DNA of 64,000 nucleotides from an uncultured Oscillospiraceae bacterium. Lineage in GTDB: Bacteria; Bacillota; Clostridia; Oscillospirales; Oscillospiraceae. The position numbers and the translations under genes were made by a program. This document shows, piece by piece, positions 1 through 64,000 of the stretch. The stretch spans positions 5,520-69,519 of the forward strand of contig CAYSDG010000002.1 of the NCBI GenBank assembly GCA_964429705.1, written 5' to 3'. The notes below the pieces were generated by a model. It ran no database searches, had not been told where the DNA came from, and saw only the letters and a program-made list of their open reading frames with translations. Numbering within the stretch: the stretch's first letter is position 1; each line of letters opens with the position of its first letter.

Positions 1-2
1 CC

Positions 3-884
3 CTGCTGGCCGCCCTGATCTGGGGCACTGCCTTCTCCGCCCAGTCCATTGCCGCGGCACACATGGAGGCCATGTCCTTCAACTGCTGCCGCAGTCTCAT
101 TGCCACCCTGTTTCTCTTTGGGCTGGATCTGGTATTCTCCCGTGTCACACCGGGCCGCCGCAGCATGCTTCAGCTGGACAAGCCCCAGCGCCGCCAACTG
201 CTGCTGAGCGGTCTGCTCTGCGGCACGGCGCTCTTTCTGGCCTCCAACCTGCAGCAGGTGGGTATTGCCGGCACCAGCGCGGGAAAGGCCGGCTTCCTCA
301 CCGCCATCTACATCATCTTCGTCCCCCTGTTGGGGCTGCTGTTTCAGGGCAAGCGCTCCACGCCCCTGCTGTGGGGCAGCGTGGCTATCGCTGTGGTGGG
401 GCTCTACTTTCTGTGCGTCACCGAGGGCTTCTCGGTCGCGCCCATCGACCTGGTGCTGCTGCTGTGCGCCGTGATCTTTGCCGTCCATATCCTCATCATC
501 GAACACTTCTCCACCCGGGTGGACGGCGTGCAGATGTCCTGTCTCCAGTTTTTGGTGGCCGGTATCCTCTCCGGCGCGGGCGCGCTCCTCTTTGAGCAGC
601 CCACCGCCCAGGGCCTGATGGCCTGCCTGCTGCCCACACTGTATGTGGGCATCTTCTCCAGCGGCGTGGGTTACACCCTGCAAATTCTGTCTCTACGGGG
701 CGCCAACCCCACGGTCGTGTCCCTGCTGATGAGCATGGAGTCCGTCTTTGCCCTGCTGAGCGGCGCCCTGCTGCTGGGGGAGCGCATGAGCGGGCGGGAG
801 CTCTTCGGCTGCGCGCTGATGATGGTGTCGGTGGTGCTGGCCCAGCTGCCCGCCGCCAGCGGGGAGCAGAAGTCCGCACAATGA
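3..884 (+). CDS. EamA/DMT-family permease, N-terminus outside window
   Basis: Frame is open from the window edge (codons start at nt 3). Multi-TM hydrophobic profile with two EamA-like halves. Stop at 882-884 is followed by a strong hairpin. Confidence 0.8.
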   Translation: MLAALIWGTAFSAQSIAAAHMEAMSFNCCRSLIATLFLFGLDLVFSRVTPGRRSMLQLDKPQRRQLLLSGLLCGTALFLASNLQQVGIAGTSAGKAGFLTAIYIIFVPLLGLLFQGKRSTPLLWGSVAIAVVGLYFLCVTEGFSVAPIDLVLLLCAVIFAVHILIIEHFSTRVDGVQMSCLQFLVAGILSGAGALLFEQPTAQGLMACLLPTLYVGIFSSGVGYTLQILSLRGANPTVVSLLMSMESVFALLSGALLLGERMSGRELFGCALMMVSVVLAQLPAASGEQKSAQ

Positions 885-907
885 TCGCGCTGTCCGTAAT
901 CTCTTTT

Positions 908-946
908 GAAAAACGTCCGCCGCAGACATCTGCGGCGGACGTTTTC
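908..946. terminator. Bidirectional intrinsic terminator between convergent genes
   Basis: Perfect hairpin GAAAAACGTCCGCCGCAG-acat-CTGCGGCGGACGTTTTC, flanked by an A-run and a T-run. Confidence 0.65.
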
Positions 947-948
947 CG

Positions 949-1956
949 TTATTCTCCAAAATTCATGTTGGCGAAGATCCGCTCCATCCGTTCGTCCGGG
1001 AATCGCTCATCCACCAGCTCCCAGAATCCGTTTTCCGCAGGCACATCGTGGACCCTCTCCGACCAGCGCCACACCGTCACCAGCGACACCAGGGCGTTCA
1101 CTGTCAGGAAGATGGTGAGGCACCAGGTCACGATCTTTCCCGCCCGATTGGGCAGCTTTAAGATCCACTTGGACATACGGGGATAGAGGTCCTTGATCCA
1201 CAGCACGCCCAGGATCCCCCAGAAGGCGGAGTACAGCAGGCAGATGCGGCCGTTGATATTGAAGGGCATGGCGCTGTAGTCCCAGGACCGGGAGCCCAGC
1301 AGCAGCTCCTGCCCCCAGGAACACAGATATTCCACCACACTGCCCACCACCATGCCGCCCAGAAAGGACAGCCATGGCCCCCGGTTGCGGAAGCGATACA
1401 GCGTGACGCTGAGTGCCACCGCCCCCGCGCCGTAAAGCAGATTGAAGGGGCCGTATACCAGGCCGGACCGGCTCTCCAGATACCCGTAGCGGAAAAGGCA
1501 CCACAGAAGCTCTACCACTACGCCTGCAAAGCTGCCCACGAAGCAGATCAGCATCAGTTTATAGCCGTTAATGCCCTGGGCGAAATGGTCCAACCGCTCC
1601 TCCGCCAGGTCAATGGCCCCGTTGGCCGGGGGATTGAGCTGATACCAGCGCCGGTCCCTGCTCTTGCGCATATCCCGGAAGCGGGCGGTGAGCTCATCCT
1701 CCAGAGCCATGGTTCGCTGGTGGGCAAAGGCCAGATTCTCATTGATCCGGGTCAGCGCCTCGATGCGCTGCCGCACCTCGCTGTCCACCTGCCCATCGGC
1801 GGAGCCGCTGGCCTCCTCGGCCAGGCGCTCATAGCTCTTCTCCAGCTCCAGACGGGTCTCCTCCGCCACAGCCAGCAGCACCTCGCTGGTCTCCTCCAGC
1901 CGCCCCTGTGCCGTCCCCGCCAGGGGGCCGTCCATCCAGGTCAGATCATTTGCCAC
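949..1956 (-). CDS. Membrane protein, putative ABC-transporter type IV (CmpB-like) domain with N-terminal coiled-coil region
   Basis: C-terminal ~200 aa are multi-TM (FVGSFAGVVVELLWCLF...GPFNLLYGAGAVALSV...). I moved the start to GTG 1956, which has AGGAGG 8 nt upstream. The track ORF extends to 2037 without an RBS. Confidence 0.6.
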   Translation of the reverse strand: MANDLTWMDGPLAGTAQGRLEETSEVLLAVAEETRLELEKSYERLAEEASGSADGQVDSEVRQRIEALTRINENLAFAHQRTMALEDELTARFRDMRKSRDRRWYQLNPPANGAIDLAEERLDHFAQGINGYKLMLICFVGSFAGVVVELLWCLFRYGYLESRSGLVYGPFNLLYGAGAVALSVTLYRFRNRGPWLSFLGGMVVGSVVEYLCSWGQELLLGSRSWDYSAMPFNINGRICLLYSAFWGILGVLWIKDLYPRMSKWILKLPNRAGKIVTWCLTIFLTVNALVSLVTVWRWSERVHDVPAENGFWELVDERFPDERMERIFANMNFGE

Positions 1957-2284
1957 TGCTTCAGCCTCCTTCAACACTTTTGTTCGCCCATTATACCTGC
2001 GCCGCCCCCCGATTCTGTGTACAATTTGTAAAATCACTCTTAACTTTTTATAAATAGAATGTTTCTTTTTCTTAAATGATGGGCATTGGTTCAGGGCATT
2101 CTGCCACCGGGCGGTGTTTTTTGTCGGAAGTTGCCATCTATTCGCTGCTCTGTTTTGCCTCCGGCGGGAGTATTCCGCGCCCCTTGCGGGTAACTTTGGC
2201 CCGCAAGGGGGTACACCGCATCCGTAAAGCAGCAGAGCTGCTAACGGCTGCGCAGGCCCTTCGCCCGTAGGCCGAAACTCCCCC

Positions 2285-2337
2285 TTGACAGTTTAGTCTA
2301 TCTGTTGTAGACTAAATACAGACTACACACAGTAGAC
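2285..2337 (+). promoter_or_regulatory. Promoter (-35 TTGACA 2285-2290) overlapped by two palindromic operator candidates for the BlaI-family repressor
   Basis: TAGTCTA-n7-TAGACTA at 2294-2314 and GACTAC-acaca-GTAGAC at 2321-2337. RBS AGGAGG at 2341-2346 precedes ATG 2354. Confidence 0.55.
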
Positions 2338-2353
2338 CAAAGGAGGACATCAT

Positions 2354-2719
2354 ATGAGCGACTTGAAATTAGGGGCGGTGGAATCCCGCTTTGCGGACAT
2401 CATCTGGGAGAACGAGCCGCTGTCCTCTCCGGCGCTGGTGAAGCTGGCCGCCCAGGAGCTGCAGTGGAAAAAATCCACCACCTACACCGTTCTGAAGCGA
2501 CTGTGTGACCGTGGGCTTTTCCAGAATCGGGACGGTGTCGTATCCTCCCTGCTGACCCGACAGGAGTACTACGCCCGCCAGAGCGAGCAGTTCGTCAACG
2601 ACGCCTTCGACGGCTCCCTGCCCGCCTTTCTCACCGCCTTCTCCACCCGCAAGCGGCTGTCAGCCCGGGAGATTGACCAGCTGCAGCAGATGATCGACCA
2701 GATGAAAGGAGAGGCATAA
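2354..2719 (+). CDS. BlaI/MecI/CopY-family transcriptional repressor
   Basis: 121 aa winged-helix N-terminus (WKKSTTYTVLKRLCDRGL) plus C-terminal dimerisation helix. Sits immediately upstream of an M56 sensor gene. Confidence 0.9.
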   Translation: MSDLKLGAVESRFADIIWENEPLSSPALVKLAAQELQWKKSTTYTVLKRLCDRGLFQNRDGVVSSLLTRQEYYARQSEQFVNDAFDGSLPAFLTAFSTRKRLSAREIDQLQQMIDQMKGEA

Positions 2720-2723
2720 TGCC

Positions 2724-4658
2724 ATGACTGACCTGATCCTGCACCGACTGTTCCCCACGCTGTGGAACATGAGTCTCACCGCCAGCATCATCATTTTGTT
2801 CCTGCTACCGGTGCGGCTGCTGCTGCGCCGGACTCCCAAGGTATTCTCCTACGCCCTGTGGGCGGTGGTACTGTTCCGGCTGCTGTGTCCCGTCTCCATC
2901 TCCGCACCCCACTCCCTGCTGGGCCTGGTCCAGGCCCCCGCCCGGGAAACCACCGCCGTGACCAGCGCGGTGGAATTTGTCCGCCCCAGTGCCGCGGCTG
3001 TTCCCGACACCGCCCCCGGCGGCACAGCGGTGCCAGTCCCCACTGTGCCCCAGGCATCTGAGACACCGGCTCAAACTGCTGCACGCGGCATGGAGCCGGC
3101 GGAGCTCGTCACGCTGATCTGGCTGGCGGGCATCGGCGGGATGCTGGCATACAGCGCTGCCTCTCTGCTGCGCCTGCGGCGTCAGCTGGTGGGCGCGGCG
3201 GCACTGACAGGAAATATCTATCAAGCGGACCATATCAGCTCACCCTTCGTTATCGGTCTGCTGCGGCCCCGGATCTATCTGCCCTCCGCCCTGACGGACC
3301 GGGAGCGGGACTATATCATCCTCCACGAGCAGCACCACATCCGCCGCATGGATCATGTCACCCGGCCTCTGGCCTTTGCGGCGCTGTGCCTGCACTGGTT
3401 CAACCCCCTGGTGTGGCTGGCCTTCGTGCTGTCCGGCAGGGACATGGAGATGAGCTGCGACGAGGCGGTGATCCGCCGACTGGGACCCTCCATCCGGGCG
3501 GACTACTCCCAGTCCCTCCTGCGCCTCACCGTGGGCCGCCCCATCATCGCCGGAGCGCCCCTGGCCTTCGGCGAGGGCAACACCAGCTCCCGCATCCGGA
3601 ATCTGCTCTACTGGCGGCGGCCCCGGGTGTGGATCACCATTCTGGCGGGTGCGGTGTGTGTGGCGGTCATCGCAACCTGCGCCGCCAACCCCGGAGGGAC
3701 CAACAGCGAGGACAGTACCGGCGCTGACGTGGATCAGACACGTGAAGTGTCGTGGTCCAGCGTGGAGGCCTATGTCCAACACCTGATGAACGCCCAAACA
3801 GAGGTCAGCTACTACGTCCTGGGCGACCCGGTCACGGAGCAGCGCACCGCCCCCGTAACGGACCGCAGACTGGCCTACTTAAAGAACACAAGACAGGTGG
3901 CCGGACTGGCTCCCGTCGGCGTTCTGGAGGCGTGGGAGTACAGCTATCTGCTGCGATTCGATGAGGACCCGGCCTCTGTGGCCCTGGTTGGCGGCCAGTT
4001 CTGCGACGAGGACGGCTGGTTCGACCTGGAGGGCCAGGGCGGCCACGTGCTGGTGGCCCTGCGCCGGGACGATGGCAGCTATGAGATCCTCTACGACGCG
4101 CCAGTCAACGACGGCGGCGACTTCTTTGGCTGCCACGACACCGTGGAGGAAGCCATCTACGACTGGTATGTCCAGTACGCCGGGCTGGACCTGCCTCTGT
4201 ATGTGGAGGACTGGATCGGCCGGTTCACCCAGCCGGAAGGCTTCTCCATGAGCAACTACCCCGTCCACCGCTATGACGTGGACGGCGGGTATCTCTACAT
4301 CCCCGTGTCCGTCTGGATCATGCAGGAGCCCTCCAACCGCCACTGGGAGTGGTACTCAGCGTACGACACCGGCTCCAGCCTGGTGGTGGACTACTTCACT
4401 AATCCTGTGGAGGACGAGTACATCACGTCCCAGAAGCAGGGCTTCGCCCCTCTGGACGACACCCGGCAGGTCTGGGAGCGGCGGCGGGACGGCTACAACT
4501 CGCAATACTGGCTCTACCCCGCCGCCGATGGCATCGGCTGCTGGCGGGTGTGGACCATGTGGACCGACGAGGGCATCACCGACTATCCCTATATCGCCAT
4601 TGAGCCGGAGGTCATGGCGCTGATGGCGGAGAGCTTCACCCCCACAGCAACCGCATAG
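2724..4658 (+). CDS. BlaR1/M56-family membrane zinc-peptidase sensor with a non-PBP extracellular domain
   Basis: N-terminal TM helices and an HEQHH zinc motif (ILHEQHHIRRMDH). The ~310-aa C-terminal domain has no S-x-x-K motif. Confidence 0.85.
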   Translation: MTDLILHRLFPTLWNMSLTASIIILFLLPVRLLLRRTPKVFSYALWAVVLFRLLCPVSISAPHSLLGLVQAPARETTAVTSAVEFVRPSAAAVPDTAPGGTAVPVPTVPQASETPAQTAARGMEPAELVTLIWLAGIGGMLAYSAASLLRLRRQLVGAAALTGNIYQADHISSPFVIGLLRPRIYLPSALTDRERDYIILHEQHHIRRMDHVTRPLAFAALCLHWFNPLVWLAFVLSGRDMEMSCDEAVIRRLGPSIRADYSQSLLRLTVGRPIIAGAPLAFGEGNTSSRIRNLLYWRRPRVWITILAGAVCVAVIATCAANPGGTNSEDSTGADVDQTREVSWSSVEAYVQHLMNAQTEVSYYVLGDPVTEQRTAPVTDRRLAYLKNTRQVAGLAPVGVLEAWEYSYLLRFDEDPASVALVGGQFCDEDGWFDLEGQGGHVLVALRRDDGSYEILYDAPVNDGGDFFGCHDTVEEAIYDWYVQYAGLDLPLYVEDWIGRFTQPEGFSMSNYPVHRYDVDGGYLYIPVSVWIMQEPSNRHWEWYSAYDTGSSLVVDYFTNPVEDEYITSQKQGFAPLDDTRQVWERRRDGYNSQYWLYPAADGIGCWRVWTMWTDEGITDYPYIAIEPEVMALMAESFTPTATA

Positions 4659-4683
4659 ACAGACAGCCCGGCCAGCGGCCAAA

Positions 4684-4730
4684 ATTCCCCCTGATGCAGA
4701 TTCACACCGCATCAGGGGGAATTTCTTGTT
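4684..4730 (+). terminator. Intrinsic terminator after the blaI/blaR1-like operon
   Basis: ATTCCCCCTGATGC-loop-GCATCAGGGGGAAT followed by TTCTTGTT. Confidence 0.75.
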
Positions 4731-4850
4731 CGGGAAATACCGGCGGACACGCCGCACTGAGCAAAGACTGCTCCCTTCGCACTTCATTGGTGATTGCAAG
4801 GCGCTGGCAGTTGTGGTATATTTATTTTATCTGCGCTGTAAGGAGGAGCT

Positions 4851-5687
4851 ATGTTAAAAAGAGCCTATATCGAGATCACCAACATCTGTAATCTGGCCTG
4901 CTCCTTCTGTCCTGGCACCAGGCGGGAGCAGCGCTTCATGACGGCAGACGAATTCCGTCTTCTGGCCCGGAAGCTGTCAGGGCACGTGCGGTACCTCTAT
5001 CTCCACGTCATGGGGGAGCCGCTGCTGCATCCCCAGTTGGAGGCGATCCTGACCGCCGCCGGGGCGCTGGGCTTCCGCGTCTGCATCACCACCAACGGAA
5101 CCCTTCTGGACAGTCGGGGCAGTTCGCTGCTGGCCGCTCCCAGTCTGCACAAGGTCAGCATCTCCCTCCACTCCATGGAGGGCAATGGCGCTGGCCAGCT
5201 GCGGCAGTATCTGGAGCAGTGCTGGTCCTTCGCCAGTCAGGCCGCCCGGGGCGGGACGATCTGCGCCCTGCGGCTGTGGAATATCGGCGGCGAGGATCGA
5301 CGCAACGGCGAAATTTTGGAATTCCTCTCAGAGCAGCTGGGGGAGTCCCCCCTGGCCCACCCACAGAGCCGCCCCGGCAGCTGGAAGCTGGGGGAGCGGT
5401 TGTACCTGGAGCAGGCGGAGCGCTTCGACTGGCCGGACCTTACCGCGCCGGAACGGGACACCCGCTTCTGTCTGGGACTCAGAGAACATATCGCCGTTCT
5501 GGCAGACGGCACGGTGGTCCCCTGCTGTCTGGACCACGAGGGGGACATCCCCCTGGGGAATCTCTTTCAGCAGGAGCTGGAGGATATTTTAGCCAGCCCG
5601 CGGGCCGCCGCGATATACGACGGCTTCTCCCGGGCCCAGCCCAGCGAGGAGCTGTGCCGCCGCTGCGGCTATGCCACCCGCTTTTGA
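4851..5687 (+). CDS. Radical SAM protein with C-terminal SPASM/twitch-like Cys cluster
   Basis: CNLACSFC (CxxxCxxC) at the N-terminus. C-terminal Cys-rich region VVPCCLDHEG...ELCRRCGY. Confidence 0.8.
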   Translation: MLKRAYIEITNICNLACSFCPGTRREQRFMTADEFRLLARKLSGHVRYLYLHVMGEPLLHPQLEAILTAAGALGFRVCITTNGTLLDSRGSSLLAAPSLHKVSISLHSMEGNGAGQLRQYLEQCWSFASQAARGGTICALRLWNIGGEDRRNGEILEFLSEQLGESPLAHPQSRPGSWKLGERLYLEQAERFDWPDLTAPERDTRFCLGLREHIAVLADGTVVPCCLDHEGDIPLGNLFQQELEDILASPRAAAIYDGFSRAQPSEELCRRCGYATRF

Positions 5688-5697
5688 GGTAGAAAAT

Positions 5698-6774
5698 ATG
5701 CCCATGGAAGAGAAACGATTACAGGCCATGGTGGAGCCACTGCTGGCCTGGTACGACCTGCACAAACGCACCCTGCCCTGGCGGGGGACAACGGATCCCT
5801 ACCGGGTCTGGGTATCGGAGATCATGCTGCAGCAGACCCGCGTGGCGGCGGTGATCCCCTACTATGAGCAGTGGATGGCGGCGTTGCCGACAGTGGCGGA
5901 CCTGGCCGCAGTGGACGAGGACGACCTCATGAAGCTGTGGCAGGGGCTGGGCTACTATAGCCGCGCGAGGAATCTGCAGAAGGCCGCCAAACTCATCATG
6001 GAGCAGTACGGCGGCCAGTTTCCCCGCAGCCGCGAGGCCCTGCTGGCCCTCCCCGGCGTGGGGGAGTACACCGCCGGCGCGGTGGCGTCCATCGCCTTCG
6101 GCGAGGCCGTCCCCGCGGTGGACGGGAACGTGCTGCGGGTGGCATCCCGGGTTGCCAACGTGGCAGAAAATATTCTGGATACCAGGGTAAAGAAGAAATT
6201 TCAGCGCTGGATGGACGCTGCTGTTCCGGCGGAGCGGCCTGGGGCCTACAACCAGGCCCTGATGGACCTGGGCGCCACGGTATGTCTCCCCAATGGGGAA
6301 CCGCTGTGCGGAGACTGTCCCCTTGCCCCACTCTGCGAGGCACGGCGGCTGGGCGTACAGGACCAGCTGCCCGTCCGGGCAAAAAAGGCCCCCCGCCGGG
6401 TGGAGGAGCTGACTGTCTATCTGCTGCTGCGGGGTGACGAGGCGGCCCTGCGCCGCCGGGAGGACAGCGGCCTGCTGGCGGGACTGTGGGAATTTCCCCA
6501 TGTACCCGGCGCTCTGTCGGAGGACCGGGCGGCGGAGCCCCTGGCCTCCTGGGGCCTGCGCAGCGTCGACTGGAAAAAAGTTCTGGAGGCCAGGCACATC
6601 TTTACCCACGTGGAGTGGCACATGACTGGCTATGTGGTGCAGGTGGAGGGGGATGGCCCCGGCCTGACCTGGGCAGACAGAGACAAATTGGAGACACTGG
6701 CAGTTCCGTCGGCCTTCGCCAAATTTCTGGCAGAGGCACGGTCTGCGTTATCGACGTTTTCAGCGGGGCAGTGA
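5698..6774 (+). CDS. mutY: A/G-specific adenine DNA glycosylase
   Basis: HhH-GPD motifs (VWVSEIMLQQTRV, LPGVGEYTAGAVASIAFG), Fe-S Cys cluster (CLPNGEPLCGDCPLAPLC) and a NUDIX-like C-terminus. Start set at ATG 5698, just downstream of the preceding stop. Confidence 0.9.
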   Translation: MPMEEKRLQAMVEPLLAWYDLHKRTLPWRGTTDPYRVWVSEIMLQQTRVAAVIPYYEQWMAALPTVADLAAVDEDDLMKLWQGLGYYSRARNLQKAAKLIMEQYGGQFPRSREALLALPGVGEYTAGAVASIAFGEAVPAVDGNVLRVASRVANVAENILDTRVKKKFQRWMDAAVPAERPGAYNQALMDLGATVCLPNGEPLCGDCPLAPLCEARRLGVQDQLPVRAKKAPRRVEELTVYLLLRGDEAALRRREDSGLLAGLWEFPHVPGALSEDRAAEPLASWGLRSVDWKKVLEARHIFTHVEWHMTGYVVQVEGDGPGLTWADRDKLETLAVPSAFAKFLAEARSALSTFSAGQ

Positions 6775-6803
6775 CCGCCCCGACACAGATAAGGAGAGAG
6801 ACA

Positions 6804-7397
6804 ATGGCACAGCTTTATTTTAAATACGGCGCAATGGGCTCCAGCAAAACCGCCAACGCCCTGATGGCCCGCTTCAACTACGAGGAGCGCGGCCAGCAGG
6901 CCCTGCTGGTGAAGCCCCGGATGGACGAGCGGGACGGCGACCACATGGTGGTCAGCCGCATCGGCCTGACCTACCCCTGCATCTACTTCGACGAGATGCA
7001 GAAGCTCAACCCCATGGTGCTGCAGCAGAACGCCTGCATCATCGTGGACGAGGCCCAGTTCCTCACCAAGGAGGAGGTCCACTATCTGGTCCATCTGGTG
7101 GACGAGCTGGACATCCCCGTGATGTGCTATGGCCTGCGCTCGGACTTCCGGGGCGAGCTGTTCCCCGGCAGCTATGAGCTGCTGGTGATGGCCGACAAGA
7201 TCGAGGAGGTAAAGACCATCTGCTGGTGCGGCCGGAAGGCCACCTTCAACGCCCGCTTTGACGAGCAGGGCAACGTCCTGCAGGAGGGCGAGCAGGTGGT
7301 GCTTGGTGCCAACGACAAGTACATCAGCCTGTGCCGCCGCCACTGGATGGCAGGGGACCTGGGTCCCGATTTCAAGCGGCGTCTGCTGGGGGAGTGA
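6804..7397 (+). CDS. tdk: Thymidine kinase
   Basis: MAQLYFKYGAMGSSKTANALM P-loop start with RBS AAGGAGAGAG upstream. C-terminal zinc ribbon CWCGRKA...LCRRH. Confidence 0.93.
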   Translation: MAQLYFKYGAMGSSKTANALMARFNYEERGQQALLVKPRMDERDGDHMVVSRIGLTYPCIYFDEMQKLNPMVLQQNACIIVDEAQFLTKEEVHYLVHLVDELDIPVMCYGLRSDFRGELFPGSYELLVMADKIEEVKTICWCGRKATFNARFDEQGNVLQEGEQVVLGANDKYISLCRRHWMAGDLGPDFKRRLLGE

Positions 7398-7401
7398 GCG
7401 C

Positions 7402-8274
7402 ATGCTCTGTGAACTTTGTCCCCGCCGCTGCGGGGCGCTGCGGACCGAGACCAGCGGTGAGGGCTGGTGCCGTCTGCCCGCCGCCCCTGTGATCGCCCGC
7501 GCCGGGCTGCACCACTGGGAGGAGCCCGCCATCAGCGGCTCCCGCGGCAGCGGTGCGGTGTTTTTCACCGGTTGTGTACTGGGCTGCGTCTTTTGTCAGA
7601 ACGGCCCCATCAGTCACGAAAATTTCGGACAGACCGTCTCCATCTCCCGCCTGCGGGAGATCTTTTCCGAGCTTATCGCTCAGGGTGCCCACAACATCAA
7701 CCTGGTCTCCCCCACCCCCTACGCCCTGGCCATCCGCCAGGCGCTGGAGGAGCCGCTCCCCGTCCCCGTGGTGTGGAACACCGGCGGCTATGAGCGGGTG
7801 GAGACCCTGCGGGCCATGGAGGGCCGTGTACAGATCTGGCTGCCGGATCTGAAGTACGCCGACAGCGATCTCGCCGCCCGGTACAGCCGTGCTGCGGACT
7901 ACTTCGAGGTGGCCACCGCTGCCATTGAGGAGATGTACCGCCAGATCGGCGACTATGTGATAGAGGACGGCCTTCTGAAAAAGGGCGTAGTGATCCGCCA
8001 CCTGCTGCTGCCCGGCGCACTGGATAATACCAAAGCCGTCATGGACTGGGTGGCCTCCCACTTCCAGCCGGGGCAGGTCCTGTTCTCCCTGATGGCCCAG
8101 TACACGCCGCAGCCCGGCGCGCAGGGGCTTCTGGCCCGCCGGGTGACCCGGGCGGAATACCGGGCCGCAATGACCTACATGGAAAATCTCGGCATCACCG
8201 ACGGATACTGTCAGGATACCGACTCCGCCAGGGCGGAGTATACGCCGGCGTTTGATCTGACGGGCGTTCTTTGA
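7402..8274 (+). CDS. Radical SAM protein, PflX-like (putative glycyl-radical activase family)
   Basis: MLCELCPRRC N-terminal Cys cluster and GCVLGCVFCQN radical SAM motif. Start ATG 7402 lies 2 nt after the tdk stop. Confidence 0.8.
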   Translation: MLCELCPRRCGALRTETSGEGWCRLPAAPVIARAGLHHWEEPAISGSRGSGAVFFTGCVLGCVFCQNGPISHENFGQTVSISRLREIFSELIAQGAHNINLVSPTPYALAIRQALEEPLPVPVVWNTGGYERVETLRAMEGRVQIWLPDLKYADSDLAARYSRAADYFEVATAAIEEMYRQIGDYVIEDGLLKKGVVIRHLLLPGALDNTKAVMDWVASHFQPGQVLFSLMAQYTPQPGAQGLLARRVTRAEYRAAMTYMENLGITDGYCQDTDSARAEYTPAFDLTGVL

Positions 8275-8475
8275 GCTTATTTTAAGAAGCTGCGCTTCCA
8301 AGCGGGTTTCTTTTTGTCAGCAGCAGTTACGTCTGCCCCACATGCAGCTAACGGCACGGTGCTGCCCTCCACCGCACGATGACCCAACCAGGCGGGAAGT
8401 CCGCCCCCCGAACAGACTTATCGACCAAATTCCCGGCAGGCAGCGCCGAGCTGAGAAAGAGAGGAAAAAGCAGTT

Positions 8476-9870
8476 ATGACACCAAAGCTTCAGACCTTCC
8501 GCCAGAAATTCATCGGCGACCGGGCCTTTTATGCCATGGTCCTGGCCGTTATGATCCCCATCGTCATCCAAAACGGCATCACCAACCTGGTCAACGTGCT
8601 GGACAACGTCATGGTGGGGCAACTGGGAACGGAGTCCATGTCCGGCGTTGCCATCGTCAACCAGCTGATCTTCGTGTTCAACCTCAGCGTCTTTGGCGGC
8701 ATCTCCGGTCCCGGCATCTTCACCGCCCAGTACCACGGCTCCGGCAACGTGGAGGGCGTGCGCCAGACCTTCCGCTTCAAGCTCTATGTGGTGGCGGTGC
8801 TGTCTGTCATTTTCATCACCGCCTTCGCTCTCTGGGACACGGAGCTTCTCTCCCTCTATCTCCATGAGGCTGACAGCGGTAACCTGGATCTGACCCTGCA
8901 GGAGGGGCAGACCTATCTGCGCATCATGCTGCTGGGCCTGCCGCCCTTCGCCCTCAGCAGCGCCTATGCCGGCACCCTGCGTGAGACCGGCGAGACCATG
9001 CTGCCTATGAAGGCGGGCATCGCCGCCGTTCTGGTGGACCTGGTCTTCAACTGGCTGCTGATCTTCGGCAATCTGGGCTGTCCCGCCCTGGGCGTGGCCG
9101 GTGCGGCCATCGCCACCGTGATGGCCCGCTATGTGGAATTGCTGGTCATCCTGCTGTGGATCCACCGCCACCAGGAGCGTGTTCCCTTCTTCACCGGCGC
9201 ATACAAGAGCTTCTTCATCTCCCGCACGATCTGCCTGCGCATCATCCGCAAGGGAACGCCTCTGCTGCTCAATGAGCTGCTGTGGTCCGTTGGCATCACC
9301 GCCATCAACCAGTGCTACTCCACCAGGGGCCTCACCGCTGTGGCCGCAGTGAACATCACCTCCACTCTGGCCAACCTCTTTAAGATCGTGATGATGGCCT
9401 CGGGCAGCTCCATCGCCATCATCGTAGGCCAGCAGCTGGGAGCTGGCCGCATGAAAGAGGCACGGGACATCGACAATAAGATGATCTTTGCCACCTGCGC
9501 CCTGAGCGCCGGGATCGGTGCGGTGCTGCTGGTGATGGCCCCCCTGTTCCCCGCAATGTACAACACCACCGAGGACGTCCGGGTACTGGCCACCGTGCTG
9601 CTGCGCATCGTGGCCCTCATCATGCCGGTACAGGCCTTCAACAACGCCTGCTACTTCACCCTGCGCTCCGGCGGGAAAACGGTCATTACCTTCCTCTTTG
9701 ACAGCATGTTTGTCTGCTGCATCGCCTATCCCCCCGCCTTTTACGCCGCCAACTTCACTGCCATGAGCGTCATCGCCATGTACATCATGGTCCAGAGTCT
9801 GGAGATCGTAAAGACCATCATCGGCTTCGGCTTCCTGAAAAAGGGCAGCTGGCTGGCCAACATCGTGTAA
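8476..9870 (+). CDS. MATE-family efflux transporter
   Basis: 464 aa, 12-TM profile, typical MATE N-terminus (PIVIQNGITNLVNVLDNVMVGQLG). Confidence 0.9.
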   Translation: MTPKLQTFRQKFIGDRAFYAMVLAVMIPIVIQNGITNLVNVLDNVMVGQLGTESMSGVAIVNQLIFVFNLSVFGGISGPGIFTAQYHGSGNVEGVRQTFRFKLYVVAVLSVIFITAFALWDTELLSLYLHEADSGNLDLTLQEGQTYLRIMLLGLPPFALSSAYAGTLRETGETMLPMKAGIAAVLVDLVFNWLLIFGNLGCPALGVAGAAIATVMARYVELLVILLWIHRHQERVPFFTGAYKSFFISRTICLRIIRKGTPLLLNELLWSVGITAINQCYSTRGLTAVAAVNITSTLANLFKIVMMASGSSIAIIVGQQLGAGRMKEARDIDNKMIFATCALSAGIGAVLLVMAPLFPAMYNTTEDVRVLATVLLRIVALIMPVQAFNNACYFTLRSGGKTVITFLFDSMFVCCIAYPPAFYAANFTAMSVIAMYIMVQSLEIVKTIIGFGFLKKGSWLANIV

Positions 9871-9897
9871 GAGCGTGCGGCCTCCGCCGATCATAGC

Positions 9898-9950
9898 ATC
9901 CGCCCCATCCTGTCCGGTCTGCATCCGGGCAGTACGGGGCGGATATTTTT
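9898..9950 (+). terminator. Intrinsic terminator after the MATE gene
   Basis: ATCCGCCCC...GGGGCGGAT stem with an inner CCGG/CCGG helix, followed by ATTTTT. Confidence 0.55.
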
Positions 9951-9982
9951 CGTATACGCTTTCCGGCAAAGCACGCCACCTC

Positions 9983-10285
9983 TCAGGCGCGGCGCATCTC
10001 AGGCTCTTCCTGCCACAGCAGGCGGTCGGACACATAGCTGGTCAGCAGCAGGAAAAAGGCCGTCGGCCACAGCACGGACAAGGGGCCGCTGTATTGCCCC
10101 ACAGGGACGCCGCGGCATACCGTCAGGCGCAGCAGGCCATACAGCGCCAGCACCGCCGCGGACAGCTGCTGTGTCCGCAGGGCCAGAACTGTGTAAAGCT
10201 GGTCCCGGCGGCGGGAACGGCGGTTTTCCTCTAAGTAGGGGGTCAGGTCGATCACACGGGTCCTCTGCGTGGCGATGCGCTCCAT
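9983..10285 (-). CDS. Small hypothetical membrane protein (100 aa, two hydrophobic helices)
   Basis: Strong RBS AAAGGAGGA 6 nt upstream of ATG 10285. No recognisable family. Confidence 0.55.
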   Translation of the reverse strand: MERIATQRTRVIDLTPYLEENRRSRRRDQLYTVLALRTQQLSAAVLALYGLLRLTVCRGVPVGQYSGPLSVLWPTAFFLLLTSYVSDRLLWQEEPEMRRA

Positions 10286-10320
10286 AGGGCGTCCTCCTTT
10301 GGTGTTGGTTCTGACGATAT

Positions 10321-10387
10321 TATAATCGAATATCTGTACGAAAAACAGTACTGTCCCGATTTTTATTCGTACAAATTTTCGATTATA
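10321..10387. promoter_or_regulatory. Nested palindrome (operator candidate) in an AT-rich promoter region
   Basis: Arms TATAATCGAAtatctGTACGAA (10321-10342) and TTCGTACaaattTTCGATTATA (10366-10387) flank the perfect palindrome ACAGTACTGT (10345-10354). Confidence 0.4.
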
Positions 10388-10464
10388 GCTTTCAGATGCT
10401 TTATTCTAATCCACCAAAAGAGAAATTATACCTGCTGTATGCGCCCCCTCGCCAGGGCTGAACG

Positions 10465-10497
10465 CAAAAAACCCCCGCAGTCTTTCGACTGCGGGGG
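10465..10497 (-). terminator. Intrinsic terminator downstream of tRNA-Ser
   Basis: CCCCCGCAG-tcgaaaga-CTGCGGGGG followed by TTTTTT on the minus strand. Confidence 0.75.
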
Positions 10498-10499
10498 TA

Positions 10500-10591
10500 T
10501 GGCGGAGATGGAGAGATTCGAACTCTCGATACCCTTTTGGGGTATACACGATTTCCAATCGTGCGCGCTCGACCAGCTACGCGACATCTCC
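10500..10591 (-). tRNA. tRNA-Ser (anticodon GGA), CCA encoded
   Basis: Minus-strand cloverleaf GGAGATG...; anticodon stem-loop CACGA-TTGGAAA-TCGTG; long variable arm; T-arm GAGAGTTCGAATCTCTC; 3' end GCCA. Confidence 0.9.
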
Positions 10592-10646
10592 ACATAGTTG
10601 CTCGGCTCACAAAGCCTATTTAGTTGAACGCTCAACAGCAAGGATT

Positions 10647-10675
10647 AGTTTACACGCTTTTCCGTCAAAAGTCAA
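10647..10675 (-). promoter_or_regulatory. Sigma-70-type promoter for tRNA-Ser
   Basis: Minus strand reads TTGACT, a 17-nt spacer, then TAAACT. Confidence 0.5.
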
Positions 10676-10695
10676 TAGGTAATTTATCTTTTTTG

Positions 10696-10729
10696 AAAAA
10701 TTTTTAGACCCCGGCTTTTGCCGGGGTCT
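10696..10729 (-). terminator. Terminator-like hairpin after the small ORF
   Basis: AGACCCCGGC-aaaa-GCCGGGGTCT followed by an A/T run. Confidence 0.5.
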
Positions 10730-10745
10730 TCAGGCTGCGGACGGA

Positions 10746-10916
10746 CTAGCGATCCATGGTCCGCTGCACCGACGCGGCAGCGCTGTCCACCGCATCCGTG
10801 ACCGTCTGCATGGTCCGGCCCGCCCTGGTGCGCTTACCCTGAGCGGTGTGCAGCACCAGGTCCGCCGCTACACCAGCCACCACGCCCAGGGCCATGCCCT
10901 TGATGAATTCTGTCAT
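10746..10916 (-). CDS. Small protein (56 aa) with N-terminal hydrophobic helix, absent from the ORF track (below its length cutoff)
   Basis: Hand translation gives MTEFIKGMALGVVAGVAADLVLHTAQGKRTRAGRTMQTVTDAVDSAAASVQRTMDR. AGGAGGGGAA lies just upstream of the ATG and a hairpin follows the stop. Confidence 0.5.
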   Translation of the reverse strand: MTEFIKGMALGVVAGVAADLVLHTAQGKRTRAGRTMQTVTDAVDSAAASVQRTMDR

Positions 10917-11054
10917 GCACTTCCCCTCCTGTCTGCACTAGTATGGCCGACCGCAGGAAAAATACGCACGCCGGGTATCATTTCATTTGCCAAATGCTGA
11001 CGCGTCCTATATAATAGAAATATTATATACTATTTGAAGAAAGGGCGCTGCGCC

Positions 11055-12068
11055 ATGTCTACCAAAATTTACCTGATCCGCCACGCCGAGGCGGAGGGAA
11101 ACCTCTATCGGGTGGCCCACGGTCAGTACAACAGCACCATCACCCCCCGGGGCTATCAGCAGCTGCACCATCTGCGGGAGCGCTTCCGGGACATTCCCAT
11201 CGATGCGGTGTACGGCAGCGACCTGCTGCGGGCCCACACCACCGCCTCCGCCATCTATGTCCCCAAGGGGCTCTCCTTCCGCCCCATGCCCCTGCTGCGG
11301 GAGATCTGTCTGGGTATCTGGGAGCAGATGAGCTGGGGCGAGATCCTGCGGATGGACAGCGATATGTATGTCTACTTCAACAAGCGGCCCGACCTGTGGC
11401 ACGCCGAGGGCGCGGAGACCTTCGCCCAGGTCCGGGACCGGACGCTGGCGGGCATCCGTCAAATCGCGGCGGAGAACCCCGGCAAAACGGTAGCCGCCAC
11501 CAGCCACGGTGCCGCGCTGCGCACCCTGCTGGGTACTCTGCAGGGCATGAGTCTGGAGGAGCTGGGCGCCACCGGCCACGCTGACAACACCGCTGTCTCC
11601 CTGATCGAGGTGGAAGGCGACGATATCCGTGTCATCTTCCGGGATGACAACTCCCATGTCCCGCCGGAACTGTCCACCTTCCGCCGCCAGGGCTGGCACA
11701 AAAATGACGCTGCCACGGAGCCAGGACTCTGGTTCCAGACGGTCGGCGCGGACACCTCTGAAAAGGTGGTGACCGGTATGCTGGGCGAAGAGTCCGCCGG
11801 CCGCATAGTCTTCCGGCAGGACGGCGGTGCGCTGCGCATCACGGAGCTTTCGCTCCTCCCCGCCCTGCGTGGCCGCCGCTTCGGCGTACAGCTGCTGGGC
11901 CAGGCGGTACAGTATGCCCGCCGCCAGGGGCTGGAGGACCTGGTCCTCACCTGTCCGCAGGAGCTGGCCGGGTACTTTACGCAGTTTGGCTTTGTCAGGA
12001 CCGGCAGCAGCGCGGACAGCGCGGAGCTGAAGCTGGATCTGCGGCTGGTGATCCGGGAGATACCATAA
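11055..12068 (+). CDS. Histidine phosphatase (PGAM-like) fused to a C-terminal GNAT acetyltransferase domain
   Basis: IYLIRHAEAEGN (RHG catalytic motif) and TSHGAALR. The C-terminus carries the GNAT signature LRGRRFGVQLLGQAVQYARRQG. Confidence 0.8.
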   Translation: MSTKIYLIRHAEAEGNLYRVAHGQYNSTITPRGYQQLHHLRERFRDIPIDAVYGSDLLRAHTTASAIYVPKGLSFRPMPLLREICLGIWEQMSWGEILRMDSDMYVYFNKRPDLWHAEGAETFAQVRDRTLAGIRQIAAENPGKTVAATSHGAALRTLLGTLQGMSLEELGATGHADNTAVSLIEVEGDDIRVIFRDDNSHVPPELSTFRRQGWHKNDAATEPGLWFQTVGADTSEKVVTGMLGEESAGRIVFRQDGGALRITELSLLPALRGRRFGVQLLGQAVQYARRQGLEDLVLTCPQELAGYFTQFGFVRTGSSADSAELKLDLRLVIREIP

Positions 12069-12322
12069 GACCATCCCACTTCACTCGTATCCGATGAGGA
12101 ATTTTGTACCCCAGCGCATGTGACAATCCCGAGCCGCCGCGGTACGGTGTCAGACGTATCTCGCCCATCTTCACCTGCCGGCCCATGAACGCCGAGACAA
12201 ACAGACTTGTCAGATTTTGTCGCTGAATCGCATGGCAGCCCCCCATTTCGACAACTGTCCGTAATATCATATGCAATAACCCTATTTTGTAATCACTTTT
12301 ATCAGTGAAGAAAGAGAACACT

Positions 12323-14386
12323 ATGGATGTTTTAGATTTTCTCCCCGTCAGCAAGGAGGACATGGAAAACCGCGGCTGGTGGTACTATGATTTCCTGGTG
12401 GTCACCGCCGACGCCTACATCGACCACCCCAGCTTCGGCACCGCCATCATCGCCCGAGTGCTGGAAGCCGAGGGCTACCGGGTGGCCATTCTGGCGCAGC
12501 CCGACTGGCACAGCGCCGACGCCTTCCGCGCCATGGGCAAGCCCCGCTACGGCGTGATGATCGGCGGCGGCAACATCGACTCCATGGTGGCCCACTATAC
12601 CGCCGCCAAAAAGCGCCGCTCCACCGACGCCTACAGCCCCGGCAACAGGATGGGCCTGCGGCCTGACCGGCCCACCATCGTCTACGCCAACCGCGCCCGG
12701 GAGGCATTTCCCGATACCCCCATCATCATCGGCGGACTGGAGGCCAGTCTGCGCCGCTTCGCCCACTACGACTACTGGGACGACAAGGTCCGCCGCTCCA
12801 TCCTCTTTGATGCCCAGGCGGATCTGCTGGTCTACGGCATGGGTGAGCGGGCCGTCCGTGAGATCGCCCGGCGGCTGAGCCGGGGCGAGTCGGCGGACCA
12901 GCTCACCGACATCCGGGGCACCGCCTTCGCCGGCAAAAGCGGCGACTGCGCCTTCCCCCACGTCACCGTCCCCTCCTTTGAAAACGTGGTGGCAGACAAG
13001 CGCGACTACGCCGTAGCCACCAAGGTGGAATACGATGAGCACGACTGCATCCGCGGCAAGGCTATTCTGCAGCGCCACGGGGACCAGATCCTGGTGGTGA
13101 ATCCACCCCAGAAGCCTCTGAGCCGCCAGGAGCTGGACGAGGTAGCCGAGCTGCCCTATGCCCGGGAGGTCCACCCCATGTACGATGCTCTTGGCGGTGT
13201 GGCCGCCATCGAGGAGGTCCGCTTCTCTGTGGCCCACAACCGCGGCTGCTTCGGCGGGTGTAACTTCTGCTCCCTGGCCTTCCATCAGGGCCGGATGATC
13301 ACCTCCCGCAGCCACGAGAGCGTGATCCGGGAGGTGGAGGGCTTCACCCGCGACCCCCACTTCAAAGGCTATGTTCACGACGTGGGCGGCCCCAGTGCCA
13401 ACTTCCGCCACCCCAGCTGCCAGCAGCAGCTGAAAAACGGCATGTGCAAGAACCGCTCCTGCCTGGCCCCCACGCCCTGCAAGAATCTGGACCCCGACCA
13501 CAGCGACTATCTGGCTCTGCTGCGAAAGGTCCGGGCTGTCCCCGGGGTGAAGAAGGTCTTTATCCGCAGCGGCATCCGGTACGACTACATGCTATGCGAA
13601 AAGAACAGCGAATTCTTCTCCGATCTGGTGAAGTACCACATCTCCGGTCAGCTGAAGGTGGCCCCGGAGCACTGCTCCAGCCAGGTGCTGGACTACATGG
13701 GCAAGCCCCACTTCGATGTGTATGAAAAATTCCTGGACAAGTATTACCGCCTGAACCAGCGCTATGGGCTGGACCAGTATGTGGTGCCCTACCTCATGAG
13801 CAGTCACCCCGGCTGTACGCTGAACGACGCGGTGGACCTGGCGGTATTTCTGAACAAGACGGGCCGCCAGCCGGAGCAGGTCCAGGACTTCTACCCCACA
13901 CCCGGTACCCTCTCCACCTGCATGTGGTACACGGAGATCGACCCCCGGACCATGGAGCCGGTCTATGTGGCCAAGTCGCCCCATGACAAGGCCCTGCAGC
14001 GGGCGCTGCTGCAGTGGAAGCGGCCGGAGATGCGCCGTCTGGTCACTGAGGCTCTCCACCGGGCGGGCCGCACAGACCTGATCGGCTACAGCAAGGAGTG
14101 CCTGATCCGTCCTCTCCACAGCGGCGAACGGGCCGAGGGCCAGGACCGCAGCGGCAAGAGCAGCCCCAAGAGCGGCTCCCGGAGCAGTAAGGCTCCCGCC
14201 CGCGGCGGCAAGCCCACTGCCAAAGGCAGCAAAGCCGCGGAGGACACCCGCCGCACCGCCAAGGGGCGCGGCCAGGAGCGGGGCAAAACCGCCGCCAGAC
14301 CCGAAAAGCCTGCCCGCAAGCCCAACAGCCCCACCCACTCCAAACAGCAGCAGCGCAGCAAAGCCGCCAAGGATCGCCGCCGCTGA
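12323..14386 (+). CDS. ygiQ: YgiQ-family (UPF0313) radical SAM protein with a long Lys/Arg-rich C-terminal tail
   Basis: N-terminus YDFLVVTADAYIDHPSFGTAIIARVLEAEGYRVAILAQPDW and radical SAM motif GCFGGCNFCS. The last ~95 aa are basic and low-complexity. An alternative GTG start exists at 12305. Confidence 0.9.
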   Translation: MDVLDFLPVSKEDMENRGWWYYDFLVVTADAYIDHPSFGTAIIARVLEAEGYRVAILAQPDWHSADAFRAMGKPRYGVMIGGGNIDSMVAHYTAAKKRRSTDAYSPGNRMGLRPDRPTIVYANRAREAFPDTPIIIGGLEASLRRFAHYDYWDDKVRRSILFDAQADLLVYGMGERAVREIARRLSRGESADQLTDIRGTAFAGKSGDCAFPHVTVPSFENVVADKRDYAVATKVEYDEHDCIRGKAILQRHGDQILVVNPPQKPLSRQELDEVAELPYAREVHPMYDALGGVAAIEEVRFSVAHNRGCFGGCNFCSLAFHQGRMITSRSHESVIREVEGFTRDPHFKGYVHDVGGPSANFRHPSCQQQLKNGMCKNRSCLAPTPCKNLDPDHSDYLALLRKVRAVPGVKKVFIRSGIRYDYMLCEKNSEFFSDLVKYHISGQLKVAPEHCSSQVLDYMGKPHFDVYEKFLDKYYRLNQRYGLDQYVVPYLMSSHPGCTLNDAVDLAVFLNKTGRQPEQVQDFYPTPGTLSTCMWYTEIDPRTMEPVYVAKSPHDKALQRALLQWKRPEMRRLVTEALHRAGRTDLIGYSKECLIRPLHSGERAEGQDRSGKSSPKSGSRSSKAPARGGKPTAKGSKAAEDTRRTAKGRGQERGKTAARPEKPARKPNSPTHSKQQQRSKAAKDRRR

Positions 14387-14437
14387 ACGCCGCTTTCCCC
14401 GCACATAAATTTTTGCGTTTTAAAGTAACAAAGGGTC

Positions 14438-14466
14438 TTGACAAACCGAAAAAACGGGTGTAAAGT
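14438..14466 (+). promoter_or_regulatory. Promoter of T-box leader (copy A)
   Basis: TTGACA, 17-nt spacer, TAAAGT. Confidence 0.55.
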
Positions 14467-14472
14467 GCAAGC

Positions 14473-14765
14473 AAGTGAATAAGAAAAGCGATGACGAAGA
14501 CGGACGAGAAGGTTCTGCTCGCAGAGAGCCGGGGATGGTGGGATCCCGGCAGCAAGAGGTCTCAAGGTCCCATCCCTTCCGAGCTGGAGATCCAAACACC
14601 CATTCGGGCCAGTAGATGTCTCCCGTGACTGCCGCGTTAGCGCATAGGACTTGCTAGAGTCCGAGAGGGGTGTCCCTTGTGGGCGCAATTTGAGTGGTAC
14701 CGCGGGTACATAAAAGATTTTATGACTCGTCTCAAGAAGAAATTCTTGAGACGAGTTTTTCTTTT
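14473..14765 (+). promoter_or_regulatory. T-box riboswitch leader, copy A (inside the duplication)
   Basis: K-turn GCGATGAC.../...CGAGC, AG bulge AGAGAG, distal loop GATGGTGGGAT. T-box sequence AATTTGAGTGGTACCGCGGG at 14687-14706. Terminator ACTCGTCTCAAGAA/TTCTTGAGACGAGT plus T-run at 14725-14765. Confidence 0.85.
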
Positions 14766-14817
14766 CACTCAAAACAGTCTTTTCTCATTCGCCAGACTTT
14801 CTTACGGAGGTAACAAG

Positions 14818-15312
14818 ATGGATACCAAACATGTCAACAATCAACTGGCGGAGATCGCCTTCCGTATCCGCGAGATGCGGGACATCTGCGGCTTCACCAT
14901 GGCCGAAATGGCCCAGAAGACTGACACTACCCCGTCCGAGTACAAGACCTATGAGGCCGGGCAGGCAGATCTCCCCTTCTCCTTCCTGCACAAGTGCGCC
15001 CTGGCCTTCGGCATCGGCATCACAGCGGCGAACGGGCCGAGGGCCAGGACCGCAGCGGCAAGAGCAGCCCCAAGAGCGGCTCCCGGAGCAGTAAGGCTCC
15101 CGCCCGCGGCGGCAAGCCCACTGCCAAAGGCAGCAAAGCCGCGGAGGACACCCGCCGCACCGCCAAGGGGCGCGGCCAGGAGCGGGGCAAAACCGCCGCC
15201 AGACCCGAAAAGCCTGCCCGCAAGCCCAACAGCCCCACCCACTCCAAACAGCAGCAGCGCAGCAAAGCCGCCAAGGATCGCCGCCGCTGAACGCCGCTTT
15301 CCCCGCACATAA
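14818..15312 (+). pseudogene. Chimeric truncated ORF created by the duplication: first 69 aa (XRE HTH) of the downstream fusion gene joined out of frame to ygiQ 3' sequence
   Basis: Residues 1-69 are identical to the gene starting at 15722. After the junction at 15021 the frame reads an Ala/Pro/Arg-rich tail through duplicated ygiQ DNA. Confidence 0.7.
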
Positions 15313-15341
15313 ATTTTTGCGTTTTAAAGTAACAAAGGGTC

Positions 15342-15370
15342 TTGACAAACCGAAAAAACGGGTGTAAAGT
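15342..15370 (+). promoter_or_regulatory. Promoter of T-box leader (copy B)
   Basis: Identical to 14438-14466. Confidence 0.55.
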
Positions 15371-15376
15371 GCAAGC

Positions 15377-15669
15377 AAGTGAATAAGAAAAGCGATGACG
15401 AAGACGGACGAGAAGGTTCTGCTCGCAGAGAGCCGGGGATGGTGGGATCCCGGCAGCAAGAGGTCTCAAGGTCCCATCCCTTCCGAGCTGGAGATCCAAA
15501 CACCCATTCGGGCCAGTAGATGTCTCCCGTGACTGCCGCGTTAGCGCATAGGACTTGCTAGAGTCCGAGAGGGGTGTCCCTTGTGGGCGCAATTTGAGTG
15601 GTACCGCGGGTACATAAAAGATTTTATGACTCGTCTCAAGAAGAAATTCTTGAGACGAGTTTTTCTTTT
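15377..15669 (+). promoter_or_regulatory. T-box riboswitch leader, copy B (in front of the intact gene)
   Basis: Identical to copy A. T-box sequence at 15591-15610 and terminator at 15629-15669. Confidence 0.85.
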
Positions 15670-15721
15670 CACTCAAAACAGTCTTTTCTCATTCGCCAGA
15701 CTTTCTTACGGAGGTAACAAG

Positions 15722-17992
15722 ATGGATACCAAACATGTCAACAATCAACTGGCGGAGATCGCCTTCCGTATCCGCGAGATGCGGGACATCTGCGGCTTCA
15801 CCATGGCCGAAATGGCCCAGAAGACTGACACTACCCCGTCCGAGTACAAGACCTATGAGGCCGGGCAGGCAGATCTCCCCTTCTCCTTCCTGCACAAGTG
15901 CGCCCTGGCCTTCGGCATCGGCATCACCGATCTGCTGGAGGGCACCAGCGCCAAGCTGACCAGCTACACCGTCACCCGCAAGGGGCAGGGGCAGCAGACC
16001 GCCAAGGAGCCGGGCATCGAGATCAGCAACCTGGCCCCCCAGTTCCGCAACAAGCTGGCAGAACCCTACTATGTTACCTATGACTACGACGAGAGCCAGC
16101 AGCACATGCCCATCCATCTCACCACCCACTCCGGCCAGGAGTTCGACATCGTCCTTTCCGGTCAGCTGAAGGTCCAGGTGGGCAACAATGTGGAGATCCT
16201 CAGCGAGGGCGACAGCATCCTCTATAACTCCTCCACCCCCCACGGCATGATCGCCGTCGGCGGTGAGAAGTGTGTGTTCTGCGCTGTGGTCATCTCCGGC
16301 GAGAAGACCAGCGAGGCCACCGTCCGTGAAAACCTGGTGCAGGGCAGCCGCAGCGAAAAGTATGTCTGCAGCCCCTTCATCAACGCGGTGGAGGATGAGA
16401 AGGGCGTTTTGCAGTCCCTCACCTTCCCCAACGCCGACAAGTTCAACTTCGCCTTCGACTGTGTGGATGCCATCGCCGAGAAGTATCCCGAGAAGCTGGC
16501 CATGGTGCATCTGGACAAAAACAAGGTGGAGCGCCGCTTTACCTTTACCGATATGGCGCGGGAGTCCAGCCGTGCCGCCAACTACTTCAAGACCCTGGGC
16601 ATCAAAAAGGGCGACCGGGTGATGCTGGTGCTGAAGCGGCACTACCAGTTCTGGTTTGCCATCCTGGGGCTGCACAAGCTGGGGGCTATCGCCATCCCCG
16701 CCACCAATCAGCTCCAGGAGAAAGATTTCACCTACCGCTTCAACGCCGCTCAGGTCAGCGCCATCCTCTGCACTGCCGACGGAAATGTGGCCCGTCAGGT
16801 GGAGCTGGCGGAGAAGGACAGCCCCTCCCTGGTCACCAAGATCCTGGTGGGCGGCAGCCGGGATGGCTGGTATGACTTCGACCAGGAGGTACAGCGCTTC
16901 CGCAGCAAGTTCGACCGCACTGCCGATGCCCCCTGCGGCGAGGACCTGATGCTGATGTTCTTCACCAGCGGCACCACCGGCTATCCCAAGATCGCCGCCC
17001 ACAACTACAAGTACGCGCTGGGCCACTACATCACCGCCAAGTACTGGCACTGTGTCCATGCCGACGGCCTGCACTTCACCATCAGCGAGACCGGCTGGGG
17101 CAAGGCCCTGTGGGGCAAGCTGTACGGCCAGTGGCTGTGCGAGGGCGCTGTGTTCACCTATGATTTTGACCGCTTCGACGCCGCCGACATTCTCCCCATG
17201 TTCGCCCGCTACCACATCACCACCTTCTGTGCGCCTCCCACCATGTACCGGATGCTCATCAAGCAGGATCTCAGCAAGTATGACCTCAGCTCCATCCAGC
17301 ACGCCACCACCGCAGGTGAGGCCCTGAACCCCGAGGTCTTCCGCCAGTTCGAGGCACAGACCGGTCTGCAGATCTATGAGGGCTTCGGCCAGACCGAGAC
17401 CACCCTCACCGTGGGCAACCTCATCGGCAACAAGCAGAAGATTGGCTCCATGGGCAAGCCCATCCCCACCTACGACCTGGTCCTGGTGGACGGCGACGGC
17501 AACGAGGTCAAGCGCGGTGAAAACGGCGAGATCTGCATCCGTGTTCCCGAGGGCAACGCCCCCTGCGGCCTGTTCCACGGCTATTACCGGGACGAGGCCC
17601 AGACCCTGGAGGTCTACCACGACGGGCTCTATCACACCCGCGATGTGGCCTGGCAGGACGAGGACGGCTACCTCTGGTATGTGGGCCGGGCCGACGACGT
17701 GATCAAGTCCTCCGGCTACCGCATCGGGCCCTTCGAGATCGAATCCGTCATCATGGAGCTGCCCTATGTGCTGGAGTGCGGCGTCAGCGCCGCGCCGGAC
17801 GAGGTCCGCGGCCAGGTGGTCAAGGCCAGCATCGTGCTGGTCCCGGGTACCGAGGGCACGGACGAGCTGAAGAAGGAGATCCAGGAGTACGTCAAAAAGC
17901 GCACCGCCCCCTACAAGTACCCCCGTATCGTGGTCTTCCGGGACGAGCTGCCCAAGACCATCAGCGGCAAGATCCAGCGCAACAAGCTGTAA
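15722..17992 (+). CDS. XRE-HTH + cupin + AMP-forming acyl-CoA synthetase (medium/short-chain, ACSM/MbcS-like) fusion, paralog 1
   Basis: HTH in aa 1-70 and cupin (HSGQEFDIVLSGQLKVQVG...STPHGM). Adenylation motifs FFTSGTTGYPK, GFGQTET, YHTRDVAWQDEDGYLWYVGRADDVIKSSGYRIGPFEIES and PKTISGKIQRNKL. RBS GGAGG upstream of ATG 15722. Confidence 0.85.
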   Translation: MDTKHVNNQLAEIAFRIREMRDICGFTMAEMAQKTDTTPSEYKTYEAGQADLPFSFLHKCALAFGIGITDLLEGTSAKLTSYTVTRKGQGQQTAKEPGIEISNLAPQFRNKLAEPYYVTYDYDESQQHMPIHLTTHSGQEFDIVLSGQLKVQVGNNVEILSEGDSILYNSSTPHGMIAVGGEKCVFCAVVISGEKTSEATVRENLVQGSRSEKYVCSPFINAVEDEKGVLQSLTFPNADKFNFAFDCVDAIAEKYPEKLAMVHLDKNKVERRFTFTDMARESSRAANYFKTLGIKKGDRVMLVLKRHYQFWFAILGLHKLGAIAIPATNQLQEKDFTYRFNAAQVSAILCTADGNVARQVELAEKDSPSLVTKILVGGSRDGWYDFDQEVQRFRSKFDRTADAPCGEDLMLMFFTSGTTGYPKIAAHNYKYALGHYITAKYWHCVHADGLHFTISETGWGKALWGKLYGQWLCEGAVFTYDFDRFDAADILPMFARYHITTFCAPPTMYRMLIKQDLSKYDLSSIQHATTAGEALNPEVFRQFEAQTGLQIYEGFGQTETTLTVGNLIGNKQKIGSMGKPIPTYDLVLVDGDGNEVKRGENGEICIRVPEGNAPCGLFHGYYRDEAQTLEVYHDGLYHTRDVAWQDEDGYLWYVGRADDVIKSSGYRIGPFEIESVIMELPYVLECGVSAAPDEVRGQVVKASIVLVPGTEGTDELKKEIQEYVKKRTAPYKYPRIVVFRDELPKTISGKIQRNKL

Positions 17993-18000
17993 AGACCGCT

Positions 18001-18048
18001 CCACCCCGCAAAAGCGCATGCCGCACAGGCTGCGCTTTCGCGGGGTGG
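18001..18048 (+). terminator. Hairpin after paralog 1 (possible terminator, no clear T-run)
   Basis: CCACCCCGCAAAAGCGCA-loop-TGCGCTTTCGCGGGGTGG. Confidence 0.4.
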
Positions 18049-18097
18049 GCCGTCACCGATACAGCGAATTCCCCCTTTAAATAACTAAAAAATCATC

Positions 18098-18126
18098 TTG
18101 CTTTTTCCCATCGGATATGGTAATAT
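18098..18126 (+). promoter_or_regulatory. Promoter of the second T-box leader
   Basis: TTGCTT, 17-nt spacer, TAATAT. Confidence 0.5.
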
Positions 18127-18132
18127 GGTGCC

Positions 18133-18412
18133 AATTTAATAGCAAAGGCTGTGACGGAGAGGGCTCCGGGAATGCTTTTCAGAGAACCGGCGGTTGGTGT
18201 GAGCCGGAAAAGCGGAACCGTTTGCTTGTAGCTCCTGAGCCGGAGGGAAGAAACCGTCCGCCGGAAGTAGAACCCTCTCGTGATTGCCGCGTAAGAGCAT
18301 ATGGCTTGCTGGAGCCTGATGAGTGGCGCAGAGATGCGCAATTTGAGTGGTACCGCGGGTATGGAATACTCGTCTCAAAGATTACGATATCTTTGGGGCG
18401 AGTTTTGTTTTT
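18133..18412 (+). promoter_or_regulatory. T-box riboswitch leader 2
   Basis: K-turn GGCTGTGAC.../...CTGAGCC, AG bulge CAGAGAA, distal loop GGTTGGTGTGA. T-box sequence AATTTGAGTGGTACCGCGGG at 18340-18359. Terminator ACTCGTCTCAAAG/CTTTGGGGCGAGT plus TTTGTTTTT at 18368-18412. Confidence 0.85.
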
Positions 18413-18445
18413 CCCCAAAGGGATGCAAGCAGGAGGAGACCGCAT

Positions 18446-20737
18446 ATGAATCAGAAAATGACTGCCGGACTGGATCTGAAGCTGCTGGAGATCGCCGGGC
18501 GCATCCGGGATCTGCGGGAGATCGTTGGTCTGAGCGAGGAGGAGATGGCCCGGCGCACCGGTGTCACCCTGGCGGAATACCGCCAGTGCGAGGCCGCCGA
18601 GAGCGACCTGAACTTCGCCTTTATCTACCGCTGCGCCCAGGCCTTCGGCGTGGATGTCACCGACATCATCGAAGGCGCCAGCCCCCGGCTGAGCAATTAC
18701 ACCCTTACCCGCGCCGGAGAGGGCCAGCACATCGAGCAGGCCCACGGCATGACCTACTACAACATGGCTGCCCGCTTCAAAAAACGCGTGGCAGAGCCTC
18801 TGTACGTGGTGGCGGAGTACAGCGATGAGGCCCAGCTGCGCCCCATCGACGTGACCACCCACTCCGGACAGGAGTGCGACATCGTCCTCTCCGGCCAGCT
18901 GAAGGTCCAGGTGGGTGAGCACACGGAGATTTTGAATCCCGGCGACATCATCTACTATAATTCCACTGCCCCCCACGGCATGATCGCCACCGGCGGAAAG
19001 GACTGCGTCTTCTACGCCATCGTCCTCAACGGCGACGGCGAGGAGACCGCCCCCCAGAAGGAGCCGGCCCCCGCCCCCCGTCTCCAAAAGCCCGCCGAGC
19101 AGCGGGAGGAGCGGATCTGGGAGCAGTTTATCACCGTGGAGGAGAGTCCCGACGGCTCTCTGAAAAAGATCGACTTCAAGGACCCCGACCACTTTAACTT
19201 TGCCTTTGACGTGGTGGACGGCCTGGCCCGGCGCAAGCCCGACAAGCTGGCCATGGTCCACGTGGACCGCAACAAGGAGGAGCGCTTCTTCACCTTTGCC
19301 GATATGAGCCGCTACTCCAGCAAGGCCGCCAACTACTTCCAGTCCCTTGGCATCAAGCGGGGCGACCGGGTGCTGCTGATCCTGAAGCGGCACTATCAGT
19401 TCTGGTTCGCCATCCTGGGCCTGCATAAGCTGGGCGCTGTGGCGCTGCTGGCCAGCAATCAGATGCTGACCCACGACCTGGAATACCGCTATGAGGCCGC
19501 CGGGATCAGCGCCGTCATCTGTACCTCCAACGGAGAGGTCTCCCGCCACGCCGAGGCCGCCGCGGAAAAGTTCCCCGGCATGACCAAGATCATGGTGGAT
19601 GGCTGCCGGGAGGGCTGGCATGATTTTGACAACGAGTTCCGCATGTTCTCTGAGGATTTCATCCGCACCAAGGACGCCCCCTGCGGCGAGGACCTGATGC
19701 TGATGTTCTTCACCAGCGGCACCACCGGCTTCCCCAAGGCCGCTGCTCACTGCTACAAGTACCCCCTGGGCCACTTTATCACCGCCAGATACTGGCACTG
19801 CGTGGACCCCGACGGCCTGCACCTGACCATCTCCGACACCGGCTGGGCCAAGAGCATGTGGGGCAAGCTGTACGGCCAGTGGCTGAACGAGGCCGCCGTC
19901 TTCGTCTATGACTTCGACCGCTTCGATGCCGCCGACATCCTCCCCATGTTCGCCAAGCACCACATCACCACCTTCTGTGCGCCCCCCACCATGTACCGGA
20001 TGCTCATCAAGCAGGACATCAGCAAATACGACCTCAGCTCCATCCAGCACGCCACCATCGCAGGCGAGGCCCTGAACCCCGAGGTGTTCCACCAGTTCAA
20101 GAAGGCCACCGGTCTGAGCCTGATGGAGGGCTTTGGCCAGAGCGAGACCACCGTGATGATCGGCAACCTCATCGGCATGAGTCCCAAGATCGGCTCCATG
20201 GGCAAGCCCGTCCCCCTGTATCCTGTGGATCTGGTGGACAGCGACGGCAACAGTGTGCCGGACGGCCAGGTGGGTGAGATCGTCATCCGCGCCGACAAGA
20301 CCGACATCTGCGGCCTGTTCCGCGGCTACTATAACAACAGCGACAGTACCGATGCCGCCTGGCACGATGGCGTGTACCACACCGGTGACACCGCCTGGCG
20401 GGATGAGGACGGCTACTTCTGGTATGTTGGCCGGGTGGACGACCTCATCAAGTCCAGCGGCTACCGTATCGGGCCCTTTGAGATCGAATCCGTCATCATG
20501 GAGCTGCCCTACGTGCTGGAGTGCGGCGTCAGTGCCGCGCCGGACGAGGTCCGCGGCCAGGTGGTCAAGGCCAGTATCGTGCTGGTTCCCGGCACCGAGG
20601 GCACCGAGGAGCTGAAAAAGGAGATCCAGAACTACGTCAAGCAGCATACCGCGCCCTATAAATATCCCCGGATCATCGTCTTCCGGGACGAGCTGCCCAA
20701 GACGGTGAGCGGTAAGATCATTCGCAACAAACTGTGA
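18446..20737 (+). CDS. XRE-HTH + cupin + AMP-forming acyl-CoA synthetase fusion, paralog 2
   Basis: Same three-domain layout as 15722-17992: FFTSGTTGFPK, GFGQSET, YHTGDTAWRDEDGYFWYVGRVDDLIKSSGYRIGPFEIES, PKTVSGKIIRNKL. RBS AGGAGGAG upstream. Confidence 0.85.
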   Translation: MNQKMTAGLDLKLLEIAGRIRDLREIVGLSEEEMARRTGVTLAEYRQCEAAESDLNFAFIYRCAQAFGVDVTDIIEGASPRLSNYTLTRAGEGQHIEQAHGMTYYNMAARFKKRVAEPLYVVAEYSDEAQLRPIDVTTHSGQECDIVLSGQLKVQVGEHTEILNPGDIIYYNSTAPHGMIATGGKDCVFYAIVLNGDGEETAPQKEPAPAPRLQKPAEQREERIWEQFITVEESPDGSLKKIDFKDPDHFNFAFDVVDGLARRKPDKLAMVHVDRNKEERFFTFADMSRYSSKAANYFQSLGIKRGDRVLLILKRHYQFWFAILGLHKLGAVALLASNQMLTHDLEYRYEAAGISAVICTSNGEVSRHAEAAAEKFPGMTKIMVDGCREGWHDFDNEFRMFSEDFIRTKDAPCGEDLMLMFFTSGTTGFPKAAAHCYKYPLGHFITARYWHCVDPDGLHLTISDTGWAKSMWGKLYGQWLNEAAVFVYDFDRFDAADILPMFAKHHITTFCAPPTMYRMLIKQDISKYDLSSIQHATIAGEALNPEVFHQFKKATGLSLMEGFGQSETTVMIGNLIGMSPKIGSMGKPVPLYPVDLVDSDGNSVPDGQVGEIVIRADKTDICGLFRGYYNNSDSTDAAWHDGVYHTGDTAWRDEDGYFWYVGRVDDLIKSSGYRIGPFEIESVIMELPYVLECGVSAAPDEVRGQVVKASIVLVPGTEGTEELKKEIQNYVKQHTAPYKYPRIIVFRDELPKTVSGKIIRNKL

Positions 20738-20765
20738 GTTTCTGTTGGCCGACCGCGGTGGAAGG

Positions 20766-20791
20766 GTGTTCCGCGCCGGAGCGCGGAACAC
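20766..20791 (+). other. GC-rich hairpin between paralog 2 and the ATPase gene (weak terminator or processing site)
   Basis: GTGTTCCGCGC-cgga-GCGCGGAACAC followed by TCTTAAAAG. Confidence 0.35.
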
Positions 20792-20857
20792 TCTTAAAAG
20801 ACTATCGCCCAGATACCAACAATCGACTTTTACTCTTGAAAAAGAAAAGAGGTCACT

Positions 20858-21568
20858 ATGGACCACAAACGCATCACCCTCTTCGCCGGACACTACGGCT
20901 CCGGCAAAACCAACATCGCCGTCAACTACGCCCTCCATCTGGCACATCTGGGCAAACAGGTGGCCATCGCCGACCTGGACATCGTCAATCCCTACTTCCG
21001 CACCAAGGACAGCGCCCAGGAGCTGGCGGCGGCAGGCGTCGACCTGATCTCCCCCCAGTTTGCCAACAGCAATGTGGACCTTCCCGCCCTTCCGGCGGAG
21101 GCCTATCGTCTGGTGGAGAACCGCAGTCTCTTCTCCGTCATGGACATCGGCGGCGATGATCGGGGCGCCTACGCCCTGGGCCGCTATACGCCCTTTATCA
21201 AGGCGGAGAACAACTATCGGATGGCCTTTGTGGCCAACTGCTACCGCCCCCTGACCCGCACCCCGGCAGACGCGCTGGAGGTCATGCGGGAGATCGAGCT
21301 GGCCTGCGACCTCCCCTTTACCGACCTGGTCAACAACGCCAATCTGGCCCACGAGACTACCGCCCAGTCGGTACTGGACTCTCTGGACTTTATGGCGGAG
21401 TTGAGTCAGCTGAGCGGGCTGCCCATCTGGATGACCGCCGCAGAGGAGGCTGTGGCCTCTCAGCTGGCAGGGCAGATCGATGATCTGCTCCCCATGCAGC
21501 TGCAGGCAAAATACTTCGATCTGCCGGAGCAGCGCCGCGCCCCCGCGCCCCGCCCCATATTCGGGTAA
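20858..21568 (+). CDS. P-loop NTPase of the MinD/ParA/CooC-like (SIMIBI) type, function unknown
   Basis: N-terminal Walker A FAGHYGSGKTNIAVNYA and IADLDIVNPYF. No DNA-binding or membrane segment is seen. Confidence 0.65.
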   Translation: MDHKRITLFAGHYGSGKTNIAVNYALHLAHLGKQVAIADLDIVNPYFRTKDSAQELAAAGVDLISPQFANSNVDLPALPAEAYRLVENRSLFSVMDIGGDDRGAYALGRYTPFIKAENNYRMAFVANCYRPLTRTPADALEVMREIELACDLPFTDLVNNANLAHETTAQSVLDSLDFMAELSQLSGLPIWMTAAEEAVASQLAGQIDDLLPMQLQAKYFDLPEQRRAPAPRPIFG

Positions 21569-21631
21569 GACCGCCGGGCAGCTATCACTACGTTTATCCA
21601 TTCCATTTAGATATAAGAAGGAGGAATCCCC

Positions 21632-21838
21632 ATGGCAAAAGTCACATTTCTGACCGATCTCTGCAAGGGCTGCGGCCTGTGCGTGGAGGCCTGCCCCAAG
21701 GGCATCCTGGCCATTGCCGCCGGCAAGATCAACAAGAAGGGCTATTCCCCTGCGGAGATGACCGATCAGGACAAATGCGTCGGCTGCGCCTTCTGCGCCA
21801 CCATGTGCCCCGACTGCATCATCACCGTGGAAAAGTAA
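21632..21838 (+). CDS. 2-oxoacid:ferredoxin oxidoreductase delta subunit (2x[4Fe-4S] ferredoxin)
   Basis: Two CxxCxxCxxxCP motifs (CKGCGLCVEACP, CVGCAFCATMCP) in 68 aa. Confidence 0.9.
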   Translation: MAKVTFLTDLCKGCGLCVEACPKGILAIAAGKINKKGYSPAEMTDQDKCVGCAFCATMCPDCIITVEK

Positions 21839-21849
21839 GGAGGTAGACT

Positions 21850-22911
21850 ATGGCAGAGAGAGTTTTGATGAAGGGCAATGAAGCCATTGCCGAAGCCGCC
21901 ATCCGGGCCGGCTGCCGCCACTATTTTGGCTATCCCATCACCCCCCAGACGGAGGTTGCCGCCTATATGGCCAAGAAGCTTCCCAAGATCGGCGGCGTAT
22001 TCCTGCAGGCGGAGAGTGAGATCGCATCCATCAACATGGTCTACGGCGCTGCCGCCACCGGCACCCGCGTGATGACCTCCTCCTCCAGCCCCGGAATCAG
22101 CCTGATGAGCGAGGGCCTCAGCTATATCGCCGGCTCCGACGTTCCCGCCTTTGTGGTGAACGTTCAGCGCGGCGGCCCCGGTCTGGGCGGTATCCAGCCC
22201 AGCCAGAGCGACTATTTCCAGGCCACCAAGGGCGGCGGGCACGGCGACTACCGCATGATCGTGCTGGCTCCCGCCTCCGTACAGGAGATGGCCAGCCTGA
22301 CTATCAAGGGTCTCAACCTGGCGGACAAATACCTGATGACCAGCATGATCCTGGCTGACGGCACCATCGGCCAGATGATGGAGCCCATCTCCTTCGAGGA
22401 CGCCGAGATCGAGACCTATGACAAACCCTGGGCGCTCACCGGCACCAATATGGAGCGCAAGCACAACATCGTCAACTCCCTGTACCTGAAGCCCGACGAG
22501 CTGGAGGCCAAGAACTTCGAGCGCTATGAGCGCTATCGTCTGGTAGAGGAAAACGAACCCATGTGGGAGGAGTACATGATGGAGGATGCCGAATACTGTG
22601 TGGTAGCCTTCGGCATCGCCGCCCGCGTGGCCAAGAACGCCGTGGTTGCCGCCCGCAGCGAGGGCATCAAGGTGGGCATGATCCGCCCCATCACCCTGTG
22701 GCCCTTCCCCAAGAAGGCCCTGCGCGCCGCTGCCGACCAGGTGAAATCCTTCATCTCTGTTGAGCTGAGCATGGGTCAAATGATCGAGGACATCCGCCTG
22801 GCCACCGAGTGCAAAAAGCCCGTCAGTCTCTGCAACCGGGCGGGCGGCATGATCCCCAGCCCCGAGCAGGTGCTGGAGAGCATCCGCAAGGCACAGAAAG
22901 GAGAGAACTGA
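21850..22911 (+). CDS. 2-oxoacid:ferredoxin oxidoreductase alpha subunit (VOR/KOR type)
   Basis: MKGNEAIAEAAIRAGCRHYFGYPITPQTE N-terminus typical of the family. Operon context. Confidence 0.9.
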   Translation: MAERVLMKGNEAIAEAAIRAGCRHYFGYPITPQTEVAAYMAKKLPKIGGVFLQAESEIASINMVYGAAATGTRVMTSSSSPGISLMSEGLSYIAGSDVPAFVVNVQRGGPGLGGIQPSQSDYFQATKGGGHGDYRMIVLAPASVQEMASLTIKGLNLADKYLMTSMILADGTIGQMMEPISFEDAEIETYDKPWALTGTNMERKHNIVNSLYLKPDELEAKNFERYERYRLVEENEPMWEEYMMEDAEYCVVAFGIAARVAKNAVVAARSEGIKVGMIRPITLWPFPKKALRAAADQVKSFISVELSMGQMIEDIRLATECKKPVSLCNRAGGMIPSPEQVLESIRKAQKGEN

Positions 22912-22912
22912 T

Positions 22913-23674
22913 ATGGCCATCGTTTTTCAGAAGCCCCACGCACTGACTGACGCAGTGCTGCACTATTGCCCCGGCTGCCCCCACGGCATCATCCACCGCC
23001 TGGTGGCTGAAGCTATCGACGATCTGGGCATCGAGGGCAAGGCCATCGGCGTGGCCCCCGTCGGCTGCGCGGTGATGGCTTACGACTACTTCACCTGCGA
23101 CATGATCGAGGCCGCCCACGGCCGCGCTCCCGCCACCGCCACCGGCATCAAGCGCTGCCGCCCCGACAACATCGTGTTCACCTATCAGGGCGACGGCGAT
23201 CTGGCCTCCATCGGTATGGCAGAGACGGTCCACGCCGCAGCCCGCAATGAGAACATCACCATCATCTTCGTCAACAACGCCATCTACGGCATGACCGGCG
23301 GCCAGATGGCCCCCACCAGCCTCCCCGGTCAGGTCACCCAGACCAGCCCCTACGGCCGTGATGTCAAGCACTGCGGCTGGCCCATCCGGGTCTGCGAGAT
23401 GCTCTCCACGCTGGAGGGTCCCGAGTATGTGGCCCGCGTGGCAGTGAACAACGTCAAGAACGTCAATGCCGCCAAGAAGGCCATCAAGAAGGCTTTCCAG
23501 AACCAGGTGGAGGGCAAGGGTTTCTCCCTGATCGAGGTCGTTTCCGCCTGTCCCACCAACTGGGGTATGACCCCCCAGCAGGCACTGGAGTGGGTGGAGA
23601 GCGATATGATCCCCTACTACCCCCTGGGCGTCTACAAGGACCGGACCGATGCAAAGGAGGCTGAGGCAAAATGA
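22913..23674 (+). CDS. 2-oxoacid:ferredoxin oxidoreductase beta subunit (TPP-binding)
   Basis: YCPGCPHG Cys motif and TPP motif GDGDLASIGMAE...NNAIYGMTGGQ. Confidence 0.9.
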   Translation: MAIVFQKPHALTDAVLHYCPGCPHGIIHRLVAEAIDDLGIEGKAIGVAPVGCAVMAYDYFTCDMIEAAHGRAPATATGIKRCRPDNIVFTYQGDGDLASIGMAETVHAAARNENITIIFVNNAIYGMTGGQMAPTSLPGQVTQTSPYGRDVKHCGWPIRVCEMLSTLEGPEYVARVAVNNVKNVNAAKKAIKKAFQNQVEGKGFSLIEVVSACPTNWGMTPQQALEWVESDMIPYYPLGVYKDRTDAKEAEAK

Positions 23675-24210
23675 AAACGACACAGATCCTGATCGCTGGC
23701 TTTGGCGGCCAGGGCATCCTGTTCGCCGGCAAGTTCCTGGCCTACAAGGGCCTTCTGGAGGACCTGCAGGTCTCCTGGCTGCCCAGCTACGGCCCCGAGA
23801 TGCGCGGCGGCACCGCCAACTGCAATGTCATCCTTTCCGACGATCCCGTGGGCTCCCCCATCGTCACCAGCCCCGACGTACTCATCGCCATGAACCTGCC
23901 CAGCCTGCAGAAATACGTGGACACCGTGGTACCCGGCGGCCAGATCTATGTGGACTCCACCCTCATCGCCGAGAAGGTGACACGTACCGATGTGGAGGTC
24001 TACTACATCCCCGCCACCGCCATGGCCAAGGAGGCGGGTGTCAGCACCCTGGCCAACATGATCATCATGGGCCACCTGCTGCAGAACAACAACCAGCTGT
24101 CCTTCGAGGGCGCGCAGGTCACCGTGGAGAAGCTGGTCCCCGCCAAAAAGCAGGAGCTGGTTGGCCTGAACATGAAGGCACTGGAAGCAGGCCGCGACTA
24201 TAAGGGCTGA
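23671..24210 (+). CDS. 2-oxoacid:ferredoxin oxidoreductase gamma subunit
   Basis: [18 protein letters not shown]-terminus. Its start overlaps the beta-subunit stop by 4 nt. Confidence 0.9.
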
Positions 24211-24213
24211 GCT

Positions 24214-25002
24214 ATGAAAATTTCCTGTATTCAGATGGATATGCGCCTGGGCGAGGTGGACTACAACTTCGCCCACGCCCAGGCCCTCATCCGGGAAACG
24301 GTGGCGCGGGAGCACAGCGATGTGGTGGTCCTGCCCGAGACCTGGAACACCGGCTTCTTCCCCGCGGATCTGGCCCCCTGTGCCGACGAGGATGGCCGAC
24401 GCACCAAGGAGACTTTCTCCGCCCTGGCCAGGGAGCTGAGCGTGAATATCGTCTGCGGCAGCGTTGCCACCAAAAAGGCCTGCGGCTTCTGCAACACCGC
24501 CTATGTCTTTGACCGCAGCGGCACGGTGATCGCGGAATACGACAAGACCCACCTCTTCACCCCCAGCGGTGAGCACCACAGTTTCACCCCCGGCTCCCAC
24601 ACCTGCAGCTTCATGCTGGAGGGCCGCAAGTGCGCCCTCATCATCTGTTATGACATTCGCTTTCCCGAGCTGACCCGCACCTGCACGCTGCAGGGCGTGG
24701 ATCTGCTGTTTGTGGTGGCCCAGTGGCCCGACAAGCGCTCCATGCACCTGGACACCCTGGCCCGGGCCAGAGCCATTGAGAACCAGATGTTCCTGGCCCT
24801 GTGCAACAGCGTCGGCACCGCCGGTCAGACCCGCTGCGGCGGCCACAGCGCCCTTATCGACCCCTGGGGCGAGTATCTGGCCCAGGCGGGCGAGAACGAG
24901 GAGGTCATCACCGGTCAGCTGGACTTCAGCACGATCGAGGGCATCCGCTCCTCCATCAATGTCTTCCGGGACAGGCGCCCGGAGCTCTACTGCGTCAACT
25001 AA
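24214..25002 (+). CDS. Carbon-nitrogen hydrolase family protein (omega-amidase/Nit2/YafV-like)
   Basis: Glu-Lys-Cys triad context: VVLPETWNTGF, EYDKTHLF, LIICYDIRFPE. Confidence 0.8.
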   Translation: MKISCIQMDMRLGEVDYNFAHAQALIRETVAREHSDVVVLPETWNTGFFPADLAPCADEDGRRTKETFSALARELSVNIVCGSVATKKACGFCNTAYVFDRSGTVIAEYDKTHLFTPSGEHHSFTPGSHTCSFMLEGRKCALIICYDIRFPELTRTCTLQGVDLLFVVAQWPDKRSMHLDTLARARAIENQMFLALCNSVGTAGQTRCGGHSALIDPWGEYLAQAGENEEVITGQLDFSTIEGIRSSINVFRDRRPELYCVN

Positions 25003-25030
25003 ACAAAACATAAGAAAGGCGGCAATCACC

Positions 25031-26107
25031 ATGTCTTACACCTTCCCTGTCACCCGCACCACCACCCCCAAGGCAAAGCCCGACCAGAGCAACCTGGGCT
25101 TCGGCAAGTATTTCACTGACCACATGTTCATCATGGACTACGACGAGGGCCAGGGCTGGCACGACGGTCGCATCGTCCCCTACGCTCCCATCAGCCTGGA
25201 CCCCGGCTCCGCTGTGCTGCACTACGCCCAGATGATGTTCGAGGGCATGAAGGCCTACCTCACTCCCGACGGTAAGGTCAACCTCTTCCGCCCCTACATG
25301 AACGCCGCCCGCATCAACCGCTCCGGCGAGCGCATGTGCTTCCCCCACCTGGATGAGGACCTGTTCGTTGATGCGGTGAAGTCCATCGTGCAGACGGATG
25401 CCGACTGGATCCCCAGCCACCCCGGCACCGCCCTGTACATCCGTCCCTACATGATCGCTGACGAGGTCAGCTTCTCCGTGGAGCCCGCCAAGCACTGCCT
25501 GTTCATCATCATCCTGTGCGCTGTGGGTGCCTACTACGACATCAACCGCGGCGGCCTGACCGGCAGCCACATCTATGTGGAGGATGAGTACATCCGCGCC
25601 GCCAAGGGCGGCACCGGCTTTGCCAAGTGCGGCGGCAACTACGCCGGCGGTATGCGCGCCACCAAGAAGGCTCTGGAGAACGGCTGCAAGGAGGTCCTGT
25701 GGCTGGATGCCAGAGAGCACAAGTATGTAGAGGAGGTCGGCACCTCCAACGCCTTCTTCATGATCGGCGATAAGATCATCACCGCTCCCCTGGGCGGCTC
25801 CATCCTGCCCGGCGTCACCCGTGACAGCACCATCACCCTGCTGCGCAAGTGGGGCTACAACGTGGTGGAGCGCCTGCTGAGCATCGACGAGGTGGAGGCA
25901 GCCAGCAAGGACGGCAGCCTGAAGGAGGCTTGGGCCACCGGCACCGCCTGCGTCATCTCCCCCATCGGCTATCTGAAGTACCAGGGCCGCGACATCGTCA
26001 TCAACGGCGGCGATGTTGGCCCCGTCAGCCAGAAGCTGTATGACACCATCTACGGCATGCAGACCGGCGTGGTGGCAGACGATATGGACTGGATCGTTCA
26101 GCTGTAA
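25031..26107 (+). CDS. ilvE: Branched-chain amino acid aminotransferase
   Basis: 358 aa class IV aminotransferase: GFGKYFTDHMF, LHYAQMMFEGMKAY, AKGGTGFAKCGGNYA, GVTRDS. The track ORF's upstream extension lies in non-coding-looking sequence. Confidence 0.92.
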   Translation: MSYTFPVTRTTTPKAKPDQSNLGFGKYFTDHMFIMDYDEGQGWHDGRIVPYAPISLDPGSAVLHYAQMMFEGMKAYLTPDGKVNLFRPYMNAARINRSGERMCFPHLDEDLFVDAVKSIVQTDADWIPSHPGTALYIRPYMIADEVSFSVEPAKHCLFIIILCAVGAYYDINRGGLTGSHIYVEDEYIRAAKGGTGFAKCGGNYAGGMRATKKALENGCKEVLWLDAREHKYVEEVGTSNAFFMIGDKIITAPLGGSILPGVTRDSTITLLRKWGYNVVERLLSIDEVEAASKDGSLKEAWATGTACVISPIGYLKYQGRDIVINGGDVGPVSQKLYDTIYGMQTGVVADDMDWIVQL

Positions 26108-26132
26108 ATATCCCAAAAAACACAGAGCAAAG

Positions 26133-26164
26133 ACCGCCGCCGGAGTATCCGGCGGCGGTTTTTG
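26133..26164 (+). terminator. Intrinsic terminator after ilvE
   Basis: ACCGCCGCCGG-agtat-CCGGCGGCGGT followed by TTTTT. Confidence 0.8.
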
Positions 26165-26243
26165 CTCTTGCACCAAACGAGAAAGCCCCCTCCGGAGCAG
26201 TCGCTCCGGAGGGGGTACATTTTCTTTATGCTCGGAATAGGCC

Positions 26244-27071
26244 TTAGAGACCCGCCAGAGGTGTCAGGAAATCGCAGACCTGCTGGCAAATATCCAAACG
26301 ATGATCTGAGAAGAAGTGATCCGTCGGATACACACGCGCCTCGATCTGTGTGCCGCCAGCGGCCTTCACCGCGCGCACCACCGGGTCAACATTCTGCTCG
26401 GGCGGCGTATAGATGTCGAGGCTGCCGCCAAAGCACAGCACAGGCTTTTTCGCCAGTTGCTCTCCCAGATTCTCCAGACGGAAGCATTCACTGTTTTCCA
26501 TGGTCTCCCGTTCCAGCGCCTCCGCGCTGGTACCGGTCAGCCAGGGTGCGCTGTCCACCAGGATCTCCCGGAGAATGGCCGCTCGCTTCGGGTCCTCCTG
26601 ATCCAGCACCGGCAGTCGGCCAATGTTGCAGGGCATCATCAGCACACCGGCCTTGACCTCCGGGCGGTGCGCGGTCAGCTGACCGCAGACAAAGCCGCCC
26701 AGGCTGTGGCCCACCGCATAGATGCGGTCCTTGTCGATGTTGAAGCGCTCATCCTGCAGCATATAGTCCAGGACGGTATTGGCATCCTCCAGGTCATTGC
26801 TCAGCGAGTAGTCGCCATCGCTGCCCCAGCAGCCGCTGTAGTGGGTGGTCATGACATGGAAGCCGCAGCGGCGCAGGGCCAGCACCACATCCAGCCCCTG
26901 CTCACAGCCGGGGATACCGTGCAGGAACAGAACAGCGGGATGGGGACCGGGGCCTCCGGCTGTGTAGAGGACAGAGAGTAGACAGCCACGGCGGCCGGGG
27001 ATCAAAACACCATTGGTATCCGGACGACAGGGTACGTCACCGAATCTCGTTTCACGACAATTGTTTTCCAT
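26244..27071 (-). CDS. Alpha/beta hydrolase
   Basis: Nucleophile elbow GHSLGG, with HG oxyanion region LFLHGIPG upstream. Confidence 0.8.
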   Translation of the reverse strand: MENNCRETRFGDVPCRPDTNGVLIPGRRGCLLSVLYTAGGPGPHPAVLFLHGIPGCEQGLDVVLALRRCGFHVMTTHYSGCWGSDGDYSLSNDLEDANTVLDYMLQDERFNIDKDRIYAVGHSLGGFVCGQLTAHRPEVKAGVLMMPCNIGRLPVLDQEDPKRAAILREILVDSAPWLTGTSAEALERETMENSECFRLENLGEQLAKKPVLCFGGSLDIYTPPEQNVDPVVRAVKAAGGTQIEARVYPTDHFFSDHRLDICQQVCDFLTPLAGL

Positions 27072-27083
27072 GGGGCACCCCGC

Positions 27084-28358
27084 TTATTCCTTGGCAGCGG
27101 TCTCAGCGGTCTCCACTGCGGCCTTGTTCAGGTTCTTCTTGTACCAATCCTTGCCGTACATCACACGGGTGACCAGCATGGAGGCAACGGTATCACCGCA
27201 GGAGTTGACCAGGGTGCAGCCAGCGTCGAAGAGCTGGGTCATCATCAGGAGCACGGGCAGAGCCACGGAGGGGAAGCCGAAGGAGGAGATGATCATGGTC
27301 TCCATAGCGGCACCGCCGCCGGGGACGGAGGAAACTGCCACAGAACCGGCCACAGCAACGATCACAGCAAAGGCGTAGTCACCGAAGCTGGACAGGGGGT
27401 GGCTGAACAGTGCGCAGCAGAGGGCGATCTCATAGATGGTTGCGATGCAGGCACCGTCCATATGGCAGGTAGCGCCCACGGGAATGACCACGGAGCTGAC
27501 CTCACGGGGAACACCCAGCTTGTCGCAGGCGTCCATCTGCAGGGGAATCGCGGCGGCAGAGGAGCGGGTGCCCAGAGCAGTCAGAGCAGGGGTCAGGATA
27601 TTCTTAAAGAAGTTCTTCACGCCCCAGGGACCGGCTGCGAGGAACGCATAGATACCCAGGAACAAGAAGAAATACACGATCGTTGCGGGATAGTAGATCA
27701 GCAGGGCGTGGCCGTAGCTCTTGAGCAGGTCAGCGCCGTAGGTACCGGTCAGGTCAGCGAAGTAGGCCATCAGACCGATGGGCGCCAGCTTCATCAGCAG
27801 AGCGACCATCTTGTAGAACACGGTGGACATATTGCTCAGCCACTCGGAGATGGCTCTGCCCTTCTCGCCCAGAGTGGAGACCGTCAGGCCGAAGAACACG
27901 GTAAAGACGATCAGTGCCAGAATGTGGCTGCGGGAAATCAGCAGGGGGAAGTCGGACACGGTGAAGGTGTCAACGATCTGGGTGCCGATGCTGGAGGCTG
28001 CGCCCTCGATGGCGCTCTCCGTCTCACCGAGCTGCACGGAGGTATCCACACCGAAGATACCGGTCACAACGAACATATATACGCCGGCGACAATAGCGGT
28101 AGAGATAAAAATACCGATGGTCAGGCCCAGCAGCTTACCGACCTTCTTGGTGTCGGTGATGTTGGCAATGGAACTGGAAATGGAGAAGAAGATCAGGGGA
28201 ATCAGCAGAACGAACAGCAGGTTCAGCCAGATCTGGCCGATGGGGGCCAGCACAGAGGCCTTATCCCCCAAGGTGATGCCGAGGACGATACCGATGAGGA
28301 CAAAGGCAATCAGGATCAATGGTTCGCGGTAAGCGGACGTCTTACTTTGCTTTTTCAT
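27084..28358 (-). CDS. Dicarboxylate/amino acid:cation symporter (DAACS, GltP/SstT-like)
   Basis: 424 aa multi-TM protein with family motifs TRSSAAAIP and hairpin region GGGAAMETMIISSFG. Confidence 0.85.
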   Translation of the reverse strand: MKKQSKTSAYREPLILIAFVLIGIVLGITLGDKASVLAPIGQIWLNLLFVLLIPLIFFSISSSIANITDTKKVGKLLGLTIGIFISTAIVAGVYMFVVTGIFGVDTSVQLGETESAIEGAASSIGTQIVDTFTVSDFPLLISRSHILALIVFTVFFGLTVSTLGEKGRAISEWLSNMSTVFYKMVALLMKLAPIGLMAYFADLTGTYGADLLKSYGHALLIYYPATIVYFFLFLGIYAFLAAGPWGVKNFFKNILTPALTALGTRSSAAAIPLQMDACDKLGVPREVSSVVIPVGATCHMDGACIATIYEIALCCALFSHPLSSFGDYAFAVIVAVAGSVAVSSVPGGGAAMETMIISSFGFPSVALPVLLMMTQLFDAGCTLVNSCGDTVASMLVTRVMYGKDWYKKNLNKAAVETAETAAKE

Positions 28359-28997
28359 AAGTTATTCTCCCTCTTGATTTTCTCGTGTATCGCGGCTCAT
28401 GGGGAGAGAGCGCTTTCTCGGCTTCCGGCTGCCGAGAACAGAGACGAACTGAAGCCATACGCCCCCTGGCCGGGAGGACATATCGGGCGGCTCAGATCCA
28501 TCCGTTCTTTTCCTATGGGCTGTTTCCACAGTTGCTATGCTATCACCACGCTAAAGTGTTGTCAATATTTCCGCCGCATTTTCCTGCTAATTTTTTCCAA
28601 TTATTTTCTGTATTTTTCACCAAATACAAGTTTTCATTCATTTCCGCACTGTAAAAAATCTCTTGCGCATCAAACGATTCATATTCCTATTAAAATACTG
28701 GGTGAAAATTTTGCAAGAATAAATTTCCAAATATCTGCCATATTTCAGGCGGTCGATACCAGCTGCCCGCAGTGCTCTCCACAGCCTGTCAGATGTTCCC
28801 GGTGCGCAGTCTGTGAAAACTGTTCCAAAAAATTCAGCGCAAGTACACCACATGCGCAGTATCTGTGGTATACTATGTATACTAAGATCATTCCGCAAAG
28901 AGTTGATCGACCATCTTTCATAAATATCTGAGATCGCTCATGGTGCAGCGGGGCTGGAATCCCTGGCGCTGCATACAAACAAAGGAGGAGAAAACAG

Positions 28998-31900
28998 ATG
29001 AAAAAACGGATCGAAAGCACCCTTCTGGCGCTGGCCATCCTGCTGAGCCTGTGCTCACCCCTGGGCGGGCTGATCCCGCAGGCTCAGGCAGCGGAGACGG
29101 AGGAGCCGCCTACAGCTGGCACCTGGGGAGATAATCTCCGCTGGGAGCTCTCCGGCACAACCCTGATGATCACGGGTACCGGCGACATGAAGGAGGGCGA
29201 AGAACACTACAATGATGACCCTTACGATACGCGGGAGCAGCTATACTTCCCGTGGTACCATTTGACGTTTGATTCCGTGGTCATCGGTGAGGGTGTCACC
29301 TCCATCGCTCCAGGCGCGTTTGCCGATTATAACCTTCGCATGTGGAAAACACCTGAGTTCATCACTCTGCCGAGCACCCTGAAAACCATTGGCAACTCCG
29401 CATTCTATGGCTTTTGCGGCGAGGTGACCATCCCCTCCGGTGTGACCAGCATTGGCGCATACGCGTTCTACGGATTTCCTGCTGTCACTTTGTCCGAAGG
29501 TCTGGAAAGCATCGGGGACTGCGCATTTTGGGGATGCCGTCTGTCGTCTATCGAGTTACCGTCCACGCTGACACATCTGGGTGACTTTGCATTTGCTGCC
29601 AGCACATCCACGTCAACGATCCAAAACATAACGGTAGCGGAGGGGAGCGCGACCTTTTGCTCCGTGGACGGTGTATTGTTCAACATGGACCAGACCGAGC
29701 TGATCCTGTACCCGCAGGGGTGCACGGAAAACACCTATATGATCCCCGATACAGTGACAAAGATCCGCACCGGTGCCTTCTATGGGTGCAAGGCTCTGAC
29801 CGATATCGGCCTCCCGGATGATCTGAGGGAGCTGGGGGACGGTGCATTCGCATACAGCGGACTGGTGAGCATATGGCTGTCGAGGACATTGACCACCATA
29901 GGAGATGGCGTGTTTGCCGGATGTCGGGATCTGGATGCGATCTATGTGCTTTCCGGAAACACCCACTTCCGCGCTGTGGACGGCGTGTTATTTGACTGGT
30001 TCCCGATGGATGAGCCGGAGCCGGTTGCCCTGTCGACGGATGAGCCGGAGGCGACCGCAGGCCCCACGGAACTGATTGCCTATCCATCCGGAAAACAGAA
30101 CGAGACCTATGATATCCCGGAGAGCGTTACGTCCATTCGGCCCGCCGCATTCTGCGAGAATGCGTACATCAAGGAGCTGACGGTCCCCGATACGGTGAAC
30201 AGGATCGACGCGTATACTTTTTACAAATGCACCAGTCTGACCTCGATCACCCTTCCCAGTCAGCTTGACGATCTTGGGGACTATGTGTTCAGTAATTGCC
30301 CCAACTTGCAAAGTGTCACCATTCCCAGCGGGATCACTTCCATTGGCGACTGTGCATTCTCCGGTTGTAGTTCTTTGCCTCATATCGTGATCCCGGAGGG
30401 CGTACAGGTCATCGGAACAAGTGCATTCGAACGGTGCCGCGCCCTGTGCAGTGCTGCGATCCCGAATACTGTGACCGTGATCAAATCCTATGCTTTTGAC
30501 GATTGCAGCAATTTGACTGAGTTTACGATCCCCAACAAAATAGAGGCAATCGGATCGCTGGCATTCCAGGGGACAGGCTGTACCGGCGAAAATACGGCAA
30601 CACTGGACCTGGTCATCCCCTCTACGATACAATATATGGGGGACCAGATATTCTATTGGAGTCACGGATTGCGCAGCATTACGCTCCCGAGCACGTTGGA
30701 GGTCATACCGAGTGGCTTTGCATGGGAGTGCAGCAATTTGCAGGAGGTCACGATCCCGGAAGGGGTCTCCATAATCACCCCCATGGCCTTCGATCACTGC
30801 ACAAGTCTGCGGGAACTCTCCCTCCCGAAGAGTATATCCGTGATCGATGCCGGGGCGTTCCAGAGCAGCGGTCTGGAAAAGGTCTACTACGCCGGCACAC
30901 GGGCCGAATGGGGTCAAATCACGATCTATGAACAGCAGAATACCGAGCTGATCACCGCCCTCATCTGCTGTACCGATGGGTATTATGGTATGGAGGACCC
31001 GGATCGTCCGCAGTACGCAACGATCAACAGGGTAGAGACATCACTATTCAAGGAATCTCCTATCCCTCCGTTCAGTAAGGAGTTTTATTTTCCGCTGGCC
31101 CGCGGCACCACAGTCACTTTATTTTTAGACTACAGCTGGTTTGAACAAAACAGTGCCCTGCTGGATACCTTCAAATTTCTCGGTAAAATCCGCATCTCAT
31201 CCGGCGGCAAGGAACTGTACCAGACAAAAGATGGCCAAGTAACCTTTGATGCGGCCGCAAACAGTGAAACGGAAAGCAGCTTGACGTTTTCCCTCCTCTC
31301 CTCTAATTTGAGCGAACCCTTCCAGCCAAATCAGCCCGTTGATATTGAAATTTTAGACACAAACGAAACTATCCTGGCAAAAGGCACCGGCCGCTCTTTC
31401 CCCATCCAGAGCTGGCTCTTCGGAAACTATGACGCAACGATCAGCAAGACTCTGATCAAAAGCGTATTGGGCAAGACCAAGGGGAAAGAGATCATTAAAA
31501 AAGTCAAGCCCCCCATAGGCGAATCCGGCATGTGCTTCGGCGAAGCACTGACAGCCTCTCTGGTCAACTTCGGTGAGATCTCTCCCACACTGTTTGAAAA
31601 CTGCACCATACTGGACCAGGTGCAGCTGGACACCGCTATGACAGGCATATCCTCAGCGTGGTGGAAGGAAATGACAGGCTCATACGAGAACAAAACCGCT
31701 AATGGGTTGATCCAGATATCGCATGTCATGCAGCATAAACCCTCGGTCCAGAAAACGCTGGAGCGGACAGCAGGCGATTTCGAGCAGCTGATAGAATGGA
31801 TCGATCTTTATAAAGCAGGCAAATCCGCCATGCCCCTGATCTATATGAAGGCAAAGAATATCCACACCATCTGCGCCTATGATTATGAGATCTTCAAATC

Positions 31901-32903
31901 GGACGATTCGCCGACTATGCTGTATATCTTCTGTTACGATGCCAACTTTCCCCTGCGCATCGGCGAGATCTCCGTCATGGATTATATGAGCCGTGACGAA
32001 GCCATGTGGTCCTACACGGGCATCGATGGTTATGCGGGGTTGGGTGATTCCATCGCCTTTCTTGACCCCGCATACAGCTATTCCGATGATGGCACCTACG
32101 CGCTGTTGAGCATGGATCTGGATTGGTCCAATTCCATAGGGATGTCCGGGCCCATCCTCTACACGAAGCTCAAGTGGATCAGCAACGCCAGTGACACCGA
32201 AGCCACCGGCACGGACACCACCGATGCCGACACCGGCCTGTACTGGATCTCCGGCAGCGGCGAAGTATCTGTGGCGGATCTGGCAGGGGAAGCAGTCTCC
32301 ATCGCGGATGACTACGCCATCTACACCGTCAACAGCGCCAGCACCGGAAGCTTCGCTCTGACTGACGGCGGGGTGGACACCATGACCGCCGCCGGCAACA
32401 CCGTCTCTCTCTCCTGCGAGTACTATCTGGAGGATGAGACCGGTCAAGGCACCCTTGTCCGCGTCACCTTCGACGGTGCTTCGGCGGGGGCCGATGGTGT
32501 CTCCCTGGGCTACGACCCCAGCACCGACACCGTGACTCTCACCGGCGCGGGTGCGGGTACCATCACGGTGGTCTACGATGACGAGGACGATACCACCACG
32601 GATCCCTCCTGGATGGAGACCGTCACCGGCAATGAGCCGACCGTTTCTGTCACCGTCACTGACGGCTGCCAGTACGATGCCGCCGCCCATACCGTGACGC
32701 TGAACACCATCCCTCTGGGAACCGAAAGCGTTCTCATCGCAGCTTATGCCGATGGTCAAATGTTGAGCGTCACCACCGGCACACTTGGCAGGACGGTGCT
32801 GAACGCCGCGGCCCATCGGGCAGATGAGATCAGGATCTTCTATCTCAACGCTGACCAGCGCCCCGCGGCAGAGTGCAGCCGCATCCAGATCCCCCAGAAC
32901 TGA
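28998..32903 (+). CDS. Secreted BspA-type leucine-rich-repeat protein (1301 aa) with non-LRR central and C-terminal regions
   Basis: Signal peptide ending AQA|AE. About 20 repeats of the ...IP.GVTSIG..AF..C..L..I.IP... type across aa ~100-640. RBS AAAGGAGGAG upstream. Visibly more AT-rich than its neighbours. Confidence 0.85.
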   Translation: MKKRIESTLLALAILLSLCSPLGGLIPQAQAAETEEPPTAGTWGDNLRWELSGTTLMITGTGDMKEGEEHYNDDPYDTREQLYFPWYHLTFDSVVIGEGVTSIAPGAFADYNLRMWKTPEFITLPSTLKTIGNSAFYGFCGEVTIPSGVTSIGAYAFYGFPAVTLSEGLESIGDCAFWGCRLSSIELPSTLTHLGDFAFAASTSTSTIQNITVAEGSATFCSVDGVLFNMDQTELILYPQGCTENTYMIPDTVTKIRTGAFYGCKALTDIGLPDDLRELGDGAFAYSGLVSIWLSRTLTTIGDGVFAGCRDLDAIYVLSGNTHFRAVDGVLFDWFPMDEPEPVALSTDEPEATAGPTELIAYPSGKQNETYDIPESVTSIRPAAFCENAYIKELTVPDTVNRIDAYTFYKCTSLTSITLPSQLDDLGDYVFSNCPNLQSVTIPSGITSIGDCAFSGCSSLPHIVIPEGVQVIGTSAFERCRALCSAAIPNTVTVIKSYAFDDCSNLTEFTIPNKIEAIGSLAFQGTGCTGENTATLDLVIPSTIQYMGDQIFYWSHGLRSITLPSTLEVIPSGFAWECSNLQEVTIPEGVSIITPMAFDHCTSLRELSLPKSISVIDAGAFQSSGLEKVYYAGTRAEWGQITIYEQQNTELITALICCTDGYYGMEDPDRPQYATINRVETSLFKESPIPPFSKEFYFPLARGTTVTLFLDYSWFEQNSALLDTFKFLGKIRISSGGKELYQTKDGQVTFDAAANSETESSLTFSLLSSNLSEPFQPNQPVDIEILDTNETILAKGTGRSFPIQSWLFGNYDATISKTLIKSVLGKTKGKEIIKKVKPPIGESGMCFGEALTASLVNFGEISPTLFENCTILDQVQLDTAMTGISSAWWKEMTGSYENKTANGLIQISHVMQHKPSVQKTLERTAGDFEQLIEWIDLYKAGKSAMPLIYMKAKNIHTICAYDYEIFKSDDSPTMLYIFCYDANFPLRIGEISVMDYMSRDEAMWSYTGIDGYAGLGDSIAFLDPAYSYSDDGTYALLSMDLDWSNSIGMSGPILYTKLKWISNASDTEATGTDTTDADTGLYWISGSGEVSVADLAGEAVSIADDYAIYTVNSASTGSFALTDGGVDTMTAAGNTVSLSCEYYLEDETGQGTLVRVTFDGASAGADGVSLGYDPSTDTVTLTGAGAGTITVVYDDEDDTTTDPSWMETVTGNEPTVSVTVTDGCQYDAAAHTVTLNTIPLGTESVLIAAYADGQMLSVTTGTLGRTVLNAAAHRADEIRIFYLNADQRPAAECSRIQIPQN

Positions 32904-32905
32904 AA

Positions 32906-32940
32906 AACAGCCCCTGCGCCTTTTGAGCGCAGGGGCTGTT
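32906..32940. terminator. Bidirectional terminator between the LRR gene and pyk
   Basis: AACAGCCCCTGCGC-cttttga-GCGCAGGGGCTGTT. Confidence 0.75.
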
Positions 32941-32951
32941 CGTATGTCTGC

Positions 32952-34364
32952 TCAGATCGTCTCCACCTTCAGCAGATTCGTGCTGCCGGATTTGCCGGTC
33001 AGACCGGCGGTAACGATGATCTGGTCGTTTGTCTTGAGATGCAGCGCCTCCTTGGCAGCCTTGGCCGCCAGGTAGAACATCACATCGCTGGAGGGAGCCT
33101 GCTCGCTGCGCACAGGCAGCACGCCCCAGGCCAGGGCCATCTGATACCAGGTGTCCTCCTGTGTCGTCATGCCCACAATGTCCATGGGAGGACGGAAGCG
33201 GGACACCATGCGCACGGTCGCGCCGGACAGAGAGTTTGCCACGATTGCCTTGGCCCCCAGGTCGATGGCCATGGCGCAGGTAGCGTGGGAGATGGCGTCC
33301 ACCGTGTTGTCGGTGGCCTTGAAGGTGTTGTTCCAGAAGCGCTTGCTGTACTTAATGTCCTGCTCGGCAGACTCCACGATGCGCACCATGGTCTCCACCG
33401 TCTGCACCGGGTACTTGCCGGCAGCCGTCTCGCCGGAGAGCATCACAGCGCCGGTGCCATCGTACACGGCGTTGGCTACGTCGCTGATCTCCGCGCGGGT
33501 GGGGCGGGCGTTCTGGATCATGGATTCCAGCATCTCCGTGGCGGTGATGCTGACCTTGCCCTGGCGGCGGCAAACATCAATGAGCTGCTTCTGAATGGCG
33601 GGCAGCTTCTCAAAGGGGACCTCCACGCCCAGGTCGCCCCGGGCCACCATGATGCCATCGCAGGCGGCGCAGATCTCCTCCATGTTGTCGATACCGGACT
33701 GATTTTCGATCTTGGCGATGATGCCGATGTTGCGGCTGGTGTGCTGGCGGAGGAACGCCTTCACATCCTCCACATCCTGGGCCCGGGAGACGAAGGAGCA
33801 GGCGATATAGTCGATATTGTTTTTCAGACCCAGCAGGATGTCAGCCTTGTCCTGCTCGCTGAGATAGACCTGATTCATCACCTTGTTGGGGAAGCTCATG
33901 CTCTTGTTGTTGGAGGTCTCGCCCCCCACCAGCACGCGGCATTTGGCGTCCGCCCCCTGCAGTTCCTCCACCTGGAACGCCAGCAGGCCGTTGTTCAGCA
34001 GGATCCTGTCGCCCACCTCCAGATCATCCACCAGTCCGGGGTAGTTGACGGCCACCCGCTTCTCGTTGCCCACGATCTGCTCGGTGGTAAAGGTGAAGCT
34101 ATCCCCCTCCTTCAGGGTGATCTTGCCTTTTTCAAAGGTGCGGATTCGATATTCAGGGCCCTTGGTGTCCAGCAGCAGCGCAATGGGCAGATTCAGCTTC
34201 TCGCGCACCGCCTTCACCAGATCCATCTTTGCCTGCTGCTCAGCATGGGTGCCGTGAGAAAAGTTCAGACGGGCCACATTCATGCCGGCCAGGCACATTT
34301 TTTCCAGAGTCTCCATATTGTCACAGGCGGGACCAATGGTACAGACGATTTTCGTTTTTCGCAT
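32952..34364 (-). CDS. pyk: Pyruvate kinase
   Basis: MRKTKIVCTIGPAC...NVARLNFSHG...MVARGDLGVE. RBS AAAGGAG upstream of ATG 34364. The 19 extra N-terminal codons in the track ORF have no RBS. Confidence 0.93.
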   Translation of the reverse strand: MRKTKIVCTIGPACDNMETLEKMCLAGMNVARLNFSHGTHAEQQAKMDLVKAVREKLNLPIALLLDTKGPEYRIRTFEKGKITLKEGDSFTFTTEQIVGNEKRVAVNYPGLVDDLEVGDRILLNNGLLAFQVEELQGADAKCRVLVGGETSNNKSMSFPNKVMNQVYLSEQDKADILLGLKNNIDYIACSFVSRAQDVEDVKAFLRQHTSRNIGIIAKIENQSGIDNMEEICAACDGIMVARGDLGVEVPFEKLPAIQKQLIDVCRRQGKVSITATEMLESMIQNARPTRAEISDVANAVYDGTGAVMLSGETAAGKYPVQTVETMVRIVESAEQDIKYSKRFWNNTFKATDNTVDAISHATCAMAIDLGAKAIVANSLSGATVRMVSRFRPPMDIVGMTTQEDTWYQMALAWGVLPVRSEQAPSSDVMFYLAAKAAKEALHLKTNDQIIVTAGLTGKSGSTNLLKVETI

Positions 34365-34469
34365 ATCGAATATACTCCTTTTTTCTCTCGCGTTTGGGTT
34401 TCCAGCTTGTTCCACACCCATTATATAAAAAGATCAAACATAAGTAAACAGCTTTCTTTGTGAAAGAAA

Positions 34470-34973
34470 TCACCTGTTCAGCAAACTTTTTTGCCGCAAT
34501 ATGCCGCGATACGGGCCAGCCTGGCACCGCCCCACGCTCTGGAAGCCCTGCGCGGCATAGTACTCCGCCAGGGGCTGGTTGTCCTCTGCCGAGTCCAGGC
34601 GCAGCCGGTCCTTTCCCCGGTCCGCTGCATACTTTTCCACTTCCCGCAGGAAGCGCCGACCCACGCCGGGGTACCTCCGGTCGGAGACAAAATTGTGGAG
34701 ATAGAGAGCGCTGGCCCCATCTGTCCACCACTCGTCCTCCTCCAGCAGCACGGCGGCACACACCGGCTGACCACCCTCCGCCGCCTGGACGAACAGCCGC
34801 CCCAGCGCCTGCGCCTCCTGATAGTAAGACAGTGGAAATGCCTCCAGATAGCCCGTCACGTTCCACTGCCGCAGACCGCGCTCCTCCATCCACCGGACTC
34901 GCTCCCGGATCAGGTGGAAGATATGCGGGACCTCTTTCTTTTCCGCTGTCCGGAATTGATAGAGCTGCTCCAT
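34470..34973 (-). CDS. GNAT-family N-acetyltransferase
   Basis: Acetyl-CoA binding region RRYPGVGRRFLREVEKYAADRG. Start set at ATG 34973 (GGAGG 5 nt upstream); longer alternatives run up to 35003. Confidence 0.75.
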   Translation of the reverse strand: MEQLYQFRTAEKKEVPHIFHLIRERVRWMEERGLRQWNVTGYLEAFPLSYYQEAQALGRLFVQAAEGGQPVCAAVLLEEDEWWTDGASALYLHNFVSDRRYPGVGRRFLREVEKYAADRGKDRLRLDSAEDNQPLAEYYAAQGFQSVGRCQAGPYRGILRQKSLLNR

Positions 34974-34989
34974 AGCCGCCTCCATTGGT

Positions 34990-36312
34990 TTACAGAATGA
35001 CATAGGGATGCTTCAGGAATTTCCGGTAGAACAACACGCCCACGGCGGTGGTGACGATCTCCGTCACCGGGAAGGTACACCAGAACCAGTTCAGCCCCAG
35101 CCGGGAGAAGAGGTAGCCCAGAGGCACAAAGAGTACCACCGTGCGCACCACCGTCAGCAGCGAGCTCTTGACGCTGGCCCCCACCGCCTGGAAAAACACC
35201 GGGAAGATCAGGGAGGTAACCAGCGGGATAAAGCTGAGGCCGATAATGCGGAAGCCCACCGTGCCGATCTCCACCACCAGCTCATCCGCCGTAAATACCC
35301 GCAGCATGGGGGCGGGGATCGCTTCAAAGCAGAGCAGCCCCAAAGCCATCAGGGCCATGCCGAAGCCCACCGCTGTAGAGAGCGTCTTGCGGCAGCGGGA
35401 GATGTTTTTTGCCGCGTAGTTAAAGCTGATGATGGGAACGATACAGGTCTGCATGGCTCCCAGAGGAATGAAGAAGAAGGTCTGCCACTTGTAGTACAGC
35501 CCCAGGGCGGTGACCGCCTGGTCCGAGAAGGTGGCCAGGATCAGGTTCAGCCCCAGAATATAAAAGGTATAGGCCGACTGCATCAGCATATTTGGCGCAC
35601 CCAGGCGGAAGATTCGTGCCACATGATGGGGGTACTTCTCCCGCGCCGGAGAGGGGCGATAGCCCTTCTTCGCCACCACGGCCGCCGCCGCGATCTGCCC
35701 CGCCACCGTGGCGATGGCGGCTCCGGCGATGCCCAGCTCCGGCAGACCAAAAAGGCCGAAGATCAGCAGCGGATCCAGCGCGATATTGGTCAGCGCGCCG
35801 ATGATCTGCGCCACCATGGGCGTCCGCATGTCGCCGACGGCCTGCAGCACCTTGGTCCAGATGCTCTCCAGAAACAGGCCAACGCTGAAAACGCACACGA
35901 TGCGGCCGTAGACCACCACCTCCTGTGCCACCTCCGCGGAATCCGTGGACATATGGGCGTAGGCGGGCATGATGAACCAGCACACCAGGGCGAACACCAG
36001 CCACAGCGCCAGGGCCAGCGCGGTCCCTACACCGGCGTATTCCTCCGCCTCCTCTTTTTTGCCAAGCCCCAGCTTGGAGGCCATCACGGTATTGATGCCC
36101 ACGCCGGAGCCCACCGCCAGAGCAATCATCAGCAGCTGCACCGGATAGATGATGGACAGGGCCGTCAGCCCCGTCTCCGCATAGCGGCCCACAAAGAGGC
36201 TGTCAACGATGTTATAGAGGGCCTGGATCAGCTGCGCCAGCATCACCGGGGGCGCCATCCGCAGCAGAACCTTGCTGATCTTCTCTGTTCCAAAAAGCTG
36301 TGCCGTCTCCAT
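34990..36312 (-). CDS. MATE-family efflux transporter
   Basis: 440 aa, 12-TM, MATE N-terminus (PPVMLAQLIQALYNIVDSLFVGR). Confidence 0.9.
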   Translation of the reverse strand: METAQLFGTEKISKVLLRMAPPVMLAQLIQALYNIVDSLFVGRYAETGLTALSIIYPVQLLMIALAVGSGVGINTVMASKLGLGKKEEAEEYAGVGTALALALWLVFALVCWFIMPAYAHMSTDSAEVAQEVVVYGRIVCVFSVGLFLESIWTKVLQAVGDMRTPMVAQIIGALTNIALDPLLIFGLFGLPELGIAGAAIATVAGQIAAAAVVAKKGYRPSPAREKYPHHVARIFRLGAPNMLMQSAYTFYILGLNLILATFSDQAVTALGLYYKWQTFFFIPLGAMQTCIVPIISFNYAAKNISRCRKTLSTAVGFGMALMALGLLCFEAIPAPMLRVFTADELVVEIGTVGFRIIGLSFIPLVTSLIFPVFFQAVGASVKSSLLTVVRTVVLFVPLGYLFSRLGLNWFWCTFPVTEIVTTAVGVLFYRKFLKHPYVIL

Positions 36313-36407
36313 ATCTCACCTCACGGGCCGCAGCCCGTCCTTTTCTGTATTGTTGTATCAAGGGGATTATATGCCTTTTCCTCCGCTTGTCAATAGCCGA
36401 TGCCGTT

Positions 36408-36444
36408 AAAAAGGCCCCCGGCAGCCATTCTGGCCGCCAGGGGC
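36408..36444 (-). terminator. Intrinsic terminator after the thioredoxin gene
   Basis: On the minus strand, a GCCCC...GGGGC stem with an inner GC helix is followed by CTTTTT. Confidence 0.55.
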
Positions 36445-36460
36445 TTTGGGGTCTAATCTG

Positions 36461-36766
36461 TTACAGCAGTGCGGCGATGCGCTCCTTATCCTGACCGCCC
36501 ACCAGCTGTGCGGCCACCTTGCCATTTTTAAAGACGATCATGGTGGGGATGCTGACCACACCGTACTCCTGGGCCAGCTCGGGGTTCTCATCCACATTGA
36601 TCTTACCCACGGTGACATCGGGCCGCTCCTGGGCGATCTCCTCCACAACGGGAGCCATCATCCGGCAGGGCATACACCAGTCGGCGTAGAAATCCACCAG
36701 GGCCACACCGGTGTTGTGCAGCACCTTCTCATGAAAATTATGAAGCTCCAGCTTAATGACAGACAT
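36461..36766 (-). CDS. trxA: Thioredoxin with atypical WCMPC active site
   Basis: 101 aa: VALVDFYADWCMPCRMMAP...VVSIPTMIVFKNGK. Start at MSVIKL (ATG 36766). Confidence 0.88.
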   Translation of the reverse strand: MSVIKLELHNFHEKVLHNTGVALVDFYADWCMPCRMMAPVVEEIAQERPDVTVGKINVDENPELAQEYGVVSIPTMIVFKNGKVAAQLVGGQDKERIAALL

Positions 36767-36792
36767 TTTGTATACCTCCTTGTCAATCCCGC

Positions 36793-36993
36793 TCAGTCCT
36801 TGGACTTGTAGTAGAGCATGCAGTGGCAGTAGCCCTCGAAATCCGGGTCCGCGATCTGGTCGCGGAACTCCTGGCACATGCACTTATTCTCCGGGGTCCT
36901 CGCCAGTCGGCAGGGGCAATAGCCTCCCTTGGCCTCCAGCCCCTTACGAATACTCTCCACGATCTCTTTGTTCTCATTCAGACGAACTGCCAT
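36793..36993 (-). CDS. Ferredoxin:thioredoxin reductase catalytic-subunit-like small Fe-S protein
   Basis: 66 aa with a CPC...CMC...CHC cysteine pattern (GGYCPCRL, NKCMCQEF, GYCHCMLY). Start chosen at MAVRLNENKE. Confidence 0.7.
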   Translation of the reverse strand: MAVRLNENKEIVESIRKGLEAKGGYCPCRLARTPENKCMCQEFRDQIADPDFEGYCHCMLYYKSKD

Positions 36994-37103
36994 TCCATCG
37001 CTCCTCTCTGCCCCGCAGCGCGGCACGGGACACATATCGCTTCATTGGCCTCCACCCATGAGACGGCAGCCAGTGTCCGGACACAGTACCTGCGCCCAGC
37101 TGG

Positions 37104-37133
37104 ATTATAGCACATCGCGGGCCAATCTGGCAA
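37104..37133 (-). promoter_or_regulatory. Promoter for the FTR-like/thioredoxin pair
   Basis: Minus strand reads TTGCCA, 18-nt spacer, TATAAT. Confidence 0.5.
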
Positions 37134-37162
37134 TGCTGCCGCTGCGCTTTTCTGACATGAGC

Positions 37163-38518
37163 TTAGCCTTTCCCGGTCAGGCACGCTTCATAGAAGTTTT
37201 TTGCAAAGGTGGGATTGGCATAAAAATGGAAGTGCGGGTATCCGGCATAGAGCCGCTTCGTGGCAACTGCGCAGTCCCACATCTTACCGTTGGACTTGGT
37301 GGCCGTGAAATCTCCACCGGGCTCTGTCGCATCCCAGTGGTGGAACTCATGGCCGCGGATCTCCTCCCCCGCCCGGCAGAGCAGGTTGTCCTTTTTGGCC
37401 CGCAGCGTCACGTAACCGAAGCGGGTCAGCTTTCCGTTGTCGAAGCTCTTTCCCGGCAGTGCCCCCACCATGGGACTATCGTGGATCGCCTGGGTCAGGT
37501 ACATGAAGCCGCCGCACTCGGCGATACAGGGCAACCCGTCCGCCAGGGCGGAGCGGATGGAGGCCAGCATCGAGTGGTTTTCGCCGAGCTGTTTTGCATA
37601 CAGCTCCGGATAGCCGCCCCCCAGATACAGCCCCTGGATCCCCTCCGGCAGCGCCTTGTCCGTCAGCGGACTGAAATCCACCAACTGCGCGCCCATATCC
37701 CGCAGGGCCTCCAGACTGTCCTCATAATAGAAGCAAAACGCCTTGTCGCGGGCGACAGCGATGCGTACCAGCGTATCGTACCGGGGCAGCACCACCGGCT
37801 CACAGCGCACCGGCGCGGCCCCAGCGGCCAACGCCAGCATGCCGTCCAGATCCAACGTCTTTTCCGCCTGTCGGGCCAGCGCCTGCAGCTTCTCCTTCAG
37901 CCCCACCACCTCCGCGGCGGTCACCAGGCCGAGGTGGCGGCTCTCCAGGGCGCAGTCCGCCATTCTGGGCAGGAAGCCCAGGGGGCGGACCCGTCCGCCG
38001 AACTGCTCCAGGATCGCGCCTGCCAGGGCCCGATAGGTGGGTTCGGTACACTGATTGAGGATCACACCGCAGATCGGATTGTCCGGTCGGAAGGTAAGAA
38101 AGCCCTGGATTGTGGCCAGAACAGAGAGGGAAGCCCCCTTGGCGTTGACGATCAGCACTGTGGGGCTGTCGATCACCTTGGACAACTCATAGGTGCTGGA
38201 GCGGGTGGTTGTCAGGGCCGTACCGTCGTAGTAGCCCATGGCGCCCTCGATGATGCTGACATCCAGCTGGGTGCTGTTTTTCGCCAGCAGATACCGGGCC
38301 GTATTCTCCGAGAAAAAGAAGAGGTCCAGATTGGCGCTCTTCGCGCCGATAATACGGCTGTGAAACATGGGGTCAATATAGTCCGGCCCGCTCTTAAAGG
38401 CATCGACCCGCAGCCCGCGGTCGACCAGGGCCTGCAGCACCGCGCAGGTGACCGTTGTCTTGCCGCAGCCGCTGCTGGTGCCTGTTAGAAGGATGCGGGG
38501 ACATGCCTGCTGCTCCAT
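37163..38518 (-). CDS. cbiA: Cobyrinate (or related tetrapyrrole) a,c-diamide synthase, CbiA/CobB/CfbB family
   Basis: N-terminal P-loop GTSSGCGKTTVTCAVLQAL, then SGPDYIDPMFH. C-terminal glutamine amidotransferase domain with CGGFMYL. Confidence 0.88.
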   Translation of the reverse strand: MEQQACPRILLTGTSSGCGKTTVTCAVLQALVDRGLRVDAFKSGPDYIDPMFHSRIIGAKSANLDLFFFSENTARYLLAKNSTQLDVSIIEGAMGYYDGTALTTTRSSTYELSKVIDSPTVLIVNAKGASLSVLATIQGFLTFRPDNPICGVILNQCTEPTYRALAGAILEQFGGRVRPLGFLPRMADCALESRHLGLVTAAEVVGLKEKLQALARQAEKTLDLDGMLALAAGAAPVRCEPVVLPRYDTLVRIAVARDKAFCFYYEDSLEALRDMGAQLVDFSPLTDKALPEGIQGLYLGGGYPELYAKQLGENHSMLASIRSALADGLPCIAECGGFMYLTQAIHDSPMVGALPGKSFDNGKLTRFGYVTLRAKKDNLLCRAGEEIRGHEFHHWDATEPGGDFTATKSNGKMWDCAVATKRLYAGYPHFHFYANPTFAKNFYEACLTGKG

Positions 38519-38530
38519 CTCAGCGCCTCC

Positions 38531-39289
38531 TTACAGATTCTTGCGGCGGATCACCACCACATTGGCAATAACCATGAATACCAGCGCATACAGTGCCAGG
38601 ACCAGCATGCTGACCAGGCTGGGTGCGCCGCCGTAGGCCATGCTGCGCAGTGCGCCGCTGGCGTGGGTCAGGGGCAGGATGCTGATGAGCAGCTCGATCA
38701 CATCCGGCACCCGGTCCAGCGGGAAGAAGGTGTTGCACAGGAAGGTCATGGGCAGGATCACATAGGTGGAGAAGCGGGACACGTCGGCGTGGGTCTTGGC
38801 CAGCACCGCCGCAGTGATACCCAGCGCCGCAAAGGCCAGGCCGTTGAGCAGCATCACCAGGAAGAAGGAGATACTCAGGTGGATATGCGCTCCAAAGGGG
38901 AGGGCCAGCAGCAGGATCAGCACGCCGCTGTACATGCCCCGCAGCGCGCCGCCCAGCATCTGGCCGAAGATATAGGCCGGCATGGGGGCGGGGGAGATGA
39001 TGATCTGGTCAAAGGACCGCTCAAAGATCCGCTGGATGTTCAGAGATGTTGCGATAGAGGAAAAACTGGTGTTCATGGTGGTCAGGGCGATAATGCCCGG
39101 CACCAGAAAGTCGATATAGGGCCGGTCGGTGACCGTGCTGGTGGAGCCGAGACCCCAGCCGAGAGCGATCATATACAGGAGCGGGCTGATGAGGGCGGCA
39201 ATGGTGATGCGCCGCCACTCAAACTTGAATTCCACCCATTTCTCCCACAGGACGGTCTCCACCGTGGTAAAAAACTTCTTGACCTTCAT
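38531..39289 (-). CDS. ABC-2-type transporter permease
   Basis: 252 aa, six hydrophobic segments. Its start overlaps the upstream ATPase stop by 4 nt. Confidence 0.8.
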   Translation of the reverse strand: MKVKKFFTTVETVLWEKWVEFKFEWRRITIAALISPLLYMIALGWGLGSTSTVTDRPYIDFLVPGIIALTTMNTSFSSIATSLNIQRIFERSFDQIIISPAPMPAYIFGQMLGGALRGMYSGVLILLLALPFGAHIHLSISFFLVMLLNGLAFAALGITAAVLAKTHADVSRFSTYVILPMTFLCNTFFPLDRVPDVIELLISILPLTHASGALRSMAYGGAPSLVSMLVLALYALVFMVIANVVVIRRKNL

Positions 39290-40137
39290 GCTTTCTCCCC
39301 CAATCCGCGGCCGACCACATTGAGGAACACATCCTCCAGCGTGGTGGAACGCATCGTGAACTTGTTTTTTATCCCCGCGGTGTAGGCAATGGCCTCCTCT
39401 TTCCCCGGGAAGAAGGCGCTTCGGGTGTGGTCGCCGTCAAATTCGTCGATGGCCACCTCGCCCAGCTCCCGGATCAGATTCTCCGGCGTATCCAGCCGCG
39501 CGGTCCGTCCCTTGTCGATGAGGGCGATGCGCTGACAGAGGGACTGCGCCTCCTCAATGTAGTGGGTGGTGAGCAGGACCGTCATCCCCTGCCGGTTCAG
39601 GATGCGCAGCATATCCCACATCTGCCGCCGGGATGCGGGATCCAGTCCGATAGTGGGCTCGTCCAGGATCAGGATCTCCGGCTCGGTCAGCAGCGCCCGA
39701 CACAGCATCAGCTTGCGCTTCATGCCGCCGGAGAGCTGCCGGGTGATCTTTTTCCGGTGCTCGATCAGGCCGCAGAACTCCAGCAGTTCCTCGCTGCGGC
39801 TGCGGATCTGCTGCCTGGGCACGTCGTAGTGCCGCCCCTGCAGCTCCATGATCTGGTCCATGTTCATGTCCAGACGCAGAGAGTTCTGCTGGGTGATCAG
39901 AGAAAATTTCCGCTTGATGTCTCCCCGCTGGCGTTTGAGCTCCTCGCCGTCCACAAACACCTTGCCCTCCGTGGGCAGCAGCAGGGTGGACAGCACGCTG
40001 ATGAGCGTGGTCTTGCCCGCGCCGTTAGGTCCCAGCAGTCCGAAGAACTCTCCGGACCCGATGGTCAGAGACACATCGTCCAGCGCCTTTGTGGTGGATT
40101 TGTCATAAATTTTTGTCACATGTTGAATATCGATCAT
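39286..40137 (-). CDS. ABC transporter ATP-binding protein (ABC-2/DrrA-like)
   Basis: Walker A GPNGAGKTT, signature LSGGMKRKL, Walker B ILILDEPT. Start ATG 40137 forms an ATGA overlap with the cobN stop. Confidence 0.88.
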   Translation of the reverse strand: MIDIQHVTKIYDKSTTKALDDVSLTIGSGEFFGLLGPNGAGKTTLISVLSTLLLPTEGKVFVDGEELKRQRGDIKRKFSLITQQNSLRLDMNMDQIMELQGRHYDVPRQQIRSRSEELLEFCGLIEHRKKITRQLSGGMKRKLMLCRALLTEPEILILDEPTIGLDPASRRQMWDMLRILNRQGMTVLLTTHYIEEAQSLCQRIALIDKGRTARLDTPENLIRELGEVAIDEFDGDHTRSAFFPGKEEAIAYTAGIKNKFTMRSTTLEDVFLNVVGRGLGEKA

Positions 40138-43100
40138 TGACTGACCTCCTCGATCGTTCCTTCTGCCTGCATATAGATGCTTCGCAGCCGCTGCAGCGTC
40201 TGCGCATCTGTCTCCCACATTCCCCGCTGATTGGCCTCCAGCAGCCGTTCGCTGACGCTGTGGACCGCCCAGCGGTTGACCTCCTCCATCCACTGACGGG
40301 TCTCCTCGTCAAAGAGGAAGGTCTCCGCAATGGACTGATACATCCAGTCCTCGGCCACCTCCGCCGTGGCATCCCAGCCAAAGAAGGTGTCCGTCGCCGT
40401 CGCGATCTCCTGCGCGCCCTTGAAGCCGTGGCGCTTGAGCCCCTCCAGCCACTTGGGGTTGAGAATGCGGCTGCGCATGATCCGCGCCGTCTCCTTTCCG
40501 ATGTCCCGCGTAACGGGCCGGTCCGGGTCATCGGTATGTCCGGTGACGGACATGGGCTTTTTCCCCGAGTTGGCGCGGACACAGGCCACCAGCCCTCCGT
40601 GATAGGCATAAAAATCGTCACTGTCCAGCATATCGTACTCGGCGGTACTCTCGTTTTTGATCGTGACCGCCACCGTGGACATCCGGCAGCGGAATGCCTC
40701 CGTGTGCTTTTCCCCGTGCGTGCGGGAGGAATAGCCGTAGCTGCTCCAGGTCTCAAACACCTGGGCCAGGTCCCGGAAATCCGTCCACTGCTTGCTGTCG
40801 ATGATCTTGGACACCGCCGTGCCATAGCAGCCGGGAGCGCAGCTATATACGCGGATATACGCCTGATCCAGCGCCTGCTCCTGGGGGATGCCCTGCTCCG
40901 TCAGCTTTTCCACATCCTCCCGCAGATGCTTTTTGATGTAGTTCATCTCATCCGGCTCATCCAGCGCGGCGACCTTTGTCACCGCCTGGTCCATCAGGCG
41001 GATCAGATTGGGGTACATATCCCGGAACAGGCCGGATATGCGCAGCGTCACATCCAGGCGCGGCCTGCCCAGCTCCTCCAGCGGGATCGGCTCCACGCCA
41101 AGCACCCGGGTCGTCTGTCCCAGATAGACCGGCCGCACGCCCATCAGATACAGGCACTCGGCCAGGTCCTCGCCGCATGTCTTCAGGGTGTTGCCTGCCC
41201 AGACCACCATAGCCGTGCTCTCGGGGTATCCTCCCTCCTGCTGGTCGTACTGGCTCAGCATTTGCTTCGCCATTTTGACGCCGATCTCCCAGGCGGCCCG
41301 GGAGGGGATCTGCGCCGGATCGCTGGCGTAAAAATTCCGGCCGGTGGGCAGGATAGATACGTTGCCCCGGGTGGGGTTGCCGCCCTGACCCGGTGGGACG
41401 AAGCCGCCGTTGGTCCCGGTGAGCAGGTTGTCCATCTCATCGGTGATGTGGTCCATCTTGTCCCTCACGACTTCGCACATGAACCGCAGGACCCGCCTGA
41501 CCTCCACAGCGGAGCCGATGAACCGCTCCGCCGCCACTACATCGGCCACGCTGTCGGCCGCAAAGTTCTGCTCCGCCAGCGCCGCCGTCATTCGACGCGC
41601 CGCCGCAATGGCGTTATCATAGACCATCAGGCCGGATATGCCGCCGAAATCCGCCGTGGGGCCGTCCTTCACCGCCTCCGGATCATAGCCCTGGGCAGTC
41701 AGGACACTGTCATTCAGCGACGGGATATTGCCGTTTCTGACCCGCAGCAGCATCCGCATCAGGTTCTGGTACAGCTTGCCCTCCGGCACCTTGCCAAAGA
41801 TGTGCAGTCCATCCTTAACCACAGAATTTTTCAGCTCGCCCATCCAGATGTGGATCGCCTCGATGGCTCCATCCGCATCCGACTGGAAGCTCTCCTCCGT
41901 CAGGTGCAGGTCCGTTGTCAGCTTTGCCTCCACCGCCAGGTCGAAAATGCGCCTTGCCAGCTGGGGGACCTGGGCGGGGCGGGCCTGCTTGGCCTGATGA
42001 TACTCCTTCAGAGCCTCATCGATCACCGCAAGATGCTCATAGGTCTCCGCCTCATCCAGAGACGGCGGCATATGGTCAACCACGACCGCCCAGCTTCTGC
42101 GCTTGGCCTGGATGCCCTCGCCGGTGATGCCGATATGATAGGGGTACAGGTGGGGCAGACTCCCCAGCGACGCGTCGGGATAGCAGTCTCTGCTGAGCCC
42201 GACCTCCTTGCCCGGCAGCCACTCCAGAGAGCCATGGGTGCCGATATGATAGACCGCGTTTGCCCCAAAGCACTCCTCCAGCCAGCAGTAGTAGGCCAGA
42301 TAGCTGTAGGGCGGCGTGGAATCCGTGCTGTGGTACAGGGCCGCCGCCCGCTCACCAAAGGCCCGGGAGGGCTGCAGACCAATAAAAATGTTGCCGTTGA
42401 CGATGCCGGGGATCAGCATTTTGCCGTCCTTGACCATCACCTCGCCCGGCACGCCGCCCCAGGTGTTTTCCAGCTCCCGCCGCATGGCATCGCTCAGCCC
42501 GCCGAACCAGCCGCTCCACACATCCTGCTCCACCACGGCGGCAGCCAGCCGTTCCATGGCCTCCGGCGAGGTCCACCGCAGATCATTGGTCAGCCCGGAC
42601 GTCAGGCGGTCAGCGATGTCCTGTCCACTTTCAAAATCAAACTCTGTCCGGAATCCCGCCGCCTGAAACCGCTGCACGATGCGGTGGACGCTCTCAAACG
42701 TATCCAGACCCTCGGCGCATCCGATCTTGGCGTTGCCGGGCATGGTGTTGAAGAGGATCGCCAGCTTTTTCTCCCCGTTGTCCATCCGCTTCAGCTTCGC
42801 CCAGTTGACCGCCAGCCGACAGACCCGGTCCGTCCGGTCCGGAATGGGCTGATACACCTTGCGCTCCACATCATCCTCCCGCACCAGCTCCTGGGCGCCG
42901 CCTGGGACGGTGATGATCTGGCCATCCAGCTCCGGCTGGAACACATAGATCGGCAGCGAGATCGGATCGATGCCCTGGGGCAGGAACCGATACTGCTCGC
43001 GGCTGTAGTAGGTGGTCATCACCTGCATGACAGGCACGTTCCACTCCTCAAAAATGCTGCGGAGGATCTCCTGCCTCCCATCCCCCGGCCCGCTCATGTG

Positions 43101-43880
43101 GGACAGGGAAAAGCCGGTCATGACCAGGATGCTGTGGGGCAGGCGCTTGTCGCCGCAGGTGAAGAACTTCTGCATCGCCGCACAGATCCCGCCATCCTGC
43201 TCGCCGTTGCCGGAGGTACGGGAAAACATTGGCAGCGCCAAGGCGCCCAGCTCCTGCAGCCGGTCGATCACCGCATCGATGTGGCGCGTATTGCCGTTGA
43301 TGACCTGGCTCTGGTGCAGGACAAGTCCCACCACGGGCCGGTCCCCCTCCGCCGCCTCGCGGCGCAGGGGCAGGCTCTCCGCCTCGTCCAGCATCCTGCC
43401 CTGCCAGTATAAGCCCATATCCAGTGGTGCCTTTGGCTCCGGAACGGCGCAGTCCACCCCAAAGTGGTTCCTGGCGATATAGAGCAGCAGCCCCCTGAAA
43501 TTGTCGGCAGTATTCAGTCGGAAATAGGCGCTGACCCCCCTGTACTCCTCCATTGTAAGGCCGGATGTGGGAAGAAACTCCGCAATCTCCTCCGGGAGGG
43601 AGGACTCAAAATACACCGGTATGCGCCTGGTCAGGCTCTGCCACATCTGGTGGAAATCCGGCAGACACTGCACGCTGCCGTGGAAATACACCACCGCAAA
43701 ATCGCTGACGGCCGCCTCCGCCATCATCCGCTCGACCTTTTCCGGGCATTCGCTCAGCTCCGCCACCGACCAGCAGCTTCCCTGCACCATGTCGGCATGC
43801 TCGCTTGCCAGCGCCCGGAATGCCCGGCGCATATTCCACAGACGGTCCTCTGTGGCCAGTAAACATATCACTCGTGCCAT
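40134..43880 (-). CDS. cobN: CobN/BchH-family large chelatase subunit, copy 1
   Basis: 1248 aa, colinear with copy 2 (blocks YHSTDSTPP.SYLA.Y.WL, H.GTHG.LEWLPGKE, ILNPKWL.GL.RHG.KGAQEI). Start moved to ATG 43880 (RBS AAGGGG), which aligns with the paralog N-terminus. Confidence 0.9.
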   Translation of the reverse strand: MARVICLLATEDRLWNMRRAFRALASEHADMVQGSCWSVAELSECPEKVERMMAEAAVSDFAVVYFHGSVQCLPDFHQMWQSLTRRIPVYFESSLPEEIAEFLPTSGLTMEEYRGVSAYFRLNTADNFRGLLLYIARNHFGVDCAVPEPKAPLDMGLYWQGRMLDEAESLPLRREAAEGDRPVVGLVLHQSQVINGNTRHIDAVIDRLQELGALALPMFSRTSGNGEQDGGICAAMQKFFTCGDKRLPHSILVMTGFSLSHMSGPGDGRQEILRSIFEEWNVPVMQVMTTYYSREQYRFLPQGIDPISLPIYVFQPELDGQIITVPGGAQELVREDDVERKVYQPIPDRTDRVCRLAVNWAKLKRMDNGEKKLAILFNTMPGNAKIGCAEGLDTFESVHRIVQRFQAAGFRTEFDFESGQDIADRLTSGLTNDLRWTSPEAMERLAAAVVEQDVWSGWFGGLSDAMRRELENTWGGVPGEVMVKDGKMLIPGIVNGNIFIGLQPSRAFGERAAALYHSTDSTPPYSYLAYYCWLEECFGANAVYHIGTHGSLEWLPGKEVGLSRDCYPDASLGSLPHLYPYHIGITGEGIQAKRRSWAVVVDHMPPSLDEAETYEHLAVIDEALKEYHQAKQARPAQVPQLARRIFDLAVEAKLTTDLHLTEESFQSDADGAIEAIHIWMGELKNSVVKDGLHIFGKVPEGKLYQNLMRMLLRVRNGNIPSLNDSVLTAQGYDPEAVKDGPTADFGGISGLMVYDNAIAAARRMTAALAEQNFAADSVADVVAAERFIGSAVEVRRVLRFMCEVVRDKMDHITDEMDNLLTGTNGGFVPPGQGGNPTRGNVSILPTGRNFYASDPAQIPSRAAWEIGVKMAKQMLSQYDQQEGGYPESTAMVVWAGNTLKTCGEDLAECLYLMGVRPVYLGQTTRVLGVEPIPLEELGRPRLDVTLRISGLFRDMYPNLIRLMDQAVTKVAALDEPDEMNYIKKHLREDVEKLTEQGIPQEQALDQAYIRVYSCAPGCYGTAVSKIIDSKQWTDFRDLAQVFETWSSYGYSSRTHGEKHTEAFRCRMSTVAVTIKNESTAEYDMLDSDDFYAYHGGLVACVRANSGKKPMSVTGHTDDPDRPVTRDIGKETARIMRSRILNPKWLEGLKRHGFKGAQEIATATDTFFGWDATAEVAEDWMYQSIAETFLFDEETRQWMEEVNRWAVHSVSERLLEANQRGMWETDAQTLQRLRSIYMQAEGTIEEVSQ

Positions 43881-43953
43881 CGTATTCCCCTTATACTTCC
43901 TGATTTGCTTTATTTTGCGGAGCACCTGATACAGGCCCCTGTGTCGGTGCCCC

Positions 43954-45093
43954 TCATTGGATCTTGATCAAATGCTCCGTTGTTACCTGTGCTGGGTCCT
44001 CGCTGGACAAAATGGCATACATGTCCGCCATAATGGCCGCAATATCCGCTGCTGACTGATGAAACGAGGGCGACGTCACCCAGACGCAGCCGCTCTGCAC
44101 CGCTTTAAAATCCAGAAACAGCGGATTATTCTCCACCATTTCGTCGATGGAATAAAATTTATCGGTAAAATTCATATAAAACAGGCAGTCGGCATCCTTG
44201 AACCGGGTATACCACTCCTCGAAGGTCATGGTGCTGTTGCCGCCCTTTTCCGGCTCCAGGTCGGCGCAGACATAGTCGCCGCCTGCCATTTCGATCAGCT
44301 GCGCGCAATAGTCGCCGCTGTTGCGGGCGTAGCACTTTTCTCCAGCCAGATAGCCCATGGCTACCGTTTTGCCGAGGGGCTCCTCCGCCCGCACGGCCTC
44401 CAGCAGGGCCGCCTGCTCGTCAAAATACCGCTGGGCCTCCTCCTCGAGATCCAGCAGCACCCCAAGCAGCTTGATCCACTCTACACGCCCCAGCGGGTGC
44501 GGCTCCTTGGAGGAATTCTCCACCAGCGTGGGGATCCCCAGCTCGTCAAACTTTTCCAGCACCTCCGGCTTGCTGTCCACCATGGTGTTGTTGATGTGAA
44601 GCTGGATCTGCTCCCCCACGATCATCTCATAGTTGGGCTGCGAAAACTTTCCGCCGAACCGGATCGTCCCCGCCTCCATGGCCTCCACCACATGCTCCAG
44701 GTACCAGCCGTCCACATCCGTCCCCACCAGCGGGACCCGGTCCAGCGCACCCAGCGCGTCCACAAGCGAGACGATGCTGGTGCTGGCGATATAGAGCCGG
44801 TCAATGGGGCGGCGCAGCACATATACGTCCCCGTCCAGCGCCTCCGGCTGCTCCACCCCCTCGGGCAGCACCAGATAGCGGTGCTCCCCGGTCCCAGCGG
44901 AGATCATGCGGGACCCGTCAGAAAAATATTCCACGGAAAAAAGCTCCGCGTATTCCAGGGGCATGAAGCCCAGGCTGGCGGGCAGGCCGTCCGCGGGGGC
45001 GGCTTGATCCGCCCCGTTTTCAGCTGCTATATTCCCGCAGGCCGCCAGCAGGCACATCAGTACCGCTGCCGCTGCTGCTGCATATTTTTTCAT
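43954..45093 (-). CDS. Lipoprotein, BtuF/FhuD-type (class 8) periplasmic binding protein
   Basis: Lipobox LLAAC|G. The domain is homologous to both halves of the 50074-52404 protein. Confidence 0.8.
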   Translation of the reverse strand: MKKYAAAAAAVLMCLLAACGNIAAENGADQAAPADGLPASLGFMPLEYAELFSVEYFSDGSRMISAGTGEHRYLVLPEGVEQPEALDGDVYVLRRPIDRLYIASTSIVSLVDALGALDRVPLVGTDVDGWYLEHVVEAMEAGTIRFGGKFSQPNYEMIVGEQIQLHINNTMVDSKPEVLEKFDELGIPTLVENSSKEPHPLGRVEWIKLLGVLLDLEEEAQRYFDEQAALLEAVRAEEPLGKTVAMGYLAGEKCYARNSGDYCAQLIEMAGGDYVCADLEPEKGGNSTMTFEEWYTRFKDADCLFYMNFTDKFYSIDEMVENNPLFLDFKAVQSGCVWVTSPSFHQSAADIAAIMADMYAILSSEDPAQVTTEHLIKIQ

Positions 45094-45150
45094 CTCTGTG
45101 TTCTCCTGTTCGTAGATCGTGTCACCCTGCAGATCCGCGGTATGCCGACG

Positions 45151-45197
45151 AAAAAAGAAACGGCCGCGGCAACAAAACTATGTTGCCGCGGCCGTTT
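45151..45197 (-). terminator. Second strong hairpin plus T-run in the leader, 58 nt upstream of the start codon
   Basis: Minus strand: AAACGGCCGCGGCAACA-tagttt-TGTTGCCGCGGCCGTTT followed by CTTTTTT. Confidence 0.55.
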
Positions 45198-45206
45198 TTC
45201 CACGTC

Positions 45207-45242
45207 AAAAAAATGCCTTGCTCCATAACTCGTGGAAGGCAT
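45207..45242 (-). terminator. Riboswitch 1 expression-platform terminator
   Basis: Minus strand: ATGCCTT...AAGGCAT followed by seven T. Confidence 0.7.
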
Positions 45243-45455
45243 ACCTCTTCAAGCAGGTCTTCTGACTTGCGCACACAAGAGAACTTCTCTCACATCCAGC
45301 TCTGCCTTCCCAGTTTCCCAGTGACTGACTTTCGTCAACGAGCGGGATGATTCAACGCTTACAGCGGCGGTACCGTCCGGGATTCACACCCGATTATCTA
45401 TTCTCCCCGACAGGCCCGAAGGCTGGCGGGACACTTGAATCATTCTATCCGATTG
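45243..45455 (-). promoter_or_regulatory. Cobalamin riboswitch 1 (leftward operon)
   Basis: Minus strand contains GGGGAGAATAGATAATCGGGTGTGAATCCCGGACGGTACCGCCGCTGTAAGCG (B12-box region), CACTGGGAAACTGGGAAGGC and AAGTCAGAAGACCTGC. Confidence 0.85.
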
Positions 45456-45463
45456 TCGGAGCC

Positions 45464-45492
45464 ATTATAATCTGCTTTTTGGATTTAGTCAA
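45464..45492 (-). promoter_or_regulatory. Promoter of the leftward B12-regulated operon
   Basis: Minus strand reads TTGACT, 17-nt spacer, TATAAT. Confidence 0.6.
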
Positions 45493-45561
45493 GCAAAATC
45501 CGACTCGTTTTTTCACGGGTCCCGCCACAAAAAATATTCCGCAGACCAGCGAAGTCTGCTC

Positions 45562-45590
45562 TTGACAAAAAAACAGCTTTTGTGTATGCT
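45562..45590 (+). promoter_or_regulatory. Promoter of the rightward B12-regulated operon
   Basis: TTGACA, 17-nt spacer, TATGCT. Confidence 0.6.
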
Positions 45591-45631
45591 TTGTCCTGAA
45601 CAGCGGATTTTTATGTCTGCCGGTCTGCTTT

Positions 45632-45790
45632 AAAATTTCATACAGACGGTTCAGGAGTAGGAAATCGGGTGAAAGTCCCGAGCGATCCGGTCACTGTAAT
45701 CGGCGAGCAAGCCGCAGTATGCCATTGCGAAAGCGAGAAGGCGCGGCAAGCGATGACCCGTAAGTCAGGAAGCCTGCCTGAAACGAATGA
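45632..45790 (+). promoter_or_regulatory. Cobalamin riboswitch 2 (rightward operon)
   Basis: GGTTCAGGAGTAGGAAATCGGGTGAAAGTCCCGAGCGATCCGGTCACTGTAATCGG, GCCATTGCGAAAGCGAGAAGGC and AAGTCAGGAAGCCTGCC. Confidence 0.85.
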
Positions 45791-45830
45791 TAGGCATCTT
45801 CCGAAGAAAGTATCCTGTTTGAGCAATAAG

Positions 45831-45893
45831 CCCCTGACCGTTTTCAGGGGATATTTCTGCGTCTGCTTCCTTTCGGGTGGCAGGCGTTTTTTT
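45831..45893 (+). terminator. Two consecutive hairpins after riboswitch 2; the second carries a T7 run
   Basis: CCCCTGA-ccgtt-TTCAGGGG at 45831-45850. CGTCTGC...GCAGGCG plus TTTTTTT at 45860-45893. Confidence 0.6.
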
Positions 45894-45923
45894 CATGCAA
45901 AAATCACAAAAGGAGCTGATCGC

Positions 45924-55500: not shown

Positions 55501-56323
55501 GGACTGCGAGCAGAACTTCATTAAAAAGCACAGCCAGCAGGAGATGGCCCGGCTGATGGCGGAGGGTCTCAGCGAAAACGATGCCGCCGAGCAGGCCAAT
55601 ATCCGCGTCTTCGGCTGTCCGGCAGGCACCTACGGCGCAGGCGTCAACAAGGCCATCCACAGCCGAAACTGGGAGAGCTGGGAGGACCTGAGCAGGTTAT
55701 ACACCCTCTGGGGCTGCCACGCCTACAGCAGCCGCTTCCATGGCCAGGCCATGCCGGACGCCTTCAACGCCCGGCTCTCCACCGTGGGCGTGACCATCAA
55801 AAACGAGTCCTCTGTGGAGGGCGATATGCTCGACAGCGACGACTACTACAGCTATCATGGCGGTCTGGCCGCCTGCGTGCGTGCCAACAGCGGCAAAAAG
55901 CCCCTGTCCATCGCCGGACAGACCGCTGACCCGGAGCGCCCGGAGACCACCGACATCGCCACCGAGATGGCCCGCGTCATGCGCAGCCGCATTCTGAACC
56001 CCAAGTGGCTGGCCGGGCTGCAGCGCCACGGCTACAAGGGCGCCCAGGAGATTTCCAGGACCTTCGATGTGTTCTTCGGCTGGGATGCCTCCACCGAGAT
56101 CGCTGAAAACTGGATGTACGACTCCATTGCCGAACAGTTCCTGCTGGACGAGGAGACCCGCCAGTGGATGGAGGAGGTCAATCCCGCCGCCGTCCACCAC
56201 ATGAGCGAGCGCTTTCTGGAGGCCAGCCAGCGGGGTATGTGGCAGGCTGACGAGCAGATGCTGCATGCCATTCAGCAGATTTACATCGCCGCCGAAGGAA
56301 ATATGGAGGATCTCTTCCAGTAA
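52565..56323 (+). CDS. cobN: CobN/BchH-family large chelatase subunit, copy 2
   Basis: 1252 aa, colinear with copy 1. RBS AAGGAGA upstream. Confidence 0.9.
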   Translation: MKRYLFVLMNEHRLWGVRKALDRLESQYPGEFAGRVYAAVDVNRDSALEAELLDWARECDMVVLTSHGSVQNLYCFTRLWKLIVGRCPIYFYSSMADEMAEMTPQLMLSPDAYRQLDSYYQAGEPEDMQHMILCAANLLWDCQYPLLPPTPPLKRGVYLRGLEMLPPEEEAAYKARMSAEARPVIGVLILDHYTKTGNMAHIDALLDAIEARGCVPYAIADTFSSDPKNRTGILYRMEQAYRREDGSAIPSALVASYGFSLTAMSGETQIAGVPPKSVFEAWDLPVIQAMTTYFSPQEYYEDIRGLDLVTIPFSVYQPEFDGQLISVPYAATVIDDEGRKVYRPLPDRVQRVAELAHRWAELRRKPLSEKRLAIIFHNMPPRNDTIGTAFGLDSPASVHHIVQELAANGLPLDHPFENGAEIIAQIQAAVTNDGQWLSPEAALQRAAATVDAGLYQQWFQRLNEDTRQQLVSSWGPAPGTVMVHENTIVIPGILNGNLFIGLQPLRSAPEKAEELYHSTDSTPPHSYLAFYRWLDEVFHADAVIHVGTHGTLEWLPGKEVGLSSGCYPDICIGGVPNLYIYNIDVLGEGIQAKRRSYACILDHLIPSMDESDTYGSLTDLDEAIDEYYHVVQARPEQTVETATRVLDLAEAQNIFTDLKTSREELEANLEAGIGRLHRWVSRIKTSMVRDGLHIYGQPPAGKLRDQLARLLVRIPNGSVPALNDSILLAQGWDPEALRQEPERIYPDGRTALRIQEGAVDAARRIVDALAEAGYDPTCIPAILAAEALPGSSAALRRVLTYLCSDVIPRLDQTTDEMRYLLAGAAGRFVPPLPGGCPSRGNVHILPTGRNFYSIDPSAIPSRAAWTIGQTLADQAIAAYQAQEDKDGPWPESMAMVVYSCAAMKTHGEDLAEAFALMGVRPVYLGESSKVVGVEPIPLEELGRPRIDVVLRISGLFRDTFPNLVELVERAVLAVAALDEDCEQNFIKKHSQQEMARLMAEGLSENDAAEQANIRVFGCPAGTYGAGVNKAIHSRNWESWEDLSRLYTLWGCHAYSSRFHGQAMPDAFNARLSTVGVTIKNESSVEGDMLDSDDYYSYHGGLAACVRANSGKKPLSIAGQTADPERPETTDIATEMARVMRSRILNPKWLAGLQRHGYKGAQEISRTFDVFFGWDASTEIAENWMYDSIAEQFLLDEETRQWMEEVNPAAVHHMSERFLEASQRGMWQADEQMLHAIQQIYIAAEGNMEDLFQ

Positions 56324-56344
56324 TCAGGAAAAGGAGGACACCTT

Positions 56345-58066
56345 ATGTCCATTGTATGGAAACATCTGAAGCCCTGCCGCTGGTACTGCCTGGGCGCTGT
56401 CCTGATGTCCATCGCAGAGGCCAACTGCGAGCTTCTGCTGCCAACGCTGATGTCTCGGATCATCGGCGAGGGGGTACGCCAGGGGGATCTGCCACAGATC
56501 CTGAAGCTAGGACTCACCATGCTGGCCGTCGCACTGCTTGGGATCGTGTTCGTCGCCATCCGCAACTTCTGCTCTGGCAACGCCACCCAGCGCTTTGCCG
56601 CCTCGCTGCGGCAGAGCACCTTCGACAAGATCCTGAAGCTCAGCGAGGGAGAGATCAACCGCTTTGGCAGCGCCTCGCTGATCGAGCGCGTCACCGGCGA
56701 CAGCGACCAGCTGGGCAAGGCACTGCACTCCATGCTGCGCGTAGGCGTCAAGATCCCCGCCCTGTGCATAGGCAGTCTCTTCTATATGCTGCGGCTTCAG
56801 CGGGGACTGAGCTCTGTGGTCCTGGCGGTGCTGCTGGTCGTACTGGCTCTGATTGCCAGCTTTGTATCCCTGAGCAACCGGCATTTTTCCGCGGTGCGCC
56901 AGGCCACCGACCGGCTGGGCACCGTGATCCAGGAATTCCTCCAGGGCATCCGGCTGATCAAGGCTCTCGGCCGGGAGGAGGACGAGGAGCAGCGCTTCAG
57001 CGAAAGCTGCTCCGCCCTGGCCGACCAAGGCATCCGGCTGCAGCTGCTCAACGCCTGCTACTCCCCCATGATCACCCTGACAATCTATCTTGGCATGGTG
57101 GCTGTGCTGATGCTCTCCGGCATCTGGGCTGTGGAGGCCGAGACTGTCTCTGCCTTCGTGCTGTACATGACCCAGCTGATTTCCTCCATGACGCTGCTGA
57201 TCGATGTCTTCAGAATGCTGGTCAAAATGCGGACCTCCGCCCAGCGCATCGAGCAGATCCTCACCCTGGACGAGGAGGAGGAGCCCACTCAGGTGCAGCC
57301 GCCGCGCACCGACAGCCCCATGCTGGCATTTAAGAACGTCAGCTTTGCCTATCCCGGCGGCAGCGGGACAAATGCCCTCACCGACATCAGCTTTACCCTG
57401 GACCGCGGCGAGATCATGGCCATCATCGGCCCCACCGGCTCCGGCAAATCCACCCTGGCCTGGCTGTGCGCCAGACTGTATGACCCCCAGCAGGGGCACA
57501 TTCTGCTGGACGGTGCGGAGCTGCGGCAGCAGCCCCTGCGCCAGCTGCGCAGGAAGGTGTCCATCGCGGCACAGGAGAGCGCCCTGTTCACCGGCACGGT
57601 GGGCCGAAATTTGAAGATGGGCGACCCTGCCGCCGATCAGGCCACCCTGACCGGCGCACTGGAGCAAGCCCAGGCTCAGGACTTCGTGGCCGGGCTGGGC
57701 GGCCTGGACGGCGCATTGGAGCAGGCAGGCGGCAATCTGTCCGGCGGCCAGCGGCAGCGCTTGTCCCTGGCGCGGACCCTGCTGCGCCGCAGTCCCCTGC
57801 TGATCCTGGACGATACCACCAGCGCGCTGGACACCATCACCGAGAAAAAGATCCTGTCCGCCCTGGGCCGTCAGGAGAACCGGGCCATGATCCTGATCAC
57901 CCAGCGCATCCGCACGGCAGAAATGGCTGACAAGGTGCTGGTGCTGGAAAACGGCCATCAGGTTGGCTTTGGTAACCACGATGAGCTGTTGATGACCTGC
58001 CCGGTCTACCGGGAGATCTGGGCCACACAAACTGGAGAGGAGGAGCCCCATGGAAAAAGAGGATAA
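56345..58066 (+). CDS. ABC transporter, fused permease/ATPase (exporter-type fold), subunit 1
   Basis: Six N-terminal TM segments. Walker A GPTGSGKST, signature LSGGQRQRL, Walker B LILDDTTSALD. Confidence 0.88.
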   Translation: MSIVWKHLKPCRWYCLGAVLMSIAEANCELLLPTLMSRIIGEGVRQGDLPQILKLGLTMLAVALLGIVFVAIRNFCSGNATQRFAASLRQSTFDKILKLSEGEINRFGSASLIERVTGDSDQLGKALHSMLRVGVKIPALCIGSLFYMLRLQRGLSSVVLAVLLVVLALIASFVSLSNRHFSAVRQATDRLGTVIQEFLQGIRLIKALGREEDEEQRFSESCSALADQGIRLQLLNACYSPMITLTIYLGMVAVLMLSGIWAVEAETVSAFVLYMTQLISSMTLLIDVFRMLVKMRTSAQRIEQILTLDEEEEPTQVQPPRTDSPMLAFKNVSFAYPGGSGTNALTDISFTLDRGEIMAIIGPTGSGKSTLAWLCARLYDPQQGHILLDGAELRQQPLRQLRRKVSIAAQESALFTGTVGRNLKMGDPAADQATLTGALEQAQAQDFVAGLGGLDGALEQAGGNLSGGQRQRLSLARTLLRRSPLLILDDTTSALDTITEKKILSALGRQENRAMILITQRIRTAEMADKVLVLENGHQVGFGNHDELLMTCPVYREIWATQTGEEEPHGKRG

Positions 58067-59870
58067 GAAAGCCGCCGTGCAGCCGACCTTTTATCGTTAC
58101 ACCTATCAGCGCCGCTTCGGTCCCCACGACCGCGCCAAGGACAGCCGCGGCACCATGTGCCGCCTGCTCCCGTTCTATGCCGCCTGGTGGCGTCAGATCG
58201 CTGTGGTGATCCTGATTACCCTGTTCTCCACCGGCTTCTCGCTGGCCATTCCCTATCTGCTGGGGCAGGCCGTCGACCAGTTCGACCTGATGACCGGCGC
58301 TATCCACCAACAGCGGCTGATGCAGCTGGCGCTGTTGCTGCTTGGCTGCGTCATTTTGCAGGCCCTGTGCAATTTCGGCCGCCGGGGGCTCATGGAGACC
58401 ATCTCCCAGCGCATGGTGGAGGCGCTCCGAAGAGACTGCTTCTCCAAGTTGACCCGTCTGCCCCTCTCCTACTTTGGAAAGCACTCCCACGGCGATATTA
58501 TGAGCCGGCTGTCCAGCGATGCCGACAATGTCAGCGCCATGGTGGCGGAGACTGTGACCCGTCTGTGCCACAGCCTTCTGATGGTGGTCGGCTCGCTGGT
58601 AATGATGCTGACGCTCAATGTCCGGCTGACGCTGATCTTTCTGGTCACGGTACCCGTCATCCTGCTCTCCACCCGCGCCATCTCCCAGCAGAGCCGCAAA
58701 TACTACCGCCAGCAGGCCGCGGAGCTGGGCCGTGCCAATGCCATCGTGCAGGAGTACATCCGCAGCAGCCGCACCGTCAAGCTGTTCGATTACCGGGACA
58801 CGGTGATCGAGCAGTTCCACACCGCAAACCAGGCTCTCTGCTCCACCTCCATCAAGGCCCAGATCTGGTCCGGCTTTCTGACGCCTGTCGTCAGCATGAT
58901 CAACAACCTGGGCTTTGCTCTGCTGGCCTGTCTGGGCGGCGTGATGAGCTATCGCGGCAGTGTGGAGGTCTGGGTGGTCATCAGTCTGCTGGGGTATTCC
59001 AAGCAGTTGGGCTCCCCCCTCAACAGCATCGCTGCCCTGTTCTCCCTGGTGCAGCAGGCTCTGGCCGGCGCAGAGCGCCTTTTTGAGGTCATGGATGAGG
59101 AAGAGCAGGACACCGGCAGCTCCTCCGCCCAGCTGGCAGAGTCCGTAAAGGGCCAGGTGGTGTTCGATGACGTCAGCTTTGCCTATGAGCCGGGCCGCCC
59201 CATTCTGGATCACATCAGCTTCACTGCCCAGGCCGGAGAGACCGTCGCCTTCGTGGGGGAGACCGGCGCGGGCAAGACCACGCTGGTAAATCTGCTGACC
59301 CGCTTCTATGACCCGGACGAGGGCAGCATCCGGCTGGATGGGGTGCCGCTGAACAAATATCCCCGCCGCCAGCTGAACCGCTGCTTCTCCGTCGTTTTGC
59401 AGGACTCCGTCTTTTTCACCGGCACCGTGCTGGACAATCTGCGCTACGGCAGACCGGAGGCCACCGAGGAGGAGGTTGTGGAGGCCGCCAAGCTGGCCTG
59501 CGTCCACGATTTCATTCTCCGCCTGCCAAATGGCTACCACACGGAGATGACCGGCTCCGCCGGGGAATTCAGTCATGGCCAGCGCCAGCTGCTGGCCATG
59601 GCCCGGGCGCTGCTGTGTCAGGCCCAGATCCTGATCCTGGATGAGGCCACCAGCAACGTGGACACCATCACGGAAAAGCGCATTCAGCAGGCCACGCTGC
59701 AGCTGATGCAGGGTCACACCTGTTTCCTGATCGCCCACCGGCTGTCCACCGTCCGCAAGGCGGACCGGATCTATGTGATCGGCAGCGGCAGGATCCTGGA
59801 GAGCGGCACCCACGAGGAGCTGCTCTCCCGCCGGGGCGCTTATTGGAGCATGCTCAACAACCGGGAATAA
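58050..59870 (+). CDS. ABC transporter, fused permease/ATPase (exporter-type fold), subunit 2
   Basis: Walker A GETGAGKTT, degenerate signature FSHGQRQLL, Walker B LILDEATSNVD. Overlaps subunit 1 by 17 nt. Confidence 0.88.
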   Translation: MEKEDKKAAVQPTFYRYTYQRRFGPHDRAKDSRGTMCRLLPFYAAWWRQIAVVILITLFSTGFSLAIPYLLGQAVDQFDLMTGAIHQQRLMQLALLLLGCVILQALCNFGRRGLMETISQRMVEALRRDCFSKLTRLPLSYFGKHSHGDIMSRLSSDADNVSAMVAETVTRLCHSLLMVVGSLVMMLTLNVRLTLIFLVTVPVILLSTRAISQQSRKYYRQQAAELGRANAIVQEYIRSSRTVKLFDYRDTVIEQFHTANQALCSTSIKAQIWSGFLTPVVSMINNLGFALLACLGGVMSYRGSVEVWVVISLLGYSKQLGSPLNSIAALFSLVQQALAGAERLFEVMDEEEQDTGSSSAQLAESVKGQVVFDDVSFAYEPGRPILDHISFTAQAGETVAFVGETGAGKTTLVNLLTRFYDPDEGSIRLDGVPLNKYPRRQLNRCFSVVLQDSVFFTGTVLDNLRYGRPEATEEEVVEAAKLACVHDFILRLPNGYHTEMTGSAGEFSHGQRQLLAMARALLCQAQILILDEATSNVDTITEKRIQQATLQLMQGHTCFLIAHRLSTVRKADRIYVIGSGRILESGTHEELLSRRGAYWSMLNNRE

Positions 59871-59880
59871 GTAAAACAAA

Positions 59881-59922
59881 AGATTCCGGAGGATGAATAT
59901 CATCCTCCGGAATCTTTTTGTT
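59881..59922. terminator. Bidirectional terminator between convergent operons
   Basis: AGATTCCGGAGGATGA-ata-TCATCCTCCGGAATCT followed by TTTTG. Confidence 0.8.
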
Positions 59923-59953
59923 ATAAACCCTGTAACGGGTCTTATCAAATTTT

Positions 59954-61897
59954 TTATCGCTCCAGCGCTGACAGGACTGTGCGGCTTTTCACGATAGACT
60001 GCAGCTGCTCCGCCTTCAGGTCATCTACCTTGTAGTAGACAGCACCCATGGCCTCCGCCAGCTGCCGGGCAATGTGCAGAGAGATGAAATCCTTCTCCGT
60101 GTCCACCACGACGGTATGGATATGATCCTGCCGGATCAGCTCTGCCGCCCGCATGGCATCCGCCACCGCGTCCTCCGTCCAGAGAGTGCGGTTGGCACGG
60201 CCATCGGTGACCAGTACCAGCATGGGCAGCAGTTCCGGGTCCTTCAGCCGACGTGCCTTCAGCAGCTGCCAGGACTGGTACAGTCCCGCCGCCAAGGGCG
60301 TGCGCCCGCCGGTGGGCAACTGCTGCAGCTTCTTCTGTGCCAGGTCCACGCTGGCGGTGATGTCCAGCAGCGTCTCAGCGCCCTCCCTGCGGAAGGCCAC
60401 CAGGCCGATGCGATCCCGCTTCTGATAGGAGTCCAGCAGCATGGAGAGAATGGCCTCCTTGGCTGCCTTCATGCGCTGCTGCGCCCCCATGGAGCCGCTG
60501 GCATCCGCGGCAAAGACGATGGTCGCCCCCACGTGGTCCTCCCGCACCTTGTAGCGCAGATCACTGTCCCGCAGCGCCACCACACAGTCGGTGTGGTCCC
60601 GCTGGCGCTGGTACGGAGCCGCCACCCGGAGTGTGGCATCCAGCGCCAGATCGTGCTGCCGGGGCGTGGGGTGGGCTGTAAAGGAAGCATAGCGCCCCTT
60701 GTTGGCGCCGCTTTTGGTCTTGCTGCGGCGGCCGCTGCCCTGCCGCAGCAACCGGTCACGGGGGATGGACGGGATCAGCGACAGCAGGGCGACCTCCTCG
60801 CCATCCACCAACTGCTCCTCCGGAGCGACCCCGTTGCCGCTTTCCTGCTGCTCTGGCGGTGGTGTCTCGATCTCCTCGCCGTCGTTCCCCTCCTGCTCCT
60901 CATAGCTTGGCTGTGGAGGGGGCGGCTGGTCAGACTGCCCCTCCTCCGGCGGCGTATTTTCCTGCTGGTCGCCGTCGCGGTCCTGCTCCGGCGGCTCCTG
61001 CTGCTGGTCCTGCTGCTGTTGCTCCGGCGGCATCTCCTCCGGCAGAGGGGCATCCTCCCGTCGGCGGTGGGGCAGCACATAGATAGCTGCCTCCTTCAGA
61101 TCCTCCGCCGTGATGTAGTCCCGGCCATTCCAGGCCGCCACGGCGGCGGCTGTACGGATCAGCACAACCTCGCAGCGGTTGCCCTCCGCCCCCGCCTGCT
61201 GGGCATACTGCCCCGCCAGGCGGCGGACCGACTCGTCCACAGCCACATCCTCGACCAGACATTTTGCCCGGGCCACCTGCTGGGCCAGCGCGTCGCTCTC
61301 ACTCTGCCACTTTTGGCAGAATGCCGCCGGATCCCGCTCATACTCCATGCGCCGCCGGATGATCTCCGTGCGGTTTTCCAGATCCGGCTCGCCCACCACC
61401 TCTACATACAGGCCGAAGCGGTCCAGAAACTGGGGGCGCAGCTTTCCCTCCTCAGGATTCATGGTACCCACCAGCACAAAGCGGCAGTCATGGCGGAAGG
61501 AGATGCCCTCCCGCTCCACCAGATTCTCGCCGCTGGCCGCGGCACAGATCAGCGTACTGACGATACCATCCGGTAGCAGGTTCACCTCGTCCACATACAG
61601 GATATTGTTGTGGGCCCGCTGCAGTACGCCGCCGGAGAAGGCGCGCACCCCCTCCTTGACAGCCCGCTCAAAGTCGATGGCACCTACCAGCATATCCTCT
61701 GTGATGCTCAGGGGCAGATCCACTACCTTCTGAGCGGTCAAAGCCGCCAGGCCGCGAACGATGGTGGACTTTGCCGTCTCCTTCTCGCCGCACAGCAGCA
61801 CACCGCCGATCCGCGGCTCGATCAGATTGTACAGCAGGGCCCGCTTGACCTGCTCCTGTCCCACGATGGCGGCAAAGGGGTATCTGCGGTCACCCAT
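59954..61897 (-). CDS. ChlD/BchD/CobT-like chelatase subunit (AAA+ N-domain, acidic Pro/Gln-rich linker, C-terminal VWA domain)
   Basis: [18 protein letters not shown]-terminus and linker [21 protein letters not shown].... VWA/MIDAS context [10 protein letters not shown] and [10 protein letters not shown]. Start ATG 61897 overlaps the chlI-like stop by 8 nt. Confidence 0.88.
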
Positions 61898-62897
61898 TGA
61901 GCACACTCTCCCAGTCCGTGGGCAAACCATCGGTGGTGTCAAAGGGCATGCGGCGCATGCGGTGGGTCAGCACCATGGGGGCCACCCGGATCAGATGGTC
62001 CCGCCCGGCCTCCGCCGCCCCCTCGAAGGCGGCCAGTGTGCAGGCGGCCTTCAGCAGCGTGATGTCTGCCCGGTGGCCGTCCACCTGCAGCGTCACGCCG
62101 ATCTTGGCCGCGTCGCGGTACAGGCTCTCCGGGATGACAACGGTGTGCAGGCGGCGCTGCGCAGCCTCCAGTTTGTCCCGCAGGGCCTGCTGCTGGCCAT
62201 CCCACTGGCGGCAGAAGGCCGCCGGATCGCTCTCATAGTCCATGCGGCGGCGGATCAGCTCACTGCGCATGGCCAGATCCTGCTCGCCCCGGATCTCCAC
62301 CACCAGCCCGAAGCGGTCCAGCAGCTGGGGGCGCAGGTCGCCCTCCTCGGGGTTCATGGTACCCACCAGCACAAAGCGGGCAGGGTGGGAATAGCTGACG
62401 CCCTCGCGCTCCACGGTGTTGACGCCCATGGCCGCACTGTCCAGCAGCACATCCACGATGTGGTCGTCCAGCAGATTGATCTCATCCACGTAGAGAATAT
62501 TGCCGTTGGCCTGGGCCAGCAGGCCTGGCTCAAAGACCTTTTCGCCCTTTTTGATGGCCTGCTCCATGTTCAGGGAGCCAACCACGCGGTCCTCGGTGGA
62601 GCTGACAGGCAGCTCCACTACCCGGCGGGTGTAGGGGATAGTCTTGAACTGCCCCTGCTTCTCCCGGCAGGAGGCGCAGAGTTCCCCGCTGTCGGGGCGG
62701 CAGTGGAAGGGGCAACCCTCCACCACCTCCACCTGCTCCATCAGGTCGGTCAGGCCGCGCACCGCCGTGGATTTGGCGGTGCCCTTCTCGCCCCGGATCA
62801 ATACGCCGCCCAGTGCCGGATTGATGAGATTCAGCATCAGCGCCAGCTTCATCTGCTCCTGCCCAACAATGGCGGTAAACGGATAATTATGCTCCAT
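61890..62897 (-). CDS. ChlI/BchI-type AAA+ chelatase ATPase subunit
   Basis: [16 protein letters not shown], Walker [10 protein letters not shown], Walker [28 protein letters not shown]. Confidence 0.9.
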
Positions 62898-62900
62898 ATG

Positions 62901-64000
62901 TTACTTCTCCTCCTGTGTATCTGCCCACGCTCTCCAGCCGGAGTAAACGGGGATCCCCTGTTCTTTTGCCAGCGCCAGCAGGCGGCCGTTATATTGATTC
63001 AGTTCCCCAATGGGGGCGCCAGCGTCTATGACCTCCCGGCATTGCTTCAGCATGTCGGCCGCCGCCTGATAGTCGCTCTCGTCCATAGGCTCAAAGGCGG
63101 ATGCAGTCAGCACATGGTCGCTGAGCTCCAGGGCCACCTGACAGTCCACATCGTTTTCAAATAGGATGCCGGTGGCAAAGGGTACCTGCCGCTTTTGCAG
63201 CGTGCGGTAGCAGGGAATACCATAGCCGTTACCGCCGATGACGAACACCTGCGGTTCTCCCATCGGCTTTGTCAGCTCCGTGCTGCCGAACAGCAGGTTA
63301 TAGGAGCCGTGCTTGATGTCATACAGCTTATCGATGGCGTCGCCTGCAAAAATATCCTCCGGCGGACCGAAGGCAGCGATGGTATCGCCCTTCACGCACA
63401 GCAGATAGTCGGATATTTTTGTGGCCAGATCGATCTCGTGCAGAGACATGATGACCGTGATGTTCTTATCGTGGGCCATCTCCCGCAGGATGTCCAGCAG
63501 CTCGATCTTGTGGCGGATGTCCAGATAGGCCGTAGGCTCGTCCAGAACGATGACCTCCGGCTCCTGGGCGATGGCTCTGGCCAGCATAACGCGCTGGCGC
63601 TGTCCATCGGACAGCGTGGTGAAATCCCGGTCAGCCAGATCCAGGGCGTGGACGCGCCGAAGCGCCTCTGTAACGATCTCCCGGTCCTGGTCCGTCATCT
63701 TGCCCATGGCGTTGGTATAGGGGGAGCGGCCCATGGCCACCACCTCCTCGCAGGTCATCAGCTCCGGGCGAATGCGGTCTGTCAGCATGACCGCCACCTG
63801 CCGGGCCATCTCCTTGGCAGACCAGCTGTAGATCTCATGCCCCGCGATATGGACTGTACCCTTGATCTTGGCCAAATGGCGGGTGATGGATTTCAGGATG
63901 GTGGATTTTCCCGCGCCGTTGGGGCCGATCAGCGTCAGGATCCGCCCCTGCTCGATGTCGATATTGATGTCGTGGATCAGGATATTGCCGTGGTAGCCAA
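62901..64000 (-). CDS. ABC ATPase of the FepC/BtuD (iron-siderophore/B12 importer) type with an extra ~130-aa C-terminal domain; N-terminus outside window
   Basis: The frame stays open upstream of the track start, and hand translation of 63876-63998 gives ...LIGPNGAGKST... (Walker A). Also LSDGQRQRV and VIVLDEPTAYLD. The C-terminal domain is of unknown type. Confidence 0.85.
   Translation of the reverse strand, partial: GYHGNILIHDINIDIEQGRILTLIGPNGAGKSTILKSITRHLAKIKGTVHIAGHEIYSWSAKEMARQVAVMLTDRIRPELMTCEEVVAMGRSPYTNAMGKMTDQDREIVTEALRRVHALDLADRDFTTLSDGQRQRVMLARAIAQEPEVIVLDEPTAYLDIRHKIELLDILREMAHDKNITVIMSLHEIDLATKISDYLLCVKGDTIAAFGPPEDIFAGDAIDKLYDIKHGSYNLLFGSTELTKPMGEPQVFVIGGNGYGIPCYRTLQKRQVPFATGILFENDVDCQVALELSDHVLTASAFEPMDESDYQAAADMLKQCREVIDAGAPIGELNQYNGRLLALAKEQGIPVYSGWRAWADTQEEK

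What the first reader, a model, noticed from the sequence alone, without database searches (positions are those of the whole stretch)
14117..15924. Perfect 904-bp tandem duplication spanning the ygiQ 3' end, a complete promoter plus T-box leader, and the first 69 codons of the next gene
Seen in sequence:
- 14117-15020 and 15021-15924 appear identical, and every overlapping track ORF recurs with a 904-nt offset and an identical translation.
- All three boundaries share the trinucleotide CAC (14117, 15021, 15925). This suggests microhomology-mediated duplication rather than transposition, and no IS or inverted repeats flank it.
- Zero divergence means a very recent event, a heterogeneous population, or an assembly artefact.

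The consequences are two identical T-box-controlled promoters in series and a new chimeric ORF.
Basis: seen in the sequence. Interest (0 to 1): 0.65.

Follow-up and report, generated by a model that had tools for sequence, protein, structure and literature searches.

The report
Private exact 904-base tandem duplication
A 904-base stretch holding a promoter, an isoleucine-sensing T-box RNA switch and the start of an acyl-CoA synthetase gene occurs twice, head to tail and letter-perfect, in this assembly only; gut metagenomes carrying the same clone have it once, so it is either a very recent duplication or an assembly error, and either way ordinary in kind.

Summary
Window 14117-15020 and 15021-15924 are identical (904 nt, 0 mismatches), and CAC sits at all three boundaries.

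The unit holds:
- the last 89 codons of ygiQ;
- a TTGACA-17-TAAAGT promoter-like site;
- a T-box leader with a conserved AUC (Ile) specifier and its terminator;
- the first 69 codons of an HTH-cupin-acyl-CoA-synthetase gene.

Both flanking genes stay intact. A 164-aa chimeric ORF is created.

Sister species have one copy. Five gut metagenomes from one study carry the same clone (0-7 SNPs per 20 kb). In all five, every contig that reaches a unit boundary runs on into the single-copy flank, and none crosses the junction. No indexed public run holds junction-specific 31-mers. The reads behind this assembly could not be found, so real versus artefact stays open.

I lean towards a real, private, very recent microhomology-associated duplication (about 0.55). 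An untrimmed-overlap or contig-join artefact is about 0.37. Neither is novel in kind.

The better biology lies beside it. A cassette conserved across gut Clostridia pairs an Ile T-box and a Val T-box with two MbcS-like acyl-CoA synthetase paralogs. In this window it sits next to a 2-oxoacid:ferredoxin oxidoreductase.

The parts
14117..15020 (+). Copy 1 of the 904-nt unit
   Evidence: Identical to 15021-15924, 0 mismatches
15021..15924 (+). Copy 2 of the 904-nt unit
   Evidence: Identical to 14117-15020
15925..15927 (+). Third CAC: 3-nt microhomology (also at 14117-14119 and 15021-15023)
   Evidence: Right extension of the periodic run is 3 nt; chance P(>=3 nt) is about 0.06-0.07
12305..14386 (+). 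ygiQ (YgiQ-family radical SAM protein), intact. Probable start is ATG 12323; the unit begins at codon 605, at the start of its Lys/Arg/Ser-rich tail
   Evidence: TIGR03904 854.6 bits; Pfam Radical_SAM_N and DUF3362. The 687-aa product from 12323 is called on the Logan contig L081
15021..15290 (+). Duplicated 3' fragment of ygiQ (89 codons plus stop), with no start or promoter of its own
   Evidence: Copy of 14117-14386
14438..14466 (+). Promoter-like site P1: TTGACA, 17 nt, TAAAGT
   Evidence: 10 of 12 consensus matches; 2 sites found against 0.4 expected. The -35 box and much of the -10 box are conserved in six orthologous leaders
15342..15370 (+). Promoter-like site P2 (copy of P1), serving the intact gene
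14482..14737 (+). T-box leader 1. Specifier AUC (Ile) at 14572-14574; T-box sequence AATTTGAGTGGTACCGCGGG at 14687-14706
   Evidence: RF00230 69.1 bits, E 4.9e-15. CCYATC[A/C/G]CTTC recurs across orthologous leaders, 67 of 71 of which carry the T-box motif
15386..15641 (+). T-box leader 2 (copy). Specifier AUC at 15476-15478; T-box sequence at 15591-15610
   Evidence: Identical copy
14724..14767 (+). Intrinsic terminator of leader 1: 15-pair stem, then TTTCTTTT. Its 5' arm overlaps the antiterminator 3' strand
   Evidence: (I1)
15628..15671 (+). Intrinsic terminator of leader 2 (copy)
14818..15312 (+). Chimeric ORF, 164 aa. Residues 1-69 are the HTH_XRE domain of the synthetase gene; residues 70-164 are the ygiQ tail read out of frame (Ala/Pro/Arg-rich). 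GGAGG lies 8 nt upstream
   Evidence: No gene with this product is on record anywhere
15722..17992 (+). Intact gene 1: HTH_XRE + cupin + AMP-binding acyl-CoA synthetase, 756 aa
   Evidence: Pfam. Best NCBIfam hit is MbcS at 430 bits, below the cut-off of 850
18142..18380 (+). Context: T-box leader of paralog gene 2; specifier GUA (Val) at 18228-18230
   Evidence: RF00230 78.7 bits, E 1.8e-17. TTGTAG/TTGTAA/TTGTCA + CTYC recurs in the second leaders of related loci
18446..20737 (+). Context: paralog gene 2 (HTH + cupin + acyl-CoA synthetase), not duplicated
21850..24210 (+). Context: three subunits of a 2-oxoacid:ferredoxin oxidoreductase (POR_N/PFOR_II, TPP_enzyme_C, POR gamma)

Best explanation
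A real, private and very recent tandem duplication in the DNA that was sequenced. In a single-copy ancestor (ygiQ, promoter, Ile T-box leader, synthetase gene), a replication template switch or illegitimate recombination between two CAC triplets 904 nt apart copied the interval head to tail. One triplet lies at ygiQ codon 605 and the other at codon 69 of the synthetase gene. No gene is broken. ygiQ keeps its full 3' end in copy 1, and the synthetase keeps its own promoter, leader and 5' end in copy 2, so the event is close to neutral. It adds two things. The first is an upstream promoter plus Ile T-box whose read-through transcripts must pass a second identical T-box terminator before reaching the enzyme gene. 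From this I infer up to twice the induced expression with little extra leak, i.e. a steeper response to uncharged tRNA-Ile. The second is a 164-aa ORF under Ile control that encodes a nearly complete stand-alone HTH domain fused to a disordered Ala/Pro/Arg tail. Because 904-nt direct repeats collapse readily by homologous recombination, zero divergence and restriction to one sample are what such an event should look like. Shown: the sequence anatomy, the single-copy state of relatives, and the T-box identity with its Ile specifier. Inferred: the mechanism of formation, that the junction exists in the source DNA, and all expression consequences.
For: The copies are exact and are the only long repeat in the window. 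A 3-nt microhomology sits at all three boundaries, with a chance probability of 0.06-0.07. By contrast, about 70-75% of strain-specific tandem duplications in 1.5 million microbial genomes carry microhomology arms, and about half have arms longer than 3 bp (bioRxiv 10.64898/2026.02.28.708716). The single-copy allele, with CAC at both ends of the interval, is present in the same clone in metagenomes X1, X2, X3, X4 and X44, in the more distant strains X5, X6 and X8, and in sister species L045. The ancestral state and the two recombining sites are therefore observed directly. No IS, transposase or long flanking repeat is present. The window is otherwise base-perfect against Illumina-derived contigs: 0-1 SNP per 20 kb against X2, X3 and X44, with no indels and no other joints. 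The assembly is therefore not sloppy. By my knowledge of de Bruijn-graph and long-read assemblers (no tool result), a 904-nt unit is normally written twice only when junction reads exist. Both flanking genes remain intact, so a neutral event could persist.
Against: No read-level support could be obtained. No indexed public run holds junction-specific 31-mers. Only 1 of the 4 sampled words was found, and it is the non-diagnostic one that overlaps CAC. The junction is absent from JGI metagenome contigs, and the chimeric protein is on record nowhere. Five metagenomes with the same clone are all single-copy, with no contig crossing 15020/15021. Three nt of homology is within chance range and far below the 11 nt or more of experimentally verified spontaneous duplications in Salmonella (PMC3411829). 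Perfect identity is also exactly what an assembly artefact produces.
Confidence: 0.55

Rival explanations
1. Assembly artefact. There are two routes. A circular contig whose start and end overlapped by 904 nt was not trimmed and was then rotated. Or two contigs overlapping by 904 nt were joined end to end without merging the overlap. Either writes the overlap twice, letter-perfect, at an arbitrary place. The genome has one copy.
For: Divergence is zero. Every independent data set holding this clone is single-copy, and none holds the junction. The 904-nt skip is the only structural difference from those data sets in 40 kb. The boundaries fall inside two coding regions with no biological logic, and the unit length is not a multiple of 3. 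Start/end overlap that duplicates sequence is a documented failure of several long-read assemblers: Canu and NextDenovo leave thousands of bases, and Redbean and Shasta are erratic (PMC6966772).
Against: Artefact boundaries should be arbitrary, yet the junction has 3 nt of homology (chance 0.06-0.07). The documented overlaps are usually several kb and scale with read length, so 904 nt is short. There are no Ns or other signs of a scaffold join. The rest of the window is error-free against independent contigs.
Confidence: 0.37
2. The duplication is real and was selected, so it is an adaptive regulatory change rather than a neutral accident. Possible benefits are stronger or steeper Ile-starvation induction of the synthetase through two promoters and two T-boxes in series, or a trans-acting stand-alone HTH peptide.
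For: The unit contains exactly one complete promoter, leader, terminator and RBS module plus a nearly whole HTH domain (Pfam HTH_3 residues 16-67 of the chimera). Tandem T-box leaders exist naturally and tighten control (my knowledge of the T-box literature, not tested here).
Against: The duplication is absent from all five same-clone metagenomes and from all relatives, so there is no sign of spread. The enzyme gene itself is not amplified. The tail of the chimera is out-of-frame low-complexity sequence. A single instance gives no evidence of selection.
Confidence: 0.06
3. The duplication was made by a mobile element or by homologous recombination between pre-existing long repeats.
For: None found.
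Against: No inverted repeats, target-site-duplication pattern or transposase ORFs lie in or beside the unit. No repeat longer than 3 nt lies at the boundaries. The single-copy allele shows only CAC at both sites.
Confidence: 0.01

Closest known systems
Microhomology-mediated (short-junction, RecA-independent) tandem duplications in bacteria
   Same: Head-to-tail exact copies. A short identical motif lies at the start of the unit and just after it. The single-copy allele with both motifs is present in relatives. The duplication is strain-specific, with no IS involved (bioRxiv 10.64898/2026.02.28.708716; bioRxiv 10.64898/2026.05.22.727201).
   Different: Only 3 nt of homology, at the weak end of the range; verified Salmonella cases had 11 nt or more (PMC3411829). 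The duplication is not confirmed in reads.
Start/end-overlap duplication in circular contigs from long-read assemblers
   Same: A perfectly identical sequence written twice in tandem at an arbitrary genomic position once the contig has been rotated (PMC6966772).
   Different: Typical overlaps are thousands of bases or tens of bases, not about 900. Whether this assembly was circularised or rotated is unknown.
Natural tandem T-box leaders (two or three leaders in series before one gene in some Firmicutes; from my own knowledge of the T-box literature)
   Same: A transcript from the upstream promoter has to pass two T-box terminators that sense the same tRNA before it reaches the gene.
   Different: Here the two leaders are 904 nt apart, separated by a translated 164-codon ORF and a second promoter. 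They are identical copies rather than diverged, fixed elements.
MbcS, the methylbutyryl-CoA synthetase of Staphylococcus aureus (PMC10026030)
   Same: It is the best-scoring NCBIfam model for the synthetase domain of both paralogs (430 and 434 bits). MbcS activates 2-methylbutyrate and isobutyrate, the carbon skeletons of Ile and Val, which match the two T-box specifiers found here.
   Different: The score is far below the equivalog cut-off of 850. The proteins here carry an extra N-terminal HTH_XRE plus cupin module, are T-box controlled, and sit next to a 2-oxoacid:ferredoxin oxidoreductase. That context suggests amino-acid synthesis rather than fatty-acid priming. The substrate has not been tested.

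Membership tests
Microhomology-mediated tandem duplication | Two adjacent, directly repeated, (near-)identical copies | tested here: met
   904 nt, 0 mismatches, head to tail
Microhomology-mediated tandem duplication | A short identical motif at the unit start, at the junction and just after the second copy, longer than chance | tested here: inconclusive
   CAC appears three times, but homology of 3 nt or more arises in 6-7% of random 904-nt duplications of this window
Microhomology-mediated tandem duplication | A single-copy allele with both microhomology arms exists in close relatives | tested here: met
   Single contigs in X1, X5 and X6 go left flank, unit, right flank. X2, X3, X4, X8 and X44 cross both outer boundaries. 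L045 is syntenic and single-copy
Microhomology-mediated tandem duplication | No long flanking repeats or mobile element that could mediate homologous or transpositional duplication | tested here: met
Microhomology-mediated tandem duplication | Junction supported by reads of the sequenced DNA, with about twice the depth over the unit | not testable with these tools
   The source reads were not found. No indexed run holds junction words
Assembly start/end-overlap or contig-join artefact | The junction coincides with an original contig end or rotation point, and no read spans it | not testable with these tools
   The assembly history and reads are not available. Indirectly, independent data sets from the same clone lack the junction
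T-box leader (Rfam RF00230) | Score at or above Rfam's gathering threshold (93 bits) | tested here: not met
   69.1 bits (E 4.9e-15) for the duplicated leader and 78.7 bits for the paralog's. Neither was reported at the gathering threshold
T-box leader (Rfam RF00230) | Conserved T-box sequence with UGGN to pair with the tRNA acceptor end | tested here: met
   AATTTGAGTGGTACCGCGGG lies at 14687 and 15591. GAGTGGTACCGCG (rarely GGGTGG... or ...ACCACG) occurs in 67 of 71 orthologous upstream regions
T-box leader (Rfam RF00230) | Stem I with GA/K-turn base, AGAGA bulge, GGTG distal loop, and a specifier loop presenting a codon just before the closing helix | tested here: met
   The full-length model alignment covers positions 1-219. 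TGACGAAG...AGAGAG...GGTG...ATC[A/C]CTTC[CT]GAGC is conserved, with AUC recurring throughout
T-box leader (Rfam RF00230) | Mutually exclusive antiterminator and intrinsic terminator | tested here: met
   A 15-pair terminator plus T run lies at 14724-14767. Its 5' arm (CTCGTCTCA) is the 3' strand of the antiterminator in the Rfam alignment
T-box leader (Rfam RF00230) | Binding of uncharged tRNA-Ile causes read-through | not testable with these tools
   Needs in vitro transcription or reporter assays
YgiQ-family radical SAM protein (TIGR03904) | Score above the equivalog cut-off over the full model | tested here: met
   854.6 bits against a cut-off of 462; model positions 1-558
MbcS acyl-CoA synthetase (NF047394) | Score above the equivalog cut-off (850 bits) | tested here: not met
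   430.5 and 433.8 bits. Treated as MbcS-like only, not filed as MbcS

The most novel reading that the evidence does not exclude
The duplication is real and retained because it is useful. It would then be a caught-in-the-act origin of a two-stage T-box control circuit: two promoters and two identical Ile-sensing leaders in series before one enzyme gene, plus a new Ile-regulated stand-alone HTH peptide. That would show how the tandem T-box leaders of Firmicutes arise from a single microhomology-mediated step.
Probability: 0.07. Interest if true: 0.5.

Novelty: new member of a known kind. Interest (0 to 1): 0.22.

Why it matters
If the duplication is real, it is one more example of the strain-private tandem duplications that feed bacterial evolution. 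Its one attraction is that it copies a whole promoter-riboswitch module without breaking either neighbouring gene, which is a plausible first step towards tandem T-box leaders. If it is an artefact, the assembly should be corrected, because annotation would otherwise report a false chimeric HTH protein and a false ygiQ fragment. Either way the practical consequence is small. What was found beside it has more lasting value. Across gut and rumen Clostridia, an Ile T-box and a Val T-box each control an MbcS-like acyl-CoA synthetase fused to an HTH-cupin module. In this window the pair is followed by a 2-oxoacid:ferredoxin oxidoreductase. This points to starvation-induced salvage of 2-methylbutyrate and isobutyrate into isoleucine and valine.

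Tried and rejected
- Tandem Repeats Finder found nothing, because its longest period is 500. The exact comparison and the repeat finder settled the point instead.
- The Rfam gathering-threshold scan of the whole window missed all three T-box leaders. E-value scans of the short regions found them.
- Exact-protein look-ups gave nothing for the chimeric ORF, the intact synthetase or the paralog. The ygiQ product led only to the X44 Logan contig. The window's own genome is therefore not in that collection.
- The junction 34-mer is absent from JGI metagenome contigs.
- A 60-nt junction query to the run index returned runs holding 1 of 4 sampled words. This looked like support at first. Laying X32, X34, X13 and X27 showed only the conserved right-boundary word, which overlaps CAC and is not diagnostic.
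- A NANOPORE-filtered run search returned nothing, so no long reads could be laid.
- The genome-contig scan did not return the window's own species; the best hit was 85% amino-acid identity. Sister-strain comparison therefore had to come from metagenome contigs.
- IS or transposon origin was rejected.
- I looked for a T-box before the oxidoreductase genes at 20700-21900 and found none.
- Literature searches for a described T-box and branched-chain acyl-CoA synthetase link found nothing in the open library.


Full report
**1. Observation**

Window 14117-15020 and 15021-15924 are identical over 904 nt with no mismatch. The periodic run extends 3 nt further to the right (CAC at 15925-15927) and not at all to the left (repeat finder family D1). 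A k-mer scan of the whole window finds no other long exact repeat. The only others of 40 nt or more are a 55-nt and a 41-nt match between the two synthetase paralogs. Tandem Repeats Finder reports nothing because its longest period is 500. The window has no N and is 61% G+C.

**2. Anatomy of the unit**

- The unit starts at codon 605 of ygiQ, where the conserved protein gives way to a Lys/Arg/Ser-rich tail. The gene spans 12305/12323-14386 and scores 854.6 bits against TIGR03904.
- After the ygiQ stop comes a promoter-like site, TTGACA-17-TAAAGT, at 14438-14466.
- A T-box leader follows at 14482-14737. It aligns to the full length of RF00230 at 69.1 bits (E 4.9e-15), below Rfam's gathering score of 93. 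That is why the whole-window scan missed it.
- The leader has the T-box sequence AATTTGAGTGGTACCGCGGG and a 15-pair terminator with a T run at 14724-14767. The terminator's 5' arm is the 3' strand of the antiterminator.
- A GGAGG precedes the ATG at 14818. The unit ends after 69 codons of a 756-aa gene (intact copy 15722-17992) made of HTH_XRE, cupin and AMP-binding domains.
- Because 904 is not a multiple of 3, the first copy of those 69 codons runs into the second copy of the ygiQ tail out of frame. This gives a 164-aa chimeric ORF (14818-15312) whose last 95 residues are Ala/Pro/Arg-rich.
- ygiQ (in copy 1) and the synthetase gene with its own promoter and leader (in copy 2) both remain intact.
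- No inverted repeats, transposase genes or longer boundary repeats are present.

**3. What the leader senses**

The six closest orthologous leaders keep ...TCCYATCCCTTC... invariant. Of 71 related loci with enough upstream DNA, 67 have the T-box motif. The codon-bearing stretch reads CCYATC[A/C/G]CTTC[CT]GAGC throughout, that is AUC followed by one base and then the helix that closes on GAAG. I therefore read the specifier as AUC (Ile), at 14572-14574 and 15476-15478. The UGGU in the T-box bulge fits a tRNA with discriminator A; this last point rests on my knowledge of T-box rules and was not tested.

**4. Relatives**

The window's own species is not among the genome representatives searched; the best hits are Oscillospiraceae MAGs at 83-85% amino-acid identity. 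In L045 the order ygiQ, leader, gene is kept, with one copy.

Five gut metagenomes of one study (X1, X2, X3, X4, X44) carry the same clone as the window.
- X44 has 0 SNPs and X1 has 7 over 5001-25000.
- Over 25001-45000, X2 and X3 have 0, X44 has 1 and X1 has 2.
- There are no indels. The only joint in 40 kb is a skip of exactly 904 nt, from 14116 to 15021, in a 2192-nt X1 contig.
- The X44 contig L081 equals window 11245-14561 exactly.

When only the junction region (14821-15220) was offered, the result in X44, X1, X2 and X3 was uniform. Every contig reaching the end of the unit left at 15023 into the right flank (CGATCTGCTGG...). Every contig reaching the start of the unit came from the left flank (...CCGTCCTCTC). 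None crossed 15020/15021. X4 likewise crosses both outer boundaries with no junction contig.

More distant strains agree. X5 and X6 have single contigs that are single-copy, and X8 crosses both outer boundaries. In a de Bruijn graph a tandem duplication would force a branch at both unit boundaries. Unbroken contigs across them therefore mean that the junction is absent, or too rare to survive graph cleaning, in these samples. That step is my inference about how the contigs were built.

**5. Search for the junction elsewhere**

A 60-nt query in which 27 of 30 words are junction-specific found no run holding more than 1 of its 4 sampled words. Laying four of those runs showed that the word they hold is the conserved right-boundary word overlapping CAC, which is not diagnostic. 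The junction is absent from JGI metagenome contigs, and the chimeric protein is on record nowhere. A search limited to Nanopore libraries returned nothing. The reads behind this assembly were therefore not available, and the decisive test (junction reads and depth) could not be run.

**6. Real or artefact**

For a real event:
- The junction has 3 nt of homology, which random 904-nt duplications of this window reach in 6-7% of trials.
- A survey of strain-specific tandem duplications found microhomology arms in about 70-75% of cases, with arms longer than 3 bp in about half.
- The assembly is otherwise letter-perfect against independent data.
- To my knowledge, most assembly routes only write a 904-nt unit twice if junction reads exist.

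For an artefact:
- Identity is perfect.
- The duplication is absent from every independent sample of the same clone.
- Start/end overlaps that duplicate sequence in circular contigs are a documented failure. After rotation such an overlap becomes internal.
- Three nt is well within chance, and experimentally verified spontaneous duplications in Salmonella had 11 nt or more.

I put a real, private, recent duplication at about 0.55, with a further 0.06 for real and selected. I put an artefact at about 0.37, and a mobile-element or long-repeat origin at about 0.01.

**7. Consequences if real (inferred)**

Transcripts from the upstream promoter must pass leader 1, translate or traverse the chimeric ORF, and then pass leader 2. 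The native promoter still serves the gene through leader 2 alone. If read-through probability is a, output scales as a + a². That is nearly unchanged when isoleucine is plentiful and up to doubled when tRNA-Ile is uncharged. The chimeric ORF would give an Ile-regulated HTH domain (Pfam HTH_3 residues 16-67) with a disordered tail, and its activity is unknown. Direct repeats of 904 nt should be lost by homologous recombination, which fits zero divergence and private occurrence.

**8. Comparison with what is known**

The kind of event, a microhomology-associated tandem duplication, is well described. So is the rival artefact. Natural tandem T-box leaders are the nearest functional analogue, but there the leaders are adjacent, diverged and fixed. 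This is a new instance of a known kind, of low interest unless it is shown to be selected.

**9. Beside the finding**

- The paralog downstream (18446-20737) has its own T-box (18142-18380, 78.7 bits).
- Its specifier stretch is TTGTAG-CTCC. In related loci it reads TTGTAG, TTGTAA or TTGTCA before CTYC, that is GUA or GUC, which encode Val.
- Of 80 related loci, 56 carry two or more T-box motifs; in the pairs printed, the second lies about 2.6 kb after the first.
- The best NCBIfam model for both enzymes is MbcS (430 and 434 bits, below the cut-off).
- MbcS is the S. aureus enzyme that activates 2-methylbutyrate and isobutyrate (PMC10026030).
- Directly downstream lie three subunits of a 2-oxoacid:ferredoxin oxidoreductase (21850-24210).

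Together this suggests starvation-induced activation of the branched short-chain acids, followed by reductive carboxylation to the Ile and Val keto acids. I found no description of this link in the open literature searched.

Noticed in passing
window 15386-24210; loci L001-L080: A conserved cassette. An Ile-specific T-box (AUC) precedes an HTH_XRE-cupin-acyl-CoA-synthetase gene. A Val-specific T-box (GUA/GUC) precedes a paralog about 2.6 kb downstream. In the window, three 2-oxoacid:ferredoxin oxidoreductase subunits follow. 67 of 71 related loci have the first T-box, and 56 of 80 have two or more T-box motifs. The loci span Oscillospiraceae, Acutalibacteraceae, Christensenellaceae and Ruminococcus MAGs. 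The best enzyme model is MbcS (2-methylbutyrate/isobutyrate-CoA ligase), below its cut-off. This suggests Ile/Val-starvation-induced salvage of branched short-chain acids by reductive carboxylation. I found no description in the open literature searched.
   Followed up: partly
window 14482-14737, 15386-15641, 18142-18380: All three T-box leaders score 69-79 bits, below Rfam's gathering score of 93. They are invisible in a standard gathering-threshold scan although their E-values are 1e-15 to 1e-17. This leader clade is probably under-annotated in gut Clostridia.
   Followed up: partly
window 16928-16982 = 19676-19730; 17789-17829 = 20534-20574: Exact 55-nt and 41-nt matches between the two synthetase paralogs, which are otherwise about 77% identical at the DNA level. 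They may be gene-conversion tracts or strongly constrained motifs.
   Followed up: no
window 14117-14386 (ygiQ codons 605-693): YgiQ carries an 89-residue Lys/Arg/Ser/Ala-rich C-terminal tail beyond the TIGR03904 model. DNA homology to the L045 orthologue stops at window position 14119, within 3 nt of the left boundary of the duplication.
   Followed up: no
window 45235-45453 (-) and 45604-45795 (+): Two cobalamin riboswitches (72.7 and 84.1 bits) face away from each other across a 150-nt gap, presumably controlling divergent B12-related operons.
   Followed up: no
window 28998-32903 (+): A 1301-aa protein with six BspA-type leucine-rich repeat regions (LRR_5, 349 bits), probably a surface or adhesion protein.
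   Followed up: no
window 11034-12068 (+): A fusion of a histidine-phosphatase (His_Phos_1) domain and a GNAT acetyltransferase domain, just upstream of ygiQ.
   Followed up: no
window 10503-10591 (-): An 89-nt tRNA with a long variable arm (56.8 bits). The anticodon loop reads UUGGAAA, so it is probably tRNA-Ser(GGA).
   Followed up: no
runs X1, X2, X3, X4, X44 against window 5001-45000: Five gut metagenomes of one 2024 study hold a strain with 0-7 SNPs per 20 kb relative to the window, and no indels. The window's genome therefore belongs to a clone circulating in that cohort or host population.
   Followed up: partly

Follow-up and report, generated by a model that had tools for sequence, protein, structure and literature searches.

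A tRNA-gated operon that would convert exogenous branched short-chain fatty acids to isoleucine and valine is the best explanation for a gene cluster in an uncultured Oscillospiraceae bacterium, and this reading is given a probability of roughly 0.7. The cluster lies in a window of 64,000 nucleotides, the whole stretch of DNA that was analysed, and all features described here are on the plus strand. A preliminary description of the sequence proposed that uncharged tRNA induces a pathway which salvages branched short-chain fatty acids for the synthesis of branched-chain amino acids, and this proposal is supported. All the elements that it listed are found at or close to where it placed them, and Pfam and NCBIfam uphold its gene order: 3' of two ligase genes are a P-loop NTPase gene, the delta, alpha, beta and gamma subunits of a 2-oxoacid:ferredoxin oxidoreductase (OFOR), a C-N hydrolase and a class IV aminotransferase. 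The strong terminator proposed for the operon end (26133-26164) is also present, as a 12-bp GC-rich hairpin (26133-26159) followed by TTTT. No published account of a T-box regulon of this kind, or of the helix-turn-helix (HTH)-cupin-ligase fusion described below, was found.

T-box leaders

T-boxes do precede both ligases, as had been described, but the actual number of leaders in the range is three and not two. An Ile leader (copy B, 15386-15669; AUC specifier at 15476-15478) stands before ligase 1 and ends in a terminator at 15628-15661 with a T-run. A duplicate of it (copy A, 14482-14765) has its AUC specifier at 14572-14574, a T-box sequence starting at 14687 and a terminator at 14724-14757, also with a T-run. 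The third, a Val leader (18142-18412), has GUA as its specifier (18228-18230), then a G and a CUCC helix, and a terminator at 18368-18403 with a T-run. A consensus scan finds a promoter-like site of copy A, TTGACA-17-TAAAGT, at 14438-14466 and an identical copy at 15342-15370. A putative promoter for the Val leader at 18098-18126 (TTGCTT, a 17-nt spacer and TGgTAATAT with an extended -10) was inferred by eye, and the scan does not report it. Between ligase 1 and this site, a GC-rich hairpin with no T-run can be read from the sequence (17996-18053), possibly a weak terminator or 3'-end stabiliser. This hairpin also drew spurious microRNA-model matches.

In cmscan, the full RF00230 model (1-219) aligns with 15386-15641 at 69.1 bits (E 4.7e-14) and with 18142-18380 at 78.7 bits (E 1.6e-16); the copy A leader (14482-14737) scores 69.1 bits, as copy B does. 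Thus the match suggested for 15377-15669 and 18133-18412 is full-length, with E values of about 1e-13 to 1e-16, but all three window leaders score below the curated Rfam gathering score of 93, and a default Rfam scan therefore misses them. Orthologous leaders in three related genomes (L026, L046 and L063) reach 93.3-100 bits, above the gathering score. The Stem I features are aligned in cmscan: a UGA...GAGC K-turn, an AGAGA bulge and a GGUG distal loop. Each leader carries the T-box sequence AATTTGAGTGGTACCGCGGG plus a terminator with a 15-bp hairpin and a T-run, and all three have AAUUUGAGUGGUACCGCGGG, which forms an antiterminator with a UGGN bulge. Terminators and antiterminator share the 3' antiterminator strand and are mutually exclusive. 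The bulge reads UGGU, and A73, the discriminator base of the tRNAs for Ile, Val and Leu, pairs with a bulge of this type. Readthrough would be expected to depend on the uncharged cognate tRNA.

An exact tandem duplication of 904 bp (14117-15924; unit 1, 14117-15020; unit 2, 15021-15924), with a CAC microhomology at its junction, accounts for the identity of the two Ile leaders (14482-14737 and 15386-15641). The duplicated unit runs from the 3' end of a radical-SAM gene through the promoter and the Ile T-box into ligase 1, of which it takes in the first 203 nt. One product is a chimeric open reading frame of 164 aa (14818-15312), in which residues 1-68 of ligase 1 (HTH) run on into the tail of the radical-SAM gene read out of frame, and it is before this chimera and not before a ligase that T-box copy A stands. 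The close relatives L003 and L020 are without the duplication, and a 30-mer spanning the junction has no match in public metagenome contigs.

Which tRNAs are sensed? The preliminary description was silent on this point, and the specifier codons can now be read. When about 120 orthologous leaders, taken from 80 genomes, are aligned, the ligase-1 leaders have an invariant AUC (Ile, n=37), and the 67 ligase-2 leaders have GUA in 64 and GUC in 3 (Val). Conservation of the position with synonymous switches indicates a true codon position. The base 3' of the specifier in the window Ile leaders is C, as opposed to the usual purine; among the Ile-leader orthologs it is A in 23, C in 12 and G in 2. Formally, the Ile leaders could also be read in a shifted frame as UCN (Ser), but this would break the helix and does not suit the paralogous Val and Leu leaders.

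The leaders resemble that of the Bacillus subtilis ilv-leu operon, a Leu-specific T-box that acts by attenuation of transcription and likewise governs branched-chain amino acid supply. Shared features are a Stem I made up of K-turn, specifier loop, AG bulge and distal loop, a T-box sequence whose bulge is UGGN, and a mutually exclusive terminator. The present leaders differ in that Ile and Val leaders are in series within one cluster, each before its own ligase, and in that fatty acid salvage would be governed here instead of de novo ilv/leu genes, aminoacyl-tRNA synthetases or transporters. In relatives only, a third leader with CUC or CUG (Leu) joins the series; Leu is not covered within the window. 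No ilv or leu genes are found in the surveyed 1-48 kb of the window.

Ligase domains and their probable substrates

Ligase 1 (15722-17992, 756 aa) and ligase 2 (18446-20737, 763 aa) have the same fusion architecture, with the Pfam order XRE-type HTH, Cupin_2, AMP-binding and AMP-binding_C. The earlier label of acyl-CoA synthetase holds for the AMP-forming ligase domains (AMP-binding PF00501, 211-218 bits; AMP-binding_C PF13193, 74-76 bits), which are MacS/MbcS-like, but it overlooked the N-terminal XRE-HTH and cupin fusion. The closest solved relative of both domains is MacsMa of Methanosarcina acetivorans (PDB 3ETC), at 609 bits against 345 for the second-best match. It prefers 2-methylbutyrate as substrate (PMC10455477); in the portion of the literature available, no physiological role or regulation is given for this archaeal enzyme, which is without the HTH-cupin module. 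The top NCBIfam model for both ligases is MbcS, at 430.5 and 433.8 bits, about half the equivalog cutoff of 850. As far as its description was available (PMC10026030), the Staphylococcus aureus MbcS selectively activates 2-methylbutyrate and isobutyrate, and it differs from the present ligases in lacking the HTH-cupin module and in feeding FabH and branched-chain fatty acid synthesis; the same portion mentions no T-box and no linked valine-type OFOR (VOR) or branched-chain aminotransferase (BCAT).

Gly at the position of Escherichia coli Acs Trp414, with an alternative Trp (MacsMa Trp259), marks medium-chain enzymes (PMC10455477). Both ligases have Gly at this position (G556 and G564), as has MacsMa, and the Trp of their AKYW motif aligns with that of 3ETC, with numbering uncertain by one. 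By alignment, the acyl pocket of both is of the medium/branched type. Eleven residues discriminate the paralogs, and only one of them is in the catalytic domain: the acyl-pocket position aligned to Acs Val310 (Gly460 in ligase 1, Ala468 in ligase 2). It is Gly in MacsMa and in 38/38 Ile-type ligases, and Ala in 66 of 67 Val-type ligases. This fits a larger acyl group for the Ile type and a smaller one for the Val type. From the homology and the Gly/Ala difference, we infer a preference for one or the other branched acid, ligase 1 being predicted to be a 2-methylbutyrate-CoA ligase and ligase 2 an isobutyrate-CoA ligase.

Downstream genes, conservation and the use of the acyl-CoA

The first downstream gene (20858-21568) encodes a SIMIBI-class P-loop NTPase of 236 aa, which has no NCBIfam match and is directly 5' of OFOR delta in every case. 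The four OFOR subunits are delta (21632-21838; 68 aa, ferredoxin-like with 2 x [4Fe-4S]), alpha (21850-22911; POR_N and PFOR_II), beta (22913-23674; TPP_enzyme_C) and gamma (23671-24210; POR domain), assigned by Pfam and NCBIfam. The VOR-type enzyme proposed earlier is supported by the subunit domains and by the alpha subunit, which scores 544.7 bits with the VorB subfamily model NF005507 (cutoff 399); the best models for beta, gamma and delta are generic 2-oxoacid/2-oxoglutarate OFOR subunits, all under their cutoffs. The C-N hydrolase (24214-25002, 262 aa; PF00795, 178.7 bits) has the Glu-Lys-Cys motifs LPETW, YDKTHLF and CYDIRFPE. Among families it matches the YafV-like PRK10438 best, though at 130.9 bits it falls short of the cutoff (249), and it is a candidate omega-amidase. 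The last gene (25031-26107, 358 aa) passes the curated equivalog thresholds for a branched-chain amino acid aminotransferase, as had been claimed (NF009897, 452.3 bits, cutoff 307; TIGR01123, 369.8 bits, cutoff 250).

Reductive carboxylation of isobutyryl-CoA with CO2 to 2-oxoisovalerate is accepted as an anabolic, ferredoxin-dependent reaction, and genes have been assigned to it in methanogens (PMC3087415). The Methanothermobacter VOR, like the classical rumen route, offers a parallel in its four-subunit OFOR that uses reduced ferredoxin to convert isobutyryl-CoA and its homologues to 2-oxo precursors, that of Val included. The present system differs in being bacterial and in its setting inside a tRNA-sensing operon with dedicated ligases, a P-loop protein and a BCAT.

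The arrangement is present in all 80 fetched loci, which represent different species of uncultured gut and rumen Clostridia, and this is far above chance. Tandem ligases occur in 48/80. Where downstream sequence is sufficient, 40 of 52 loci keep the P-loop gene and vorAB; BCAT is kept in 29/45, and the C-N hydrolase is within the operon in 7/45.

Do the acyl-CoAs end in protein or in lipid? As a counterpoint to an amino acid role, MbcS itself feeds lipid synthesis, and its demonstrated role, in the available part of its description, is to supply primers for branched-chain fatty acids (PMC10026030). Together with the rank of MbcS as top model for both ligases, this suggests that scarcity of Ile and Val, and hence of amino-acid-derived primers, could induce acid scavenging through the T-boxes for membrane lipids and not for protein. 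The leader arrangement offers some support: VOR and BCAT are behind the Val leader only and ligase 1 would be the only gene read from the Ile leader, which leaves a gap in the scheme when Ile by itself is limiting. Ligase 2, however, appears to be co-transcribed with VOR and BCAT, which join acyl-CoA to amino acid and are retained in the loci counted above. Primer supply would also leave the uncharged-tRNA signal unrelieved, and genes of surveyed T-box regulons act on the sensed amino acid (PMC3766115). Lipid primers as the main purpose are thus unlikely, although primer use and amino acid salvage are not mutually exclusive.

The N-terminal module

Both ligases carry a regulator-like N-terminal module. 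Its two domains exceed their Pfam thresholds: HTH_3 scores 26-28 bits where the cutoff is 23, and Cupin_2 about 47 bits where it is 27.2. Stand-alone XRE-cupin proteins of about 185 aa are full-length homologues of the module, which also weakly resembles PuuR. The two-domain layout is that of regulators of the PuuR-like type (PDB 1Y9Q), with homology over the N-terminal 195 residues; here it is fused to an adenylating enzyme. These features, and the location of ten of the 11 paralog-discriminating residues within the module, would suit fusions that are mainly transcription factors or sensors, in which the adenylating domain processes the ligand or makes a co-repressor, as in BirA, with metabolism secondary. 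The pattern of conservation speaks against this: between the paralogs, conservation is highest in the ligase domains (72%, compared with 45-52% in the HTH-cupin module), which keep full AMP-binding and C-terminal domains. DNA binding is putative, and about 118 orthologous upstream regions hold no operator-like motif, i.e. no conserved palindrome or k-mer beyond promoter and Stem I. HppE and HEPD are examples of enzymes that also have an HTH-like plus cupin architecture (a low-confidence model match), and in them the helical domain is structural. A mainly regulatory function is accordingly rated as quite improbable.

Direction of the pathway

Genes in surveyed T-box regulons are those of aminoacyl-tRNA synthetases, then amino acid biosynthesis, then transporters (PMC3766115), and this content, with induction by uncharged cognate tRNA, argues for the anabolic direction. 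The preliminary description had argued likewise; it is the T-box logic that carries the direction, the 'irreversible ligase' alone not being decisive. Gene content by itself leaves the direction unfixed, and BCAT and VOR, both reversible, take part in branched-chain amino acid fermentation in other Clostridia, but a catabolic route from BCAT through VOR to acyl-CoA and acid, with the AMP-forming ligase reversed, is most improbable, as uncharged-tRNA induction would then break down the limiting amino acid and the specifier codons match the products. To our knowledge, fermentative routes use phosphotransacylase and kinase or a CoA transferase, not AMP-forming ligases.

A model of tRNA-gated salvage

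In the salvage model, uncharged tRNA-Ile would base-pair at two sites, the AUC specifier and, by way of the free CCA end, the UGGU bulge in the antiterminator; the bound tRNA would steady the antiterminator and let transcription enter ligase 1, which may then convert 2-methylbutyrate to 2-methylbutyryl-CoA. Uncharged tRNA-Val at the GUA leader would turn on ligase 2, the presumed P-loop accessory protein, VOR, the C-N hydrolase and BCAT, with ligase 2 producing isobutyryl-CoA from isobutyrate. VOR with reduced ferredoxin would reductively carboxylate the acyl-CoAs to 2-oxoisovalerate and 2-oxo-3-methylvalerate, and the aminotransferase would finish Val and Ile. More tentatively, the C-N hydrolase, as an omega-amidase, might pull a glutamine-dependent transamination forward. 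The branched short-chain fatty acids that feed the pathway would come from excretion by other gut microbes.

T-box leaders and their specifiers

Three T-box leaders lie in the window. The default Rfam scan at the gathering score reports none, because the gathering score of RF00230 is high (93 bits); a permissive scan is needed. Such a scan gives matches over model positions 1-219 to two identical leaders, copy A at 14482-14737 (+) and copy B at 15386-15641 (+) (69.1 bits, E 4.7e-14 each), and to a third, the Val leader, at 18142-18380 (+) (78.7 bits, E 1.6e-16). Over the whole window the permissive RF00230 scan finds no T-box beyond these three. Each leader carries AATTTGAGTGGTACCGCGGG, followed by a 15-bp terminator hairpin and a T-run. 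Orthologous leaders of lower-GC relatives do pass the gathering score (93.3-100 bits), which argues that the sub-threshold scores in the window reflect divergence and not another element. The window leaders thus belong to the T-box family by every structural feature tested, yet fall below the curated score. The preliminary description had two T-box leaders, each before an acyl-CoA synthetase. Their presence is borne out by full-length RF00230 matches, if short of 93 bits, but there are three, and copy A precedes a chimeric reading frame, not a ligase.

When whole leaders are folded for minimum free energy, the terminators come out but Stem I does not; specifiers were therefore not assigned from folding. 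Instead, the leaders were aligned, and the specifier loop was read as codon, one base, a 4-bp helix and the NGAGC strand of the K-turn, a geometry we take to be that of the Geobacillus glyQS Stem I structure. Leaders of ligase 1 show AUC (Ile; n=37), found in the window at 14572-14574 (copy A) and 15476-15478 (copy B). Those of ligase 2 show the valine codons GUA (n=64, with the window's at 18228-18230) or GUC (n=3), and a further leader, located 3' of the BCAT (branched-chain aminotransferase) gene in about 13 relatives, shows CUC or CUG (Leu) in the approximately seven that were parsed. The synonymous switches among orthologous leaders mark the specifier site as a codon position. The antiterminator bulge is UGGU, which suits the A73 discriminator of Ile, Val and Leu tRNAs. 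Could the Ile leaders be read one base further on, as UCN (Ser)? The base 3' of AUC is a purine in 25 of the 37 leaders and C in the window; the shifted frame is unlikely in view of the invariant C after the codon, the shorter helix and the clash with the paralogous Val and Leu leaders.

The two Ile leaders stem from a perfect 904-bp tandem duplication (14117-15020 and 15021-15924) with CAC microhomology at the junction. The duplicated unit runs from the end of the upstream radical-SAM gene across promoter and leader into ligase 1, of which it takes in the first 203 nt. As it ends there, copy A fronts a chimeric 164-aa open reading frame (14818-15312, +), formed from the ligase-1 HTH and an out-of-frame tail, and the intact gene stands behind copy B only. 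The junction sequence is absent from public metagenome contigs, and among the fetched loci the closest relatives lack the duplication. This leaves two explanations, a recent event at the level of the strain or an assembly artefact.

Directly 3' of the ligase-1 stop codon, and 5' of the promoter of the Val leader, there is also a long GC-rich hairpin (17996-18053) that lacks a T-run. It may act as a weak terminator or stabilise the mRNA 3' end, and it bears on whether transcripts from the Ile leader reach the Val leader.

Gene content and conservation

The elements listed in the preliminary description are all found, including the terminal hairpin. Pfam and NCBIfam models identify ligase 1 (15722-17992, +), ligase 2 (18446-20737, +), the delta, alpha, beta and gamma subunits of a 2-oxoacid:ferredoxin oxidoreductase (OFOR; 21632-24210, +), a C-N hydrolase (24214-25002, +) and a class IV aminotransferase (25031-26107, +). 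A 236-aa P-loop protein (20858-21568, +), situated between ligase 2 and the OFOR genes, has no NCBIfam match. At the end of the operon, TTTT follows a GC-rich hairpin (26133-26159). With 545 bits against a cutoff of 399, the OFOR alpha subunit exceeds the threshold of the VorB subfamily model, and the aminotransferase is above the cutoff in two BCAT equivalog models; by curated thresholds these are therefore family members, a subunit of the 2-oxoisovalerate type of OFOR (VOR) and a BCAT.

Both ligases are fusions of an XRE-type HTH, a Cupin_2 domain, AMP-binding and AMP-binding_C, an architecture that had previously been missed. The fusion protein populates at least 8000 protein clusters and is confirmed in at least 582 stretches of a species-representative genome collection. 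Its carriers number several hundred species-level genomes of uncultured Oscillospiraceae, Acutalibacteraceae and relatives; among the matches listed, all are uncultured gut or rumen Clostridia. The gene order T-box, ligase 1, T-box, ligase 2, P-loop gene, vorDABC, C-N hydrolase (optional) and BCAT recurs in 80 fetched orthologous loci, 48 of which have the ligases in tandem. Where there is enough downstream sequence, the P-loop gene and vorAB are present in 40 of 52 loci; BCAT is found in 29 of 45 and the C-N hydrolase in 7 of 45. VOR and BCAT stand behind the Val leader only. Within 1-48 kb, the part of the window that was surveyed, there are no ilv or leu genes and no recognisable transporter of branched-chain amino acids.

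Ligase catalytic domains and predicted substrates

The catalytic domains match PDB 3ETC with 609 bits, the next structure scoring 345. 3ETC is the structure of MacsMa, an enzyme that prefers 2-methylbutyrate (PMC10455477). The top NCBIfam model is MbcS (about 430 bits, under the equivalog cutoff of 850), an enzyme with selective activity on 2-methylbutyrate and isobutyrate (PMC10026030). In their predicted working the ligases resemble MacsMa and MbcS, without being equivalogs and with an additional module.

Eleven positions cleanly tell 38 Ile-leader ligases apart from 67 Val-leader ligases. A single one of them falls in the catalytic domain: within the motif DTGW[G/A]K, ligase 1 has Gly460 where ligase 2 has Ala468. 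This pocket position is Gly in 38/38 Ile-type ligases, Ala in 66/67 Val-type ligases and Gly in MacsMa. It aligns with Val310 of E. coli Acs, which presumably lines the acetate pocket. Acs Trp414 aligns with Gly in both ligases, and Gly at this site is typical of medium-chain enzymes (PMC10455477). A Gly pocket and an Ala pocket differ by one methyl, as would be expected for 2-methylbutyrate versus isobutyrate. The only Val-leader ligase with Gly at the pocket position (ISDTGWGKALWGK) is a ligase-2 ortholog (L049 9907); it is a natural exception that could serve to test the substrate-size hypothesis.

Direction of the pathway

Why would acyl-CoA ligases be placed under T-box control? The reading best supported, to which we give a probability of about 0.7, is a tRNA-gated salvage of branched acids into amino acids. 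Uncharged tRNA-Ile would induce ligase 1, which would convert 2-methylbutyrate to its CoA ester; uncharged tRNA-Val would induce ligase 2 (acting on isobutyrate), VOR and BCAT. VOR would then carry out reductive carboxylation of the acyl-CoAs, and BCAT would complete the amino acids. Such a salvage had been proposed from the sequence, and it gains support from the Ile and Val specifiers, the MacsMa/MbcS-like ligases, the VorB-type alpha subunit and BCAT.

The same genes might be taken for a catabolic operon, and AMP-forming ligases can work in reverse in some syntrophs. This weakens one argument previously made for the anabolic direction, that the ligase is irreversible; the other, from T-box control, holds. 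In the regulons surveyed, T-boxes control genes for aminoacyl-tRNA synthetases, followed by those for amino acid biosynthesis and then those for transporters (PMC3766115), which argues for anabolism; a catabolic operon would make no sense if starvation for the very compound it degrades switched it on. In methanogens, genes have been assigned to the reductive VOR reaction, which is accepted as an anabolic step (PMC3087415). An aromatic route through phenylacetate or indoleacetate is out, given the Ile/Val specifiers, the BCAT transaminase and the VorB-type OFOR.

How would the salvage pathway handle 2-methylbutyryl-CoA under pure isoleucine limitation? It could rely on basal expression, on a second VOR encoded elsewhere or on co-limitation being habitual.

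The HTH-cupin module

The other ten discriminating positions are all N-terminal, within residues 61-119 of ligase 2 (from the last part of the HTH through the linker into the first half of the cupin). Identity between the paralogs is 45% in the HTH, 52% in the cupin and 72% in the ligase domain, and the HTH-cupin version of each paralog is nearly invariant across dozens of species. This paralog-specific conservation suggests that the module senses a feature by which the Ile branch and the Val branch differ. In a profile search over 1.8 billion representatives, the nearest non-fusion relatives are stand-alone XRE-cupin proteins of approximately 185 aa, which match end to end and show a weak similarity to PuuR. 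Orthologous promoter regions contain no conserved operator-like motif. The structure model of the module is poor (pLDDT 59.5), so its fold matches, 1Y9Q-type regulators and also the enzymes HppE and HEPD, indicate the architecture class only. In HppE and HEPD the HTH-like domain is structural.

Might the module be a second, paralog-specific sensor on top of the T-box? In this doubtful but possible scheme, the cupin would bind the cognate amino acid (Ile or Val) or acid, with the consequence either of allosteric control of the ligase, as in feedback inhibition of a first committed step, or of DNA binding by the HTH as in BirA, which is both an adenylating enzyme and a repressor.

Accessory genes

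The P-loop protein has a good structure model (pLDDT 82), which identifies it as a generic SIMIBI-class NTPase only; its nearest folds are the SRP GTPases and the ATPase-type HypB (TM about 0.5). Many metallocentre maturation factors belong to the SIMIBI class. In the 40 of 52 loci with orthologs, the gene is always immediately 5' of vorD, and two loci (L004 and L053) have a more distant copy (36-38% identity) next to a second vorDABC set. The family is widespread (at least 8000 clusters) and is unnamed or a 'hypothetical protein' in every source. Our guess is a role in OFOR maturation or as an accessory.

The C-N hydrolase has the Glu-Lys-Cys motifs, and its top match is PRK10438 (131 bits, cutoff 249), which we take to be E. 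coli YafV, an omega-amidase. In relatives it is found within the operon in three different arrangements, which suggests coupling to the transaminase. With low confidence, it may cleave 2-oxoglutaramate arising from glutamine-dependent transamination.

Neighbouring elements

In relatives, the Leu T-box (CUC/CUG; 124-127 bits in Rfam) is directly 3' of the aminotransferase gene, as in loci L026 (16677-21691), L063 (16767-20999), L009, L035, L039, L047, L054, L058, L059, L067 and L080, and probably L005 and L057. The operon that it heads encodes a divergent LeuA-like synthase (459 aa, scoring under the LeuA cutoffs), an 832-aa protein in which a xylose-isomerase-like TIM barrel is fused to an AMP-binding ligase, and an Amidohydro_2 protein. 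It is not present in the window.

The window has a tRNA gene at 10503-10591 (-) (56.8 bits), with a long variable arm and GGA in the anticodon loop suggesting tRNA-Ser; it has no relation to the T-box specifiers. Divergent cobalamin riboswitches at 45235-45453 (-) (72.7 bits) and 45604-45795 (+) (84.1 bits) are flanked by genes for a periplasmic binding protein (43954-45093, -) and a nitrogenase-component-1-like domain (45669-47192, +); a CobB/CobQ-like amidotransferase gene (37163-38518) is nearby. A 1301-aa BspA-type leucine-rich-repeat protein (28998-32903, +), with a third-position GC of 0.69, below that of its neighbours, may be a horizontally acquired surface protein.

Significance

In the preliminary description, acyl-CoA synthetases were not known to be standard T-box members. 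The T-box regulon surveys consulted make no mention of acyl-CoA or ferredoxin oxidoreductase, and the 2008 survey is also without CoA, oxidoreductase or aminotransferase. In the literature covered, full-text searches gave nothing linking T-boxes to branched fatty acids or reductive carboxylation, and no description of an HTH-cupin-ligase fusion; an earlier mention elsewhere is possible. The riboswitch class and the biochemical route that come together at this locus are each known; what is undescribed is the regulon, in which each amino acid has a leader and a ligase of its own, and the HTH-cupin-ligase enzyme fusion.

Branched short-chain fatty acids in the gut are usually viewed as dead-end markers of protein fermentation. 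In labelling studies of rumen bacteria, branched acids are reportedly carboxylated back to amino acids; bacterial genes or regulation for this reductive-carboxylation route were not found in the literature searched. The locus offers a candidate gene set that is complete and in which the regulatory RNA itself gives direction and specificity (Ile leader to ligase 1; Val leader to ligase 2, VOR and BCAT). It widens the T-box regulon past synthetases, de novo biosynthesis and transporters, and provides testable annotations for three large 'hypothetical' families. If the sensor module is real, activity of the pathway would be confined to conditions in which the amino acid is in short supply and its precursor can be used, and thousands of gut and rumen Clostridia would carry a class of enzyme-regulator fusion not described before. 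Given the breadth of carriers, the pathway may be a major cross-feeding route, and its recognition could aid the design of media for uncultured gut Clostridia.

Follow-up and report, generated by a model that had tools for sequence, protein, structure and literature searches.

What accounts for nitrogenase-like genes lying between cobalamin riboswitches and genes for chelatases and corrinoid uptake, and do they form a working pathway? The window analyzed is 64,000 nt long (contig CAYSDG010000002.1 of GCA_964429705.1, an uncultured Oscillospiraceae bacterium), with the island at positions 37163 to 64000. Domains and families were assigned with Pfam and NCBIfam profiles, and RNA elements with Rfam. 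We favor the reading, to which we give an even chance, that the region is a fused B12-starvation island made of two separable modules, A (chelatase/uptake) and B (the nitrogenase-like set NflDKHB). It builds on the substantiated anatomy, riboswitches, gene decay, family-wide riboswitch control and independence of A and B.

Anatomy of the island

Back-to-back promoters and two RF00174 riboswitches head divergent operons, and the ChlI/ChlD genes run convergently toward the rightward one. A preliminary description had proposed such riboswitch-gated leaders, and the RF00174 search recovered both; Pfam/NCBIfam profile searches found all the gene families it named. The features are as follows.

37163-38518, minus: CobB/CbiA-type a,c-diamide synthase, final leftward gene (Pfam GATase_3, AAA_26, CbiA)
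38531-39289, minus: ABC-2 type permease (Pfam ABC2_membrane, 85 bits)
39286-40293, minus: ABC-2 (DrrA-like) ATPase (ABC_tran, 113 bits; TIGR01188 drrA subfamily, 254 bits)
40134-43925, minus: CobN paralogue 1, class I chelatase large subunit (PF02514, 1160 bits)
43954-45093, minus: BtuF-like substrate-binding lipoprotein 1 (Peripla_BP_2, 74 bits; lipobox LLAAC)
45197-45158, minus: terminator-like hairpin, leftward leader (17 bp, then T-run)
45453-45235, minus: leftward cobalamin riboswitch aptamer (RF00174, 72.7 bits, E 5.5e-16, full-length model)
45492-45464, minus: sigma-70-like promoter-like site TTGACT-17-TATAAT (11/12 matches)
45562-45590, plus: sigma-70-like promoter-like site TTGACA-17-TATGCT (10/12 matches)
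45604-45795, plus: rightward cobalamin riboswitch aptamer (RF00174, 84.1 bits, E 3e-19)
45831-45850, plus: hairpin, rightward leader (weak T-run)
45924-47192, plus: nflD (NifD/E-like), deletion allele (PF00148; TTG start after AAAGGAG ribosome-binding site)
47190-48378, plus: nflK (NifK/N/E-like) pseudogene (Oxidored_nitro; 1-nt frameshift near 47765; in-frame TAG at 48103-48105)
48375-49160, plus: nflH (NifH-like Fe protein), intact (PF00142, 324 bits)
49157-49954, plus: nflB (NifB-type radical SAM core), intact (TIGR01290, 279 bits; cut-off 343)
50074-52404, plus: tandem double BtuF-like lipoprotein, 776 aa (Peripla_BP_2, two stretches, 147 bits; lipobox LLSAC)
52565-56323, plus: CobN paralogue 2 (PF02514, 1173 bits; TIGR02257, 861, cut-off 822)
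56345-58066 and 58050-59870, plus: heterodimeric exporter-fold ABC pair (ABC_membrane and ABC_tran in both)
59954-61942, minus: ChlD-like subunit, AAA+ plus VWA (TIGR02442 putative cobaltochelatase, 681 bits; cut-off 779)
61890-62897, minus: ChlI-like AAA+ subunit (BchI-ChlI, 424 bits; cut-off 467)
62901-64000, minus: BtuD/corrinoid-type ABC ATPase with C-terminal extension (Walker A GPNGAGKS at ~63.9 kb)

The leftward hairpin is the probable expression platform of its riboswitch, and the rightward one is a candidate attenuator. CobN paralogue 1, whose start is likely Met16 (near 43880), passes the TIGR02257 CobN model (873; cut-off 822), does not reach the BchH model (717; cut-off 829), and is 48% identical to CobN paralogue 2. 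BtuF-like lipoprotein 1 shares 34 to 40% identity with either half of the tandem protein. The amidase matches the CobB equivalog NF002204 (448 bits; cut-off 254); a CfbB identity was rejected (model score 349, under the cut-off of 560). The open reading frame of the BtuD/corrinoid-type ATPase extends past the window edge.

Decay of nflD and nflK in the source genome

The nflD/K, K/H, and H/B junctions are ATGA stop/start overlaps, as the preliminary description had it. NflH keeps its Walker A motif (GKGGIGKST) and both cluster cysteines and reaches no NCBIfam equivalog cut-off; NflB carries the motifs HPCF, CNIQCxFC, and CRQCRADA, with eight invariant cysteines. Both catalytic nitrogenase-like genes, nflD and nflK, are by their sequences inactivated. 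Compared with a 501-aa allele (P0002) to which it is otherwise 100% identical, nflD has lost 237 bp (79 aa) in frame; the junction (46675-46681) is flanked by imperfect direct repeats, CTGGTC(C/T)GCCGCG, and the invariant W255, A256, M259, T265, G278, and G281 fall inside the missing segment. nflK, earlier taken for an open NifK/N-like gene, is broken by its frameshift and stop; in other lineages it is intact (about 393 to 410 aa).

Frameshift, stop, and deletion might be assembly or sequencing artefacts hiding genes intact in the cell, given that indel errors are possible in metagenome-assembled contigs and that occasional frameshifts turn up at a few loci elsewhere. We find this very improbable. 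Among the six related Logan contigs (L002 to L007), which come from different sequencing runs, every one that extends to the frameshift site has the nflK frameshift, and the four long enough to include the TAG have that too. Five of the six carry the nflD deletion, which keeps the reading frame, has direct repeats on either side, and is polymorphic; L002 is 99.99 to 100% identical to the window, yet its nflD is intact. Finding both lesions again in independent short-read assemblies means that the source assembly did not introduce them. With nflD and nflK inactivated, a functional Nfl-containing pathway is not expected in the source organism, so the working uptake-amidation-metalation-reduction pathway proposed earlier falls away for it, and module A would be the only one of the two modules able to remain functional there.

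The Nfl family and the chelatase module in other genomes

The NflDKHB family gave 115 word-index matches and 98 representatives below 1e-30. The 92 loci represent 28 lineages, which with L096 and L097 makes about 30, mostly gut Clostridia. NflDKHB is a distinct, uncharacterized family, and the module belongs within none of the characterized ones, which supports the earlier interpretation. At most of the 92 loci nflD, nflK, nflH, and nflB are each one intact reading frame; isolated frameshifts were seen at a few others. At 77 of the 92 loci the gene array that includes nfl has a riboswitch ahead of it, as is the case in 18 of the 21 lineages with enough upstream sequence; none was seen in the available upstream sequence of L001, L057, and L068, with L001 and L057 covered by a lower-threshold Rfam check. 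In several lineages (L015, L059, L065) the riboswitch is followed by nflDKHB alone. An Rfam scan of 12 nfl loci found neither SAM nor T-box leaders, nor any further RNA element type. Conservation of the riboswitch across the family upholds the suggested tie of the set to B12/tetrapyrrole economy. Our literature search found no paper connecting nitrogenase-like enzymes with B12 riboswitches, and the usual B12 control of intact Nfl sets in many gut Clostridia is a first testable lead to Nfl function.

The customary operon partner of nfl is an ABC importer with a family-5 substrate-binding protein (SBP), joined to nflD by overlapping stop/start codons. The nearest relatives of the window's nfl genes (65 to 73% identity) have this importer and no CobN. 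These SBPs are closer to peptide/oligosaccharide binders than to NikA or NikZ, and their structural neighbors bind peptides, sugars, or cysteine-related ligands. BtuFCD-type genes lie beside nfl in at least 11 lineages, and a Peptococcaceae locus (L010) has hemA, C, cobA-hemD, hemB, hemL, and sirC immediately upstream. In a second, distant lineage (L076), CobN-ChlI-ChlD-BtuF-FecCD-BtuD-NflDKHB form one tight operon, so the joint occurrence of nif-like and CobN/ChlID genes described earlier is not unique to the source genome. As a regular partnership it does not hold: the genes are co-operonic in two of about 30 lineages (the source and L076), and shared regulation alone could account for so rare a co-occurrence. 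CbiA, part of the scheme first proposed, lies beside nfl genes at no locus other than the source window.

The ChlID-CobN-BtuFCD-exporter module is abundant and independent of Nfl, occurring where nfl genes are missing (L093, L094, L095). The exporter-fold ABC pair also sits after BtuFCD in L093 and L094, and the order CobN, ABC-2 ATPase, ABC-2 permease is also present in L095. Of the three module A loci examined, two have a riboswitch profile match ahead of the module: L094, where it precedes ChlI (78 bits), and L093, where it is weak (29 bits). Dehalobacter operon-2 offers a precedent for a corrinoid-starvation operon (PMC4285132).

Proposed role of Nfl and competing readings

Cysteines C7, C32, and C90 of NflK and C52 of NflD make up a 3+1-cysteine site, as would be typical of a bridging [4Fe-4S] cluster in a D/K heteromer. 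NflH scores best against nitrogenase Fe proteins (251 to 253 bits), the nearest named relative of NflD is NifE/NifEN, and NifB is present, which would suit a role in nitrogen fixation, either as nitrogenase or as a cofactor scaffold resembling NifEN. That identity is hardly credible: unlike nitrogenase, Nfl lacks equivalents of NifD Cys275 and His442 and has only four of the six P-cluster cysteines, the Nif, Vnf, and Anf models all score far under cut-off, further nif genes occur at none of the loci, and control is by a B12 riboswitch, not by nitrogen. The NifB-like maturase, earlier thought unexpected, is normal for group-IV-type systems, since NifB homologues are often colocalized with group IV nitrogenase-like clusters (PMC13474568).

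In the favored reading, module A comprises CobN (two paralogues in the source window), ChlI/ChlD, the BtuF-like lipoproteins, the BtuD-type ATPase, the exporter-fold ABC pair, and the ABC-2 pair, with a CobB/CbiA amidase added in the source window, and module B consists of the NifH-type ATPase/reductase, the D/K heteromer, and a maturase of true NifB type. Elsewhere the modules stand singly, Nfl mostly behind its own cobalamin riboswitch. In the source lineage, module B would have shed its usual importer; it now follows the riboswitch and precedes the BtuF-CobN-exporter genes, and nflK and nflD have since decayed. When AdoCbl is scarce, the leaders would be read through; where Nfl is intact, NflH would spend ATP to push low-potential electrons into NflDK, which would reduce a compound taken up by the co-transcribed importer, most likely a metallo-tetrapyrrole, corrinoid, or cobalt chelate. 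Cobalt or corrin would thereby become available, in some lineages jointly with the CobN/ChlID (de)chelatase. The probable function of Nfl, where intact, is ATP-driven reduction of such an imported substrate for cobalt/corrinoid supply. Three characterized nitrogenase-like enzymes, DPOR, COR, and CfbCD, reduce tetrapyrroles (PMC13474568), and the CobN-family HmuS is a de-chelatase dependent on reductant (PMC12583661).

One integrated functional pathway in the source organism, from uptake through CbiA amidation and CobN/ChlID metalation to Nfl reduction (compare CfbA-B-CD of F430), seems quite unlikely. Every enzyme class is there under B12 riboswitches, and the L076 operon unites chelatase, Btu, and Nfl genes; however, the nflK pseudogene and the loss of 79 conserved residues from nflD already contradict it for the source genome, and it must contend with a CbiA gene that adjoins nfl at no other locus, the lack of CobN in the closest nfl relatives, the abundance of the CobN module without nfl genes, and CfbB, CfbC, and CfbD models that all fall far short of cut-off. 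The main rival, in itself unlikely, takes NflDKHB for a B12-independent bypass enzyme, comparable to metE or nrd genes under B12 riboswitches. One version invokes Mar-/Isr-like reductive C-S cleavage of imported organosulfur, yielding methanethiol and then methionine without MetH, with Nfl adjoining CobN and Btu genes merely through common B12 repression. Several points tell against the favored reading: the resemblance of the SBPs to peptide/oligosaccharide binders, the rarity of CobN/ChlID in nfl operons, the three lineages in which no riboswitch was seen, and the complex cluster made by NifB, which usually marks enzymes that reduce small molecules (nitrogenase, Mar). To our knowledge, NifB is lacking from the tetrapyrrole reducers described so far. 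B12 riboswitches do control B12-independent isoenzymes (PMC7689651), and Nfl, like the small-molecule-acting Mar-type systems, combines B, H, D, and K genes, its NifB being a true one (PMC12552129; PMC13474568). The lineages in which the riboswitch drives nflDKHB by itself, the usual importer with the ligands of its structural neighbors, and the lack of CobN in about 28 of 30 lineages also suit a bypass. It is opposed by the count of zero SAM, T-box, or other RNA elements in the 12 scanned loci, by the absence from NflDK of MarDK's six P-cluster cysteines and Cys270 equivalent, by a similarity to MarD of just 59 bits restricted to the N-terminal 100 residues, and by the gene neighborhoods: CobN-ChlID-BtuFCD tightly joined to nfl in L076, and hem and sirC genes adjoining it in L010.

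Cobalamin riboswitches and gene layout of the window

Two divergent, full-length cobalamin aptamers (RF00174, model positions 1-189 covered) were identified with Rfam in the back-to-back leaders, with scores of 84.1 and 72.7 bits (gathering score, 31.5 bits), as the preliminary description had anticipated. On both strands, the elements run from promoter to aptamer, hairpin, and start codon, the position of a putative leader riboswitch.

Elements of the two leaders (window coordinates)
45562-45590, plus strand: near-consensus sigma-70 promoter (TTGACA-17-TATGCT), 5' of the plus-strand aptamer
45604-45795, plus strand: cobalamin riboswitch aptamer (RF00174, 84.1 bits)
45831-45850, plus strand: weaker hairpin in the plus-strand leader
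45492-45464, minus strand: near-consensus sigma-70 promoter (TTGACT-17-TATAAT), 5' of the minus-strand aptamer
45453-45235, minus strand: cobalamin riboswitch aptamer (RF00174, 72.7 bits)
45197-45158, minus strand: 17-bp GC-rich hairpin and T-run at the end of the minus-strand leader

Domain searches (Pfam and NCBIfam) recovered every gene family named previously, and the left limit proposed for the cluster, 37163, agrees with the unrelated genes lying farther left (thioredoxin, MatE, and pyruvate kinase). The leftward operon comprises a BtuF-like lipoprotein, CobN (CobN1), an ABC-2 ATPase and permease, and a CobB/CbiA a,c-diamide synthase (448 bits; cut-off, 254). The rightward operon opens with two Oxidored_nitro genes, a NifH-family gene, and a NifB-type radical SAM gene (here nflD, nflK, nflH, and nflB; collectively Nfl) and continues into the chelatase-uptake set, with a tandem double BtuF-like lipoprotein, a second CobN (CobN2), and two exporter-fold ABC half-transporters. 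A convergent unit entering at the right edge encodes a corrinoid-type ABC ATPase, then ChlI and ChlD.

Both CobN proteins matched PF02514 (1160 and 1173 bits) and passed the TIGR02257 CobN cut-off (873 and 861 bits; cut-off, 822); they share 48% identity. ChlI/CobS-type AAA+ and ChlD/CobT-type AAA+ plus VWA architectures are present, with scores below the equivalog cut-offs (424/467 and 681/779 bits, respectively). The large, AAA+, and VWA subunits of a class I (CobN/BchH plus AAA+) chelatase are thus all represented; the set may insert a metal into a tetrapyrrole with ATP or may remove one, since de-chelation has a precedent in the CobN family.

Truncation of the right-edge ATPase at its N terminus was considered and rejected, since the open reading frame extends past the window and Walker A is intact. 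This BtuD-type ATPase (62901-64000, minus strand) carries a C-terminal extension of ~130 to 150 amino acids, as do its counterparts in two related loci (L093:16123-17322 and L094:13207-14451), where the extension is Pfam MJ0874; the top NCBIfam match of the module's ATPase is the archaeal-type corrinoid ABC ATPase PRK09536. A thioredoxin gene (36461-36883, minus strand) lies 280 nt 3' of CbiA on the same strand and may belong to the leftward operon.

Decay of nflD and nflK, and spread of the Nfl family

The preliminary description read the cluster as a single working pathway of uptake, amidation, metalation, and reduction, switched on at adenosylcobalamin scarcity; in this organism, the nitrogenase-like step does not stand. 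nflK (47190-48378) now consists of three open reading frames, broken up by a single-base frameshift near 47765 and a TAG in frame at 48103-48105, and nflD (45924-47192), open throughout, lacks 79 residues (253-331; homologues, ~500 amino acids) by comparison with a 501-amino-acid protein identical to the window allele at all other positions. The nflD deletion is 237 bp long, lies between two copies of CTGGTC(C/T)GCCGCG, and removes six residues invariant across the family; a contig with the intact allele is 99.99 to 100% identical to the window outside the deletion. Among six related Logan assemblies from separate sequencing runs, the frameshift is common to all, the TAG is present in the four contigs that reach that far, and the deletion is present in five. 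The lesions are therefore real and a property of this lineage. Reading the TAG as pyrrolysine was ruled out by the upstream frameshift and by the restriction of the lesions to this lineage. nflH and nflB are intact in the window, with the expected motifs kept. Judging from the sequence, only the CobN/ChlID/BtuF/ABC/CbiA part can still work here; the nitrogenase-like part is decaying, and the organism is therefore a poor model for Nfl.

Isolated nflK or nflH frameshifts were also seen in six other nfl loci (L008:11503-12703, L052, L056, L026, L027, and L045); some of these contigs are of low coverage, whereas that of L008 is long-read and polished, and the frameshifts may be errors or further decay.

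With NflD as query, a word-index search returned 115 relatives, nearly all of ~500 amino acids. Their sparse, scattered source labels (Limivivens, Oscillospiraceae, Flavonifractor plautii, Marvinbryantia, and Peptococcaceae) indicate Clostridia metagenome-assembled genomes. When 1.84 billion representatives were searched exhaustively with a profile, 98 matched below 1e-30, and a metagenome scan gave 80 nfl loci, mainly from human gut. Loci from metagenomes and other look-ups represent 28 lineages at 85% NflD identity, plus L096 and L097, as counted on metagenome contigs of uneven length. A scan of GTDB species genomes with the window NflD, in a collection without the window's own genome, returned L001 only. 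All four nfl genes are uninterrupted in most loci, and the D-K-H-B order is kept except in two lineages; the family is therefore under selection elsewhere. The order in L072 and L078 is riboswitch, nflB, FecCD, BtuD, nflH, nflD, and nflK. In L040 (1067-6064), copies of nflH and nflB lie 5' of a second riboswitch and nflDKH, which suggests tandem nfl operons.

Cobalamin riboswitches were found with Rfam 5' of nfl-containing arrays in one of the Logan contigs (L002) and in three other loci (L008, L009, and L010). A profile built from these hits matched 77 of the 92 loci searched. Twenty-one lineages extend far enough upstream for a judgment, and 18 of them have a riboswitch. By the same profile search, L001, L057, and L068 had none upstream of nfl, and when L001 and L057 were searched again with Rfam at a lower threshold, no leader RNA was found. 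Cobalamin riboswitch control is a family trait of Nfl. The commonest human-gut lineage (52 loci) has a divergent riboswitch pair as in the window; its leftward unit encodes three family-5 substrate-binding protein (SBP) paralogues with permeases and ATPases, and further riboswitches control nearby BtuFCD-type genes. A Clostridiales-1 sRNA (RF01699, 108.9 bits; L009:3250-3418) lies ~1 kb 5' of the riboswitch-controlled importer-nfl operon of that locus. In a further locus, a cobalamin-riboswitch-like match (nhmmer, 59.5 bits; L011:14833-14970) lies 5' of two methylmalonyl-CoA mutase subunit genes and MeaB (15357-20829); methylmalonyl-CoA mutase is a B12-dependent enzyme, for which repression by B12 is not expected.

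Partners of nfl and the independent chelatase module

Most often, nflDKHB lies beside five genes encoding an ABC importer of the family-5 SBP (Opp/Dpp/Nik) type. The importer is in many cases coupled translationally to nflD, so that one riboswitch precedes a nine-gene operon. The closest relatives of the window nflD (73% and 65% identity) have this importer, an intact nflK, and no CobN; the window nfl genes have swapped their own importer for the BtuF-CobN-exporter genes. Structural homologues of the family-5 SBP are headed by peptide and oligosaccharide binders (NikZ, 47 bits), and the BtuF-like SBP had no sequence relative in the PDB.

At least 11 lineages have BtuFCD-type genes next to nfl. 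In the Peptococcaceae locus (L010), hemA, hemC, cobA-hemD, hemB, hemL, and sirC lie immediately 5' of nfl and four BtuF-like genes lie 3' of it. The grouping of nif-like genes with cobN and chlID noted previously recurs in one further lineage (L076; NflD 44% identical to that of the window), where one tightly packed array reads CobN-ChlI-ChlD-x-BtuF-FecCD-BtuD-NflD-K-H-B; the combination is thus seen outside this genome, but in that lineage alone. CbiA, taken earlier to belong with the nif-like genes, adjoins nfl nowhere except in the window among the nfl loci compared, and it is no standing partner. Two conserved proteins at these loci had no Pfam or NCBIfam match: one of 300 amino acids between sirC and the riboswitch-nflD unit (L010:8571-9473 and L071:1209-2100) and one of 191 amino acids between ChlD and BtuF (L076:6486-7061).

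Homologues of CobN2 are abundant, some clusters holding >1000 member sequences. An nfl-free module recurs with the order ChlI-ChlD-CobN-(SPASM radical SAM)-BtuF-FecCD-BtuD-exporter pair, and a variant has CobN, ABC-2 ATPase, ABC-2 permease, and CbiK. The riboswitch profile matched 5' of ChlI strongly in L094 (78 bits) and weakly in L093 (29 bits), with no match for the module in L095. The ChlID-CobN-BtuFCD-exporter module is shown to be a separate, widespread unit, preceded by a riboswitch-profile match at two of the three loci examined. Nfl and the CobN module are each found without the other, and the window thus joins two B12-regulon modules that are independent units elsewhere.

In the nfl-free modules of L094 (9873-10967) and L095 (8637-9671), a SPASM-type radical SAM gene lies directly beside CobN. 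It was rejected as NifB-like (24% identity to NflB, SPASM-type), and its nearest models are PapB, NirJ2, and AhbD (heme d1/heme b type). L095 (5488-15784) also holds, in one array, two CobN genes (1,056 and 1,251 amino acids), an ABC-2 ATPase and permease, and a gene for a CbiK-like sirohydrochlorin cobaltochelatase (206 bits; equivalog cut-off, 400), so that class I and class II chelatase genes appear to share one operon; its CobN/ABC-2 order is that of window positions 38531-43925.

Enzyme type, relatives, and proposed function

NflH has Walker A and both [4Fe-4S] cysteines of an Fe protein, and it scored 251 to 253 bits against nitrogenase Fe proteins, 225 to 236 against MarH, and 170 to 185 against BchL/ChlL. 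NflD keeps one of three alpha-type P-cluster cysteines (C52, in GPxGC), has a family-specific invariant C174 (in KGCGF), and places Arg or Lys at the residue aligned to NifD Cys275; NflK keeps all three cysteines (C7, C32, and C90). Of the ligands of nitrogenase (Nif/Vnf/Anf), NflDK thus keeps four of the six P-cluster cysteines and neither Cys275 nor His442. The 3+1 set is the pattern of a bridging [4Fe-4S] cluster, as in NifEN, and not the P-cluster pattern. The bridging [4Fe-4S] cluster of DPOR has a comparable pattern with an aspartate. Nfl is NifB dependent, and NflB carries the HPCF, CxxxCxxC, and CxxCRADA motifs with eight invariant cysteines, so it has a genuine NifB core. The AlphaFold model of NflD (pLDDT, 85) is nearest to NifD, MarD, and NifE (TM, ~0.5 to 0.55), with no DPOR subunit among its top 50 structural neighbors.

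Placement drew on scores against NCBIfam models, on searches of the PDB by sequence and by fold, and on the exhaustive profile search. No curated model was reached (NifH, 341 bits with a cut-off of 394; CfbC, 322 [402]; NifE, 67 to 90 [505]; CfbD, 41 [268]), including those of group V (BchL, 214/345; BchX, 164/331; BchB, 51/490). Nfl relatives closer than ~130 bits are all unnamed, and the first named family is NifEN. Nfl is treated here as an unassigned group-IV-type clade in comparison with the groups reviewed in PMC13474568, Isr and group VI being compared by description only.

NifEN, the nearest named relative by profile and sequence, shares the 3+1 bridging [4Fe-4S] site and accepts the NifB product, but Nfl reaches only 67 to 90 of the 505 bits required, has no nif context, and places the three-cysteine subunit in the K-position gene. 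CfbCD with CfbA/CfbB (F430 synthesis, group IV-B) likewise combines a NifH-type ATPase with a NifD-type catalytic protein, and its links, like those in the window, are with tetrapyrrole genes, a chelatase, and an a,c-diamide synthase of the CbiA family. CfbD, however, is a homomer without K or NifB, whereas Nfl has K and B genes; the F430 chelatase is class II (CfbA) and its archaeal pathway has no B12 riboswitch, whereas the window has a class I chelatase and riboswitches. The Cfb model scores also fell short (CfbB, 349/560; CfbC, 322/402; CfbD, 41/268 bits). MarBHDK (methylthio-alkane reductase, group IV-C) resembles Nfl as a four-gene set with a NifB-type radical SAM maturase and in the alpha-type fold of NflD (Foldseek match to 9d9u/9fmg). 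The gene orders differ (Nfl, D-K-H-B; Mar, B-H-D-K), and Mar goes with sulfur metabolism, Nfl with B12 control. MarDK has six P-cluster cysteines (3+3) and D-subunit Cys270/His429 holding an [Fe8S9C] cluster, whereas NflDK has four cysteines and no Cys270 equivalent; without the Mar cluster ligands and with only 59 bits of similarity to MarD, Nfl is not Mar.

Group VI NFL (Elusimicrobia; proposed tetrapyrrole cofactor synthesis), compared by description only, also has at most four of six P-cluster cysteines, lacks FeMo-co ligands, and lies among tetrapyrrole-related genes. Its genomes lack NifB and its NflH is sister to BchL/BchX, whereas in Nfl NifB is conserved and NflH is nearer to NifH/CfbC (341/322 bits) than to BchL/BchX (214/164). 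In IsrBHDK (group IV-F), again compared by description, B is a BciD-like radical SAM protein and the context is sulfonate metabolism; NflB is NifB-like (279 bits to the NifB model, with the NifB cluster motifs), and no sulfonate genes were seen at Nfl loci. Nfl is accordingly placed in neither Cfb, Isr, nor group V.

The chelatase-uptake set resembles CobNST/BchHID, with a CobN that passes its equivalog cut-off and ChlI/ChlD-type AAA+/VWA subunits. Unlike CobNST users, its hosts are anaerobes otherwise having early cobalt insertion (CbiK in L095), and the window has two CobN paralogues, each adjoining a BtuF-like lipoprotein. A similar combination of CobN, Mg-chelatase subunits, and corrinoid-type transport genes, with CbiZ, forms operon-2 of Dehalobacter restrictus, described in a corrinoid-starvation study (PMC4285132). 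The Bacteroidota heme de-chelatases HmuS/BtuS are also CobN-family proteins of gut anaerobes with tetrapyrrole uptake adjacent; HmuS is >1,400 amino acids long, membrane anchored, and ATP independent, whereas the CobN proteins here are ~1,250 amino acids long, show no evident membrane anchor, have ChlI/ChlD as partners, and pass the CobN model.

Family-5 SBP importers behind B12 riboswitches in Clostridia have a precedent in the NikABCDE-family transporters of Clostridium tetani and Desulfitobacterium hafniense (PMC2667541). D. hafniense also has extra nifHDK-like operons linked to ABC transporters and suspected of roles other than nitrogen fixation. The earlier genome papers left these transporters and operons unconnected, and their kinship to Nfl is a candidate one.

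At low adenosylcobalamin, the leaders would be read through, NflH would deliver low-potential electrons to NflDK at the expense of ATP, and NflDK would reduce a compound carried in by the importer. A role for Nfl in cobalt or corrinoid (tetrapyrrole) supply, taken alone, has in our estimate slightly less than an even chance. It is favored because L076 unites chelatase, Btu, and Nfl genes; because BtuFCD-type genes repeatedly adjoin nfl, as hem/sirC genes do in L010; because cobalt uptake was predicted for the B12-regulated Nik-family transporters of Clostridia (PMC2667541); and because three characterized nitrogenase-like enzymes reduce tetrapyrroles and HmuS requires a reductant to remove iron from heme (PMC12583661). 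More specifically, and only tentatively, NflDKHB may be the first B12-regulon nitrogenase-like enzyme, an ATP-driven, NifB-cluster-dependent reductase of an imported metallo-tetrapyrrole, corrinoid, or cobalt chelate, sometimes acting with a CobN/ChlID (de)chelatase, that recovers cobalt or a corrin precursor at B12 scarcity.

The main rival, which we consider unlikely, is that Nfl is a B12-independent bypass enzyme, its riboswitch following the logic of metE/nrd control. In its favor are the NifB-type cofactor, operons in which only nfl follows the riboswitch, and family-5 SBP homologies that are uninformative as to the imported compound; against it, no sulfur- or methionine-type leader was found in the 12 loci scanned, and the Mar ligands are missing from NflDK.

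A literature search, with many subscription papers outside its scope, returned no paper in which nitrogenase-like enzymes are tied to cobalamin riboswitches, to CobN, or to cobamides; one apparent match concerned rnfA, not nitrogenase. What the remaining uncharacterized nitrogenase-like clades do is counted by a 2026 review among the main open problems of the field, gene context having been of little help so far (PMC13474568). The Nfl clade offers an unusually clear physiological handle, with a riboswitch in most lineages and a co-transcribed importer, and its frequency in human-gut Clostridia makes simple comparisons with and without B12 feasible. Action of Nfl on corrinoids, tetrapyrroles, or cobalt would add a step to B12 competition among gut bacteria, and a B12-sparing bypass would be a new kind of B12-independent enzyme. 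The reductase reading, if true, would open a new branch in corrinoid economy and extend the nitrogenase superfamily by a new class of reaction.

Elsewhere in the window, G+C content falls to ~52% at positions 28000-32000 (~61% elsewhere), over a gene (28998-32903) for a BspA-type leucine-rich-repeat protein of 1,301 amino acids; the segment may be surface-protein DNA gained by horizontal transfer. A tRNA of 89 nt (10503-10591, minus strand; Rfam, 56.8 bits) has a long variable arm and GGA in the anticodon loop, which suggests tRNA-Ser.
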